Part shown: positions 1-64,000 of the stretch, one piece after another | Layout: every line of letters begins with the position of its first letter | Numbering within the stretch: position 1 is the stretch's first letter | Assembly: GCF_036321535.1 (NCBI RefSeq) | Contig: NC_087436.1 | Span: 63,614,001-63,678,000, forward strand | Length of the DNA stretch: 64,000 bases | From: Camelus dromedarius | Lineage: Eukaryota | Reading direction: 5' to 3' | The notes under the pieces: generated by a model | What the model saw: only the letters and a program-made list of their open reading frames with translations | Databases searched by the model: none | Told to the model about the DNA's origin: nothing | Translations under genes and position numbers: made by a program

Positions 1-99
1 CCCAAATATATAGAGCACCTACTATGGCATAAACATTCTGCTAGGCACTCTGAACAAGATTAACTGGAATTTTATACCTAGTGACTGTATATTTCCCAA

Positions 100-2380
100 T
101 TAACAGTGACAAATACATCTTGAAGACAAAAATAATGAGAAAATTACATGCCAGCTGACCCACACTAATAGAAATATTGAAGGAGTTCTTCTAGAAAATA
201 GAAAACTATCCCAAATGAAATAAAGAAGGAAGGGAAGGAGGAAGAGAGAGAGAGAGAAAAAAAAGAAGAGTAAATACGTGATTCAATCCAATATGCAAGT
301 AAATGGGTGGGTAAATCTATTTACTAATTAAATAATTACTTGTGGGGTTTAAAAGTATTTTAGAATTAAAGTACATAGCCATGCCATGTTAATAGAAAGA
401 GGCAGGAAGGAGAGTAATTAGAGTTAATTATGTTCCAAAGCAATACCCCTCCCATTTAATGAGCATAAGTTACACTTGACAGGCTCTATTTCAGTAGGTC
501 TAGGGTGGGGCCTGAGAATTCTGCCTTTCTAGGCAAGTATCTAGGAGATGGCAATACTGTTGGCCTGTGGATTGCACTTTGCAGAGCAAGAGTCTAACAT
601 TCTAACACAATCTGAAATATGTTAACAAACTACTGCACACAATAATTAAAATTAGTTAACAGTGCATAATGTAATTTCCACAGTACTCTCAAAGTAGTAA
701 TAGAAGGTATGAATAGCAAGGTAATAAAGAGGAAAAATATAGTAACATAAATCCTAAGTAATCCCAAAAAAGTCAAGGAAGGAGGGAGTATTAGAACAAG
801 GGGCTCCAATTGGTAGAAATACTAAGATTGTAGGTTTAAATCCAAATACCTGTAAATAGACTAAACACGCCAATTAAAAGACAAACATTTTCACACTGGA
901 TTTAAAAACAATAGTTTTAGTCTTCTTTTAAGAGACATACCTAATTATAACGATACAAAATGGCAAACAGTAAGCAAAGGAAAAAATATATAAATAACTA
1001 ACAGAAAGTTGACTTTGACACAAGAGTCACTACTAGAAACAGAAAGGAATAGTTTTTTAAATGATATAGGAACCAATCCACCAAGAAGATGTAAAAGTTC
1101 TAATTTTATAAGCACCCAGTATCATAACTTCAAAATACATAAATTAAGAATAAAAAGAAGAGATATTTAAAAGCACAACAAAAATAAGGGTTAGCATATC
1201 TTTCAATAACTGACAAGATACATGGACATAAAAGATTTGAAAAAGTTGAACCAAATTGACCTGACACATATGAAGTGCTTCACTCTAGAATTTCAGAATG
1301 CAAATTGTTTTCTAGGGTTCTTGGGACATTTACATTCACTGGCAATTTGTATGCTCAAATAGCTAGTGGAAGGGTATTTCAAAACCATGCATTGCATTCT
1401 GAAATTAAGCAACAAAACAATAAAAAGTGAATTTAATCCTCCAAATATTATGAAAATAAGCAGTACTATACTAATCCACGCTCAAAGAACTCACAGTGGA
1501 AATGTTTTTAAATTATTAGAATAATCAAAATTTGTGGGATTTAGCTGAATGAATCTATAATTAAGAAGACATCTGTACCTTTAAAAACACATGTTAGAAA
1601 AAATAAGACTAGAAAACAAGAAAGAAATATCTAATAGAAACAATGCCAAAAGTTAATTTTTTGAAACTATAGAATTTTAAAACCTTTAGTAAAGACCAAG
1701 AAAAAAGAAAAATACAATATTTTAAAGAGTGCCAGATAGTAAAATTAATGAGAGAATATTATGAATAAACTAAAAATTTGAATAAAATGATAAAAATTTG
1801 TAGAAAAATATACAAATTACAAAAAATAAGAAATTTTGAAAATATGAATAGCACTGTATTGAAGAAATTGAGTTAATTTAATCTCTTCCCGCAAGTTAAC
1901 TTCGTGCCCAGATGGTTCCACCAGTAAACTCTTATATTTAATGAAGTTTTATATAAAAGTATAAAATTGATATAAAGATTGTTTTATACAGCCAGCATAA
2001 GAGTGATCAAAAGCAAAGTGATATTACAAAAAAAGAAAATTACAGGCTTTTCTCATGAACATCCGTCTAAAATCAAATTAATTTTTAGCAAAACTTAATC
2101 CAGCAAATTTTTAAAGTATGAGAATCCACAATAAGAAAATTTTATTATTCAAGAGATGCGAGACTGTTTAACCAGGCAAGAATGTCCACTTTCATCTCCT
2201 CGAGGTCAAGAAAAAGAAACATGTCATAAAAATAAGGAAGGAAGAAGTAACACTGTCTTTATTCATAGAGGATATGATTGTTTACATTAAAAATTCCAAA
2301 TCATCCTAAAAATAAGTGAATTGCAGTAAGGTCTTAGGATTCAAGGTAATAAAGATTAAGAAAATTGCATTTGCTTATTC
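100..2380 (+). mobile_element. Old, highly diverged L1 (L1M-type) ORF1 end to ORF2 fragment
   Basis: L1-like motifs: aaatagactaaacacgccaattaaaagaca, aaccaatccaccaagaagatgtaa, tcaaaatttgtgggatttagc, ttcatagaggatatgattg. A-rich plus strand. Confidence 0.8.
440..595. mobile_element. MER5A-like hAT-Charlie MITE nested in the old L1
   Basis: tcagtaggtctagggtggggcctgagaattctgc...actttgcagagcaag matches the recalled MER5 core. Confidence 0.75.
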
Positions 2381-2399
2381 AAGTACGTTTAATTTAAAA

Positions 2400-3540
2400 A
2401 TAGGTTTTAAGTGGGGAATGGGAAAATGGTGATGATCAGGTGTTGTAAAAGTGTTAACTTGATGTTGAATAATTAAGGCAATGCTGAGAACATTTTGGTG
2501 ACTGTAAGTGTCTGGTAGATTCAAGTGTATTTTATATTTCATTATTTTTTCCCATAACTATTATGCACATCTACTTCCTTTACTCTTTCTCCTTTAGATT
2601 AATTTTGCTTCAGGATATGTTCAAGTTGACTGTATATTCTCACAAGGATTTTAAATATTTCATGTTGCCTCAAATGATAAGCTAAAAACCCCATAAAATT
2701 GTAAATGTTGGCATATAGAGATAAAACCTTAAGAAAATATGAGTATAATGGAATTTTCTAATATTAAACTCTCTCCTCACACCTAGCAACACAGTATATC
2801 AAATACTACATGTATTTGATTAATACTTGGAAAATTACAAATGTATTTTTAATGACTATCTTTCTAACATAATCCAGGCTGATTCTCAGAACTAGGAAAT
2901 TCAGTGCTTGTCTAGCCATTAGATGAATCTTTCATGCGATAACACTAATAAGGCCTATTGATAAGCAGTTCATAAAGAGTAATTTTATCAAATTTACAAA
3001 TATTTTCAAGGCACTCAAACCTCTCTGCCAGTGTTGTTAATATGTAAGTGCCCAACTGTCTGGGAGCTTCAGTTTTGTATCATTTATTTTCTTTTCTAGA
3101 AACTTCAAAGATATCTTCTCAAGTTCCCCATAAGACAGTTGATTATCCCCAATAACGTAGACACTTGTGCTGTGTACTGCAAAACATGCCATGCCACATT
3201 CTACATGCCTTAACTTCCCCCCATATTCTATTTTTCTAAAAAGTTCTCTTAAATAATTATGGCAGAAAGAAATGTATGGGAAAGAGCTTCCTCTTTGGTT
3301 CATAAAAATTATGCTCATTGTTTAAAGTTTTTAACAAATACCCCACTCCCCTCATTGATGGACAAGGGGATACAAGAAAAAAAGAATTATGTTTCCATAT
3401 TTTTTCAACACTTCAAATTAGCTTTGCTGAGCTTGCTGAAATTCCCCTTTGTCTTCAAATTATATTCAAAATCAGTGATCCAAAGTTGTGACTCTTTCAG
3501 TGCATCCACCAATGGCTACTATACCTCTGTGCTGTGTTGC
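2400..3540 (-). mobile_element. Ancient non-LTR retrotransposon ORF2/RT fossil (RTE/RTE-X, L4-like)
   Basis: ORF 3037-3318 and its flanks show RT motifs in order: LWITDFEY..NFSKL...EVLKKYG (DFxKAFD region), QRGSSFPYISFCHNYL (QG.LSP.LF), MACFAVH (L.FADD), ELEKISLKFLEKKINDTKLK (L..N..KTK). Many stops and frameshifts. Confidence 0.6.
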
Positions 3541-5459
3541 TAAAAATCACTGTCATTGATTTCTGACAGTGCACCCTCAATTTCAACCCTAATTTATTCC
3601 ACTCCCTTCTCTCTGTAGTGTTCAGATAGTCTTAGCTATGTCTCAAGAAGAGCAAAGTGGGTCCTGGTGTTTTGTCTTCAATAATATCCTTAATATCCTA
3701 TACCTCTTTATTTTTGGACCTCATCATCACCCTCCCACAAGAGGATAAGTACTAAAGTTCTGAATCTCCTTCATGAATGACTGGGATAAAATCAAGTTAT
3801 AATTAATACATGTGCTACAGTTCTAGGGCCATGCCTTGGCTAGTAAGGTGTGTGGTTTTATACATCATGCCAATTAATCCTATCTTATCCTACCTGGAAT
3901 CACAGGCATTATTCTTAGTATAATATCACCCGCAAAATTCTTAATTCTTAATTTACCAAAGGGTAGGGCACCTGGCCCCTGAGTGTCCTGAAATTGCACT
4001 GTCACTAATTTGTACCCTTGGAGTAGAGAGACTTATAATCCTGAGTACACAGCCATGGACATAATGACCCCCTGTCCCCCCTTCCTTTAGGACTGTCACA
4101 TTTACACACACTTAAGACTTTACAAAATATTATTTTGAATTTGAGAAAACTATTCTAATTTTTTTTCAAATATCTATAGCGTCTTCACATTTATTTGGGA
4201 TTGATGTGTTGGGATTCTCATAACATTATGATGTAGATATTATCATGGTTACTTTATAGATTAGGAAATAGGCACCAAAGTAATAAAGCTTGCAAGCAGC
4301 AAACCAAAAACAAGAGCCAGGTCTGATAGCCCAAAAGTTTTAACATACATATTGCTGTTGCATTACTTATTTTTCTTTTTCTTGTCAGCCTTGTAAGTAT
4401 AAACCCCAGTAGAAGTTACTGTTATGCAAATATGTTTATGTTACCACGTCTACTTCATTAATTCTGAACTCTTCAACCTGACATGCAATGCCCAATCTCA
4501 TCTGACATTATCTTAGTCTTTCAGCTTTGGAAAACGCTTAGGACAGGGATCTAAAATACTTTAAGTATGAATCTCCTATTTACTGGCTCTATGGCAAGTT
4601 ACATACAAGAAAATTCAATAATAGAACCATTAATATTAAACATATACATTGCAAATATTGCTATTATTTTTGAACTTACTATGCATTCCAAACATAACTT
4701 TTTTTTTACTTCAACTGAACCCATTCCAAAGCTTTCCTAATGTTACATTTCTATCACTCTCCATATTTGCTTTTCCCTTATCTCTACCTTAATCTAATTT
4801 TTTCCCTATATGTACTTACAAATCACCTAGGAATTTTTGTTAACCGATGGTGATTTTTTCCCAAGTTTCTACAACAATTGTTTATACAATATTTTATCTT
4901 ATCTACTGGTATTTCTAAGAGTTAATATCTAATTTTACAGGTACTCAAATTGTAGCTCTTCAATAAGAAATTTCCCTTGTATAAGGACTTTTCATTATAT
5001 CTTCTTAATGCCCATGACACTACAGGGCAGTCACAAAATACTTAATAGGCATTTAAAATAAGTAACTACTTTCATTGGATAAATTAATATTTGACAGAGA
5101 ATATTAAAGCAACATACTAACATCTTACTTATGTACTTGTTAAATTTAAGTTCCAAGGTCTTTATCTTCAGTTACCCTAGTTAATAAATTAGACATTTTT
5201 CTATCTGTAGTGTATAAACACTATTGAGGTATTTAATATGAGGTTAATCAAGAAGGCATTATGAATTCTAATTGTGACCTTGAAGCAGGGTCACAAAATA
5301 CAAGTATGTTACATTTCAGTTGTGCAGAATTTCTTATTAGTCTACAATCAACCTGGACTTTCATCAAAGCATGTACTTAGGGCTTAGGTGGGGAAACTTA
5401 TTTGAATGTCTAATTTGGTTTAAAGTTAAACCAGCGTGATAACTGTATAAGACCCTTCA

Positions 5460-5755
5460 AATAGGGCTCAGTCTTTTTTGTTTTTATTTTTGTATTTTGC
5501 TCAAACTTTCTTAAATAAAAGAATATTCAGTTTATCATTTAGTTCACCATTAGGTTGGTTTTCTCCTCAGAATATCCTCTAGGAGTAAGGGGGGACAGAT
5601 GTGTGATAGATGTGTGGCTGTGCATTACTGTGAGTTTAAATAAGGGAGACTTTATCCTGGACTTTGGCCATGTGCTTCCTGCATAAGCTGGTCTGCTGGA
5701 CAGTGTCACATGTCCTTTGGTCATTGATTTTCCTGCCATTTTCTGATGCTAAAAT
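5460..5755 (-). other. Candidate terminal exon (3' UTR or C-terminal coding) of the minus-strand gene
   Basis: Strong acceptor gttcttccttttcag at 5756-5757. Contains the 66-aa ORF 5539-5739. Minus-strand AATAAA at 5483-5488. Confidence 0.45.
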
Positions 5756-7176
5756 CTGAAAAGGAAGAACTTAGAGTCTTTTTTTTTTTTTTTTTGATCC
5801 AGGAAATGTTCCTGAGGTAATCCCTTTCATAACTGTAACCTTTTTCAGATACCTAAATCTGTAACCATATCTCCTACCCAGTCTAATGGCCTAGAGATCC
5901 ACCAAGTCTGCCCACATGACACCACAGCATACCCAGTAGCTCTTAGCCCAGTTATCAGTGTCACTGATAAACGCTAACTTAGTTTGGCTCAGTGGAACTC
6001 ACTCTGAAATCCTGACTTCTGGGGCTACATCCCATATTCACACAGTGAAGCTTGAAATTTGGTTTCTTTCCAGAGTTCCAAAGAAGAGCCAGAGGTGAGT
6101 GCCCGACCATCTTTGTCCCTTACTGTTCTCCTCATTTCACTTTATATATTTTGTTTCTCCCAATCCAGAGTCAGAAAGGTGGAAACTGAGCATTTGCCTG
6201 GTTGACCCAGTTTCCTATTTGTCTTTTCTTTCTCCTTCATGGCACTCCCCAAAGGGAGAAAGGATTGAACTTTTTTTTAATTGCCCTAAACCATCTCCTC
6301 TCTCCATACTTTAGCTAAAATCTAAGAGCGTCCTAGAATGTTCCCCTACACTACTGACCACTGTGCACCTAATTCTCCAAGCTAGGTGACAACTGAGGTG
6401 CTAAATAAATGGGGGTGCAAGAAATTTGAGAAACGTTTCCTTGAAACAATGTCTAGCTTGAAATGTTATTCTTAATTGCATGATCCTTGTCTTGAATGTC
6501 AGAAGCAGAATATTACAAATTATTAGTAATAGTATTTCTCTCCACCATTCTCTCTGTTCTAAGTTCTGATCTCCTCTTATTTCCTCCCCACCCATTCCCA
6601 CAGATGGATGCCTGGGTAGCCTAATAAAAAGTCTGATACCTTTTACAGGGAAAGACAAGAGAAGTATTATGGATTTTAATGCCACTGCCAATTCTATTAA
6701 TAATTTGCATTAGATGTTAGATCAATTTACGCTTAGGAAAATGACCACAATTGCAATGCATCCTGCTATCTTTTAGATTTAAGTTCCTTCATATATATAC
6801 AGAGCTCAAAACCTTATTCAAATATATACCTACAATATCAGCCATTAAAAGTACTTTCAACATGTTCTTCTTAAGACTGAAGTTTCTCAGAATACTATTC
6901 TTGTAGAACCAACTGTTTTCAAATCTTGGTATTTTCTACTATTCCTAATTTTCAGTTTCAAAATTCATTTGATCACTTATTTTTAATAGAATACCATTTT
7001 AAATTATTAATTCTTTTTGTTTCCAGCTGCTTTATGTATAATTTTCAACTAGGATATCTAATTGCTGTTAAACTCTTTTTGATGAAATTTTGTATTGCAA
7101 TAGAGTGTCCAAAACTTGGAGATAAAGTAAAAAGATGACTGCCCATTCTTTTAATGTCATACTAGACCACTGTTCA

Positions 7177-7410
7177 TGAAGGAAAGCCAGAATATGCCAC
7201 CCCAAAAGAAGCCATTTTTAAAGGTTACTTAAACATCTTCTGCATCAAGGACACTCTGACCTTCCTCTGTCCCCCGGAAAGCAGAAAACACATCTCGTGT
7301 ATAAAAAGTACCTTCCTGTACCAGGATGGTAGAAGGCATCCTCATCACCAGAAGTAGGCAATTTAAGGCTGAGAAGACTGTTTAAAAAACAAAAACAAAC
7401 CCTTGTTATT
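7177..7410 (+). mobile_element. MER34/MER39-like ERV1 LTR fragment
   Basis: Begins tgaaggaaagccagaatatgccacccaaaa, as recalled for the MER34 group. Confidence 0.6.
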
Positions 7411-7957
7411 TCAAGGTTTTGAACTTTTAAAAAATTGTCTAAATATTTTACCTTTTTAATTTAAATTCCAAATCATTCTGTGCTGTGTTTTAAGCCTCTA
7501 TTTATACAAAATATTATTATCGTAATTAAAGTGCTATGAATCTATACTAATGAGTTCTTCTAATACATTGGCAGACAAGGTCTTTATACACCATATTAAT
7601 ATGTATGGTTTCTGCTATTCAAAATGATAATACAATACAGGAGGTGTCACGTCTTCATTTAAAAGCTAGCTGAAAATTTTTTCAGCATATTCTTTTGATA
7701 GACTCTAATATTTTAGTTACAGACTCAAAGTTGATATTCCTTTTCAAGTTTTCACTCTAATAGTGTCCTTCTAATACCATCATTCTGCCACTGTGTAAGC
7801 AGTCGTGATCAGGTGACTAACACAGATTAATTAATGCTCAAGGGAATACGGAGTTCATGATTTCCTTCCACAGGGAATATTTTTCTCAACTTGGGTTTAA
7901 GGTCTGTTTTTTGTCCGAATGGTATCTTTATAAAAGAACTGAAATAATCTCCTAAGT

Positions 7958-8185
7958 AAGAGGTCAGCACACTATGGCCTCTGAGCCAAATCTGGCCCAT
8001 CACCTGTATTTTGTCAATAAAGCATTTTTGAGGAATAGAGCCACACCCATTCATTTATGTATTTTCAAAGACAGCTTTTATACTTTTATGTGGCAATGTT
8101 GAGTAATGGCAACAGAGACCCTGTGGCTTACAAAGCTGAAAATTTTGCTACTTAGCCCTCCAGAAGAAAAGTTTGCCAACCCACA
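7958..8185 (+). mobile_element. MER58A-like hAT-Charlie element
   Basis: ggtcagcacactatggcc...gccaaatctggccc...agccacacccattcattt...aaagtttgccaaccc. Confidence 0.85.
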
Positions 8186-8572
8186 TCCTAAATTAAAGAT
8201 ACATTTTAAGTATTTAAAAGTATATCAATTCAGAAATGAAATGAGTGGCTTTGAGATATAGTAATACTTATAAGGCATTTACCGTGTGGCACTCTATTCT
8301 GAATAATTTTGGTGTATTATCTCATTAAATCATCACAATAATCTTATGAGATACAGTAAGTGATTGTAATTCACAACAAAAATTCTGACTTCAGAGTATT
8401 TGCTCTTAACCAGCAGTCTTTACTGACTCCTGCACATGATAAATTTCTCATCATTATAGATATTCAGCTGTCTTAATGAAAACTTGCCAGAGATTGTCAG
8501 AAAAGAGACTTTTAAAGTCAGTATCCATAATAAAATCTCATGACTTCATCCTATCCAGATAAACAGAGCAAT

Positions 8573-8574
<2 letters not shown>

Positions 8575-8604
<30 letters not shown>
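8575..8604 (+). repeat. poly(A) tract
   Basis: About 30 consecutive A. Confidence 0.95.
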
Positions 8605-8606
<2 letters not shown>

Positions 8607-9235
8607 TCAACTTCTTTAATTTCAAGAAAATCCACTGTTTGATAGTTTTATGACATGATAAAATTTAGTTATTTCTAAAATTAGAAGAATCTAAACATCC
8701 AAAAAGTCAAGTATTTGAGCTTTCAACCTCATGACACACACACAAAAAAAAGATCCCAGTGAAGACGTGGAACATCAAGAGCACTTTCCACATTTCCTTT
8801 GGCCTCTGATTCATTAAAGCCTTAATGAATTAATTAAAGCCATTAATTTTCCAACTTAATAGCAAATTATTATCCCCATTAAAAATTAACGTATAAACAA
8901 AGTCATTAAACAATAAAATCCAATCCATTGACACCTGACAGTTAAAAACAGATAGCTATTTTAGTAATATGGTAGATAATTCATGGTTCAGACATGTTTA
9001 AGATGCATCTATGTCTAGGAAGAAAGTCACCTTGTTCTGTTTTCCCCATCAGACGATAACAAAATCTCATGAAACAACCACCCATTCCAGTCACCATCTG
9101 CCCCAGGTACTGCAGGAGAGAGATATTAGAACCCTGGGTCCCAAGAATATTCATCCGCTCCCAAAGGAGATCTAGAATGGCAAGATAGCAGTGTCCCTCT
9201 TTCTTGGTCTCCCAGCCTTCCCTTTCTGTCCTCAC

Positions 9236-9309
9236 CTTTCTGTTTCATCCCTTGATCTCACATGAAGATCTGACTCGCTTCCTCTGGTGCTGTGGAGGGA
9301 GAATTAGAC
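9236..9309 (-). CDS. Candidate penultimate exon (74 nt)
   Basis: Acceptor ccctgtgttttcag, donor AAG|gtgagg. Phase-2 reading SNSPSTAPEEASQIFM*, with the TGA at 9258-9260, 22 nt before the donor. Confidence 0.55.
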
Positions 9310-11294
9310 CTGAAAACACAGGGTCAGGTACCAGATTCTGATTCTGAAGGATTCAGTGTGTATCCATGAGTGGCTCACTTCTCTTCACTTTCTTTCCCCT
9401 TCCTCATTAAAAACACAGTATAATAATATCGACTTTATAAGATTTGGAGAAGATAAATGCAAAAGAATATATAAAAACTCCTAGAAAAAAGCTACCTGTC
9501 TGAAACTGAATGATCAATCTTTTTTTCTAAAGCTCAGTCACCGGTGCTTTCTAATAATGAATATAATTCATTATTCCTTTCTTTCTAGTCTATTTCTCTT
9601 TTTAGTCTATGGTTTAAAATTTCTATAAATATCATTTAGGACAAATCGTGATGAGAATTAATAGTGCTGAAAAAAATACTTCACTTGCAAAGTCATTTTA
9701 TATCTAAGAAAAATAATATTTAGATTCTAATGGAGGTAATTATGTTTATAATATTTAATTTTTTCTCAGTAGATTGTGGGTGAGACGAAACTCAGCTATA
9801 TGCATATTTGCATCAAGTTTATATGTGCATAAAATTATTTTCCATTGCATCTAACAGCACTGTATAATTTTCCCAAATAATTTTATAATAGCTACTGTAA
9901 GCCATGGAGCAGAACTGTGGAATGCTGGGGAAAAAAAAACAAGACAAGCTCAAGCCTGTGTCAAAAGCAATGATATGACTCATTTTAAGAGAATGTGTAC
10001 TTCAGCAGAGGCTAGAATTGAAATGTAGCAAAATCTACAAACAATGGTAATCCAAAATCCTGCACAGCACTGGCTTCCAGTCACAATTTGGTCTTATGAG
10101 ATATATCTATCTTCAAATAATACAGGAGGGGGCATAGTGTTACCATATGATTCTTCAAAATTTTCAAAAAAATTATCAAGTTCACTTCTTCTATCCATGA
10201 GCAAGATTCAGCTATTCTGAAATGATGCTATATGATTCACTAAAGGATTAAAGGGAATGGTAGGTATGCCTTATTTTTAATATCACCCTCCTTTCATTCA
10301 TCACAAAAATAATAAATCCTGAAATAATCCAAAGGACCTTTGATTTGAAACAACTCAAAACTAATATACAATGTAGCCCCTTTCTGAAATGTAGACTTTG
10401 CTGACAGGTGGTTACTGGTGTCCCACTATTTAGACAAGGGAGTCAAGGACTTACTGGTAGTACAAATTTTATACCTTTTCAGTGCTTTATGATTACTCTA
10501 TTTTCAAAAATAAAAATATATAAATATGAACTTCTATCATCAAAGTTGTGATTTCTGACAAAGTCACATGAAGAAAAATTAGTTCTTATGAAAGTAAGCT
10601 TATGCAACATAAATGTAATCTTTTTGAGAAACTTGTAGGAGGTGCTCCTTGAAATTAAGTGTTCATACTAAGCCTAAAACAGTATCTCTGCCTAGTTAAA
10701 TGGGTTTTGCATAGCAGCAAAAGACTGTTTTACATCATTGTTAATTCAATCATATGCAGTATTTATTAATGTTTATCATTAATACTGACATTCTGCACAC
10801 ATTAATTCAGCTGTCATAGCATTGTCAGAAATCTATCAATTCTTTCATTATGATGATTTACATTCACTTTTATGATACATCCATTAAAGCATTAGACTAG
10901 TCCATAAATTAAGCTATGAATTTTATAAGTCCCATGTTCAGAAGTACCTGTTCAGCATTCCTTTAAAAATTATTTTAAACATAGTTCTAGATTACATTTC
11001 TTAGTTCCCTTCTAAGTTATATGGATCCCCAACCATCACTTTTTAAAGGGTATTTTACCTGTAGTCTAAAAGAAAGTATTCAGAATGATACATAAATAGT
11101 GCTCTGAAAGCCAGAAAATTGAAAGATTATAAAATTTACAGTTTAAAGACTTGATGATATTTTATAATAGCAGAAGCTTCCGGGCTAATTAGAGGATCCT
11201 ATAAGTAATATCATTGTATCAGAATTTTTATAAATAAGATCTTCTAGTAAGGCATATCTAGTAACTAGTTCAATTTATTTAAAGAAATCCTTAC

Positions 11295-11420
11295 TCCTTT
11301 GGCTTCTGGTTACTTTGACTTGGAGCTACAGAAGCCTCCCACTGACAGCTCAGGCCGGGACTGCTTCTGTTTGAAAGAGGAAATGTATCAGCAGCCTCAG
11401 TCCCAACAATCTTGTAGGAC
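11295..11420 (-). CDS. Candidate exon (126 nt)
   Basis: Acceptor cattaaattgtag, donor GGA|gtaagg. Open only in phase 2: SYKIVGTEAADTFPLSNRSSPGLSCQWEASVAPSQSNQKPK(E). Confidence 0.55.
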
Positions 11421-14305
11421 CTACAATTTAATGACATTTCAAGTCCTGGTATTTCAGGGCAATGATTATCAACTTCTTTATAATTCCCATCTCTGGAGCT
11501 TGCTAACCTCCTCGACTTTTGTTCCAATAGTTCAGGTTATGATGTGCCCAGGAAGAGCAAGCTGTGCCTGACATCCATACACTCCCCACTCTGCTTCCTC
11601 AGTCATGTTACCTAATACTTCTCAAAGTGAGAGTTTCAAAACACATGATTCAGAATTGTCATGTTTATTTAGTAAAACACAGCTTTCTGTGTGGTGGCTA
11701 TGCAAGAATTGTCTGCTCTATCTTCACAAATTTTCCATAAATCTAAACCTTTTCTAAAATGTAAAGTATATATTTTTAACTTAGCTCCTTAGGTGCCAAA
11801 CTACATCTACTAAATCACGATCTCTAGAGGTGGCAGAAAGTAAATTTTAACAAACACCACAGCTGATTCTGATTCACACTAGAGCCTCCACACTGTCCAG
11901 GAATAAGCTTATGCCCTCTACACCCTCTTCAGTATTGCCCAATTGGCTGTCTGATACACCTGCAACAAGAATCTGGGACCATGGAGGTTATCACTCTTTG
12001 CCCATGACTCATGTCCAATGATGTATCTATTGTGGGTAATAGCTTCCTAGGCATAGAATTACATCTTTACCTGGAAGCAAATTAGGCATGCAGACCACCT
12101 AGTGATCTCCTGGAATTAGTAACTGGCATAAACAACAAGCTTCCATCACCTTCAAACTTAAGTGCTAGACTAGAAGAAACCCTCTTTTGCCTACATCACA
12201 AAATGCCTCCTACTGTCACACCCCTGAGTTAGAATGGGAGGCCAGAAACAGACTGAGAAATGCTGTGTTGAAAAAAAAAAAAAAGTCATCACAAAATTCT
12301 AAAAAAATAAATACAGAGGTGTAGTACAAGAGGAGTTTTAATATGTTTCTTATGGCTTTCTAGAATCAAGAGAGCTCATTATTACATATTTCCTTATTTA
12401 AAATATTTCCCATTAAGTATCCACCACATATGAGTAAGTTACTAGGTACTTAACTGTAATGACTGAAATTAAATTTAATATAATTACATTCAAATTGCTG
12501 AATCCATCCATCAGCATTTGTAAAGTAATCTAAAATTGGTCACATTTTCTTTGTATGAAGGATTCCTCCTAAGAAATCCTGAAAAATTATTTTGAGAAAC
12601 TAGTATCACTATGGAGTCTTTTTGTAAATGACCTTTACTACTCTTTTTACTCACAGGAGCTCATAAAATAAAATTAACATTATTTTAAGGCACAAATCAT
12701 GCCACCTAACCCACTTTACCCTCTTATCTTTCCCTTTCAGACCATTTTCCTTACTGTTCAATTTAGAAGCAACATTCAAGTCTCTTGGTCCCCAAATGAT
12801 TACAAGGAGTTATGTTTCCAACAAACTTCTTAAATTACTTGATTTCAATCTCATCTGTTTTCATAAGACTTAAATTAAATTAATGAAGAGAAAATGTCTA
12901 TCTGAGCCTAACTACAGAAAAAGCTGAAATATTAAAACATGCTGAAGACTGATTCACATCATCCAGCACAGGGGAACCTGGGTCACACATCCTGCCCCCT
13001 GTGCTGCTCTCGTTCAGTGGGACCACACCAGAAACAACTAGTCATTGTGGAGAACTGTTTAAAAATGAATGTGCTGAAGATTTTCTGATTCACATTCATT
13101 ATCCACTGACCTGTTCTCAACGGATTTCACAAAGAGAAGCAAAACTAATTACCTCAGGCCAGGCTGTCTGGAAAATAATGGCACAGTGATTTAGAGAAAA
13201 GCATTCATGCTGTAGAGGCCTTTTGGAATAGTGTGTATTTTTAAAATTAAATATCACAGTTTTTTGATCATAAAACTTCTGCATTTGAACTAATGCACCA
13301 TCATTTCCTTTTTTAAAAAAATCAGTACTAAACAAGACTTTTAGGGGCTAAATATCAATAACATTACTCTGGTTCAATATTAAGTCATCTTAACATACTT
13401 GAAAAGAGACTCACAAAATACGTGGAGGAGGAGCTTTAGAAATGAGGAAAGAAAATAATATGATAAACCACTGAGTATTCTAGAGTAAGTTATTTATTAA
13501 TGCTATTTATTATCTCTGTTTTAATTTACCACAAAAATAAATTTGTTGTTTCTTAATAAAACATGCATAATGGACACGGAGAATGGTTTCAAATGAAGCT
13601 TGTCTTGTTACAAGGGATTACTGATCTTATTGGTATGCAGGGAGATTCTGCAAATCTCTATAGATTAGTGTAGAATAGGTAGTGGTGACAATGTAGAAAT
13701 CTGTTGTCTTGTTGGAGGTTACCAGAGCTATCAGAGTTTGGTTATTAGAAATATAATGTGAAAAGTCAATGCATTCTGGAAACACACAGAGTTCACAAGA
13801 TCTCAGAGAAAAATTGCCAAAATAAAAGGGGAGGGGAACTGTAAGACAAGTACATTCTTAGACCACAAAAGGGAGGCAAATCGAGAACACAGTGGTAGTT
13901 TAGCCAAATACTGGATAGCTCACTCCCAGAAGCCCTAATCATGGGGTCTTCTCTCTCTCTCTCACTGCTAAAGAATAATCATATGAAAATTAGTAAAGAG
14001 GACTTAGAAAAGGCCCTTTCTGTAGTGTTCCAGTTGGCTCCACTTTAGATGAAGTCTGGAAGAATTTGGAAAAGAATTATACTGTACTCAAAAGCTTAGA
14101 TCCAAAGGAAAACAAATTGGGTCATTCACAGAATATTAATGTAAATCCTCACACTGAAAGAACTGAGTTAGGTCCATGCAAGTGATTTCTCCTCCTGAGC
14201 ACTGTAAAGTCACTTTAAGTACCAAATGGCATCATCGATGTCTACACTGCTTCACCAGCGCCACTAGTGCCTGAAGAGGGCCTTGGGCTGAGAGCAGAAG
14301 CTCAC

Positions 14306-14362
14306 CTGGCTTCCTTGGGATGGGGTGACAGGGAGGACTGCTGATCGCAGTCTTCTCCTTGT
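14306..14362 (-). CDS. Candidate exon (57 nt)
   Basis: Acceptor tttgcatatgtag, donor CAG|gtgagc, GC-rich. Phase-2 reading QGEDCDQQSSLSPHPKEA(R). Confidence 0.55.
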
Positions 14363-14725
14363 CTACATATGCAAATTTTATTTTTATAGTGTACATTTGA
14401 CTGGTTGTACAGACAACATAGAAGACACAATGATAACTGTCCAAAAACAATGCAGATTTATTAAGTTGTATTTACAGTTGTATTAAGTTTGAACTTTCCA
14501 TCAAGTTAATTCTCATCATCAGTACTTTATTTATTTCTAAATACTATCATATAAGTGACTTTGTCACTTAGCAGACTACTACTCAAGATTCTGTGTAGAG
14601 CTTTCCTTGATACCCTACCACAGGATCCATACTTACGATATCTACTGCCTAATAACCTTGCCTTAATGTCTCCATGGCTAAAATTATCACACCACATTTT
14701 AAATGAGATGTGCCCTCAATATACT

Positions 14726-14764
14726 TTTTTTTTTTAACGAGTAATAGTCATTTTACAATGTTGT
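14726..14764 (-). mobile_element. Ultra-short young L1 3' end with 11-bp TSD
   Basis: poly(T) followed by the reverse complement of an acaacattgtaa..tgactat-type L1 tail, flanked by ctcaatatact at 14715-14725 and 14765-14775. Confidence 0.75.
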
Positions 14765-14899
14765 CTCAATATACTCTTTAACTAAATGCCAAACAGTTGA
14801 ATGTTAAAATCATTAAGGGAAGCCAACTAATACCATCATAGAATAAACACGGAACTTGAAGAAAAATCTGAATACGTTCCCCAAAAGGCAATTATGATT

Positions 14900-16500
14900 A
14901 TACTTTCACTGCTATAGTTGTTAAAAGCCAATTCTATTAGTTTGAAAACTTAGAAAAAACCAATTTCTCCACTCACCTCCAAATGAGGTCAGTGGGTGTG
15001 CAAATGTTTTGGGGTAATTCTTCCAGTGTAGGCTACTGTTGGTGGTAACATTGTCACTAAGTTTGATAGTTTTCCATCATCTAGGTAAAGATTCATCAGC
15101 TCTTCAATTTCTGTAATGTCACCTAATCAATCCTGCAAATTAGAGTTGTTTGCACTGCTTAAAGAAGATTCTCTATAATTTCAGAAGACTTAAAAATGTC
15201 TTCACATATTATTTTATCAGGAATATTTTTGCTCAGTTGCTGTTTTATACTTACTTGCCTGAGATAAAATTTACCTTAATCTTGGATCTAGAAATAGAGC
15301 AATGGAGAAATTTGATTGGTTGCAATATGACAAATCTCTAAATTTCCACCTGCACCTCAGCTTTCATTTCCTGCACACTAATGTGCTATGAAGCAAAATG
15401 TTGGGAAAATCCTTATAGCAGGCACAATGTAAGAAATACTTCTGCTCTCCAGTCACACCAGTTTGGTTATTTCTTTACCCAGTTCTAACAAATAAACCAT
15501 GTTCTCTACAAGCAAGCTGTCTTGAAAGCTGGCATTGTTATTGGCAGAGTGCAGTGTTAAATCTTTAATTCAATCTTTTTAAAAATGCAGTAGCTTCTAT
15601 TCCATCTTGTTTGAGCATCTGATATCTGACAAAGTAGTTCCAACATCTCTTTTATGTCATGTAGATGTTTTTGAATTAAGTAGAGTGATAACATTAGCTC
15701 ACTATTTCCCTGCCTAAGGGCAGAAATTCTGTTACATTTTGTGTTATAATTACTTTTCTAACATACAATTGAAATATGTGGGAAAAATACCCATCGTCTG
15801 CTTATTTACATGTCATTCCTAGCCTTTGCCACTTTTGGTGCATTGTCAGTCACAATTATTTGACATTTGCTTTACCGATTTTCCATTCCATAAATAGTTC
15901 ATCAGTCAGATCCACTCAGTAAAGCAGTAACTCAACATTGTAAAACTTAAAAATATGTATATATGGTTTTATCTTTATGTCTAAATGTGTGATTATAAAA
16001 GTTAGAAAAATACTAATTCAATAATATTGCTAACATTTATGTTGGTATGCACTGAAGAATGTAAGTCAAGTACTTAGTGTTTCAGTAACATGTCTTATAA
16101 ATGGAATTCTGTTACTTAGAATTAACAGCTTGAATTAAACTAAAAATTCTTTGATATTCATCCACAGAAAATGTGTGGTATTCTTTTGCAGACATTTCAG
16201 TAAGACTTTGCTCAAAATTTTTGCCTCTATAGGCTTAAAATCATCAGAAGATTACTAAATCATTTGTGAAAACTCTGTTTTGAAGTTTGGTAAATGAAAA
16301 CAACATATGGTTTTCAGTACATTATTTATCTCCAACTTTTAAAATTCTCTTCTTACCCACTATTTTTATATCATAATTAAAAACTATTTATCGTAGATAT
16401 TTGGGGTCTTTTCTTTCTCATGAAATTTTGTAGTGGCATTGTTCTCTTAAATCATTTTCTCAACTTGCACAGAATTCCCAAAAAGGAATACTAAAGTCAA
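14900..16500 (-). mobile_element. Ancient hAT (Ac-group, ZBED1/ZBED4-like) transposase fossil, near full length, multiply frameshifted
   Basis: Collinear degenerate motifs on the minus strand: BED-finger-like FWEF..END...C..KIS (~16400-16490), EMSAKEYHTFSVDE (16157-16198), IVTDNAPKVAKA (~15820-15856), YFSHIFQL (CxxH-like, 15766-15789), DAQTRWNRSY (~15590-15620), ALFLDPRL (~15277-15300), and hATC-like EELMNLYLDD...PTLEEL...PLTSFGGE (~14960-15110). Confidence 0.8.
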
Positions 16501-16679
16501 AGCCAAATTTCTATGCTTCCTGAAATATGTGTTTATGTGAATACTGTCTCCAACAAACTATGATAATCATAAGAAAAGAGACTGCATTTTATTTCTCTCG
16601 TTGTCAAGAATAGAGCATGACAGATACAAGGCACTCAATAAACACTTGTGGACTGAAAAAAAGTGTGTTTAAAATAATA

Positions 16680-16900
16680 CAGCATGATGTAATGGAAAAG
16701 ATTTGCATTTGCATTCAGAAAGATTTATTTTTCCATTTGCTAGCATTGTGATCCTAGGGAATTTAATTAACATCTCTGAATGTAAATTTCCTCATCTGCA
16801 GAATAGTCCTGAAACTCCCTGAGTTGTTGCGATATGTGTAAGGGTATTTTAAAACACCAGCACAATGCTTGCCATCTAGTAAGTGCTCAGTATGGTGACT
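16680..16900 (+). mobile_element. MIR SINE
   Basis: tgtgatcctaggga..ttaacatctctg...tttcctcatctgca...agcacaatgc..gtaagtgctca. Confidence 0.75.
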
Positions 16901-17638
16901 AACAGGAAGGAAGGAAAAAAAGAAATGAAGTGAGTTAATGTTTGCATTGATTAAAGAACAATTTGGTTCCCAGTATCTATAAGCACGTATTTAAGGATCT
17001 AATTTACTGAACAGAATTTATTGAACTGAAAAAAATAGTAACCCTCCATAAAAATAACTAACTTTTGAAAAATCACAGAACACCTCAGGGATACAAACAT
17101 CAGATATTTTCTGAGAAGCCTCTTGAAGTTCATCCAATTAACTCTTCAGTAACAAAAATGACCAAATCTCATTTGTCCAATGCCTGTGAATAAGTGTTTC
17201 TGCATTTGAGTCATGTTTCTACCTAATTATAAGGAAAGCCCATAAATCATTATATTATCTCCTCACAGTCTCCCTTATTTCTAATAATCAGTAGGGCTAT
17301 TTCTTGGCTTACAACAGTAAATTCAAAAGAATCTCTCCACTTATGTGAGTTCTGCAGAATTCCAGATTTATATGAGAAATGACCTCAATTACTCACATTC
17401 TTCACTCTTTCTAATTCTCTTAAGAATTGCAAAATGTATTAACCAGAATGATGTTCCAAATATTAATACTCCCATCAGTCATTTCAATTTTCTCAGTCTT
17501 GGTCACTGATACCAATCTCTCTGTATAACTGCTAATTAGATTCAAGTACAAAAATGTGTAAATACCTTCTAGTTAATAAGAACCTGCTATATCAAGAGTC
17601 TAATAAATATTTCCCTATTGATATTTTATCCTATCATA

Positions 17639-17663
17639 TGTGTGTGTGTGTGTGTGTGTGTGT
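17639..17663 (+). repeat. (TG)n microsatellite
   Basis: About 12 TG units. Confidence 0.95.
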
Positions 17664-17689
17664 ATGCACAAACAAGTTACTTTTAATGA

Positions 17690-19500
17690 AATTATGAAGT
17701 TACAATACTTCAAAATTATGTTGATAGTTTTAATTCTTATTAATCATTAAAGTAATATATGTATATATTTTAAGTCATTTTGACCTAAAGAGATTATAAT
17801 AAAAAATAGTTTCCCCAGTCCCTAGCCCTACTCAGTTCAACAACCATTTTCAACTCTTAGTCGTTCCTATTGCCTGATATTTAATTCCATAATTTAAATG
17901 ATCTGCTGATGATGCTTAATTTTGAAACTTCATTTGCCGCCTTTATGATGGATAATGATTTAGCTCTCTTATAAGCACTTTCCCCTCAGTCCTCCTCCCA
18001 ACATTCCTCAAATGATCATATATTAAATATATGATAAAATTATTTTAAATTGTTGGTTAATATTTTAATTTTTGCTTTTAAATATAAATGATATAAATAA
18101 TTACAAAATTAGTTTAAACTGTTAGTTAATATTTAATATTTACTATGGGAATACCAATTTGTATTTTGGTTATGTAATATTTTTCCACAGAATTCTGAAA
18201 CTGTTGCTCTCTATATTTCTAGTTTCCAGCTATAACAGCTGAGAATTTCCAGTAGCAGGTTCATGATCATTTGCATGAACTGTTCTCTTTTTTTTTCAAA
18301 TTTCCTAAAAACATTAGATCTTCTCTTTAGGCTCAGTTTTCTGCAATTTGTAATGTGTCACCAATTTTCTATAACCTCACTTTCTAGAACTCTTAAAATT
18401 TGATTCTTTTTTTTTTTAAATTTGAATCTTTAACATCTTGAATTAGTCATTTAATTTCTCTATCTTTTCCTGCATTTTATTCTATTTCTTTTATTGCATT
18501 TTAATTCTCTTCTGAAACTTTCCTGAATCTTTATTTAAAGCTACAAATAAATGCTTAATTTCCACTATTACTTTTTTCTCAAATTGCTATTTCCTGTTGT
18601 GATTCTATTTTATAAGAGCTTTTAATTATTTTATGGGTGAATGTCTAACTGTCCATTTCTTCATATGGACTATTTTCTTCAGATGTTGAAGTTCTCTTCT
18701 GCTCTATTTTGTTTTTCCTTTTGGTTTCTTTGTTTTCAAATACCTCAGATCTGAAATGCCTAAAGAACTCTTACAAATCTGTAAGATAAGAGGAACACCA
18801 AATTTTTAAAAGATGGATGAAATACTTGAACAACAAAAAAAAGTGTATCTGAGTAGCTAATAATCATATAGTGTTCAGTGTCATCAATCAACGGGGAAAG
18901 GAAAAATAAAACTTCAATGTGATACTCCTGTACACAGTTCCAAATGGCTAAAATTGTTGACAATAACAAGAGTTGACAAGAATGTGGAACAATGCAAAGT
19001 TGCAGAATAACTCCCATTTCAGACAGCCATGCCACACTTAACTAAAGCCTACCAGATACTTTTAAAAAATTATCATCTTTTTTTTTTTGTCTGATTTATG
19101 TTGCAGGAATGGTGGTGGTCAAGGTCTTATTTTACTTTACTGCTATTATATATCTGTCAGTTATGTCATTCTCTTCTGTATTTTTAAGTTTTTTCACTTT
19201 ATCTGTTTTGTTATGTTGTCCAGTACACTGGACACTGTAACATCTTTAGTATGGACTGTTCCATTTATTACTGTAAAATAACTCCTTTTGGTATTGCTTA
19301 TTTCTTTCCTTCTCAAATTATTTATTAGATACTAATGTTGACCCTGCTGCCTTAGGCACCAATATTTGCCTTCTTATTGACTTTGTTCCTTTCAGCTTTC
19401 TGGGGTTTTTTTTGTTTGTTTGTTTTATGTGTTTCTCATTTTAACCTGAATAGTCTTTTCTTTCAATTCCTTTACCTTTATTTTAAGTAGGCAATTCACT
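17690..19500. mobile_element. Mosaic of old L1 fragments (minus 17.7-18.7 kb, plus 18.76-19.0 kb, minus 19.1-19.5 kb)
   Basis: T-rich L1ME-like segments; the plus-strand piece reads aaagaactcttacaaat...gttgacaagaatgtggaacaa. Confidence 0.6.
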
Positions 19501-20867
19501 GTCAATTTAAATATCCACTTACAAGTCTACTCATAAACACAGCACCAAACAAAATACTTTTCTCAAGTCAGACCTCAGATGTTTAGGTATCATCTCTTAA
19601 GTAGAGATCACAATGCCTGTCTTCCTCTCTCTCTCTCTTTTTTTTTTTTTTTTGTACTTAGATTTCTCTCTTTTTTCTTAATCACAACTACTCAGGATAG
19701 GTAACTGGAACTGAACAAACTCTGGTTTGGAATTCAGGATTTTTCAAAATACTGCTCATCTTGCTTCACCAGCACTATTCATAGGCCAGAATTGTGATGC
19801 CAGCATAACCAAAGTGAGACTGTTGATCATGACACCTCAGGAAGAGTGATGTCAGCATTATAGAAGTGTAAGTCATTCTTCTCTTCTCTTCCTGTTCTTT
19901 TTAAACAATTAGAAACATCTAAAATTGAACAAAAGTGCTTTATATCTTATAGCAAGGGACCAGAAAATATTGTTGCCTACCCGTATCCCTATGAATAAAC
20001 AAACAAGACCTCAGTAAGAGCTTCAGATCCAAGAAATTCAGTGACCCTTCACCATCCCCTCTCACTGTGATCAGAAAAATACTTGGGGAGGGCAAACCTG
20101 AACAGGTACTCACAGGTGAAAGAGAAACTGTAAAAGTGACAACTGCCTGAGGGGAGATTTCAGCATTCTATCTGAAAAGGATAGAGAGAGTTTGGATGCA
20201 GAGGAGGAGGAGGAACTTACCAGAACTGCCCCCCTCCCTAGGCTGACACTTCAAAGGGCTTAGACATTTGGCAGTGGCAGTGGTGACCTTTCCCACAGAG
20301 GAGGTAGAAAGCAGAGACCTTTCCTGCATAGGAAGTGAGTGGTGAAAGTGGTGAGTCACCCTGGCTACCTCAGTAGCACAGGTTGTAGCTGGAGGAACCT
20401 GTTTCTCTCCAGCATTACTCTGACTTCTGAGGAGCAACTTCCATCACTCAGGGGAAGGAGGATGAAAGAAAGGAAGCATATAAGAATACTGAAGGGCATT
20501 AAAGAAACATGGTTCCTGCTGTCCACTTCAGGACTTCAACAGAAAATCCACCCACAAACCTCTAGGAGTACCCAACTTGAGGATCTTCCCACTGGATTCC
20601 TAAGAACCCCCTAAGCCCCAAGGGCTAAACCCACACCTCCCTCCACTATGCTGCTGGCTCCTTATGCATGATACTGAGTGTGTCCATGAGAGTAAGCTCT
20701 GGTAGACAGGGACCTTGCTCAGAAATAGGCCAAGGTTGGTGGACAAGGGAGAACAACAAAATTGACCTTTAGCACCACATTCTAGAATACAAAAAAGAGG
20801 ATTCTAAATAGCCAGCCTGGTGAATTGTAAGAAGACATAAAAGTTTAGTTAAGAAGGTATCTGCTAC

Positions 20868-21087
20868 ATACTAACTACTAGATATAAAATAGATAAACAA
20901 CAAGTTTCTACTGTATAGCTCAGGGAACTATATTTAATGTCATAGTAACGTACAATGAGAAAATATGAAAAGGAATTTATGTATATATACATAAAACTGA
21001 AACATTATGCTATAGACCAGAAATTGGCACAACACTGTAAACTGACTATACTTCAATAAAAATAAATAAAATAGAAAAAATAATAAA
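20868..21087 (+). mobile_element. Young L1 3' end nested in the 5' region of the older L1; 14-bp TSD
   Basis: TSD aaggtatctgctac at 20854-20867 and 21088-21101. Ends aactgactatacttcaataaa plus an A-rich tail. Confidence 0.9.
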
Positions 21088-21540
21088 AAGGTATCTGCTA
21101 CTTCAAATGCAAAAGCAGAAGCACTTGACAAGCAGTAATGAAAAACCAAGGAAATATGATATCATTAAAAGAAAATAATAATTCCCCAGAAACCAAACAA
21201 ACCAAAAGGCACAGAATATTGTGAACTAACTGATAAAGAACTTAAAATAGCTATTATGAAGAAATCTAAAAGCTACAAGAAAACTCAGAAAAACAATTCA
21301 ATGAAATCAGGAATAAAGTCAATAAACAAAAGTTCTTTATCAAAGAGATTGAAATTATAAAGAAATAACCAAATTGAAATTCTGGAGCTGAAGAAGTCAA
21401 TGAATTAAGTGAAAAATGCAATAGAAAACATCTACATTAGGGCAAACCACATGGAAGAATAAACAAATGACTTGGAAGATAGAAATATAGAAATAATTCA
21501 GTTAGAAGAGAGGGAACTAAGATTTTAAGAGAGTGAAGAA

Positions 21541-21580
21541 ATTGACATATTGTAACTGACTATACTTCAATTTAAAAAAA
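21541..21580 (+). mobile_element. 40-bp young L1 3' end nested in ORF1 of the older L1
   Basis: attgacatattgtaactgactatacttcaatttaaaaaaa flanked by agagtgaa(g/a)aa at 21530-21540 and 21581-21591. Confidence 0.8.
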
Positions 21581-24204
21581 AGAGTGAAAAAAGCCTACAA
21601 GAGCTTTCAGATAGATTATGATAAGAAAGGCAAATATTCAAATAACTAGGGTTTCAAAAGAAGAAGAGAGGGATAAGGGGGCAGAAAGTTTATTTAAAGA
21701 AATAATAGCTGAGAACTTCCCAAACTTGGGAAGGGACTTGAACATACACATTCATGGAGCTAATAGAACATACTGTTATCTAAATACAAAGAGACCTACT
21801 CCAAAATACATCATAAAGAAACTGCCAAAAATCAGTAATAAAGAAAGAATCTTAAAGGCAGTGAAAGGAAATAGAATGTAACTTACAAAGGAACCCCCAT
21901 TATATCAGCAATTTCTCAGCAAAAATTCTACAGGCCAGGAGAAAGTAGAATGATATATTCAAAGTGTGGAAGAAAAAAAATTACCAGCCAAGAATGCTTT
22001 ATTCAGAAAAGTTATCCTTCAGTATGAAAGAGAAATAAATGTTTTCCTAAAAGAACAAAAGCTGAGGGAGTTTACCAACACTAGACCTGCCTTGAGAGAA
22101 ATGCTGAACGGAGTTCTTTAAGCTAAAATGAAAAGATGCTGATCAGTGACATGATAACATATATAAGTGTACACTACACTAACAAAGGTGAAAAATAGAC
22201 CAGATTTAGGAAACAGTAACTCTCTTTTAGGACAATGTTTTAACCACTCAACTGTAGTAAAAGAGAAAAAGAGTAGTAAAAATAACTATAGCTACTATAA
22301 TTGTTATCTAATACGTGACATTAAAAATAGGTAAATTATAACATCAATAATATGAAAGGGAATATTAAGGTTTGGCGCCTCTAGAGATTTTGAATATGCT
22401 ATCAATCTAAAATGGACTGTTTTATCTGTCAGATGCTTTATGTAATCTACAAGTTAACCACATAGTAAAAAATGGAGAGTAAATCCACAGAAGACAAAGA
22501 AAGTGGAAACAGAGCATATCACCATGGGAAATAACCAATTTACAAAAGTAGGCAGAGAGGGAAAAAGAAATAGCAAAAAATACAAAACAACCAGAGAATA
22601 ATTAATAAGATTCCCACATATAAATAATCACTCTAATGTAAATGAACTGAATTCACCAGTCAAAAGGCACAGAGTGGCTGGATGGATTAAAAAGCAAGAC
22701 TCAATTATATGCTGGTTGCAGGAGACTCATTTCATCTCTAAAGACATAATAGGCTCAAAGTAAAGGGGTAGAAGATTTTCCACACATGTGGAAACCAAAA
22801 GAAAGCAGGCATAGCCATATACATACCAGACAAAATAGACTTTATGGCAAAAATGGTAACAGGAGACCTAGAAGTCATTATATATTGAAAAAGGTGTCAA
22901 GAAGATATAACAATCATCATAAACATGTATGCATCTCACACGGAAGCACCTAAATATATCAAGTAAGTACTAACAGATCTGAAGGGAGAAATACACAACA
23001 GAATAATAGGGGACTTTAGTACCTCATTTTCAGCAATATATAGATAATACAGACAGAAAATCAACAAGGAAATATTGGAATTGAACAATACTTTAAACCA
23101 AAATGGACTTAATCAGCACCTATAGAACATTCCATGTGACAGCAACAGAACATACATTCTTTTCAAGTGCACACAGGACATTCTCTATGATAGATCATAC
23201 AATAGAACATAAAACAAGTCTTAGAAAATTTAAAATTGAAATTATACCAACTGACCACAAAGGAATGAAACTAGAAATGAACAAGAGGAAAGCTAGAAAA
23301 TCTGAAATATGTGGAAACTAAACAACACTTCTAAACAACACTTGGGTCAAAGAAGAAGTCAAAGGAGAAATTAAAAAATGCTGCAAAGCAAATGAAAGTG
23401 AAAACACAACATATCAAAACATATAAGATGCTGCAGGCATAGTTCATAGAGAAGAGAATTCATAGTGATAAATCCATGTATTAAAAAAGTAGAAAGATCT
23501 TAAACCAACAACCTAACTTTACATCATGAGAAACTAGAAGAAGAAGAAAAAAGTAAGTCCAGAGTTGGCAGAAGGAAGGAGATAATAAAAATCAGGGTGG
23601 AAATAAAGAAATAGAGACCAGGAAAAAAACAAACAAACTGAAAACTAATTTTCTGAAAAGATAAAATTGACAAACTTTTAGCTAGACTGAAGAAAAAAAA
23701 AAGAGTGAAGACCCAAAATAAGAAATGTAAGAGGAGACATTAAAACTGATACTACAGAAATGCATAGAATCAAAAGAGACACTACAAGAAATGAAAACTA
23801 TAAACGAATATCCCTGATGGATACAGACGTAAAAATTTTCAACAAAATACTAGCAAACCAAATTCAAGAACACATTAAAAGGATTATACACAGTAACCAA
23901 GTGGCATCTTTTCCTGGGATGCAAGGAAGGTTCAACATATGCAAATCAAAAACTGTTAATATATTACATTAATAGAATGAAAGATAAAAATTACATGATC
24001 ATCTGCATCTATGTATGCAGAAAAAGCATTTGACAAAATGCAACATTCTTTCATGATAAAAACCTTCAACAGATTGGGTTTAGAAGGAACAAACCTCAAC
24101 ATAATAAAGGCCATATACAACAAACCCATAGTTAATATTCAATGGTGAAAAACTGAAAGCTTTTCCTTTAAGATCAGGAACAAGATAAGGATGTCCACTC
24201 ATAC

Positions 24205-24599
24205 CTTCCCCAACACTCCTCCAAGGGCAGCCCCCCAGACCCCCATGGGGTCACCCATGAGGAGAGATGGCCTTCTCTTGCCCCTCCCTGGGGCATGGAG
24301 GGTGGAGTGGGCCCCCCCCCCAGTCCCCCATAACTCCCTGTATATCTGTATAAATAACTGGGATTTTAATGGAGCCCCACCCCACCCATGTTGTTATCAC
24401 TGTGTGATAGCCTGTCAGTCTCCCCTCCAGGCCCTCCACTCTCTTCCTCTATTTATTTCACTCTCTTTTTTAGGTTCCACCCTGTGCCCTCTGGCCCCCT
24501 TCTAGGTTCCTGTTTATAAGCCCCATCCCCTCTGCCCTGGACTTATATGTGAAACTTGTCTTAATAAACCCTTTGGAGTAAAAAAAATACATATATATA
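24205..24599 (+). pseudogene. Processed retrocopy of the 3' UTR of an unidentified GC-rich mRNA, nested in L1 ORF2
   Basis: Abrupt C-rich non-L1 block. AATAAA at 24563-24568 and A-run at 24580-24587. L1 ORF2 resumes (atagtactggaagtcctagc) where it was interrupted (ggatgtccactc). Confidence 0.8.
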
Positions 24600-25209
24600 T
24601 AGTACTGGAAGTCCTAGCTAAAATAGTCAGGCAAGAGAAAGAAATAAAAGGTATCCAAAATGGACAGGAAGAAGTAAAACTTATTATTTACAGATAATAT
24701 GATTTTTGTATAGAATATCTTAAAAACTCCACTAAAAAACTATTAGCTCTAATCAACAAATTCAGTAAAGTTACAGGATATAAGATTAACATATAAAAAT
24801 CAGTCACATTTCTGTATATTTATAATGAAACACCTGAAAAAGAAATAAAGAAAACTATTTTATTTACAATAGCATCAGAAGAAAAACAAGCTAGGAATAA
24901 ATTTCTTCACAGAAATGAAAGGTTGTTAGAACTAAACTATAACCTCAAACTTGTTAGAATAGCTATCATCAAGAAGACAAAAGATAACCAGTGTTGGTGA
25001 GGATGTCGAGAGAAGGGAAACTTGTGCAGTATTGGTGGGAATGTTCAATTTGTTCAATACTATGGAAAACAACATATAGGTTCCTCAAAAGGTTAAAAGA
25101 AGGAACTATCATATGATCTAGCAAAGCCACTTCTGGCTACTTATCCAAAGGAAACAAGAAGTCAAAAAGATAGACACACAACCGTGTTCACTGTGTAAGA
25201 ATTATATAA

Positions 25210-25335
25210 ATGACCATGCCCTAGTCTTAGATATTCTGATTCAGTTGTCCTAAAATTCTATCTGACTCTCAGTAATTTTTATTTTAATTTCCCCAGGTAA
25301 TTCTAATGTGCAGCCTGATCTGAGAATCACTGACT
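25210..25335. mobile_element. MER5-like MITE
   Basis: ttctgattcagttg...ccccaggtaattctaatgtgcagcc..tgagaatcactg. Confidence 0.65.
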
Positions 25336-25614
25336 AGCTCCTGCTCTATCTTTATTCCTCTGGAGGGAAGTGGTATTCTTGTTAAGAAAAGAGGTTCATC
25401 TAGAGACAAAAAGCTAGGTTTGGAAAAGCCATTTGGTGCAAGATATTGAGCAAACAATCAAGCTTTCTTGGTCTCAGTTTTTATCTATAAAACCTAGAAT
25501 ATAATAAATGCCCACCTCACAGTATTGTTTGAAAGAATATATGTGGTAATGTATATGAGGTATTTCTTTTTTTACTTTTGGTAGGGGTTATAATAGCTAC
25601 CTTTTACTTATATT

Positions 25615-26400
25615 CTATTCATTAATTCTTCTGTTTCTCTATTAATTTAGTATTTCCTAAGCCCTTATATATGCCAGATGCTGGTGATTAATTAGAAAAC
25701 AAAAACAACTTTAAATGACTTCCTAGAGCTTAGATTCTAGAGGCAGAAAAAACTATAAATAAACAGATAGACAACCCAATGTTAGGATGCATTAGGTGAC
25801 ATTATGAAAAACAAATAATGGAAATAAAATTAAAAAGTAAAAGGGCATACTATTTTAGTTTGAATAGTCAAAGAACTCTTGAGGAGGTAATATTTGTGTA
25901 AAGACCTCAATGAAACGAAATATGCCACTGGAATACGTGCATTGAATATTCAATTCAAAGGTAACAATAAAAAGACCTGAGGTGAGTGTTGTTTATATTG
26001 TTATTTGTGTCTGATTGGTTTTGGTTTTGGTTTTGAGGTGTTTTAAGAGATTAGCTAGTAAGGCAAGGACCTAACAGTATAGTCTTACAAGGTATAATGT
26101 AGACTTATCTTTTATTTTAAGGTTGGAAAGAAATCATTGTAATCTTTAAAAAATGGAATGATGTAAACCAACTTTATTTTCAAGGATCATGGCAAGTGGT
26201 GTAGAGAGCAAGACAATATAAAGCGTGTAGGTAGGGATCATTTGCACTGGCTGTTCATTTGACTAAAGGTATTGGCATAGGTATTGAGAAATGGTAGTTT
26301 CAAAGATATGTTTTGGAAACAGAATCAATTTTCTTTGTTGATAGATTAGATGTAGAGTGAAAAACAGTGACAAATCCAGGATAACTTCAAGTTTTATAAT
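25615..26400 (-). mobile_element. L2 LINE fragment
   Basis: Reverse complement of the L2 3' region (atatgccagatgctgg...gagcttagattctag...gaggaggtaatatttg). Confidence 0.7.
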
Positions 26401-26429
26401 ATACCAAGCAATGGACTTGATATATATAC

Positions 26430-26960
26430 TTTTTTAAATCTTAAAATAGCCCTTTAAATTCAGTGACATGTCATTTTTTGAATTAGGGAAGAGATTTCAG
26501 AGAATTTTAATTTTGTACATCACACAAAGCATAAATTGTGTTTCATTATATTTTCATTTTACTTCACATTCTTCATATTGTAAAGAATTAAAATTGTATT
26601 TTACAAGTTTTCTCATTTACTTTGCTGATTCCATTTTCAATCCCAATTCATTTTCAGTGATGTAATGAGACAGCAGTAAGAATGGGGAAACTCAAACACA
26701 AGTGAGATCATCAACAGCAATTTAGATTCAAGAAGCATTAAAATATGGGCAGAAAATGACAGCACTTTGTTGTTTCTGGGATATAAAGGGGTAAGGTACA
26801 TGACAAAGTCCTGAGAGGTGGGCTAAGGTTTCTGGGAGAGATTTGTCTGCCATAGTGAGTTGCATGGGCTTGGCTTTTGACCCAGTTATTTCTTCAAAAC
26901 CAAACTTTAAATGGTGGATTTTTAGGTCTAAAGCCTTGAAATTACTAACCTCTTGATAGA
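26430..26960 (-). mobile_element. Possible ancient CR1/L2-type LINE RT fossil
   Basis: Reading FKALDLKIHH..EEIT...P...LP...YITENELGLKMES..QFMLCVMY loosely resembles the KA.GPD.IH...I..Q.GF...S..AFD.V.H order. Degenerate. Confidence 0.35.
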
Positions 26961-27384
26961 CTATGGGAAATGACAAAAAAGCTAATTCTTTAAAGGTAAG
27001 TATATATTTTATACCAAAAAAAGTCACTTTAGATCTGACAAAAGTGAATCATAACTATTGTAAATATTGTCATTCCCTGCCCAGTTTAGTAATTTTTATT
27101 CCTTGAAATGAAGTAACTTACTAAAGAAAAATCACGTCTAGTTTCCTCCTTATCTCAAAGGTCAATAATTAATTACTGTGTATTAATTCATAAATTATAG
27201 TTTTAAAGTACTTAAAAGCCTACGAGTTTCATTCTTTTATGTTTAATTAGAACAATTTTGGCTATACTTTCCAGGAATCTGTGAAAATTCTGGATATGGT
27301 TTAACCACTGTGGTTACTGGCAATCAAGTCTGCTAATATAAACCGAAAAGTTATAGCTAGTTACCTGAAGAAAACACTCCTTAC

Positions 27385-27465
27385 TTTCTTCTGTCTGCCT
27401 CTATCTCCATGACTTTACATTGTTCTGACAAGCAGCACATAATTTCTTTGGAGTGAATACCTCTT
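27385..27465 (-). CDS. Candidate exon (81 nt)
   Basis: Very strong acceptor ttcatgttctttactgtggtttccttatag, donor AAA|gtaagg. Open in phase 2: RGIHSKEIMCCLSEQCKVMEIEADRR(K). Confidence 0.6.
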
Positions 27466-27974
27466 CTATAAGGAAACCACAGTAAAGAACATGAAAATAG
27501 TTGACAACAATGACCAGATTTCCACACATTCCATTCTATTTTAAGATTGTTGCTAAGCCTCAGCACAGCTTGTTTTCCAAAGTATAAAGAAATAATTTAC
27601 CACTCTCATGGTATTAATACATCTTACCGCTTTTATGTGCAAAAAACCCCAAAACAAAAACTTCTCTTCCATGTCACAGGTTGGTATAATAGTAAACCTC
27701 GATTTCAGCCTGCGTGTTACACTTTATGATAATAGTTTAGTATTGTTTGCTTTGGTTTGGTTAGCTGTCATCCACATTAAAAAAAAAAAAAAGTAATTAC
27801 AAAAGAAATGGCATTATCCACCATTAAGAACTCTTGGCCCCAGGGATACTTATTAACATGAAAAAGTCAAGTCTCTAAACAAAAGAGAGTTAAACAATTG
27901 GTCATTGTTCTGTTGTACCTAAAAAAAACATTTCCTCAACTGCTACCTATATCACTAGCATTTTAGAACAGTAC

Positions 27975-28510
27975 TGTTAGGTAGTTAGATAAGTAGGGGC
28001 ACCGGGAGACCGGTGGAGCAGAGGGAGGATGGTCCAGAAGATGGCGTTGTGCCCACCTCCAGTATAAAGAGACTTCTAAATGAGTGTCAGCAAAAAACCA
28101 GTTAGAACCTGACAGCCATGACTGCATGGTAGCAGAAAGGATTTAACCAGATATGACCTGATGTTCACTGTATTATAATTAACATTGAGGTTTAGCACCT
28201 CCACCATGAGATTTTCTGTGTACACCATGGATAAGGACATGCACAAAGGGGCCAAATATGACTAAGCATTCCAGGGACAAAAGCTGTCAATCAATCAAGA
28301 GACCACCTCTAAATGAGGATATAAGAGAAAGGGGAGACAAAACCTGCCGCTTTTCCTCCCTTGGATCAGCCTGCCTCCTATTCTTGGAGATGTACTTTTC
28401 CTTTTCCAAATAAATCTTTAAAAAAATTTTCACTACACAGTGCATCTCCCAACTGAAAACTTATCTTTTGGGTATGACTAGAACTGGGGTCTTTACCTTT
28501 TAGGGTAACA
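27975..28510 (+). mobile_element. ERV1-class solo LTR (536 bp), TG...CA, 4-bp TSD GTAC
   Basis: tgttaggtagttagat...gggtaaca flanked by gtac (27971-27974 and 28511-28514). TATA-like gatataag near 28318 and AATAAA near 28409. Confidence 0.9.
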
Positions 28511-29084
28511 GTACTACCGACGTGCAGCCACTGCAGTTCTGAGTTCTTGGTCTATGCTCTAATATAAAGTAATTTCATACTGTAGGTGTTATTTTCATTC
28601 TTGTTGCCACTGATAGTTGTAAACACTGTAATGCATCATCTCTCTGTACTCCATTAACACCTCATTCCATGAAAGTTGTATTAGCTTTTCTGGACCCAAC
28701 TAGTAATGTCACACAGAGTACTGGAGTCTTGTCATTACAAGATGATCTCAAGATGACCGCATGAATGCTGAAACTCTTCTCTCAGGCTTTCTGGGAATAA
28801 CTAAGTGAAGGGGGCTAGCAAAGAGCTTTCACAGAATGTTTATGCCCAAAAGAAGGACCTGTGAAGACAGATGATTCGTCTCTAGGAACAAAAGTTTAAT
28901 AAGATGGAACCAGAATATGACAGAAATTATTACAATAAAGTCAGAACGGGGTCATTTTAGGGACCAGGGTAAAGTTCCATGCCCAAAAAAATCTTCCTTC
29001 AGAATGAATTCTGAATCTATAGTCAAAACAGCCCTCTTTGTCCTTGCAGCCTTTACTGTATAGTAATTTGCAAATGTCCCTAGA

Positions 29085-29250
29085 ACGATGAGTTGTGGCT
29101 TAATGGGTATAGATTTTAGTTTTGAAAGATGAAAAGAATTATGGAGACTGGTTATACAACAGTGTACTTAACAGTACTGAACGGTATGCTTTAAAATAGT
29201 TATGATGGTAAATTTTGTTATGTGAACTTTACCACAATTTTTAAAAACTT
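29085..29250 (+). mobile_element. L1MB-type 3' end
   Basis: ttaatgggtatagattttagttttg..agatgaaaag...gtacttaacagtactgaac...taaattttg. Confidence 0.75.
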
Positions 29251-30099
29251 AAGTAAAAATAGGGGAGGAGAGCATATTTTTGAGTTAACTGTTAACAAAA
29301 CACTTCTATGCGTTGTTTTTAAAATATGATCTATACGAATATACTGAGAGGGCAATATTAGTCTTATTAACAGATTGGAATACTGAAAACTCAGACCAGT
29401 TACATGAATTGCCTGAGGTTAAGTAGATTTGTAAATGGAAAAGTTATTTTGAATTCAGGACTCAAAGGTAATATTGTAATTCTGTATTTTTTCTACTACC
29501 CCAAAATATTTTGGAAACAAATTGTGGTACTAGGAGAAGGTAGGGAAAAAAATTTTATCATTGAGTAAAAGTTAGAAAGCATATGTCAGAAGTCAGATAA
29601 GAACAAATAATGGTAAAAAGTCTCAAAGCCTTTATTTAAAAGAAATTCTTATGCTTTTTATTTTCTTTCTTTGAACAACTGTGTTGTACACAATTTTAAT
29701 ATTCAAATAATATATATACATTTATTTTTAGATGTTGTTTTCTTTTTTTTTTTTTTTGCCATTTTTAGCTTTACTGAGGTGTAACTGACAAAATAGTATT
29801 AAAGGGAAAAAAAATCCACCAAATCAACCTACCTTTTTTTTTTTTCAGTTCTATTGAGGTATAACTGACAAAACTGTAAGATATTTAAAAAGAAAAAATC
29901 CACCTACCTAAAAGTGTCACTTTTACTTGTGTTCTTCTTTGCCTGGTATAGTATCATCCCATTTTTTTTTTTTTAAAGAAATACCTACTACTGAACAAAG
30001 ATAACGTCACTCACCTTTTTAAAAGCAAGAATTATGAAGACTTAGAGGAAATAAATCAATCACAGGAAAAGAAAAAGCATGTGGAAATAAATGAAGACA

Positions 30100-30512
30100 A
30101 TTCAAAGACTATTTATGAAAAGCTTGCTATCCAAGGGAGTCAACCACCATTGTTTGCCTTGGCAATGACTCAAAGTCAGGGAGGGGAGTAGGAAAGCTTA
30201 ACAGTGAAGAAAAGAGAGAAGGCTTAGTAAGTGCTCTGATGGGAGTTTGCTGGCAGGGGGAAGCTGGATGCGGGCTATCTACAAGTGGTGCTCCAGTGTT
30301 CCTGTATGATTGGTTTGGGGGCTGTACTTGGCTTTCTCTGGTTAGCCCTAAGGAACAAAAATTAGGGAAGCTGGCAGTCATGGACCAAGTCCTGACTGTT
30401 CTGTGCTGAATGCTTCAGAGGTTGTGGTTTGTCTTCTTGGGCTGTTTGCTCTACAGATTACAGGTCCAAGTTCAGTTGTCATATATGGTCCACTGTATAT
30501 TCGTTCTCTCAA
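30100..30512 (-). mobile_element. Old ERV LTR (MER89/MER90-like)
   Basis: Reverse complement begins tgagagaacgaatatacagtggaccatatatgacaac; family assigned from memory. Confidence 0.6.
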
Positions 30513-31276
30513 GCACATGGGAAATGTTTAGAGATTTCAGATTAGTAATAAATGAGGAAAAGTGAGTATATGGGAACTGTTTCATGTAGTGGCAAAATTT
30601 CAATAGCAGGCAAAACCCAAGGTGACCTCAAAAGCATGTTGTGTTACCTATAAAACCTAGAATATTTACAGTAACTAAATGGTGTTTACTCAAACAAATG
30701 TACACAATCTTGGTCTAGCAAGAAATAAGAAAAAAGAGAAAATAAAATCGGTATTTTATTTTTTAAAATAATTTCTCTGTATTTTATCAGAAACAGGAGT
30801 TCCAGCTTCTCAAATACCTATCAGGTTCTCAATTCTTGACTACTAGAAATCTCCACTATTCATTTAAGGAAGAAATCACCCAGGCATATACAATTTACAA
30901 AAAGAAATTATGTGAAAGCTTAAGTATATTCAGTCAGTATATTTTCAATATGATTATTTTTATGAAATATGTAGTCATTCAGTTATCTCAAATCTTTGAC
31001 TACATTTTTCTCTGAATGAGTCAATCCACATAGGAGTAAAAGTAGTTAAATTAACTTTTAAAGTTGTTATTAGAATATCATATTAAATCATCCTGATTTA
31101 AGAATTAGTCCAAAGGAAATTTTTTTTTGTTTTCTCCATTTTTCCTCGATGTTTTTCTGTTTTCTTATCTATAGTCACGCTTTTTTCTTTTCCTGTCTTC
31201 ATACATGCTCCCTTCATTTCTCTCTCATTTTCTTCTTTCTCTTCTTTCATTCTATCATTGAACCATTTTCTTTATT

Positions 31277-31795
31277 TGTAAATGCATTGATGATGCTTTT
31301 CACATTCTGCTGCTTTGACATCTTGGGGTCTTGCTGACATGGGAGAGACTGACATTCCGGGGCTGGGACTGACTAGCCTGCAAGTGTGCCTTTCACAGGC
31401 AGATCAGCCAACCCAAAGCCTATACCCTAAACTCTCTCCTTTGCCCAGATCTCAGACCACTTTCTTTCCATCCTAATTACCCCAGAGCCAGCTAACAGAC
31501 ACCTGTAACAGCCCCTATACCCCAGAGCCTGCTGAAATTATTCAATCTTGCCAATTCTAAACAGGCTTACCCTGTCATGCCTTTCCTGTGGAAACCACGA
31601 TAAAGGCTTTTACCACTTCTTGCAGCCCTTTCTGCCTCCTTCCTGACTCCCATGTTTCTCCTTGTGGCCCTGCAAGGCATGCCAAGTCCCCCCTCTTGGG
31701 AACTGTGAGAAACCACTGTCTCTTCAATGGAAATCAACTCCTGATCTGTTGGCCTGACTGTACCTGAATAATAAAATCCACATTTTAAAATAGTA
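31277..31795 (+). mobile_element. MER74-like ERVL LTR
   Basis: gctttgacatcttggggtcttgctgac...gtgcctttca...ggaactgtgag...aataaaatc. Confidence 0.75.
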
Positions 31796-32717
31796 ATGTC
31801 TGATAGAAAAGGTGGCAGTGGATTGCTGAGTGAGAGAGAAAAAGCCAGCTCCCAGTTTTGTTTTGTTTTTTTATAGACTTTGAGTTCAAACAACTGATTG
31901 GTTTTCTGATGAATTTTCAAACTGTGCATGTATATAGTCCTTAATGAGCACTAATGCCCTGACCTTGTGTGAGGAAAGCATTCTGAAGAAAATTTATGGC
32001 AGATGGAAAATTACACTTGAAGCATCTGGAGCACTTTTAATTTTCTTATCCTCAGAAAATAACAGAGCATTATCAGACTTGCCCCTATAACTAGTTATAC
32101 ATTTCTTCGGAAGAAATTGAATAGTCTCATTCTTCAAAGTAGCCAACCTACAGGAGCACCCAAATAATTAAGTCCTCTCCCACAAAATGAAGGATTAAAG
32201 GCAAAGACATTTCACCAGAGACACATACACGAGAAAAGCATTCCATAAGACTACCAATAGACTGCATGAAAATAGCAAACATAAAGCTAGTTGGTGTCTA
32301 AATGTTCTCCAAACATTTTTGATGGCTCATCCCCTCAGTACAAAATCTTGAGTGTATCCTCAGATATAAAAATTTATTTCAAAATATAAATGTGTATACC
32401 AACAAATTAGAGTAGTGAAGCACAAATTATTTCCTGATTTCTAGATTCTTGCAAAGAAATGTAAATTTATTATTTTCTTTTTATACCTAAATGTGTTATT
32501 TACAACATCCTCTCCAAGCACACACCTCTTGGGGAACTTTAGGTAACATAGAGCTTGCAATCTAGTCCAGATTATTGAAAAAGCTTGCTGCCTTTGTTCT
32601 TCCTTTTCTCACCTCCCCCAGCCCCTACTAACATTCTTCACACAGCAACTGCAGTGATATTTTTAAAACATTAGTCAGTTTTTGTCCTTCTCTTTAGATG
32701 CCTCCAAATCTTCCAAC

Positions 32718-33175
32718 TGTCAGAGTTTGAGTTTCCCAGCTGTAGGCTGTGAGATGAGGTTTTGTATGCAAGTGATTTTATAAGGAAATGTTCCCAGGGA
32801 AACTGGAAAGGAACTGTTCCCAGGGGAAACCCAGGGGAACAGAACAGAGAAAGGGAGAAATCCAGGCAAGGTTCTATCATAGGCGAAGTCCCAGAGAGTT
32901 GTTTAAGCCTGATCCCAAAGAAGAACTCTAGAGAGAAAACTATCCCTCGGTGTTTCCTCAACTAGAGGTTGTACCCATCAGTTATCTAATTAGTGGGTGT
33001 GGGGGTCACAGGCATAAATTTCAGATACTCTTCTGCAGTGTGGACAATGTAGGGCCCTGCCACTTAAAGGCATTCATCCAAAAAGAGTCACAGGCGCTAG
33101 TTCTCAAGAAAAAAGCACACTGAAGCTGAAATATGGACAAAAATGGTCATACAGATCCCAGGGAATTTGGGCACC
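32718..33175. mobile_element. ERVL-class LTR (LTR16-like) nested in L2
   Basis: tgtcagagtttgagtttccc...gatgaggttttgtatgcaagtgatttt; L2 sequence continues on both sides. Confidence 0.5.
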
Positions 33176-33179
33176 AGTA

Positions 33180-33662
33180 TTACTCATTACATAATCTCAC
33201 TTAGAAAAGAATCCAAACTACTTGTCATGGCTTTGTGAGATTCAGTCCTGACTCTTCTGCAACCACATCTTGTATGACTCTCCATACCCAAAACTAACCT
33301 ATGTTCTCTTCTTTTAACCAACCGAGTTTGATCCATGTGGGTTTATTCCCTTTTTCTGAATGATCTGACCCCCATCTCTCTACTATATGATTCCAATTTA
33401 AGTTAAAATGGTTTCCTTTCAGAGTCCTTCCCTCATCCTCTGTTCTAAAGAAGTTTCCATGACCCTCCTGGCTATATGAATTTGTTTTATTTTCTTTATA
33501 TCATTTATCATAATCTGAAATCATCTTATTTATTATTGTCTCTATTGTCCCTCACTGCAATGTAAACTTCACGTCTTTCTTATTCATCCTTTTATCCCCA
33601 CCATACAAAGTGGTGTCCGATGTATGTTAGGTGATCAATAGTTATCTAATAAATAAATAAAA
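33180..33662 (+). mobile_element. L2 3' fragment
   Basis: aatccaaactacttgtcatggc...cagagtccttccct...aatgtaaacttc...gtatgttaggtgatcaatag...aataaataaa. Confidence 0.7.
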
Positions 33663-35862
33663 GGGCCATACATGGCCTACTTATATCTTGTCTACTTCAT
33701 CTTACCTCCTTAGATTCCTATCCTCTATTAATAGGGCTGTTCTCAGGAAATGGAAGGTATCTCATCAAGAATAAATTAGAGAAATAATTTAAGAAGAAAT
33801 GTCCTCAGCATAAAATAAAGCATCTGTATAAGCTCTTAGAGTACACTGCCCTGTTGTTCAAGCTGCTTGTTTGTGAATCTCATCAGTGCATCTTTGACTG
33901 ATCTCACTGAGGTCCCTGGCCTTGAACTTCACTGTTTGGACAAATATGAGAATCTATTTTTGTTTATATAAGCAGTATTCTAGAGGGCAGCAATATACTT
34001 GAACACAGCAGGAACAGAATACAGCCTGAAATTTGATTTATAAAACAGCATATGTGGGTGTCAACGTTTAACTCACAATATTTCACATACACTGTGAGAA
34101 ATCATGCTTAATTTAGTTTGTCTATAACCAATGACTGTTACTCCCCAAGTTTCCACTCATGAATTAGAGAAAAAACTTTTACTTTGGATACTTTTGGTTT
34201 AAAACTTAATCCAATTCAATTATTTAAAGATCCTATTTAATAACTTAATTAAGATATAAATCCATGATTTAAAGACTCCATTTAGATAATGATCAGTGTT
34301 ATTAGAAAAATCACTCAGTCCCTCAAATATCTCAAGCATCTACCTATTTCCTTGCACCATCCCTAGGGTTGGATACAAATCTACAAAGGAAGAATGTGCC
34401 TTCCCCACACGTCTGGCCATCAGAAAGTCCCAGGGACCTTTGTTGTTATGTCCTGTGGCTCCACCCCACGACTATGTCCCTAGTCTGTGCCTTTGCTACT
34501 TCCCAATGGGCAAAGTATGTGGCTGGCATGACTCAAAGTCTTGTTTTTCTCTCCTTTTTATGTTTTATATAAATTCTAAGATATTATTTTAGGTAGAAGA
34601 TATAAAGGTATAAAAATGATTTTATAGAATATGTATAGCTCAAAATTTATATATGAAAATGAATAATTGACCTTATTAAAATCATTCTGTTTGCTTCTCT
34701 ATCGAATGTGCACAATGAGTCAAAATTAGTTCATTTACATTACTACATTTATTCTCTTCATTTTATCACACTCAGAATTCTAACATTTTACAACTAAAAT
34801 GGGTCTTGGAAATCAATAAATTAAACTCTTCATTTTACTAATGGAAAAGCTAAGATATGTGTACATGGCAGGCTATGGGAATTTTTTTCCCAAGTCCCAA
34901 AAGTCTGAGTTTCAAATGTGGAATCTGGGTCTCAGTTCCCAGCGTAATGTATTTTCTTCTGTTCTGCAAGGTTTAACATCAGGTTCTATGCATTTCCAAA
35001 CTTCATCTTAAAATACAGGGGGCATTTCTTAGTTCCCCTTCTCTTTGATGTCCTCTTGATATTTGGCATCCTTAACAATACCTTTTTTGGTTTTATGCTA
35101 TTACATATTTCTGAATCTCCTCCTCCTCCTTATAACTTGGTCTTTTTTTTTTTTTTAATACTTCTTTTCCTTTTCCTCATTCTGAAATTTAACTAAAAGA
35201 GCATTTATTCTCTCCAAAGCTGTTACCCGCTTGCTAGTATTTCTTCTTTCTCAGGACTCTGAGTCACCAATTCTATCTTCTCAGTGGTTACCACTAAGTA
35301 GATGATTCACAAATCATCTTTTAAAAAACTCTTTCAACTTCCTCTTGTTATTTCCCACCAACACAAACTTACTTAATTCCTTTCCAGGTAGTCACATTCC
35401 TGTCAACAGGGAGAGATTTTCCCAGAGGTACTTCGTTTACTTCAGTCATAAACTTAAAAGTACATTCGGGATTGAAATTAATATTTCAGTGGATAATCTG
35501 TGCTTGAGTTCCTATAATGTTTTAATGTTTTTCCATATAAGTTAGATATTGTTAGTAAATTCTAATATTTAATGAATATTTATATTTTTAATATAATTTA
35601 TTATCAGATATTGCTACAGTATGAAAATAGTTTTTGTAAATAAATCTTATATATGGCAACCATGAACTGTTATTTCTAATTGAGGAAATTAGACTTTTTA
35701 GCATTGCTAAATATTTTCTATAGTAAATCCATTATTTTGTAATTTGAAAGAAAATGAATTATAAAATAATGTATGTTTTAATATTTTTATAAATGTCATT
35801 ATATTCTACATATTCCTAAATTCTATTAGGATTCTTCCTTATCACTACAATTGAGAGAACTC

Positions 35863-36243
35863 ATAATCAGTGAACCCAGGCAGATAAAGACAAATATATG
35901 ATATCACTTATATGTAGAATCTAAAAAAATACAAATGAACTTATTTACAAAATAGAAACAGACTCAGACATAGAAAACAAACTTATGGTTACCAAGGGGA
36001 AAGGGGGGATATAAATTAGGAGTCTGAGATTAATAGATAAATACCACTATATATAAAATAGATAAACAGTAAGAATTTACTGTCTAGAACCTGGAACTAT
36101 ATTCAGTATCTCATAATAACCTATAATGGAAAACAATCTGAAAAAATATATGTATGTATGTATAACTGAATCACTTTGCTGTAACCCAGAAACTAACAGA
36201 ACATTGTAAATCAACTCTACTCCAAAAAAAAAAAAAAAAAAAA
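35863..36243 (+). mobile_element. Young L1 3' end with poly(A) tail and 9-bp TSD agagaactc
   Basis: aaagacaaatat..gatatcacttatatgt...acattgtaaatcaact + A20. TSD at 35854-35862 and 36244-36252. Confidence 0.9.
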
Positions 36244-37048
36244 AGAGAACTCTCAATTGTAGGACTGAAGAAAAACCCAATTAATAAACAATTATATGCT
36301 TTGATCTCTCTTGTCATGAATTCCTGGCAAAGCAAATCTTTCCAGATTTTCAGAATGGCTTTGAGACAATTAATATTGTAGTGCACTGCCCCTACCTCCA
36401 TACTCCACATTCCATTCATTCAGAGGAAACCTCATTAGACCCAGCCTTAAGCACCAGAGAAGAACATATCTATTTCTCTCCTAAAGTTTCTTTCCACATA
36501 ACAGAATTTTCCACTGGAAAAACTCTCCTATTCTCTCACCACCTCTTCACTCATTTTCCCCAGCAAAGACTCGACTTAATCTGATTATGGGGCTTAGAAG
36601 AATGAGACAGACCTATGGTATCTGGCTTCTCCATATGTGGGCTCTGCCTGGTGTCAGAAGTCCTAACCTCTCTTCTTGGTCTCAGGTTGATCATTAAGTT
36701 TAATTAAATATAACTCTGACCATGACTTTAGTTTTCTAGTAGTAAAATGTAGCTTCATTCACAATGAGTGGCAGATTCTTCCTAATAAACAAATACAGTG
36801 ATAAAGAAAGAGGCCTATGAAAATATCCTATCTATTTGTATTTAAGCAGATAAACAACCCAATGAAATGACTGGAAACCCAAAGGCTGAAGAGATTCTTC
36901 CAAAATCTGTGCTTGGAACTTATGCCTCTAAGAATAACACTTGCTCAGAGAATTAAGTAGAACATGGGGTGATTGGAAAAACATGGTTCAATTTTCTCAT
37001 CAGATAAAAAATAGCAAAATAATTAAAAGAAATGCCAATTATTCTGGG

Positions 37049-37480
37049 TGTAAACAACAACAATAACAAAGTACTTGGCATTCCAGTTCTACAAGGATCA
37101 GGCCATAAAAGCCACAAAAATTACCCACCCTGAAGGGAATTCAGGGTGGAGAAAAACAGGAAGCATTCTGTGCTTTTAATATATCAGCCCCTAGAGAGTC
37201 AAGACACATACCTAGGGAAAAATTTTTCCATACATAGAAAAGCACTAAAATCATTGCTTAAGATGTCTGTTTTTTCGTGATTATCAGTAATTTTTTTTAT
37301 GCTTGACTACGTGTTTTTCCTAGTAAAACAGTTCGAGTATATCCTGGCTCCTCCTTTATCTCTTCAGAACAGTTCATCAGAGCTATCAAGAGGCTGCCTA
37401 CTGGTCTATAGTCCTCAGCAAGTCCCCAGAATAAAACTTAACTCACAATTTTACATTGTACATTTTCCTTTTAGTCGACA
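37049..37480 (+). mobile_element. ERV1-class solo LTR (~432 bp)
   Basis: tgtaaac...gtcgaca termini, imperfect 4-bp TSD tggg/tagg, and AATAAA at ~37430. Confidence 0.7.
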
Positions 37481-38574
37481 TAGGAAAGAGGAATTTCTCA
37501 AGAGAAAAGTTGAAACTTACAAATTAAACAGACAAATTGGAAAACAATCTGCAAGGGCAGGATAGAGAGATACCAAAGGGAAAATGAGGTAGATCTGAAT
37601 ATAACTGCTCTTATAGAAGAGTCTCAGGAAAGATTATGTTGCTTTAGTTGTTAATAATCAGATAGTATGGCCCCAAAATGTCAAGATCACAGAAAGCAAA
37701 CTAAAATGACTTCCTGGGCAAAATTTAGGGTCTAAGGAAATACTGAGAATTGCCCCCTTTTACATGTAAATAGAGGGCCTAAAATAGGAGCAACTAAAAA
37801 CCTGTGGATTACTAGAGCATATCAAATGGTTATAGAAAACTTGAGCAGATTTTAGAGAAGACCAGAAAGATAACTGTAAAATGCTAGAAGAATGACTGAG
37901 TTGATTTCAGAAGGATTCCTTTATTAGTGGGTGGAGTACAGAGTTACCTGTGATCTGGACACAGATGACTGAAAAAAGTATTAAATTAGGATTTCAAAGA
38001 AAGAGAAAACTTTAAGCAGGGCCACTACTATCTCATAAGGTAAAACTGTGCAAATTAAATGTTTCTGTGCTTTGAATAGACACAGTGCCACGTAAGGGCA
38101 CAGAGCTCTATGATGGAGATGCAGGTAGAACACCTCCGTTTACAGTTCCCCACCTAAAAACCAAATGCAGTACCTCTGCAATTAACCACACCAACAGTAT
38201 ATCAGGAAGAACTATAGTAAACAGAGTCCAAGCTTGACATAGACATTAGTGTGATGGGAAAACAGCTTCTAGGTGGGATTATCCAACTGACGGTGAGGCA
38301 GAGGGAAAACATTTTGAACACTGGATACAGTTTGCAGGGCTATATTTCTCACTAACAGAGCACGCCTCCCAAGGGAAAAAAATCTAGAAAAACATGTTAA
38401 AATAAAACAAGACAAACAACAACATATAGTACCCAAAGAGCAGAAATTGTAAAACAAAAGTAGGCACTCGATTCCAGCAAACAATATCCCTGTGTTAAAA
38501 GAAAGGAAAAAAGGTCAACCTAAGACGCAGGTTAAAATGTTAAGAAGGATCATTTGATCCTTCCTAGAGTAGCA

Positions 38575-38730
38575 GGAAAGTGGTTCTCAACACTGCACAT
38601 ACTCAAGCATTTCAAAAAATAATTAAGGCTCCCGTCATAGCTCAGATCTATTGAATTAAGAGCTCTGGGGGGTGAGATTTTTTAAAAGAACTCCCTTAGT
38701 GCTTTCCAATTACAGTCAGAGTTCAGAAGC
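38575..38730. mobile_element. MER5-like MITE
   Basis: agtggttctcaac...gaattaagagctctgggggg...agtcagagttcagaagca. Confidence 0.5.
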
Positions 38731-38774
38731 AAATTATGATGCTACATAAAGATACGGACTGGAATGCTACTCAC

Positions 38775-38939
38775 AAAGCTGAGAAAAGGCTGTGCTGATA
38801 CAGGCATGGTAAAGCTGCTGCTCACTGCTGGACCGCTAGTGGGACACTTTTGGACGGAGTAAGAGTTCCTTCAATCGCGAAATCTTTTGGGGGTAATTCC
38901 ACAGCGGAATCAATTATGGGGTCTAGGGGCCAAGTTTCC
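38775..38939 (-). CDS. Candidate exon (165 nt to the gtgagt donor, or 114 nt to the internal gtgagc donor at 38826)
   Basis: Acceptor cttgcctcccag and five CpGs in a CpG-depleted region. Phase-2 reading ETWPLDPIIDSAVELPPKDFAIEGTLTPSKSVPLAVQQ*AAALPCLYQHSLFSA(L). Confidence 0.6.
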
Positions 38940-39622
38940 CTGGGAGGCAAGTTTCACAGTGTAAGCAATTTCATAGCAAGAGGCAATAACATTAGCCAAT
39001 GAGCAGGACAAAAAAATGCTTTGTCATGAGACTATGAAAAAGCTATGTCACTAGGCAGAGCTCACACTCACTATTACACTGACAAGACAGAGACACGGAG
39101 ACTCAAGTGGAAATAAAGATTAGGCAAGTTGAACTATTCTTGATTAAGAGCCAATACTGCAAATTTCTATTATCAGGGGCAGTGGCATTCACGTGCCACT
39201 CTCCAATAGAGGTTATCTTATATATTTCAGAAGTAATCACAGATTCCTGAAACTGGGCAACAATACAAACAAAACAAAAATAAGATTAAAAGCCCCCGTT
39301 TTTCTAAATGATGATGCCACCACTTCTCTAATCTTCATGTATCATTTATAGAATAAGCCAGTAGGATGGCTTTCCTCTCACTCAGTTGGCCTTTCTTAGC
39401 CCTTTTCTGCTTCTCTTTTGTGAATGCCCACTCCAGAAACCTAAAATGCTAAAAGGCCAGGATTCCATCTTTCCTTCTCCTGTGAACTCAGTCTTCTTCC
39501 CTTTCCACCAGTGAACCACTTCATCCAATGGGGAGTCGGCAGATTCAAATTATCTTCCATTTATCTTTCTTCTCAAGGCATTAATTTTTTTCTCTTATTT
39601 GAAAATGCAGTAAGAGCCTTAC

Positions 39623-39679
39623 CACAATATGAGTTGTAGGGTCTACAAATTCAATCACACAAAATGCTGGGTCATGTTG
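39623..39679 (-). pseudogene. Candidate exon (57 nt; could extend upstream to the acceptor at 39893)
   Basis: Acceptor atttcattgaccttacag, donor GTG|gtaagg. Phase-0 reading is open (QHDPAFCVIEFVDPTTHIV); phase-2 reading has 2 stops. Lies inside the 131-aa minus-strand ORF 39581-39976. Confidence 0.5.
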
Positions 39680-42600
39680 CTGTAAGGTCAATGAAATGAC
39701 TGTGATAAGCCTGTGCAGATAGTTGGTCAGAGAATCTGAGCCTGGGAGATCCAGATCCTTCCAAGTCCTGTCTGCAATTTGGTGCCACCTGGTGGCAGTT
39801 GTCCACTGCAGTGTAAACAATAAATGGGGATAACTCCGGGTCTTGGGATAGGATAGAACTTCTGAGACAGAAGCAGTGATTCCAGGAATCCACCTAGGGA
39901 TGGACACATCTTGTTGACCCACCCTGGAGGCACTGGAGCAGGGGAATAACGAGGATATGAGGACCCATCTTCTCAAGATACAGTTGTTGCCGTTTCCCTA
40001 CTTGGCCTTGTGTTCCCTCCAGAAGGAAAAGACTAGACCACCACCATTCGAAAATCTAGGTTGGAGGATACAAGCTAATCACTAATGTCATTATTTCCAA
40101 ACTTGGATGAACTCAGGGTGAACTATCACAGTTTTGCTGTATTAGTTTTCTAGTTCCTGCCTGATTTTACCCTTTAGCTTCTTTCTTAAGACCCTTGTCA
40201 TACTTCTAGACAATCACAGCAGCTTCTCAGCCTGTTCCCTTGAATCTTCAAGATTTAGCTCAAATATATTTTTTTCCTAAATGTTTCCTAGTCTCATCCC
40301 CCAGGCTTGCATGCCCTTCTTTTCTGTCCCCCTAGTATCCTATGTCAACATTTACACAGGGCATCTCAGCCTCTCCTAACACATCACTTTGTCATCTGCC
40401 CTTTTGGTCTTGAGCTACTTTAGGGCAACGACCTGTAACCATTTTATTCCCAGCATCAACCATAGTGCCTAGAAAATTGCAGATGATTATCTAAATGTAA
40501 CTTTATATATTTCTCTCATTTTACACATTCAAAACATTACAAGTCACTTCTTCATTGGCCCTCTACTACTTTAAAGAGTATTTTACTCATAGCAGCAGAA
40601 TGACAGCTTATTTGAGCTGAAAGAATCTTTGTCTAAAACTTAAACATTTACTTTGTTGATTGAATATAGAAGCTAAATATTGACTCCTCCAGGATATTAA
40701 TTTTAACATTACTACTGTCCACATAAAGTCATCTTACCCTCTATATTTTCTTTTTTCTCATTTTTCTTCACCAGTGTCAGACACCTATTAATTAACAACA
40801 AACTTCTGTGCACCTGCGATGATCAAGACATAGCACTGGGCAATGTGGAGGTTACAAAAATACTGGAAGAGCTTATCCTTATTGTCTTGGACCTAAAATG
40901 TAGTTAAAGAAATGATGCTGAGAATGTTGAGGATAATGATTAAAAAAAAAAAAACAACCCACGATCATCTTTTAAAAAGCAAATTATGTACTAGGTGTTA
41001 TACCGATTGTTTTATAATGAACTGAAAAGGCATATAACATTTCCTACCCTATGGATGACCAATGAGGCAGGTTTGAAGATACCAAAACCTGCCCAGATGT
41101 GTATAGAGTGAATAAATGTTGAACTAATACTCAAACCTCAACTCTTGAGATTAATGGCCCAAGCTCTAAACTATGACATTACTCTCATGTTTAAAAAAAA
41201 AAAAAGTAACACGGGATAGAAAATACTGATATGGAAGATGAAAAGAGAAAGATTATCTCCCAGAAGACTATTTAGGAAAAGTTTTCCAAAGGAAGTAGGA
41301 TCTTGGAAACTATGGAGAGAAAAGGAATAGAAGGAAATATGTCTGGAAAAGAGGTGACTAGATATCAAGCTTCATACTGGAGAAGTCTACAGAGTGTTCT
41401 TTCATTTCTAATATATAAAATCTCATGTCCTCCCTCTCATTATGGTATTCACATTAGCTTACTGTCTCAGTAGAGATTTTGACTTCATAGGGATTCTTTT
41501 TTTAACTTTTTGCCTGAGAACTTTGAGGGGAAAAAAAAAAGTAGAAAACAATCATTTTAGATTAGGTCTAGTCTGTGATCATGGGACAGGACAAAGTAAG
41601 GTAATTAAAAAAGTAAACATCAAGTGCACCAGGTAGACTTTTACTACCCACAGGTAAATAGTATTCAAAAATGTACATATCTCTGTGCTTTTTTTTTTTT
41701 TTTTTTTTTACTTTTAAAGTCATATAGTTGAAGAAGTAATATAGTTTATATTTTCAGTTAGGAACATAATAGTAACTTTTTATGATCCTTAATATCATGG
41801 CTAGAGTTTTCTTGCTGCCTCATTAATGTGCTAATAGGTCACAGAGAGCAAAAGTACGAGCAAAATGACAGAAGCCTATAACTGCAGAAAGTGGCATAAG
41901 AATGAGCATTCGAGTCATATTTTTATAAATAAGTGAAATAGTTGGTTGCTGATAAAATACACTTTATGAGAGAAGTATATTCAAAGGAATAGATGTGTTC
42001 CCTTAAAAAAAACTTCCACTAAGACACCATAATATCCAAGATTTCATTTTTTGAGAATTGTTGGCATAGGGAAATATTTTTAAAATGTAATCTCCAGTTA
42101 GTCCTTCTGTCGCCACTACTATTCAGGAAGAAACTATAGGTTTAGTTTTTGTATTCTAGTATAATCCATTTTGTCAGTGTTAATTGCCATTTGCCAGCCT
42201 GAGTTTTACTCTGCAAGGTCAAGGAGTCCATGACCTCTTAGCAAAATGAGCAAATCTCTTTCTGCTTCCTTTGTAATTTATCCGTCCAAAACCTTCCAGC
42301 AGTCTGCAACTATGTGGCCGGATCAAATATACACTGTTTCTTTGTCCATGAGTCATTTTTAAAATCAAGTAAGAGATATGAAATTACTCTGAAACTGAAT
42401 GGTGACTGAGAATTGTATGACATCATCATTACTATCATCTTCATATTATTATCTTCCTAGGATACATGGAAATCTTCCCCCAAGACATCTAGCAATCATC
42501 CTTTCTCAGAAGAGATGCAGATCAGAAGAATTCTCTTACTGAAATCTTGGTTTTGTCTGCTTTATTGAGAAACTTCTGTGTCTAGAATAAGCACATTTTG

Positions 42601-43143
42601 TTATTTCATTTTGTCCTCAAAGGTGTCTCTCTCACATACAAAGGCCAAATTATGTGTGAAAATAATGGCAGATCAAAATTTCACCATACCAACAAAAGTG
42701 TTAAATTACCATTTCCTGATCTTTCCACTTTTCTAAATATATTTTATAAAATATGTTCACTGGAACATAATTCCTCAGGATATTAATAGATATTGTACAA
42801 CAAGGGGTTACCTGGTTAAAAAAATGTATTAGGTTCAAGTAGTCATATAAATGTAGTAATAATAATTTTGATAACTATAATTTATTCAGTAGTTTCTACA
42901 AAAAGCTAACATGTGAATAGTGTAAGAAGTATTTTCTCAAGCTTTCCATTTTATAGGTGAAGAATCAGGAATTTAGAGCTTTTAAGTAAATGTTGAAAGT
43001 CACATAGTAGTAGAATTGAGACTTAAATCATGGCTTTCCTACTCATTTCAAAGTTTCTTTTATGTTAAAAAGATAGGCAGTTATTTTTTACTTCAGACAA
43101 TCTTAGAGGCATTAATGTGTTAACATGTTGATGAGTAATATGC

Positions 43144-43745
43144 TGTGTTAGTCAGAGTTCTACCAAGCAGCAGAATCAATATATATCACCTCTCTCTCAT
43201 ATACAGGCAGATAGATAAATAGATATTCACAGCTGTCATTCATACATGTAGATATCCCAGATGGATGGGCAGATTTATTGTAAGGAACCAGTTTAGATTA
43301 TGGAGGCTGAGAGGACCCAAGACATGCAGTTGCAGTTGACAAGCTGGAGACCCAAGGGAGCTGAGGCGTGGTTCTAGTTGATTCCAAAGGCCTGAACACC
43401 AGGCAAGCCAGTGGTGTACACAAGTTCAAGCCCAAAACCCAGCCAACTTAAAACCCTCAAAGAGACAGTTTTTCAGGTGAGCCTGAAGGCAGGAAAAAGA
43501 CCAGTGTCCCAGCTCTCAAGTCAAGCAGCAGGAGTTCCTCTTACTGAGGATTTTCGTTCTATCCAGTTCTTCAATTGATTGAATGAAGCCCATTCACACA
43601 GGGAGAAAAATCTGATTTAGTCTACGGATTCAAATGTTAATCTCATCCAGAAACACCCTCACAGAATATACCTAAAACAATATTTGCTCAAATGTCTGGG
43701 CATCCCACGGCCCAGTTATGCTGACCTGAAAAATTACCCATTAGG
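43144..43745 (-). mobile_element. MLT2-type ERVL LTR
   Basis: tgtgttagtcagagttc...ttatggaggctgag...aatgttaatctcatccagaaacaccctcacag...aaattaccca. Confidence 0.85.
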
Positions 43746-44019
43746 CGTGCTAATATGTAAATCTCAGGACTGAAGTGGGTCAGAGAAATGAGTGTTTTCT
43801 AAACATTTTTTATGGCAAATTCTATCCTTTCAAAGCATGTATCTCAGAATCAACGTTCTATAGAACATCTTTGAGATTTGTTACTCAAGACTTTGGAGAC
43901 TGTTACTAAATTACATCACTTTTTCTCCATAACCTTTAAAAGGTTTGGTGCTTTCATTTCTTTTTGAAAACAATAACCATAACAGAACCTGCTGGAATGT
44001 AGGGGCTTCTCTTTTAAGT

Positions 44020-44620
44020 AACTATGGTAGACTGTTGCAATAACTGTCTCCAATGTGTTCAGACCTCTCTGTACCAATGCCCTGATCCCTTCCACCCACT
44101 GACACTAGGCTTGGCCATGTCACTTTCTTTGACCAATGAAGCAGCAGCAATGATACACAAGCAAAGACTTCAAGTGACTGAGTATTGAGTTTTTCCTTCT
44201 TTTGCTGATTTTAGAAACTTCCTTGATGATAAGCCTATTGCTCAATCTTCTCCATCATGCTCAGTTTTAGAGACCACTTTCAATTTTGTGCCATGTAGCC
44301 TCTTCAATAAGCAGTTCAAATGTGGATTTTGCTTCTTCAAAGTCAGCAAGAGAAATTTCTCCTGCTTCAAATCTTTCTGACCCCTTTTTAATGGCTCACG
44401 TGATTAAATTAGGCTGAACCAGGATGCTCTCGCTTTTGATTAGCCCAAAGTCACTGATTAGGAACTTAATTACATCTTCAAAGTCTCTCTGCTATATAAT
44501 GTAACAGTCACAGGAGCAATATATCACAAATACATTTCAAAAGGAGGAGATGGTATACAGAGCATGTATACCAGGTTGGTGGGAATCCTGTGGGCTAATT
44601 TAGGATTCTACCTACCACAG
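44020..44620. mobile_element. MaLR/MLT fragments
   Basis: ggcttggccatgtcactttctttgaccaatg (MLT1-like) and ttaattacatct..aaagtc...ggattctacctaccaca. Confidence 0.65.
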
Positions 44621-44849
44621 TATTCTGGATATTCTGAAAATTTAACTTGGACGTTTGCTATAGCTGTTAAACTACACACTTTCAAAGATTCAAGAACAAA
44701 AATTTAGCTTCTAACGTGAACTCAAATTGGTACCTATAGTGATCATATACAATCTGATTATAGCAATCAAAGATTGCTATTTGCTCTGAGAATACATGTA
44801 TATAATATATATATATAATTATTAGCATTATGTTGAATTGTCTAAATAC

Positions 44850-47800
44850 AGATGTTTATATTGAGAGTCCAGGTACATATCTGGCCACTGAAATCCTTAA
44901 AAGAAAAATATGACACTGCAAATGTAGCTCTGACATGTAAATAGATTGTAAATTTTCACTTCCTTTCTTATAATAAGAAAAATCTGAGTAAACTGAAAAC
45001 CAGTGATATTTTAACCCATCAGAGAATTGAGGTCTCATGTCAAATTATCACCCCAAAAGTTGGACAAGAAAATACAGAGTCAGAGCAGAGTTCTGCTCAA
45101 CTAGAACAGAAGCTGCTAGAGCCACAAACAGGTAGGAACATTTAAATGACAAACTATCTGAGGCTGAGCACAGACAGGCATGAGTGAGAAACTCCTGGAA
45201 GCTGCACTCTCCACAACTTCTTAGGTTTTTACCCTCGGGTTCTGTATTAGGATCTTATGGTGAAGAACCAAGAAAGATCTTGTGGCTTTGGCAAAAAGAA
45301 GTAAAAGAGTAATTGGGAAATATACCTGAGAGGATTCTTTGTAACAAAGACCTACTTTGTAACAAAGCCTGGGAAAGACTTTACCAGAGCCTTATCCCAG
45401 CTGGGGGAGAGAACCCCTCCCCTCTACTCCCTGTAGTTTTTCCTATCTTACCTAAGGTAGGGGAAGTGCTATATGTGGGAAAAATACACGTGAGGGTACC
45501 AGCCTAGAGACACAGGCCCACTAAAGGACAGATGTTTAATCAGAAGATGACAGAACCCTTCCCACATCCATACCACTACACCAACAGGGTTATATGATAA
45601 TAAAAGAAAATTGCCACTGACCAAGCAGCAAGATGTAGCCCTTCACTAAAGAGAAATACTTAAGAAAGCCAAAAGTAAAGAACAGAAACAAAAACAAGAA
45701 ACATGAAGCCTCTGGCACCTATCCCTACAGCAAACATTAAACACAGCAAACATAAATACTAGCCAGATAAATGTAAAACTACACACTATAGGTCTATTTA
45801 CCTCCATTTTAATTACCTGATACAACAAAAAATTATATTCACCAAGACAGTCTACACTCTGGACCATTAAAAAAACAACAAATTTTTTAAAATAAAAATC
45901 ATACAATGGAATCATAATGGAATTAAATTAGCTATCAGTAATAAAAGATACCTAGAAATTGCCCAAATATTTGGAGATCAAAGGAAACCTGAATCAAAGA
46001 AGCAGTCTCAAGGGAAATCCAACTAAATGATAATAAAAAACAACCTATCAAAATTTGTGGAATGCAGTGTAAGCAGTGCTTAGAGGACAATCATGTTAAA
46101 TGCATGTATTAGGAAATAAGAAAGATCTAAAATCAGTAATCTCAGATTCCATTATAGAAAAACAGAAAATGCAGAGTATTTTAACTTTAAGGAAAAAAAA
46201 AAAAGAAAAATATCAGCAGAAATCAAAGAACTTAAAAACTAAAAAAAAGGAAAAAATTGAGAGAAAAAAAAAAAACCTAAAAGCTAACTATTTGACAAAT
46301 AGATTAATAAACCTATTGCCTGGCTAACCAGAGAGAGAAAAGAGAAAGATAATAAATTCCAATATCAAAAATGAAGATCATGTAACCATACAACAGAATA
46401 TTGTTCATCAATAAAAAGAAATGAGCTATCAAGCTACTAAATGACACGGATGATTGGTAAATACATATTGCTAAGTGGAAATAGCTTGTCTGAAAAGACT
46501 AAATATTCAATGTTTCAATTATATTAATTCTGGAAACAGCAAAATTAAAGAGACGGTAAATAGATCAGAGGCTAGCATTGTTTTAATAGGTTTAAAAAAC
46601 AGTGTTTTGTTTTGTTTGAGAATGAATCTATCTGTATGGTACCATAATGATGGATATGTGATACTCTGCATTTGTGAAAATGCATAAAACTTGATGGCAT
46701 GAAGAGTGAACTTCAATGTATATAAATTGCTTAAAAGTCATTCAGGAGATTGGAGGAGGCCTCCCTCAGGACAGAATGTAGAATATGACAAAACAATTCA
46801 GCTGTATTATAAACATATGAAACACCCCTCACAGTGTGGGAAGAAAAATTGATCACCTAACTAATTTTAAAAATCAGTAGAATCTTTAAAACAAAGGCAA
46901 AATGAATTATACTGAAGTACTGTACTATAGTTGATAAACTACAGAGGTATGATACCTAATATACATGTATACTTGTATGTAATAATTAAGTAAATGTATA
47001 GCAAATTATGGGAATGAGATTTCTCACTGCTGGAGCAGGAGATTACAAATAAGCAAGGAGAGGAAGCTAGAAAGATCCATGTAGTAATTGATTAGAATTG
47101 GAAACATTAATATGAGCTTTAGTTAAAAGTTCACTCATATACATTTAGGGATATTTATAGATGGGTACCTTTATATACACAAATGTTTCTTTACTCTGTC
47201 AGCTGAGAGAGCCTAGAAGCAACACCTCAGTAGCAGTGAGCACACCTAACACCCAGATCTTGGTTTCTAATACTATTTTCCAACAAAAAGAACCAAGGCT
47301 CCTTTGAAAAATGGCTGGTTCTAGGATGAGAGCAGGAAATATATAAGATGAGCCTAAAGCATCTTATAGTGACAGGGAATAAGAAATTGCTCAGTTAAAT
47401 TTAAAAAATTAAATAAATAATGAGAATATGTCAAAGAGACATAGGAGCCAAGTGAAAGAGCTGCCAATGGCCAAATTCCTGTAACAATTTGTGCAAGAAA
47501 ATAAAGTAGTATTAGATTATAACCCAAAGTATAAAATAATTGCCCATAAGTATATGCTGATATAAATAAACAAACATCAAACAAATTTTCAGGACAAAAG
47601 AATTCTAAATAATTTATGTAGATAACTCTTAATGGAAGGAGAAAGAGCATAACTCTCCTTAGGTGTGAGTAGTGAATAGATATTTCCTGCCAGAGGATAC
47701 AGTATGAAAAAGTAGGGGCAAAAGAATAACTTCACAGTGGAGAAACCTGACAAGCAGTACTTCAGCTAGGTTATCAAGGTTAACACCAACAAGGATGTCA

Positions 47801-48310
47801 CCTTGATAGTATGTACCCTTGACGTGATGTAATGAAAACAGCAGTTTACTCCCTAAAACTCATAACCAAGGCCAGTCAGAAGATAAAGGTCAAATTCCAC
47901 TTGATTCTATAAAGTACCTAATTAGTACTTCTTAAAAAGTGTAAAGGTCACTCAAAACAAGGAAAGTTTGAGTAAGTGTCACAGTCAAATAGGAGCCTCA
48001 TGAGAAATGACTACTGAAGGTAATGTGATAACCCCAATGGGACAACAAGACCAAAAAGACGAAAGGGAGAAGGAAAGAGAAACAAAGAAAGAAGAAAAAT
48101 AGGTGGTAAAACTAAAGAAATCTGAGTCAATTATGAACTATAGTTAATAATTATGTATGAACATTGATTAATTGTAATGAAGTATCATATTAATATGAGA
48201 TGTTAACAATAGAGGAAACTGAGTGAGGGGCATAGGGGAATACTCTATACTTATCTTCACAATTTTTCTATATACTTAAATTCTTTTAAAATTAAAATTT
48301 TATTTTAAAA
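44850..48310 (+). mobile_element. Old L1 (L1MC/L1MD-type): 5' piece, ORF2 fragment and long 3' end
   Basis: aatggaattaaattag..atcaaaatttgtggaatgcag (ORF2); aaagaaccaaggctcctttgaaaaatggctggttctagg and gatgttaacaatagaggaaactg...tactctatac (L1MC 3' UTR). Confidence 0.8.
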
Positions 48311-48331
48311 GGATTATTAAAAGAATCTATC

Positions 48332-48745
48332 AAGGACTGATTGTATACCCCCAGTAAATTCATATGTTGAAGCCACCAAGCCCCAATGTGACTGTATTTA
48401 GAGATAGGGTCTTCATGCAGGTAATTAAGGTTAAAAGAGGTCATAAGGGTGGGACCCTAATCTGTCAGGTCTGGTATCCTTATAAGAAAAGGAAGAGACA
48501 CAAGAGATCCCCACCCCCATCTTTCTCCTTCATATGCACACAAAGAAAAGGCCATGTGAGGGCACAGTAAGGAGGAGGTCATCTGCAAGCCAGGAAGAGA
48601 GGTCTCACCAGAAATCTCACCAGAAAGCAGATCTGCCAGCTCCTTGATCTGAGACTTGTAGCCTCCAAACTCTGAGAAAATTAATTTGTGTTGTTTAAAC
48701 CACCCAGCTTGTGACATTGTTATGGCAGCCTGAGTACTCTAATAC
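48332..48745 (+). mobile_element. MLT1A/B-type MaLR LTR
   Basis: aaattcatatgttgaagcc..ccccaatgtgactgtattt..gatagggtc...ttatggcagcc...ctaataca. Confidence 0.9.
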
Positions 48746-50049
48746 ACAATCATGGACAGTGATATCAAACCAAGTACAAGGAGACTGGAAAGAGACACCA
48801 AAGTAAATTTAGAGGACTTGAAGAAATACCCATTAAAGGTAAATATACTCTGAGATCTTAAGGATATGCTATTTGAGGAACAAATGAACAAAAGATGGAA
48901 TGCATGTGCCTCTTGCAGGGGGACAATGAACAATGAGCAAGCTCAGTATTCAGAGATAAAGAATTATGCTTAAGCAGCAATTGGAACTATAATTTGCCCA
49001 CAACCTAATATTTGCTGTATGCTTTTGGCATTGCATAGTACTAAAGGTTGTATTTGAAATATAGCTTAATTCAAACAAGATATTTTATTACTTTTAAATA
49101 TGTAGTGGTGATTGAAGTTAGTAGTAGAGTTATTAACCTTGGTAATCTACTTAATTTGGGGATCAAATAATTACCCCACTTGTGATTTAACTATTTCTTC
49201 AAAGTAGGAAATATTACCATATGCTTATACCTTTGGATAAGCCTCCTCTTCCTCCTGACATTTTGGTCTGAATTATTAGTCTTAAAATAGAATATAAAGT
49301 AAGTATAGTCTCCCTACCACTATGTATTTTATTCACATTTCTCATTTATGAGATGTTACACCCTAACTAGAGCAATAGCCAGAACTGTAAATTTATACTA
49401 AATTAACATCTCAGCTTTGCTGGGTGCAAATTCAAATAATGGTGCTTGCAGGTATAGTGCCTGTCCTTATTCTCATTAAACATTAAGTATATGACCTCCT
49501 TTTTTGACTTAATTCAACAGAATCATTGAAGTAATTTTCCATTTTACTTTAGAGAATGGATTTCACAAGGATTCCACTCTGGAATCAACGTTATTTGGAG
49601 GGCTTAAAAATTGGAGCTTTAATTACATTTCTTTTCAAAGAATAATGAAATTACATAAAAAGTTTATTTGACTAGGAACAATAGAAAGCTATTAACTCAT
49701 TGGACTCTGCTCACTAAAGACATGATTGTTAATAACCTTCATTAAATATCAGAGCATTCTTTTATTAACTATAATAGCTAATAATTGATGCTTGGAGCTC
49801 TAAAATTATTCATAAAAATGTACAATTCTGAAAAAGTAGATGACAATTCATTATTTTATGTGTTAGATGATGCTTTCCTGAACTGGAACATCAGTTCTTT
49901 GTTGGCAGGGATCTTTGTTTTATTCACTACTGTATCCCCACACTAGAAAAGCACTCACATATAAAGGCAATCAATTAACATTTGTTTAATGAATGAATAC
50001 ATCCACTATGATTTTCGCAAGAAGTATGAACTTGAATATTAATATTTTT

Positions 50050-50745
50050 CATCTGAACATTTTACCAAGAAGGGCATACAAATGGCCAACAAGTACGTGA
50101 AAAGATGTTGAACATCACTAATCATTAGGGAAATGTAAATCTAAACCACAATGAGATATCACCTCACACCTGTTATGATGGCTATTCCTGAAAAGGTAAG
50201 AAATAACAAGTGCTGGCAAGGATGTGGAGAAAAGGAAATATTTGTATACTGCTGGTGGGGATATACATTGTTGCAGTCAATCTGGAAAACAACCTGAAGG
50301 TTTTTCAAAGAACTAAAAATAGAACTAGCATATGGTCCAGCAATTCCACTTCCGACTATTTATCTGAAAAAAACAAAAACACTAACTGAAAAAGATATCC
50401 ACATCTCCACATTCACTGTAGTATTATTTACAATAGCCAAGATTTGGAACCAGGTAACCTAAGTGTCCAGTGATGGATGAATGGATAAGGAAAACATGGT
50501 ATATATTCAATGGAATGTTATTTAGCCAAAAAAGGAAGGAAATGCTACCATTTTCGACAACATAGATGGACCTTAAGGGCTTTATTATAAGTGAAGTAAG
50601 TGAGACAGAAAAAAAGGCGAACACCACGTGATCTGACATATTATGTAGAAGCTAAATAAATGAGCTCATACAAACGGAGAGCAGATTGGTGGTCACCAGA
50701 AGCAAAGGGTAGGAATTGGGTGAAATACATTAAGGTGGTGTAACT
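50050..50745 (+). mobile_element. L1MA/MB-type ORF2 end and 3' UTR
   Basis: aaatggccaacaagtacgtgaaaagatg...accacaatgagatatcacctcacacc...gcaattccacttc. Confidence 0.9.
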
Positions 50746-51084
50746 TTTTTTAAATTGTCTTTTTCTCCTTTAATAATACTACAGAACTTATGATCCTAGT
50801 AGAACCTATGTGAAATGTCTCCTGACAAGGTTTGAAAATGAAATTTTATAACACAGATAACATAGATCCACATTGTTACATGGCTACTAAAAACAACAAA
50901 ATTATAGGCTGAATCAAAAACAAGGTTAAACACAGAGCAGAATATATTTCAGTAGTCTTATTATAGTCTTTGATAATCATTTATAAACTGGGAACTGCTT
51001 TTCTAAGGAATATAGAAGCAAAGGTAGGCAAACAGTACAGTGAGCAGTCTAGAATTTCTACCATAAGCAAGATTTAGCTGTACT

Positions 51085-51350
51085 TAACTTGATGAAGGAT
51101 TGTCATGTGGAAGGGAATATGACTTACTCTTTGTTGCTCTGGAGGGTATAATTTATTTTGGAGGCAGTTTTGAAATCAATATAAGGAATATTTAACAGCT
51201 CTAGCATTGGATTTATAGAGTACCCACCAGTGGAGGGAGACTCCCTAGTACTGGATATATTCAAGAGATGTTTGACAGAGATGCTTGACAGTCAGAGACT
51301 TGAATAAATATTCATGAAGACCGTTTATAGCCCTGAAAGTCCACGAGACT
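51085..51350 (+). mobile_element. L3/CR1 3' fragment
   Basis: tgaaggattgtcatgtggaag...ggaggcagtttt...aatataaggaa...ctccctagtactggatatattcaag. Confidence 0.65.
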
Positions 51351-52139
51351 GTTTCTTTCCATTTATTTACAGCAACAATCTATTTTGCTCCTCTAGAGTC
51401 AGAAAAGTATTAAACTTGGTATGAGATGTCTTTAGTTGGAGTACTGATTCTGCATACTAATTGAGAAATTGTATTATTATATGTGGACATGTTAATACAT
51501 TCTCAGAGAACAGTGAGTCATGATTAAATAAGATATATAAATTCTACAATATAATATATATACTAAACCATTTATTGAGAACCTATACACAATTTTCACT
51601 TATTTCCCAAATATTAATTTAGTAGGGCTCTTTCTTACTAGGCAAAAAACTGGTCTCAAAAGATGCAGAAGTGAACTCATACAGAACAGTCTTCATAGAT
51701 CTAACAGATTATCTGTGTCCCTCATCATGTAGTTATTCGAATACACAGTATATAGGAAATGAAAGTTCAGATCATGTAATAACTTGCTAAGAACTACACA
51801 TCTGGTGGCACAGCCACATTAGAACCAGGACTGTGCATTTTCAAAGTCCCTCTAAGTAATTTCTTTGATCAAAAAAATCCAAAGTTATTCACGTACTTTT
51901 TCATTTTTATTTTCATATAAATTATTTGTCATATTAATTATCACTACCTGTTTAAAAGATAGTGAATTTTGTCTTCTTGGGAATTAATTTTTTTCAGTAC
52001 TAATATTAGTCTTTTTAGGTAGTTAATATTTAGGTGAAAATGTTTTAAGAGCTCTTCAGTCCTATCATTGTGTTTAGACACATGATTATCAATATTCATG
52101 AAGCAATGGAGATTTCTAAGTCAGTCATAAACTCACACC

Positions 52140-52620
52140 AGATTTTGAATTATCTGCATTTTTAATGGGGGAAAACAAGGAGATTGTAACCAGTTAATTG
52201 AATAGACTAAACTCAGTAGGGTATAGTCAGAAAACAGTTTTTTTAAAAATACAGAAATATAATACACATATAGAAAGATAATTGTTTCATATGAGTACAA
52301 CTCAGTTTTTACAAACTGTAAAGGACTATATAAAAACCACGAGTGAAAAACCCTAACATTACTAGCACCCAAGAAGCACCCCTCAGGCTCCCTTCCAGTC
52401 ACAATACCCCTGCTCCTAAGGATAACTACAATTCTTACTTACAGCAACATAGATTCGCTTTGACTAGTTTTGTATATTATAAGGTAAAATTAGTCCCTGA
52501 TAACTAATGAACATGTTTTCATGTATTAATTGGCCATTTGTATAATTTTATTGTCCAGTGAATATTCAGTTTTTTTGTCCATTTTCCTATTGTATTTTCA
52601 ACATGTCGATTCTCAGGATT
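52140..52620 (-). mobile_element. L1ME-type 3' fragment
   Basis: aacattactagcacccaagaagc..ccttccagtca...tattaattggccatttgtata. Confidence 0.65.
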
Positions 52621-53454
52621 TTTGATCTTGGATATCTTAATACATAGTATTTGAAATCCACTAAACAAATTCTACAAGACCAGCAATATTCATTTTTTTT
52701 TCTGTTTCTTTAATACTGTATTCTCAGTTCCTAGACTAATGATGTTAGTGAAATTTCAGTAAATGTTTAATTAATATAAAAAACTTAATCATATTCAATA
52801 ACATGGAAACAGAGGTGTGTAACAAGCTAGGATTTATACGAAGGAATCTCAAAGCTTTAGTCCTTTTAATAGTTGGCTTTTATTTAAGTCAATTGATTAT
52901 CCAGGTGATAGAACAGGTTTGTGGTACATGTATTATTTGTTATCTATCCACATAGAAAACCTCTAGGGCTCCATTTACATTTCCCATCATGAAGCCTTAC
53001 TCTACAATTTTCTTCCTCTTTAGAAAATCTCTTTGTCTTCATCTTGTATGTAATTGTCATATTCAATCACAGTATTAATCTCAACAGTATTCTCCCTCCA
53101 GCTTTAACTGTCTTTTTGGTATAAGAGGTAGGAAAGAAAAGGAGGTAAGAAAGAAAACACAGCTTCTTTCATTTTGACACATCAGAGGAAGCTAGAAATT
53201 CAATTTCCTAATTCTCAGTTCAGTTTTCTCTCTATTACAAACATAATACCAGAGAGTGAACTTTAGCTACTATATCTACAGAAGGTTCTAACATTCATAG
53301 TCACAAAGCAACATGGGTACAGTCTTCCTCAAATTCAGAATGTGCAGACAAAAGGGAATAAGGTAGGGGGAAACAAAACAGTTGTGAAGAATGTATTTGG
53401 GTGGGGATTTGATTTATAAACCTTCAATTTAGTTTATACTTGAACTCTACACAC

Positions 53455-53529
53455 CCAGTTTGTATGGTATTGTCCCTTGAAGTTGCTAGGGTGTTTGACT
53501 CAAAAAGACTCAAACCGAACAGAGGGCTG
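53455..53529 (-). CDS. Candidate exon (75 nt) of the minus-strand gene
   Basis: Long pyrimidine-rich acceptor ctattttcttattcttaatcag and donor TGG|gtgtgt. Open in the phase-2 frame: SPLFGLSLFESNTLATSRDNTIQT(G). Confidence 0.5.
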
Positions 53530-54804
53530 CTGATTAAGAATAAGAAAATAGATGTGGTAATAAATAAAGGCAATGCCTGGTTAAAAGATGATCATTGGGG
53601 ATTCATATGCACAACTCTACATAAAAATATCCAGAGATCATATATAATCAAGACAATACCTTTTGAAGTACCTCATTAATAAATTAGAAACTAGGCCTTC
53701 CCCTGCAAACTTTTCCATCTGATAGTAAAATTAGAAATACTAAATCATCAAACCTCATTGAATATTACTATAAGGATGCTGCACTGAATTAGACTGAAAT
53801 CATAGAGAATGCTGAATTGTATCCAAATATTACTTGCATTACTCACATAAATATTACAAAATAAAATGACACACTAAGAATAGAGGTATTTTCATAAAAG
53901 GAAATCCTTTTAAGTTGATAGTTGGTGCCATCATTACTTTTTTTGTTGACTACAGTGTGAGTTGAAAGCAGAGATATAATAGAAAACCAGGGAGATGACT
54001 GGTAATAGCAGGCTCTTAATTCCTTCTCCCATCCCAACTGCTATAAAGAATGGTCAATAATAAACATCAGGATAGAAGGCTTCTTTGTAACACTCATTTT
54101 TAAAATGTGTATTTTTAAATGTAAAAGTATGAAAGTGATAGGACCAATGCTCTATCATAGTATTTTTTCTAACTTTTATCTTATCTGTTAGCTTGAAAAA
54201 TAAAAGCCTTCTCAAAAAAGATGTTTTTCTTATTTTTAATTAACAAAATACTAATTTGAAAACATTTTAATGCTTACTTGAGTAAATCCCCTACAAGTCA
54301 GTCATTTGCTGAAGCAGAATTGTGTAACCTGGTCACATTTTAGGGTATTCATTGTATTGACAATAAAAGATAATATGGTTTCTGAATATCACATCAATGT
54401 GTAGGAAAAACATTATCAAATTCATTATTGTTATCATTCAAGATTCACCGTAAAATAAACCAGCAAATGAAAAACAACAAAAGTCCCCTTATGTACTATA
54501 CAGTCAAGAATATGAATTAATGGTTTTTAGATCAGGAAGGAAAGAAAAATGAAAAAGCGCATGAAATCTATCAGCTACCAATAATGAATCCCATTTTGAC
54601 TTCACTCTTACATTTCTGATGTTATAATCTGCCATGATTTGTTAATATAAATTACATATTTATAATCTAAATTATAACTATCTAAACTTGGTAGGTTTCA
54701 TGTGCAAGTACTCTTTCATTAATTACAAGTTATATTATTTTTGTTAATAGTGTTGCATAAACCAACTTGAATTAAAACAAGAGTCAATATAAGAAATATG
54801 CAAA

Positions 54805-55387
54805 TGACATCTTTATCCAGTCATCTGTCAATGGACATTTAGGCTGTTTTCTTGTTTTAGCTATCGTAAATAATGCTGCTATATACTTGTTTTAGCTATC
54901 GTAAATAATGCTGCTATATACAATGGAATACTACTCAGCCATAAAGAATAATAAAATAATGCCATTTGCAGCATCATGGATGGACTGGAAATCATTATTC
55001 TAAGTGAAGTAAGCCAGAAAGAGAAAGAAAAATAATGTATGATATCATTTATATGTGGAATCTGAAAAAAAAAAAAGACAAATGAACTTATTTACAAAAC
55101 AAAAACACACTCACAGACACAGAAAACAAACTATGGTTACCAGGGAGGGAAGAGAGTGGGAAAGGATAAATTGGGAGTTTGGGATTTGCAGATAATAACT
55201 ACTATATATAAAATAGATAAACAAGCTATACTGTATAGCACAGGAAACTATATTCAATTTCTTGTAGTAACCCATAATGAAGAATATGCAAATGAGTATA
55301 TGTATGTATATCTATGACTGAACTATTATGCTGCACACCAGAAACTGACACAACATTGTAAACTGGATATACTTCAATTACAAAAAG
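54805..55387 (+). mobile_element. Young L1 3' end with 5' inversion (twin priming) and TSD
   Basis: 54807-54885 is minus-strand L1 and ~54915-55385 is plus-strand L1 3' UTR. TSD agaaatatgc(a/g)aa at 54792-54804 and 55388-55400. Confidence 0.85.
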
Positions 55388-55437
55388 AGAAATATGCGAA
55401 CAGATTCACTATGCATCAGCAGCAACTTGTCAAAAGC

Positions 55438-55920
55438 GTGACGGGAAAGATCATTATGATTGATCTTATGTATTGACTCTCTCTCAATTCTATAGACACT
55501 CACAAACTAAAAACTACATTTCCTAGTCTACTTTGAAGCTAAGGTTCTGGAGGCAAAATTGATTTCACTAATTAACTGCATTCCTACCAGATTTAGAAGA
55601 CAGGAATCAAGCACAAGCCCTTTTCCAGGTGTTCCTTCTGATTGTAAGCAGTATCATTGTGACATGAGTACTGAGAGAGAATTTTAGTGGCCATACTCTG
55701 TGTCTAGTGGCCAAATCTTTACAGTTTCGTTGCAGACAAAAGTAGCAACAGTTTCTTGATGTCTGGGTGGCAGGCATGGGAGTGTTCTTGAAATCAGGTG
55801 TCCCCCTGATTCTCACTCCTCTAGCCCTTCTAATCACATTCTAAGCACTTAATTTTCTGTATAAAATTCCTAATAAGTGAAATATCTAAAGGGCCATATT
55901 CTTTCTGTACTATATACTTA
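55438..55920. mobile_element. ERVL-class LTR (LTR33/LTR16-like)
   Basis: aaactacatttcctagtc..tttgaagctaagg...cccttctaat..ttctgtataaaattcc. Confidence 0.55.
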
Positions 55921-55924
55921 CTGA

Positions 55925-57260
55925 GAGGAAAGAAAATTATGTTGGATATTAACAAGAAAACTAAATACATACATCTATTTTTTATATGGATGTAAAGATA
56001 CTATAGAAGATATAAATAAATGGAGATATCTTTCCTGAAACACTGTGTGTATGAAAATTTTTCTAAACTGACATATGCTATTCAAGAAATACCAAGTACA
56101 AAGGGAATTTTTATGGAACTTTAAAAATATGGTTCTAAAGTTCACCTTTAAATATAAATGGTTAAAAATAGATAGAAAATATTTTTAAAAGTGATATAGA
56201 CATTAAGATATATCTCTAGATATTAACACAGCATACTAGAGAAAAATCTGTAAATAGGTTCAAAAAGCCAGAATCAATGGCAGAAAAAATTTTATTAGAT
56301 CTAAGTAATTATACAATAAAGAAATCATCACAATCAGTGAAGAAAATATAAGTTAAGCAACAAATGATTTTGTGAAAAATAGAAATAAAAAAGCACAAGT
56401 TATGCCTTACATCATAATTCAAATTTAGTTCCAGTTTGTTTAACTAAACTTAGAACTCAATTATCATATACACTAAAGGATTTGTCGAGGGTCTATTTAA
56501 ACATTATGTAAATGATTTAAGGATGGGCATGGGCTTTTTTGAACAAACATCAACTGCAACAAATGACAAAGAAAAGTAAAGTTTGTCACTAGGCAAATGT
56601 AGATTTTTTTGCCAACAACCTCTTATATCAGATTGAAGACAAAACATTGAGAGAAATATTGGCAGTAAACATGAGAGACAAAAGGTTAATTATGCAGAGA
56701 ATACAAAGTGAGTAAGAAAGCATGTCACTGTAAAACTGAGAAAAACTTCAAAAGACAATTTTCTTATCTTCAGTAATAAACTATGAAATGAATTTAAGAC
56801 AAAATAATCTTCACATTTTAAAAATGAGCTTCTGGAAATTTTTATTATTAAATAGAGCTGCAGATAAATGATTTAAGAAAGAACATTGCAGTATTGTTTA
56901 AAATGATGAAAATTAGAAATGATTTAAATTTCGACACTAGGGGAACTTTATGCTATATCTAAGAATGATGGGGGGGCATTAAGACCTTATATTCTTATAA
57001 TAAAAAGAGAAAAATGCTCAAAACATTGGTGTACATGATAAAAATAAGCATTTAATATTTTAATAAAGAAATCAGTCATTTAAAGGGAGTTATTTATTAA
57101 ATAAATAAATATCTATCTAAATATACTTCCTGGAAGTAAATATACCAGAATATCAGCTGATTGCAGCGTTAGAAGTGATTTTTATTTACTTTATACTTTT
57201 CTATTTATTTTCTGTAATAGCATATATTAATTGCATCACCCAACAAAATAAATAATATTT
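55925..57260 (+). mobile_element. Old L1ME-type ORF2/3' fragment
   Basis: agaagatataaataaatggagat...ttctaaagttcac...ccttacatcata; A-rich and degenerate. Confidence 0.65.
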
Positions 57261-57835
57261 GAGTACAGGTGACAGATTTAACCTACACTAACTTAAGAAG
57301 GAAAAGTGTTGGCTTGTGAAATAGAATTTTCCTTCCAGTGTGAACTTCTAAAGCAGGCTTGATCCTGGGACACAATGTTGGCAAACCCTAATCCTCAAAT
57401 TTCTCAGCTCTACTTCAACTGTGTTAGCTCCATTCTCAGGCTGACTCTTACAGCTAATTTACCAGCATTTTTGTCTAATTTGTTCACTTCTGCATCCCAA
57501 GTGCGTGAGCTAGGCACATGGTAGGTGTTGGTTAATATTTTGTTAAGTAAATAATTAAGTTAATGGATAAGTTAATGAGGGATGGTTATAGTAATGCCAG
57601 CTTTTCATTCTTCCAGCTTCAATTCAGCAGAAAACAGTTTGTCCATCTGTGTCAGTACCCCTAGTCCAAATCTTATGAATTCCCTTAGACCATCTTTGAA
57701 TCAAACAATGTGATTCTCCATCCAGATATGTGCATAGCACAAACTCAAAAGATAATAACCTACTTCAATCAAGGATGGAGGAATGAGTGGTACCCCAGAT
57801 GGAAACTGAAGTATCATTATCAAGAGAATATGGTA

Positions 57836-58466
57836 TTTCTCTAATAATTAGCAATATTGAACACTTTTTTAATGTGCTTATTGGCCACTTGTATGTCTTA
57901 ATTGGAGAATTGCAAGTCTAGGTCTTCTGCCCAATTTTGGATTGGGTTGTATGTTTTTCATTAAGTTGTATGACCTGTTTATATAGTCTGGAAATTAAGC
58001 CCTTGTCAGTCTCATCTTTTGTAAACATTTTCTCCCATACTGTAGGTTGTCTTTTTGTTTTGCTTATGGTTTCCTTTGCTGTGCAAAAGCTTGTAAGTTT
58101 AATTAGGTCCCATTTATTTATTTTCACTTTTATTTCTATTTCTTGCTAAGATTTAGGTCAGATAATGTTTTGCCTATGTTTTCTTCTAGGAGATTTATAG
58201 TGTCTTTAAGTCTTTAAGCCATTTTGAGTTTATTACTGTATAGCACAGAGAACTATATTCAATATCTTGTACTAACTTATGGTGAAAAAGAATATGAAAA
58301 CACATATATGTATATTCATGTATGACTGAAGCATTATGCTATACACCAGGAATTGATACAACACTGTAAACTGACCATACTTCAATTAAAAAATATGCAT
58401 ACATAAATGAAAAAAATACAATTTCACAGATACTAATAAATTATAAATAGTAACAGGCAAAAAAAA
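57836..58466. mobile_element. Young L1 with 5' inversion and candidate 3' transduction, inserted into an MLT1 LTR
   Basis: 57836-58232 is minus-strand L1 ORF2 ([23 protein letters not shown]) and 58235-58393 is a plus-strand L1 tail, followed by ~65 bp with AATAAA (58435-58440) and A8. Confidence 0.8.
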
Positions 58467-58972
58467 TGTATGTGGTATAGTTGTTAGGAAGTCAAAAGAT
58501 GGCAGTCACTACTGTATATCTTCATAAATAGAAATATCCATCCATAAGCACAAGCTTAATATTTAAGTCATGCCTATGAAGCAATACCTACACTTCCCTC
58601 AGTTAATAAGGGAAGACTTAAGAAACATCCCATAAAATCATTCAGGGTTAATGCTTTGCAAAATGCTTTGGGATTGGTTGATTGAGCCAAGAGACTCCAA
58701 GTTTGCAGTTGGCTGCTCAAAATGAAATCAATAAAAGCTTTTCTTGGTAGAGGGGATCACACAGGATAGGGTGTAAGTCTGAAGCAAACTAAAAACGTGA
58801 TGACCTGTTAAGACATATTGGTTACCTTTTATTAAAAAGTAAAAACAAACCACAAGAATGGATGATCTCACTCACTAAAGACCTTTCCATTACACTTTTA
58901 CCTTCAGTGTTCTTCAGTGAATTGGTAAAATGCTTTTTGAACTGGTTTCAAGGCACAAATCCATTGACTTAC

Positions 58973-59026
58973 TCAGAGGCTCGGCTATCGATACACAGAC
59001 TCCAGGATGTCTGGCACACCAATCAC
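58973..59026 (-). pseudogene. Candidate exon (54 nt) of the minus-strand gene
   Basis: Strong donor TGA|gtaagt, weak acceptor (ctgcctggag), two CpGs. Phase-2 reading *LVCQTSWSLCIDSRAS(D); phase-0 reading VIGVPDILESVYR*PSL*. Confidence 0.4.
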
Positions 59027-59419
59027 CTCCAGGCAGTGTTTTAAATGAAGGGTAGGTGAACTGCTTTTATATTTATTGTAGACTTTCATTTATTGATTAA
59101 GAATTATAGTGAACAATGAAATATGAAAAATAGCCTATTGCCTAATATTTCCATATAATATGTTGATAATGAAACTCATTAGGATTCTATAAACCATTCC
59201 AGTATCCTTTAAAAAGTGTTTCGTAAACATTTTGCAAGGAGACCCCTAACAATTTTCTCGAGTTTCACTCAAATAAACCATTTCCCCATTCTGTATATAT
59301 GGAACCTGAAATGCAAACGTTAATGTTTCAACTTTGATTCCTAGAGATGATTACTTACTTGAAATACCTACATTGTATTCGTTCAGTGATCATATATTGA
59401 GAGTTTACTCTCCTGAAGG

Positions 59420-59630
59420 CATTATGGCATACAGACTCTGGGATCAACACTTTGCTTTACCACATACTAGCTATGTGACCTGGCAAAGTTTTTTAAACTG
59501 CCTGTTTCAATCTCTTCAACTATAAGAGATATGAGAGCATCTACATGTATAAGGTTTTGTAAATAAGTTAATACTTGTAAGTCACTTAGGAAAAACTGAT
59601 GTAGTAAATGCTCTATAAATATTGGCTAAT
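59420..59630 (+). mobile_element. MIR SINE
   Basis: catactagctatgtgacctggcaaag...tagtaaatgctctataaat. Confidence 0.7.
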
Positions 59631-59639
59631 ATTTTTATA

Positions 59640-60055
59640 TGTAAGGTTTATGACTCCCCAATATGGCAGAGATGAGTAGCTGCATACTCCAATTATGTGG
59701 ACTAGAAATGCATGACTCTTTTTCTGTTAAGTGTAGCCATATGACTAAGCTACAGCTAAAGGAACATAAGTGAGGCGTGCCAGTCGTACATAAACTTCCT
59801 CACATCCCCTGCCCATTCTCCCTTCTGGCTGGCTGGAACATTAATGCCAGTGTTAGCTTTGGAAAACACTTGCTCCAAATTGCAGAGTCTAACAGCCTGG
59901 GTTCCTGAGTGCAGAGGAGAGCTGCACAGCTAACCTGTCCACTTGCCCAGGACTTTTCCATGGGCATGAAATAAGCTTCTATTGAGTAGAGACATTACTT
60001 TGGGGGATTCTTTTTTTTGTTTGTTTTTTACTATATCCTATGCTTTTCTAATTGA
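59640..60055 (+). mobile_element. MLT1-type MaLR LTR
   Basis: gtgtagccatatgactaag...agcctgggttcctgag...gaaataagcttctattg. Confidence 0.65.
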
Positions 60056-61399
60056 TGTAAGAAGCAAGAAATAAAAGATCAATGACACATTGCTTGGTTA
60101 AAGGAACTTTTAAGCTTGTAAGCAGCAGAAACACACACAAATTAAAAGCTCAGTGCTGTGAGAGGTCTCCAAATGAAATAGTATCTTGAATTATCAGAAC
60201 CCAGGGGGATTCCAGGAAGACAACAGGTAATACTCAGCTGGGAAATCTTTGCCCGTCCCTTACATTTGTGCCTTTTGATCTATGGCTTCAAGCGGGGAAG
60301 GAATCATGACAAATATTCATAGGTTCTCAGGCACAAGGAACACCATGAACAAAGAGGCAAAGTGAGAGAGTGTCAAATATTTTTAGGACAAGAGCAAATA
60401 CTAGATTTGCCTGGAGTGAAATAATGAGTTATCAAAGATGGAAAGGTAGGCTAGTATCAGATTTTTTAAAAATCTTTATTTCCATATGTAAATATTCAGG
60501 ATGGATTTGATATGGAAGGGAGAACACCTGAAGGTATGACAGCAGAGGACAGTGATTATCTATTTTATGTCCCTTCATGATGTGACTCTTGATCCATTTT
60601 CTGCTTTTCATACTCCACAATTCAGCAACATCAAACTGCTTAACTGTGCCCGACTTTTGCTCTTTCACATCTCTCTACCTTTGTATATGCTTCTTCCTTC
60701 ACTGCAGTACCACCTAGCTTAGACGTCACCTTCAAGAAAACTCACCTCACTTTCTCAAGGTTAAGTATTTGATTGTTCAGACACTACACTGTGTATATGA
60801 CTCTGGACATGGTAGTTGCCCAGTAACTGTGTTTAATGAGTACATTCTACCATGGATTGCCTCATACTCTTTTTCTTATAATAAGTGAACTCCTGGAATA
60901 AATATACTCTTATAATATCTCACCCAGCAATTTTATCACTAGCAATTAACATTGTTTGACACATAGTACACCCTTAATAATGTTTATTGAACTAAATTGA
61001 CGTATGGTATGGGTTAATGTGCTGAAAAAATAGAAGTAGGGAAACTCTTTAGAAACATACCAAATTCTCGTCCTTAAGTAAGCACCATGTAAAGTTTTGT
61101 TCAAACTCATTGTTCATGTTATAGAGCAACAAAAAAAGGGACCCATTACTGAATTAGCAGCTAATACAATATAAATAAGTTTGGGATGCCACAGGCCATT
61201 TTTAAAAGCATGATGTTCTTTGGATTGATGCTTTTAAATAGTTGTGAGAATAAAACTGATGTACTCAGCAGTCAGTGCTATCACAGAAAAATAGGCTGAT
61301 TTACCAAAAGGTCTGTTGTGTAGATAATCATATACTAAATCTAAGGCAAATACAATTTTTAAATATAATAATATAACTTAAAATATGACTTAAAGTATA

Positions 61400-62230
61400 G
61401 TGCTATTGTAATTTTTCAGAGATTTGTGAACCAGACTTAGAAAAATATTCTGTGAGGACTCCAACTCACTTGATCAGCTCTCTGGCTGCTAGAATCTTAA
61501 CTATAGATGTCAGTTTGGTCTGCATGTTTCTTTTTTAAAAATATTTAAAAGTATTTAAAATATTTAAAAATTTTTTAAATCAAAATATTTAAAATACTTA
61601 AAAATATTTGTTATGTATTTTTACTTGATGAGTTGAAATTAAGAGTCATTATAACTTATTATCCAAATAATTCATTTTAATATTAGTATATTCATAAAGA
61701 CCACAAAATATGCATGACATAAAATCCGTTGTTCTTAGGTGTTAGTAAAACTTACATGCATGAGTCATTAGGGAAATGTTAAATTTTTCTGTTGCATTTT
61801 GCTTAAACTGGATTGATCATAAATTTTTCTCTTGCATTTGACTTCAACTGGATCGATCATATCTTTACAAGAATACTGACATGCTAATTTCAGAGCTATA
61901 TCAACTTATGTAATTACAGAATAGCTATTCCTTAAAATATAGATTTCATCATGTGCGCTTATAACCCTAACATTTTATTTATGTTACTGTTGATGCTGTA
62001 GGGATTCCCTTAAACACCATAGTTGTATGTGATGGCCTGGGAATGACTTCTATGCCGAGATGAAAGAGAATTTATAGATTTTTCTTAACTTTTGATGAGA
62101 GTAAAACACCGTCTACACAGAGCATCATAGAAGATGTTTCTTGCATTCTTAAAGGTTATGCTATCTGTGATTATATCTTGTGTTGAACTATTATTTCCTC
62201 AAGTATCAATAAATGAAAGTGAGAAGAGGG
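61400..62230 (-). mobile_element. Ancient hAT-Tip100-like transposase C-terminal fossil, interrupted by an AT-rich tract
   Basis: Minus-strand readings FKNARNIFYDA, KIYKFSFI, VDIALKLAC..SC..DRSSLSKM (FPNV.IAL..SCERSFSKL-like) and NMQTKLTSIVKILAARELIK (TM.QERL..LA.L.IE-like). Confidence 0.5.
61781..61860 (+). repeat. 40-bp tandem duplication (2 copies, 5 mismatches)
   Basis: aaatttttctgttgcattttgcttaaactggattgatcat / aaatttttctcttgcatttgacttcaactggatcgatcat. Confidence 0.9.
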
Positions 62231-62349
62231 GCTAACTTATTGCCTCCCTATTTTTGTTTACATTTTCTTGGTTTACATCCTTAATATAGTTCACATAATG
62301 ATAAAATAATTGATGTCTGTGAACAGCATCTATAGATAGTCTACACAGA

Positions 62350-62575
62350 GAGGCAGGGGAAGCAATTAGAAGCATCAGCTTGGGAGGCAGTGAGACTGGT
62401 TGTAATTGGTTGTGTCAGATGACACTGGAGAAGTTACTAATCCTCTAAGACTAGATTTTTTTTAATCTGCAAAATAAAAAAAAATTATAGTACTTGCCTA
62501 TTAGGACTGCTATGAGCATGAAATGAGTGAGTAATATATAAAACTCTTAGAAGGTAGGCACCATACATGTGTTTG
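62350..62575 (+). mobile_element. MIR SINE
   Basis: aagttactaatcctct...atctgcaaaat..atagtacttgcc..aggactgctatgag. Confidence 0.65.
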
Positions 62576-62576
62576 C

Positions 62577-63085
62577 TGGAATATTACTCAGCTATAAAAA
62601 AGAAGGAAATCCTGCCATTTGCAACAACATGGATGGAACTTAAGGGTATTATGCTAGGTGAATCAGAGAGAGAGAAAGATACCATATGATCTCATTTAAA
62701 TGTGAAACTTATAAACCAAAAAAAACTGAGCTCATGGATACAGAGAACAGTTTGGTGGTTGCCAGAGGGAAATGAAGGGTGCAAATTTTTGCAGGGTGAA
62801 AGGGGTTAAAAAGTACAAACTTCTAGCTATAAAATAAGTCATGGAGATGTGATTTAGAACATGGTGAGTATAGTTAATAATTCTGTATTATATACTTGAA
62901 AGTTGCTAACAGAGTGAATTCTAAAAGTTTTCATCACAGGAAAAAAATTTGTAACTATGTATGGTGATGGATGTTAACTAGATTTATTGTGGTGATCATT
63001 TCACAATATATACAAATATCAATTATGGTCAACACCTGAAACTATTATGTCAACTATATCTGGACAAATTTTTTTAAAAAAACTA
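62577..63085 (+). mobile_element. L1MA-type 3' UTR
   Basis: tggaatattactcagctataaaaaagaaggaaatcctgccatttgcaacaacatggatgg...aaagttgctaacagag...gtcaactatatct. Confidence 0.9.
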
Positions 63086-63499
63086 TTCATAGGAAAAAAA
63101 ATTGCTTTTGGAATACAGAATGGTTTGTTCTTAGCATGAGATTATATTAGAATTGTCTGAAAGATTTGATTTAGAGACTAATAATATAGGATAGTATAAA
63201 ACAACATAATTTAATATATAATCTTGAATTACTCTAATTAAGAATGTAGTTATTTAAAGCATTCAGTCAAAACCAATACAAATATAAATTTCATTCAGGT
63301 CTTTAATATTCCCTAGGAAATTTTTAGACATCTCTCCTACTCATTCTCCTTAGTAGATATCCCTAAATGTTCACATGTCTTCTCAGAGCTTCTGTATTAT
63401 TTATTCCTCAGCCTTGGCCTACTTTACTGAACAATCAGTGATAGCAGCTAAGCACTGTTTCAACTTCCTTCCAGGCCAAGAACAAATCTATTAGAATCC

Positions 63500-63930
63500 A
63501 CACTTTCCTTCTTCAATGAGAGAGTATCTACCTGTTGTGTTTTCTGTGTCCTCATCACTCATCTTTTTGGAGACTCTGCTCTATCATCAACTCTGCACTG
63601 GAACAAGTCGCCTTGAAGGTTTCTAAGTATCTCAAGCTCAACATATCTTAAACTGGATTATTAAATCCTAGTAAGCCATCTTTCTTCTCTTTCCTATCTT
63701 AGTGAATGGGACCACCATCTACCCCATTACTCAGTTTTGACCCTGAAGTCATCCTTGAACACTTCTATTCCGTAATTCATTGCATTTATTCTAAAATATT
63801 TTCTTTTGGCTTTAGATCCAAACATTCTTCCCTTTTCTCCCTAAAATGACACTACTTTATCTACTATCATCCATATGCTCATGTTTAAATGACTGCAACA
63901 GGCTTCTACCTGGATGTCCTACATCTAAAC
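63500..63930 (+). mobile_element. L2 fragment
   Basis: atctcaagctcaacatatc...cctatcttagtgaatgggaccaccatct...gactgcaacaggcttct. Confidence 0.7.
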
Positions 63931-64000
63931 TTGAGGTCTTAAGAAACAAGAACAATAATAATTAAAATCCCACTCTTTAGCCAGTAGTGTATTGGTGACA

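Follow-up and report, generated by a model that had tools for sequence, protein, structure and literature searches.

Introduction

Divergent (head-to-head) lncRNAs start at CpG-island promoters, those of genes with developmental or neural roles. ADGRL3 is a synaptic adhesion receptor linked to ADHD, and two human lincRNAs, LINC02271 and LINC02496, presumably lie a few hundred kb upstream of it at 4q13.1. Megabase 'split-N' domains occur in gene deserts. In transcribed regions, according to the available part of PMC10030826, the non-template strand carries an excess of G+T, and L1 and LTRs show a template-strand preference; the same part reports a leading-strand preference of L1. Skew jumps at replication origins are described in the available part of PMC3320577. 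We examined a 64-kb stretch of DNA (the window, meaning the whole stretch analysed), in which an original prediction had placed a hidden multi-exon gene on the minus strand.

The locus and its candidate exons

The window is part of a gene desert and is separated by 350-410 kb from the presumed ADGRL3 CpG island, to which it is upstream. A latrophilin-family last exon was found at C1:64.75 Mb (+), a steroid-dehydrogenase match at C1:66.18 Mb (-) and an Eph ligand-binding exon at C1:66.97 Mb (-); this order in the camel matches that of human 4q13, which we take to be ADGRL3-TECRL-EPHA5. The island, located at C1:64.025-64.028 Mb (window-relative 411-414 kb), is the sole strong one in the 864 kb examined and would be the ADGRL3 promoter. 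A consensus minus-strand donor, TAG/GTGAGT, stands at window-relative 411169 and points from the island toward the window. The sequence suggests a minus-strand transcription unit of ~405-430 kb, running from the island to near the last exon of the original prediction; recursive-type AG/GT sites numbered zero on the minus strand within this putative unit.

Coordinates for five segments had been given in the original prediction, and those for 59026-58973, 53529-53455, 39679-39623, 9309-9236 and 5755-~5460 were deduced. The features are as follows.

58973..59026, minus strand: candidate exon, unproven; 54 nt; good GTAAGT donor, poor acceptor; single copy; coordinates deduced
53455..53529, minus strand: candidate exon; 75 nt; phase-2 frame open (missed in the original prediction), one stop in phase 0; single copy; coordinates deduced
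39623..39679, minus strand: candidate exon; 57 nt; good splice sites; two stops in the phase-2 frame; coordinates deduced
38826..38939, minus strand: candidate exon; 114 nt; GC 50%; 5 CpG; single copy
27385..27465, minus strand: candidate exon; 81 nt; contains the ATG that comes first in the phase-2 splice, in weak context and opening an ORF of 96 codons; single copy
14306..14362, minus strand: candidate exon; 57 nt; very strong donor, poor acceptor; single copy
11295..11420, minus strand: candidate exon; 126 nt; sharp GC contrast, poor acceptor
9236..9309, minus strand: best candidate exon; 74 nt; strong acceptor and donor; single copy
5460..5755, minus strand: candidate last exon; strong acceptor; AATAAA at 5488 inside an A-rich run; single copy
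1..64000, minus strand: 3' part of the putative long transcription unit, its 5' end lying beyond the window at the CpG island C1:64.025-64.028 Mb

In most cases the segments are GC-richer than their flanks, and some retain CpGs. A recent-repeat origin was ruled out, all of them being single-copy in the genome; they could still derive from very old repeats. Segment 38826..38939 is the window's only unmasked CpG-rich spot, and control sequence holds ~4.5 such spots per 64 kb. For segment 11295..11420, a better acceptor was noted at 11366, giving a 72 nt exon, and repeats near this segment are confined to ~11775-11706. An old repeat was seen at 39890-39748; if it were an LTR, it might have driven a first exon with its end at 39623. 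The candidate last exon lies close to where the skew and LINE-1 domain described below ends on the left. Its AATAAA at 5488 is weak evidence, since each kb of the minus strand holds ~1.2 copies of the motif; the strand asymmetry of AATAAA (473 vs 622) is largely a consequence of skew.

Splice sites, reading frame and chance

The segments had been described as having canonical splice sites. This holds in part: AG precedes all five named segments and GT follows four of them, the fifth ending at a stop (9258) and not at a GT, with a donor instead after 9236. A 165-nt segment had also been listed; the sole candidate found for it, 38990-38826, lacks an AG acceptor. The acceptors of 59026, 14362 and 11420 ranked below the median AG site.

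When the five segments were spliced in phase 2, 142 codons and a stop were obtained exactly as quoted, while the other two frames contained 7 and 6 stops. Such a shared open frame has P ~0.006 under blind choice, a value that does not hold here because the segments were not chosen blind. With 53529-53455 included, all six segments are phase-2-open (blind chance 0.0018). Segment 39623..39679, having two phase-2 stops, breaks the protein model. Using similar thresholds, at least five symmetric, phase-2-open pseudo-exons were found in 15 of 20 block-strands of 64 kb, or 14 of 19 when the window's own minus strand was left out. Selection thus reproduces in control blocks both the multiple-of-3 pattern and the open frame that had been taken as signs of a gene. 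Choosing segments by hand would be enough to yield the proposed hidden protein.

A combined splice and composition score was also applied; the splice-site weights in these analyses were untrained. Seven of the eight internal segments were matched by ~11-63 background candidates per 64 kb per strand; the only rarer one was 9309-9236 (3.5-5 per 64 kb per strand). Under two scorings minus-strand candidates were over-represented in the window (20 vs 2-11 and 26 vs 5-24), and in a third, over 864 kb, this excess was gone.

Coding potential, homologues and RNA

The codon score of the phase-2 chain was not significant (P=0.13; the training set of 2,861 codons was small and GC-biased). Its first ATG is at codon 47, in a weak context, leaving an ORF of 96 codons. 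Upstream phase-0 peptides are present as proposed, at 59026, 53499 and 39679. The idea that phase 0 is more protein-like there found agreement in a mildly positive codon score for the three upstream segments (8.5 bits, best-of-three P=0.10) and none in the stops, which occur at a random rate (3 in 62 codons vs 3.0 expected; 10 in 229 vs 10.5 expected). Hence these 229 codons show no stop deficit in the old frame, nor a CGA-to-TGA excess, as signs of a unitary pseudogene. The phase-0 TGA stops had been attributed to CGA decay; TGA accounts for 6 of the 10 stops, its background share being 0.43, and is not enriched.

Homologues were sought with single exons of 37-55 residues (23-62 aa for Pfam). 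HMMER against 1.84 billion representatives gave no match for 38828-38938, and word searches of the protein collection gave none for 11297-11419, 38826-38990 or 53431-53550. Pfam yielded no match above cut-off in 7 frames and 27 read-through frames, three matches below it having E of 0.05-0.16. One phase-0 query had no match in PDB; of two Atlas queries, one returned a bacterial match at 0.79 and the other nothing. Metagenome contigs gave 591 pattern matches with 0 confirmed, and Rfam gave 0 matches. The predicted phase-2 protein was absent from the collections searched, even as a product encoded by the window itself.

When the stretch 5300-14500 was compared with RNA runs, four runs held 41-68% of its words and four more stood at 0.05-0.06, the lowest share listed. 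The contigs of the top four total 780-939 million letters, about one-third of the genome, so that genomic or intronic sequence could explain these shares, which are not evidence of a transcript. This 9-kb query is also poorly suited to detecting a spliced RNA of small size.

Base skew and LINE-1 orientation

The unmasked TA+GC skew of the plus strand was negative in all ten 40-kb bins of window-relative 1-400 kb. The mean was -0.052+/-0.006 there; left of this range it was -0.014+/-0.008, and beyond the island, on the right, it was +0.128. An unsupervised change point fell at -6 kb (window-relative), with bootstrap intervals of -130 to +122 kb (90%) and -38 to +18 kb (50%). By BIC a step (541.9) fitted better than a line (546.6), a constant (548.4) or a ramp (549.5), by a modest margin, and block permutation of the step gave P=0.0135. 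The slope inside the domain was nearly zero, giving a plateau with a step. With TA skew alone or GC skew alone, the step was not favoured.

ORF2-bearing LINE-1 loci numbered 18 on the plus and 2 on the minus strand inside the unit, i.e., mostly antisense to it, and 9 and 12 to its left. Removal of the six query loci left 14:2 inside vs 9:10 outside (binomial P=0.004, Fisher P=0.03). A split placed between -20 and -10 kb separated the orientations best. The bias was weaker with DNA matches added (26:8 inside vs 13:15 outside). One LTR-like family was oriented 6:1 one way inside, the query included, vs 3:4 outside; we take the prevailing direction inside to be antisense. The SINE control gave only 3:2. 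The skew and LINE-1 signals are not fully independent, because unmasked old L1 pieces can add to TA skew. Of the hidden minus-strand gene, these regional signals support a transcription unit; its coding readings are unsupported.

Discussion

With a probability of about 0.5, we place the candidate segments in the 3' part of a divergent lncRNA running backwards from the ADGRL3 promoter, some of them being true exons. The ADGRL3 CpG-island promoter would fire both ways, and the backward polymerase would meet the consensus 5' splice site at the island edge, where U1 binding would protect the transcript from early polyadenylation. Some 405-430 kb of gene desert would thus be transcribed on the minus strand, and the RNA would be spliced at a few small exons and end near the window's left end, either where the AATAAA lies (5488) or within ~25 kb beyond it. 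Germ-line expression of this multi-exon lncRNA would have lasted long enough for the bases to become skewed and for same-strand LINE-1 insertions to be purged. Some segments of the original prediction, with 9309-9236, 5755-5460 and 14362-14306 as the best candidates, are probably its 3' exons, and others are probably chance picks. Any function would most likely lie in the act of transcription, in cis on ADGRL3 or on the chromatin of the desert, and not in a protein. Against the lncRNA stand the seven of eight internal segments that are not outliers, and a skew and LINE-1 bias whose direction would be the same if replication started at the island.

This last observation leads to the possible, though doubtful, reading that there is no gene: chance pseudo-exons would lie in an untranscribed desert, and left-moving forks from an origin at the CpG island would have produced the skew and LINE-1 bias. 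Pseudo-exons of equal quality are indeed common (14 of 19 control block-strands), and neither a coding signal nor a homologue was found. The effect of replication on L1 strand is presumably mild, however, and the 9:1 bias would exceed it, albeit with just 20 loci. The skew forms a plateau with a step and not a gradient, ramp and line fitting worse, and the skew and LINE-1 boundaries both fall within ~25 kb of a last exon picked blind to them. That the skew sign flips at the island, as at replication origins (available part of PMC3320577), and that L1 has a replication-strand preference (available part of PMC10030826) nevertheless favour the reading by forks.

A fossil protein-coding gene in phase 0 (a unitary pseudogene), perhaps still transcribed as a lncRNA, would account for segments that are single-copy, mostly GC-richer than their flanks and in some cases CpG-bearing, and for the mildly positive upstream codon score. 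We consider it unlikely, as the stops are at random rate without TGA enrichment, phase 0 requires the 165-nt version that lacks an AG, no Pfam match above cut-off appeared in the 27 read-through frames, and the phase-0 queries (two in the protein collection, one in PDB) went unmatched; moreover, the 30 of 37 chr4 rows covered in the PMC5577775 supplement hold no lost-gene/lncRNA pair for this part of human chr4. Quite improbable, in our view, is an intact, unannotated young or fast-evolving gene whose six phase-2 exons (53529, 38939, 27465, 14362, 11420, 9309) would encode a Ser/Pro-rich protein of 96 aa, counted from the first ATG, or more if translation starts upstream. The sixth segment, outside the five-segment splice, is open in the same frame, and the phase-2 stop lies 22 nt upstream of the 9236..9309 donor; a stop this close to the last junction allows escape from nonsense-mediated decay, as this mRNA would. 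The open frame is explained by selection, however, the codon score and the late, weak first ATG offer it little, the good-looking segment 39679-39623 is closed in its frame, and the collections searched hold no such protein, including any encoded by the window. A combination, in which the ~400-kb transcript from the ADGRL3 promoter gained the six-exon open frame in the camelid line and so a de novo Ser/Pro-rich micro-protein of ~96 aa, is very improbable.

The case for a protein-coding discovery at this locus is weak; the control makes plain that exon chains of this kind are easily assembled by eye. If the divergent lncRNA is real, ADGRL3 gains a very long head-to-head partner transcript and a candidate cis-regulator in its upstream desert, and a single genome would be enough to trace an unannotated germ-line transcript through base skew and LINE-1 orientation.

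The literature searched contained nothing describing such an ADGRL3-upstream transcript, neither LINC name, and no paper on split-N domains in gene deserts; the rows searched in the supplements of PMC5577775, PMC10195156 and PMC12467276 included no relevant one. Like the borders of replication N-domains (available part of PMC3320577), the locus shows a change of skew sign at a CpG island, negative on the left; unlike N-domains, where skew declines linearly, it fits a step better than a line or ramp. It resembles the lncRNAs derived from protein-coding fossils (Hezroni et al. 2017, available part of PMC5577775) in being putatively multi-exon, single-copy, intergenic and exon-like in GC, and differs from them in its random stops, in that no syntenic coding ancestor was found, and in its absence from the 30 of 37 chr4 rows covered. 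In position alone, it may be likened to LINC02271 and LINC02496, which presumably lie in the same desert upstream of ADGRL3. The putative transcript would resemble divergent lncRNAs in starting at a CpG island that also serves a coding gene on the opposite strand, in having a strong 5' splice site at its head, and in small exons that show no coding signal; its putative length of ~405-430 kb would be unusual among them, and here it is a prediction from sequence.

Candidate exons and coding potential

The original prediction had proposed a multi-exon gene on the minus strand. Its five named segments (38939–38826, 27465–27385, 14362–14306, 11420–11295 and 9309–9258) were found at these positions, each preceded by AG; four are followed by GT, and the fifth terminates at its own stop codon. 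Spliced in phase 2, they gave 142 codons and a stop, and the other frames carried 7 and 6 stops. The unnamed segments were placed by us from the peptides and lengths quoted in the prediction, and are listed here with a candidate terminal exon:

59026–58973, minus strand: candidate exon
53529–53455, minus strand: candidate exon, open also in the phase-2 frame
39679–39623, minus strand: candidate exon, open in phase 0
9309–9236, minus strand: candidate exon
5755–~5460, minus strand: candidate terminal exon, AATAAA at 5488

Canonical splice sites were claimed for nine segments; the sole candidate for the 165-nt one (38990–38826) lacks the AG. Three acceptors scored under the median AG site. Every segment was single-copy in a search of the 2.3-Gb genome. 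A CTCF-like full site (core and upstream motif of the CTCF consensus) was seen on the minus strand at 39775–39812, within an old low-copy repeat (39890–39748); it was the sole match to the strict core pattern in 664 kb. LTR-like old repeats at 48385–48750 and 31300–31790 provide strong minus-strand splice sites (48582–48515, 31825–31571) and could be exonised.

Under a codon model trained on 2,861 codons from exons of the same genome, the phase-2 chain scored −0.056 bits/codon, and open controls of matched GC content scored −0.156 ± 0.091 (P = 0.13). The mean for real exons was 0.37, but the test is weak because AT-rich real exons reach values as low as −0.29. The first ATG is codon 47, in a weak context, and 96 codons remain. 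In phase 0, preferred in the prediction for the upstream exons, stops occurred at 3 in 62 codons (expected 3.0) and 10 in 229 (expected 10.5). Of the 10 stops, 6 were TGA (background share, 0.43), which gives no sign of the proposed CGA decay. The two frames cannot be joined, because 39679–39623 is closed in phase 2. Single-exon queries gave no protein homologue by HMMER among 1.84 billion proteins or by word searches, no Pfam domain, no PDB structure and nothing in Atlas and metagenome contigs, and no RNA family matched in Rfam; distant relatives would escape, because the queries were short. The claim of a protein was unsupported.

Had the segments been chosen blind, the open frame shared by five would have P ~0.006, and P = 0.0018 with 53529–53455 added; the actual picking, however, was not blind. 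At comparable thresholds, at least five symmetric, phase-2-open pseudo-exons occurred in 15 of 20 block-strands (one strand of one 64-kb block), 14 of the 19 controls being among these. A combined score was then applied to 864 kb. For 7 of the 8 internal segments, each background strand held ~11–63 equally good candidates per 64 kb, and only 9309–9236 stood out (3.5–5); such pseudo-exon scores are crude, because the splice weights were set rather than trained. A minus-strand surplus of candidates in the window (20 versus 2–11 in one scoring, 26 versus 5–24 in another) was gone under the combined score over 864 kb. Among the segments, 9309–9236 and the terminal 5755–~5460 are the best candidates for true exons.

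Genomic setting and regional signals

On the same chromosome (C1), a latrophilin last exon lies at 64.75 Mb (+), followed by a match to steroid dehydrogenase (66.18 Mb, −) and, at 66.97 Mb (−), by an exon for Eph ligand binding, an order that we take to be ADGRL3-TECRL-EPHA5 of human 4q13. The sole strong CpG island in 864 kb, at 64.025–64.028 Mb (411–414 kb from the window start), would be the ADGRL3 promoter. This would place the segments in an AT-rich desert, on the strand opposite to ADGRL3 and 350–410 kb upstream of it. A CpG-rich intronless stretch was seen at 63.8587–63.8593 Mb (window-relative 244.7–245.3 kb); judged by its reverse frame, it may be a cystatin-B/stefin retrocopy.

TA+GC skew was measured on the plus strand of repeat-masked DNA in 40-kb bins. 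It was negative in all 10 bins from window start to island (mean −0.052 ± 0.006), near zero to the left (−0.014 ± 0.008) and +0.128 right of the island. The best change point, located without using exons, was at −6 kb, with a wide bootstrap 90% interval (−130 to +122 kb). By BIC a step fitted best (541.9; line 546.6, constant 548.4, ramp 549.5; permutation P = 0.0135); it was absent for TA or GC skew alone.

LINE-1 loci with ORF2 numbered 18 on plus and 2 on minus within this domain, versus 9 and 12 to its left (14:2 versus 9:10 with six query loci removed, when the best split fell between −20 and −10 kb; 26:8 versus 13:15 including DNA matches). Excess of G+T on the non-template strand, and L1 and LTRs on the template strand, are known marks of transcription (PMC10030826).

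One of the two minus-strand ORF2 loci lies at 54811–58422; its piece near 54915–55397 is readable in both orientations, resembling an inverted 5′ end. Just outside the domain edge, at −20365 to −13770 (C1:63.594–63.600 Mb), is a long minus-strand LINE-1, at whose poly(A) signal any read-through could naturally end.

At the island, a consensus donor, TAG|GTGAGT, points leftward at 411169. On the minus strand here (window-relative 411100–411230) a long pyrimidine run ends in the motif, so that the site could serve as acceptor and donor; another acceptor-like AG follows ~50 nt on.

Discussion

From these regional signals, which are observed, we infer transcription and splicing of a leftward RNA, its tissue and its function. 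The island would act as a two-way promoter, an early splice donor would stabilise the leftward polymerase, and transcription would span ~405–430 kb, terminating near the window's left end, with a few small exons spliced into the RNA. We give this divergent-transcript model a probability of about 0.5. Such an RNA would probably not encode a protein, and any function would lie in the act of transcription, in cis.

If the island holds an origin, replication could instead make the skew (PMC3320577) and L1 bias (PMC10030826) with the same signs, and all segments could then be chance. The plateau shape of the skew, and the position of both boundaries within ~25 kb of the last predicted exon, speak modestly against this reading, which we consider possible but rather unlikely. 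A fossil gene is improbable: no stop deficit was found, nor any homologue in the single-exon searches, and the locus is absent among the 30 of 37 chr4 rows examined in the PMC5577775 supplement. An intact young micro-protein gene gains from the sixth open exon (53529–53455) and from the phase-2 stop lying 22 nt upstream of the last junction, and is still quite improbable.

Concerning the divergent transcript, a literature search by titles and abstract openings gave nothing relevant on a divergent or upstream lncRNA of ADGRL3; annotation databases may already list it. The human lincRNAs LINC02271 and LINC02496 presumably lie in the same desert; neither name was met in the literature searched. 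The locus would work like known divergent lncRNAs and is a probable, though unproven, new member of this common class.

What the first reader, a model, noticed from the sequence alone, without database searches (positions are those of the whole stretch)
14900..16500. Near-complete ZBED1/ZBED4-like hAT transposase fossil invisible to the ORF track
Seen: a BED-finger-like N-terminus, EMSAKEYHTFSVDE, IVTDNA, a CxxH-like YFSHIFQL, DAQTRWNRSY, FLDPR and a hATC-like end, in the correct order over about 1.6 kb but split by many frameshifts. Established: this motif order characterises Ac-group hAT transposases, the source of the domesticated ZBED1/ZBED4/ZBED6 genes. Inference: retaining the whole coding span with no obvious TIRs suggests either a very old autonomous element that repeat libraries may cover poorly, or a once-domesticated intronic ZBED-like gene that later died (ZBED6 is likewise intronic). 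It lies sense to the host gene, about 0.5 kb upstream of the 14306-14362 exon.
Basis: partly seen in the sequence, partly recalled or inferred. Interest (0 to 1): 0.7.

Follow-up and report, generated by a model that had tools for sequence, protein, structure and literature searches.

The report
Ancient dead hAT transposase fossil
This stretch is the long-broken remains of a cut-and-paste jumping-gene enzyme (hAT type) in a mammal genome; its relatives in other genomes are broken too, so it is most likely an ordinary old transposon copy rather than a lost host gene.

Summary
The hAT call holds, on the minus strand. A frameshift-aware alignment to a profile of 99 intact animal hAT transposases covers 16,228-15,212: 339 codons, 26% identity, 10 frameshifts, 6 stops. 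It scores 167 against a maximum of 56 in 40 control tiles. Four core segments each beat every control. The BED finger, the first-Asp strand and the hATC end do not, although collinear candidates exist. So 'near-complete' is only partly shown. In a tree the fossil falls among transposases that databases label 'ZBED4-like', not with the 'ZBED1-like' ones, on a very long branch. True ZBED1/4/6 were not available for comparison. The only close homologues found are 8 short gene-caller fragments from other assemblies (59-85% identity), all changing frame. The five that span one junction share the same frame offset, and they show no significant coding constraint (72% vs 67%, p=0.19). No intact close relative turned up in three searches, and no TIR/TSD above chance. 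Best reading: a dead autonomous hAT copy, probably broken before or around the placental radiation. A once-domesticated gene is not excluded (about 12%). Copy number, orthology and the host gene are untested.

The parts
15212..16228 (-). Statistically supported core of the hAT transposase fossil (profile positions 103-474 of 617): oligomerisation region, RNase-H-like catalytic core, helical insertion; 10 frameshifts, 6 stops
   Evidence: 167 vs control max 56; frame segments
16040..16228 (-).
   Evidence: 41.6, 0 of 247 controls reach it
15890..16040 (-). Region expected to hold the first catalytic Asp; shorter than in intact proteins (gaps in the alignment), Asp not recognisable
   Evidence: alignment; 84 of 413 controls reach the score
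15699..15888 (-). Second catalytic Asp (codon 15,847-15,845, intact) and CxxH-like motif (Cys lost, His kept)
   Evidence: 75.8, 0 of 413 controls; ruler
15574..15685 (-). Segment with the conserved Arg-Trp motif (15,619-15,590)
   Evidence: 55.6, 0 of 495 controls
15276..15560 (-). Helical insertion domain ending in the Asp-Pro-Arg motif (15,294-15,280); the part best covered by homologous fragments
   Evidence: 68.7, 0 of 274 controls
14900..15114 (-). Candidate hATC dimerisation end with a possible third catalytic Glu at 14,969-14,967; collinear but not above chance
   Evidence: simulation one search suggests it is more damaged than the core
16388..16480 (-). Candidate single BED finger remnant at the expected spacing; not above chance
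   Evidence: 54-107 of 311 controls reach it; 34 of 150 and 57 of 150
14306..14362 (-).
   Evidence: no Pfam match for two readings of it

Best explanation
The locus is one copy of an autonomous Ac-family hAT DNA transposon, from the animal clade whose transposases are usually labelled 'ZBED4-like'. Shown: homology, domain order, broken frame, broken homologues. Inferred mechanism: its intronless transposase (BED finger, DDE core with helical insertion, hATC) cut the element out at short TIRs and pasted it here with an 8-bp duplication in an early mammal. The copy was never under selection for protein and has drifted by roughly 0.15-0.35 substitutions per site, losing its frame, the first Asp region, the CxxH cysteine and recognisable ends. 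Today it makes no protein and at most is carried passively in unspliced RNA.
For: Profile alignment and segment tests. Placement inside a clade of 37 rows with local support 0.994, with at most 25% identity to any of 63 intact or partial hATs. All 8 hits among 1.84 billion representatives are 52-156-aa fragments, and 7 of 8 change frame against the window. All 5 clusters that span the Arg-Trp/helix junction (P0004, P0005, P0006/P0014, P0008, P0009) read it with the same off-frame offset, which points to a break in their common ancestor (inference). Identity to homologues is 285 of 396 in the transposase frame and 206 of 306 in other frames, p=0.19. No long relative. Randomly decayed natural hAT ORFs reproduce the score, identity and break counts at d about 0.25-0.35 (L014, L066). 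hAT was a major DNA-transposon group in human ancestry (PMC5753468, passages).
Against: No TIR/TSD was found (2 candidates vs control mean 1.6), and a second copy in this genome could not be sought (no genome held). A contiguous 1.0-1.6 kb coding span is long for a very old family: OldhAT1 pieces in human have a median of 269 bp and none is full length (10.64898/2026.04.14.718546, passages). The small identity excess in the transposase frame (72% vs 67%) goes in the direction of constraint, though it is not significant. The homologous fragments carry no species labels, so they may be paralogues rather than orthologues.
Confidence: 0.75

Rival explanations
1. A hAT transposase was domesticated in early mammals as an intronless, possibly intronic ZBED-like gene, kept open for a time by selection, and then lost before or at the base of placentals (a mirror image of ZBED6).
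For: Long contiguous coding span with no recognisable ends. Probable sense orientation to a nearby strong donor. Long branch. Precedent: ZBED2, ZBED6 and C7ORF29 are intronic (PMC3606216 Table 1), and ZBED6 is non-functional at the orthologous place in opossum and platypus (PMC2780926, passage).
Against: No intact close relative (the word-based searches are weak evidence; one search used one frame only). All homologous fragments are broken with a shared offset, and there is no significant frame-specific conservation. The decay pattern is matched by simple neutral drift.
Confidence: 0.12
2. A decayed duplicate or retrocopy of a known domesticated gene (ZBED4, ZBED6, ZBED1 or the ZBEDX/C7ORF29 group).
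For: It falls in the clade labelled 'ZBED4-like'; this ZBED group expanded by repeated host duplications (PMC3606216).
Against: A copy of a conserved mammalian gene should still have found its parent. None appeared in the unfiltered search of 1.84 billion representatives or, although one search covered only 330-1,050 aa and ZBED4 is longer (recalled). There is room for one BED finger at most within the span, against 4 in ZBED4 and 2 in ZBED6. From recall, not tested: ZBED4 and ZBED6 have a degenerate Arg-Trp motif, whereas the fossil keeps the transposon-type form.
Confidence: 0.05
3. The transposon remnant is dead as protein but part of it has been exapted as a non-coding element (enhancer or splicing control for the nearby exon), which slowed its decay.
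For: Conserved, exapted TE protein fossils are described in human, including 7 pre-amniote hAT-Ac fossils (PMC9004415, abstract and passages). Homologous fragments cluster at 15,900-15,100.
Against: The spread of identities (59-85%) looks like ordinary neutral divergence among mammals (inference). The clustering of fragments is also what few stop codons in one frame would give. No Rfam match.
Confidence: 0.08

Closest known systems
Animal hAT (Ac family) transposases annotated 'zinc finger BED domain-containing protein 4-like' (e.g. P0036 Cydia pomonella, P0069 Paramisgurnus dabryanus, P0038 Anthonomus grandis)
   Same: Domain order, second Asp, His of CxxH, Arg-Trp motif, helical insertion; best frameshift-aware scores (138, 129, 105); same clade.
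   Different: Only 22-25% identity; frame broken at least 16 times; first Asp not recognisable; BED and hATC not significant.
Hermes transposase (PDB 4D1Q, 2BW3, 6DWW, 8EDG)
   Same: The only solved relatives of the natural hAT alignment A2 (4 of 4 hits, E about 1e-45). It supplies the mechanism: TIR recognition, DDE cleavage, 8-bp TSD (PMC10368747, passages).
   Different: The link is indirect, through intact relatives. The one fossil frame searched alone found no hAT structure.
Domesticated ZBED1, ZBED4, ZBED6, ZBED2/3, C7ORF29/ZBEDX
   Same: Ac-family origin; several are intronless and intronic (PMC3606216, PMC2780926).
   Different: They have intact ORFs conserved at syntenic sites; this locus is broken here and in every homologue found.
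Old mammalian hAT repeat families (OldhAT1; Blackjack, Charlie, Cheshire, Arthur, Zaphod)
   Same: Dead hAT copies in mammal genomes (PMC5753468; OldhAT1; its hAT-Ac label is recalled).
   Different: No Dfam or Repbase library was on hand, so family identity is open. This copy is much longer than typical OldhAT1 pieces.

Membership tests
hAT superfamily, Ac family | Significant collinear homology to hAT transposases | tested here: met
hAT superfamily, Ac family | DDE triad | tested here: inconclusive
   second Asp intact; first Asp not recognisable; candidate Glu lies in a non-significant stretch
hAT superfamily, Ac family | CxxH and Arg-Trp motifs, helical insertion in the catalytic domain | tested here: met
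   Cys replaced by Tyr, His, Arg and Trp kept
hAT superfamily, Ac family | N-terminal BED finger | tested here: inconclusive
   collinear candidate at 16,480, not above controls
hAT superfamily, Ac family | C-terminal hATC dimerisation domain (PF05699) | tested here: inconclusive
   collinear candidate, not above controls; score 22.5, below the 29-124 range of decayed controls with a similar core score
hAT superfamily, Ac family | 10-25 bp TIRs and 8-bp TSD (PMC3942097) | tested here: inconclusive
   2 candidates vs control mean 1.6 (27 control placements), neither with a hAT-like start; expected to be unreadable at this age
hAT superfamily, Ac family | Phylogenetic placement in Ac rather than Buster or Tip | tested here: inconclusive
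   nested among 'ZBED4-like' animal hATs (support 0.994), but the tree held no Buster or Tip sequences, and the reference set was gathered with an Ac-type motif
hAT superfamily, Ac family | Multiple dispersed copies | not testable with these tools
   no genome held
Domesticated ZBED genes | Intact ORF | tested here: not met
   10 frameshifts and 6 stops; homologues also broken
Domesticated ZBED genes | Purifying selection on the coding frame | tested here: not met
   indirect frame-contrast test, 72% vs 67%, p=0.19; dN/dS itself not computable without DNA
Domesticated ZBED genes | Single copy at a syntenic site, with an intact orthologue in some lineage | tested here: inconclusive
   no intact close relative; synteny and copy number not testable
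OldhAT1 or other named mammalian hAT families | DNA match to the family consensus | not testable with these tools
   no Dfam or Repbase library available

The most novel reading that the evidence does not exclude
The locus is the single-copy corpse of an undescribed hAT-derived host gene of early mammals, a further ZBED-type domestication that stayed open long after insertion and was lost in the placental stem, perhaps surviving in marsupials or monotremes. A weaker version: it is an unusually complete relic of an autonomous Ac-family element missing from mammalian repeat libraries.
Probability: 0.12. Interest if true: 0.55.

Novelty: new member of a known kind. Interest (0 to 1): 0.25.

Why it matters
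As a dead copy it matters little: vertebrate genomes hold 100,000-500,000 TE protein fossils (PMC9004415). Its value is as a long piece of an old Ac-family transposase that could help name or extend an ancient mammalian repeat family, which is usually recovered only in pieces of about 270 bp. If an intact syntenic orthologue exists outside placentals, it would add a ZBED-type domestication followed by loss, the reverse of the ZBED6 history.

Tried and rejected
Single-frame Pfam scans and a PDB sequence search found no hAT; the weak hits (DUF7830, GlpM, echovirus VP4, E 0.01-1.9) were rejected as chance. Homologue searches with frame 1 residues 120-360 and with the fragment alignment A5 against 274-2,000-aa proteins gave nothing; both score only the 8,000 best word-sharers, so they are weak evidence. 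The one unfiltered search used a single frame, the one that holds the helical-insertion segment but none of the quoted motifs. A motif scan of viral contigs gave 0. Fragment alignments A1, A3 and A4 were misaligned by MAFFT and not used. Four designs to show the BED and hATC ends all failed. Repeat finding and a TIR/TSD scan gave chance-level pairs. Dating from raw break counts gave d about 0.1-0.25, but one search shows the aligner undercounts breaks, so the wider range 0.15-0.35 is used. Host gene: 14 candidate ORFs or exons gave no Pfam match above cut-off, and Rfam gave 0. Six literature searches listed nothing on this locus; most hits were seen as listings only. Earlier-findings look-ups near the locus, by sequence and by words gave no note on it.

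Full report
Observation. They lie in different frames, no ORF of 90 aa or more overlaps them, and Pfam sees no hAT domain in any single frame (0 of 6 frames; 0 of 15 tiles). To test them I gathered natural hAT transposases. A motif scan of metagenome contigs returned 120 loci; 12 of 15 ORFs checked carry hAT Pfam domains. An alignment of four of them retrieved 426 proteins, of which the best 120 were listed and used. The only solved relatives of that alignment are Hermes structures.

Homology. With a frameshift-aware aligner, a profile of the 99 proteins of at least 480 aa aligns positions 103-474 to 16,228-15,212: 339 codons, 25.7% identity to the profile consensus, 10 frameshifts, 6 stops, score 167. 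Forty control tiles of the same window average 35 with a maximum of 56; that maximum is a purine-rich low-complexity stretch. The reference set was selected on the Arg-Trp motif, so I masked it: L099 still scores 83 against a control maximum of 47, while L014 masked (49) does not beat its controls (51). Three segments outside that motif each exceed all their controls. The BED finger, the first-Asp strand and the hATC end do not, under local, relaxed, anchored and flank-swap tests. Candidates for both ends sit at the expected distances (16,480; 15,114-14,900), so the element probably spanned the 1.6 kb, but only the 1.0-kb core is shown. Decayed controls with a similar core score keep hATC scores of 29-124 against 22.5 here (8 replicates each), so the 3' end seems to have suffered extra damage.

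Placement. The six retrieved proteins named 'ZBED1-like' score 43-53, near background, while 'ZBED4-like' ones reach 138. In a FastTree tree of 64 rows the fossil, read with X at its breaks, lies inside a clade of 37 rows with support 0.994. It has no supported sister group, a branch of 2.49 substitutions per site and at most 24.8% identity to any row. Three caveats apply: the labels are automatic names for transposon proteins, the set is biased toward relatives of my queries, and neither the true ZBED1/4/6 nor Buster or Tip elements were in the tree.

Relatives of the fossil itself. An unfiltered search of 1.84 billion representatives with one frame found 8 proteins, all 52-156 aa, unnamed, from Logan or ENA contigs. 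Aligned back (one member per cluster), they are 59-85% identical and 7 of 8 change frame against the window. They are gene-caller ORFs in homologous, broken DNA. All 5 clusters that span the junction between the Arg-Trp motif and the following helix read the motif one base out of register, and the window is out of register there too, by a different offset. An in-register homologue would have been at least as easy to call, so the break was probably present in their common ancestor (inference). Under coding selection, identity should be higher in the transposase frame than in shifted frames; it is 285 of 396 against 206 of 306 (p=0.19). Two word-based searches found no long relative, which is weak evidence. 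The fragments have no species labels or flanks. Their range of identities fits orthologues across placental mammals, but paralogues are not excluded.

Age and ends. Randomly decayed natural hAT ORFs match the fossil's score, identity and break counts at about 0.25-0.35 substitutions per site for the two animal-type sources, and its score at 0.15 for a more distant source. At recalled mammalian neutral rates this is of the order of 70-170 million years. At such divergence a 14-bp TIR pair and an 8-bp TSD would not stand out, and the scan found only chance-level candidates. The lack of TIRs therefore does not favour domestication.

Context. The window is AT-rich and repeat-laden. Assembly sizes near 2 Gb, L1 3' ends of a camelid type (recalled) and earlier notes on this genome point to a camelid. 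The donor at 14,306 is the best of 3,335 on the minus strand, the 14,362 acceptor is average, and one at 14,436 is better. An exon on the fossil's strand is thus plausible but unverified. Distances to PPP3CA, the casein cluster and SLC4A4 in earlier notes, set against recalled gene order, suggest the ARHGAP24/MAPK10 neighbourhood; this is a guess and was not tested.

Mechanism and verdict. Most likely (0.75) an autonomous Ac-family hAT inserted here by cut-and-paste transposition in an early mammal and decayed neutrally. Homology and decay are shown; the insertion mechanism is inferred from Hermes and other hATs (PMC10368747 and PMC3942097, passages). The main rival (0.12) is a domesticated gene that later died. 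It has precedent in intronic ZBED2, ZBED6 and C7ORF29 (PMC3606216, parts 1-3 of 4 and the text of Fig. S4; its alignment file S2 was not read and bears on a direct ZBED comparison) and in dead ZBED6 orthologues of opossum and platypus (PMC2780926, passages). Its only support here is the length of the remnant, compared with OldhAT1 pieces of median 269 bp (10.64898/2026.04.14.718546, passages; its supplements were not seen). TE protein fossils, including hAT-Ac, are a catalogued class (PMC9004415: abstract, passages, part 1 of 4 of the results; supplement not read). The autonomous human hAT families listed are Blackjack, Charlie, Cheshire, Arthur and Zaphod (PMC5753468, passages). Which family, if any, this copy belongs to is open. 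Six searches showed no paper on this locus. New member of a known kind; interest 0.25.

Noticed in passing
window 14,306-14,436 (-): The strongest minus-strand donor of the window lies at 14,306.
   Followed up: partly
window about 24,195-24,590 (+): GC-rich insert of about 390 bp ending in a polyadenylation signal (24,563-24,568) and a short A run, inside an L1-like stretch; looks like the 3' UTR of a processed pseudogene (seen).
   Followed up: no
window about 16,610-16,660 and 16,690-16,860: L2-like 3' end and MIR-like element just upstream of the fossil (recognised from memory); they may cover its 5' end.
   Followed up: no
window about 20,880-21,060, 55,000-55,380, 58,240-58,380: Related L1 3'-end pieces of a type recalled from camelids.
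   Followed up: no
window 54,851-54,921: Exact 35-nt tandem duplication inside an L1 fragment.
   Followed up: no
window 30,939-31,357 (-): The best control hit of the hAT profile (56) is a purine-rich low-complexity stretch matching the charged linker; an artefact.
   Followed up: yes
window 39,581-39,997 (-): Longest stop-free frame of the window (138 aa) with a good donor at 39,623; no Pfam match.
   Followed up: partly
L014:504-2405 (-): A metagenome contig holds an apparently intact 634-aa animal-type hAT transposase with BED and hATC domains.
   Followed up: partly
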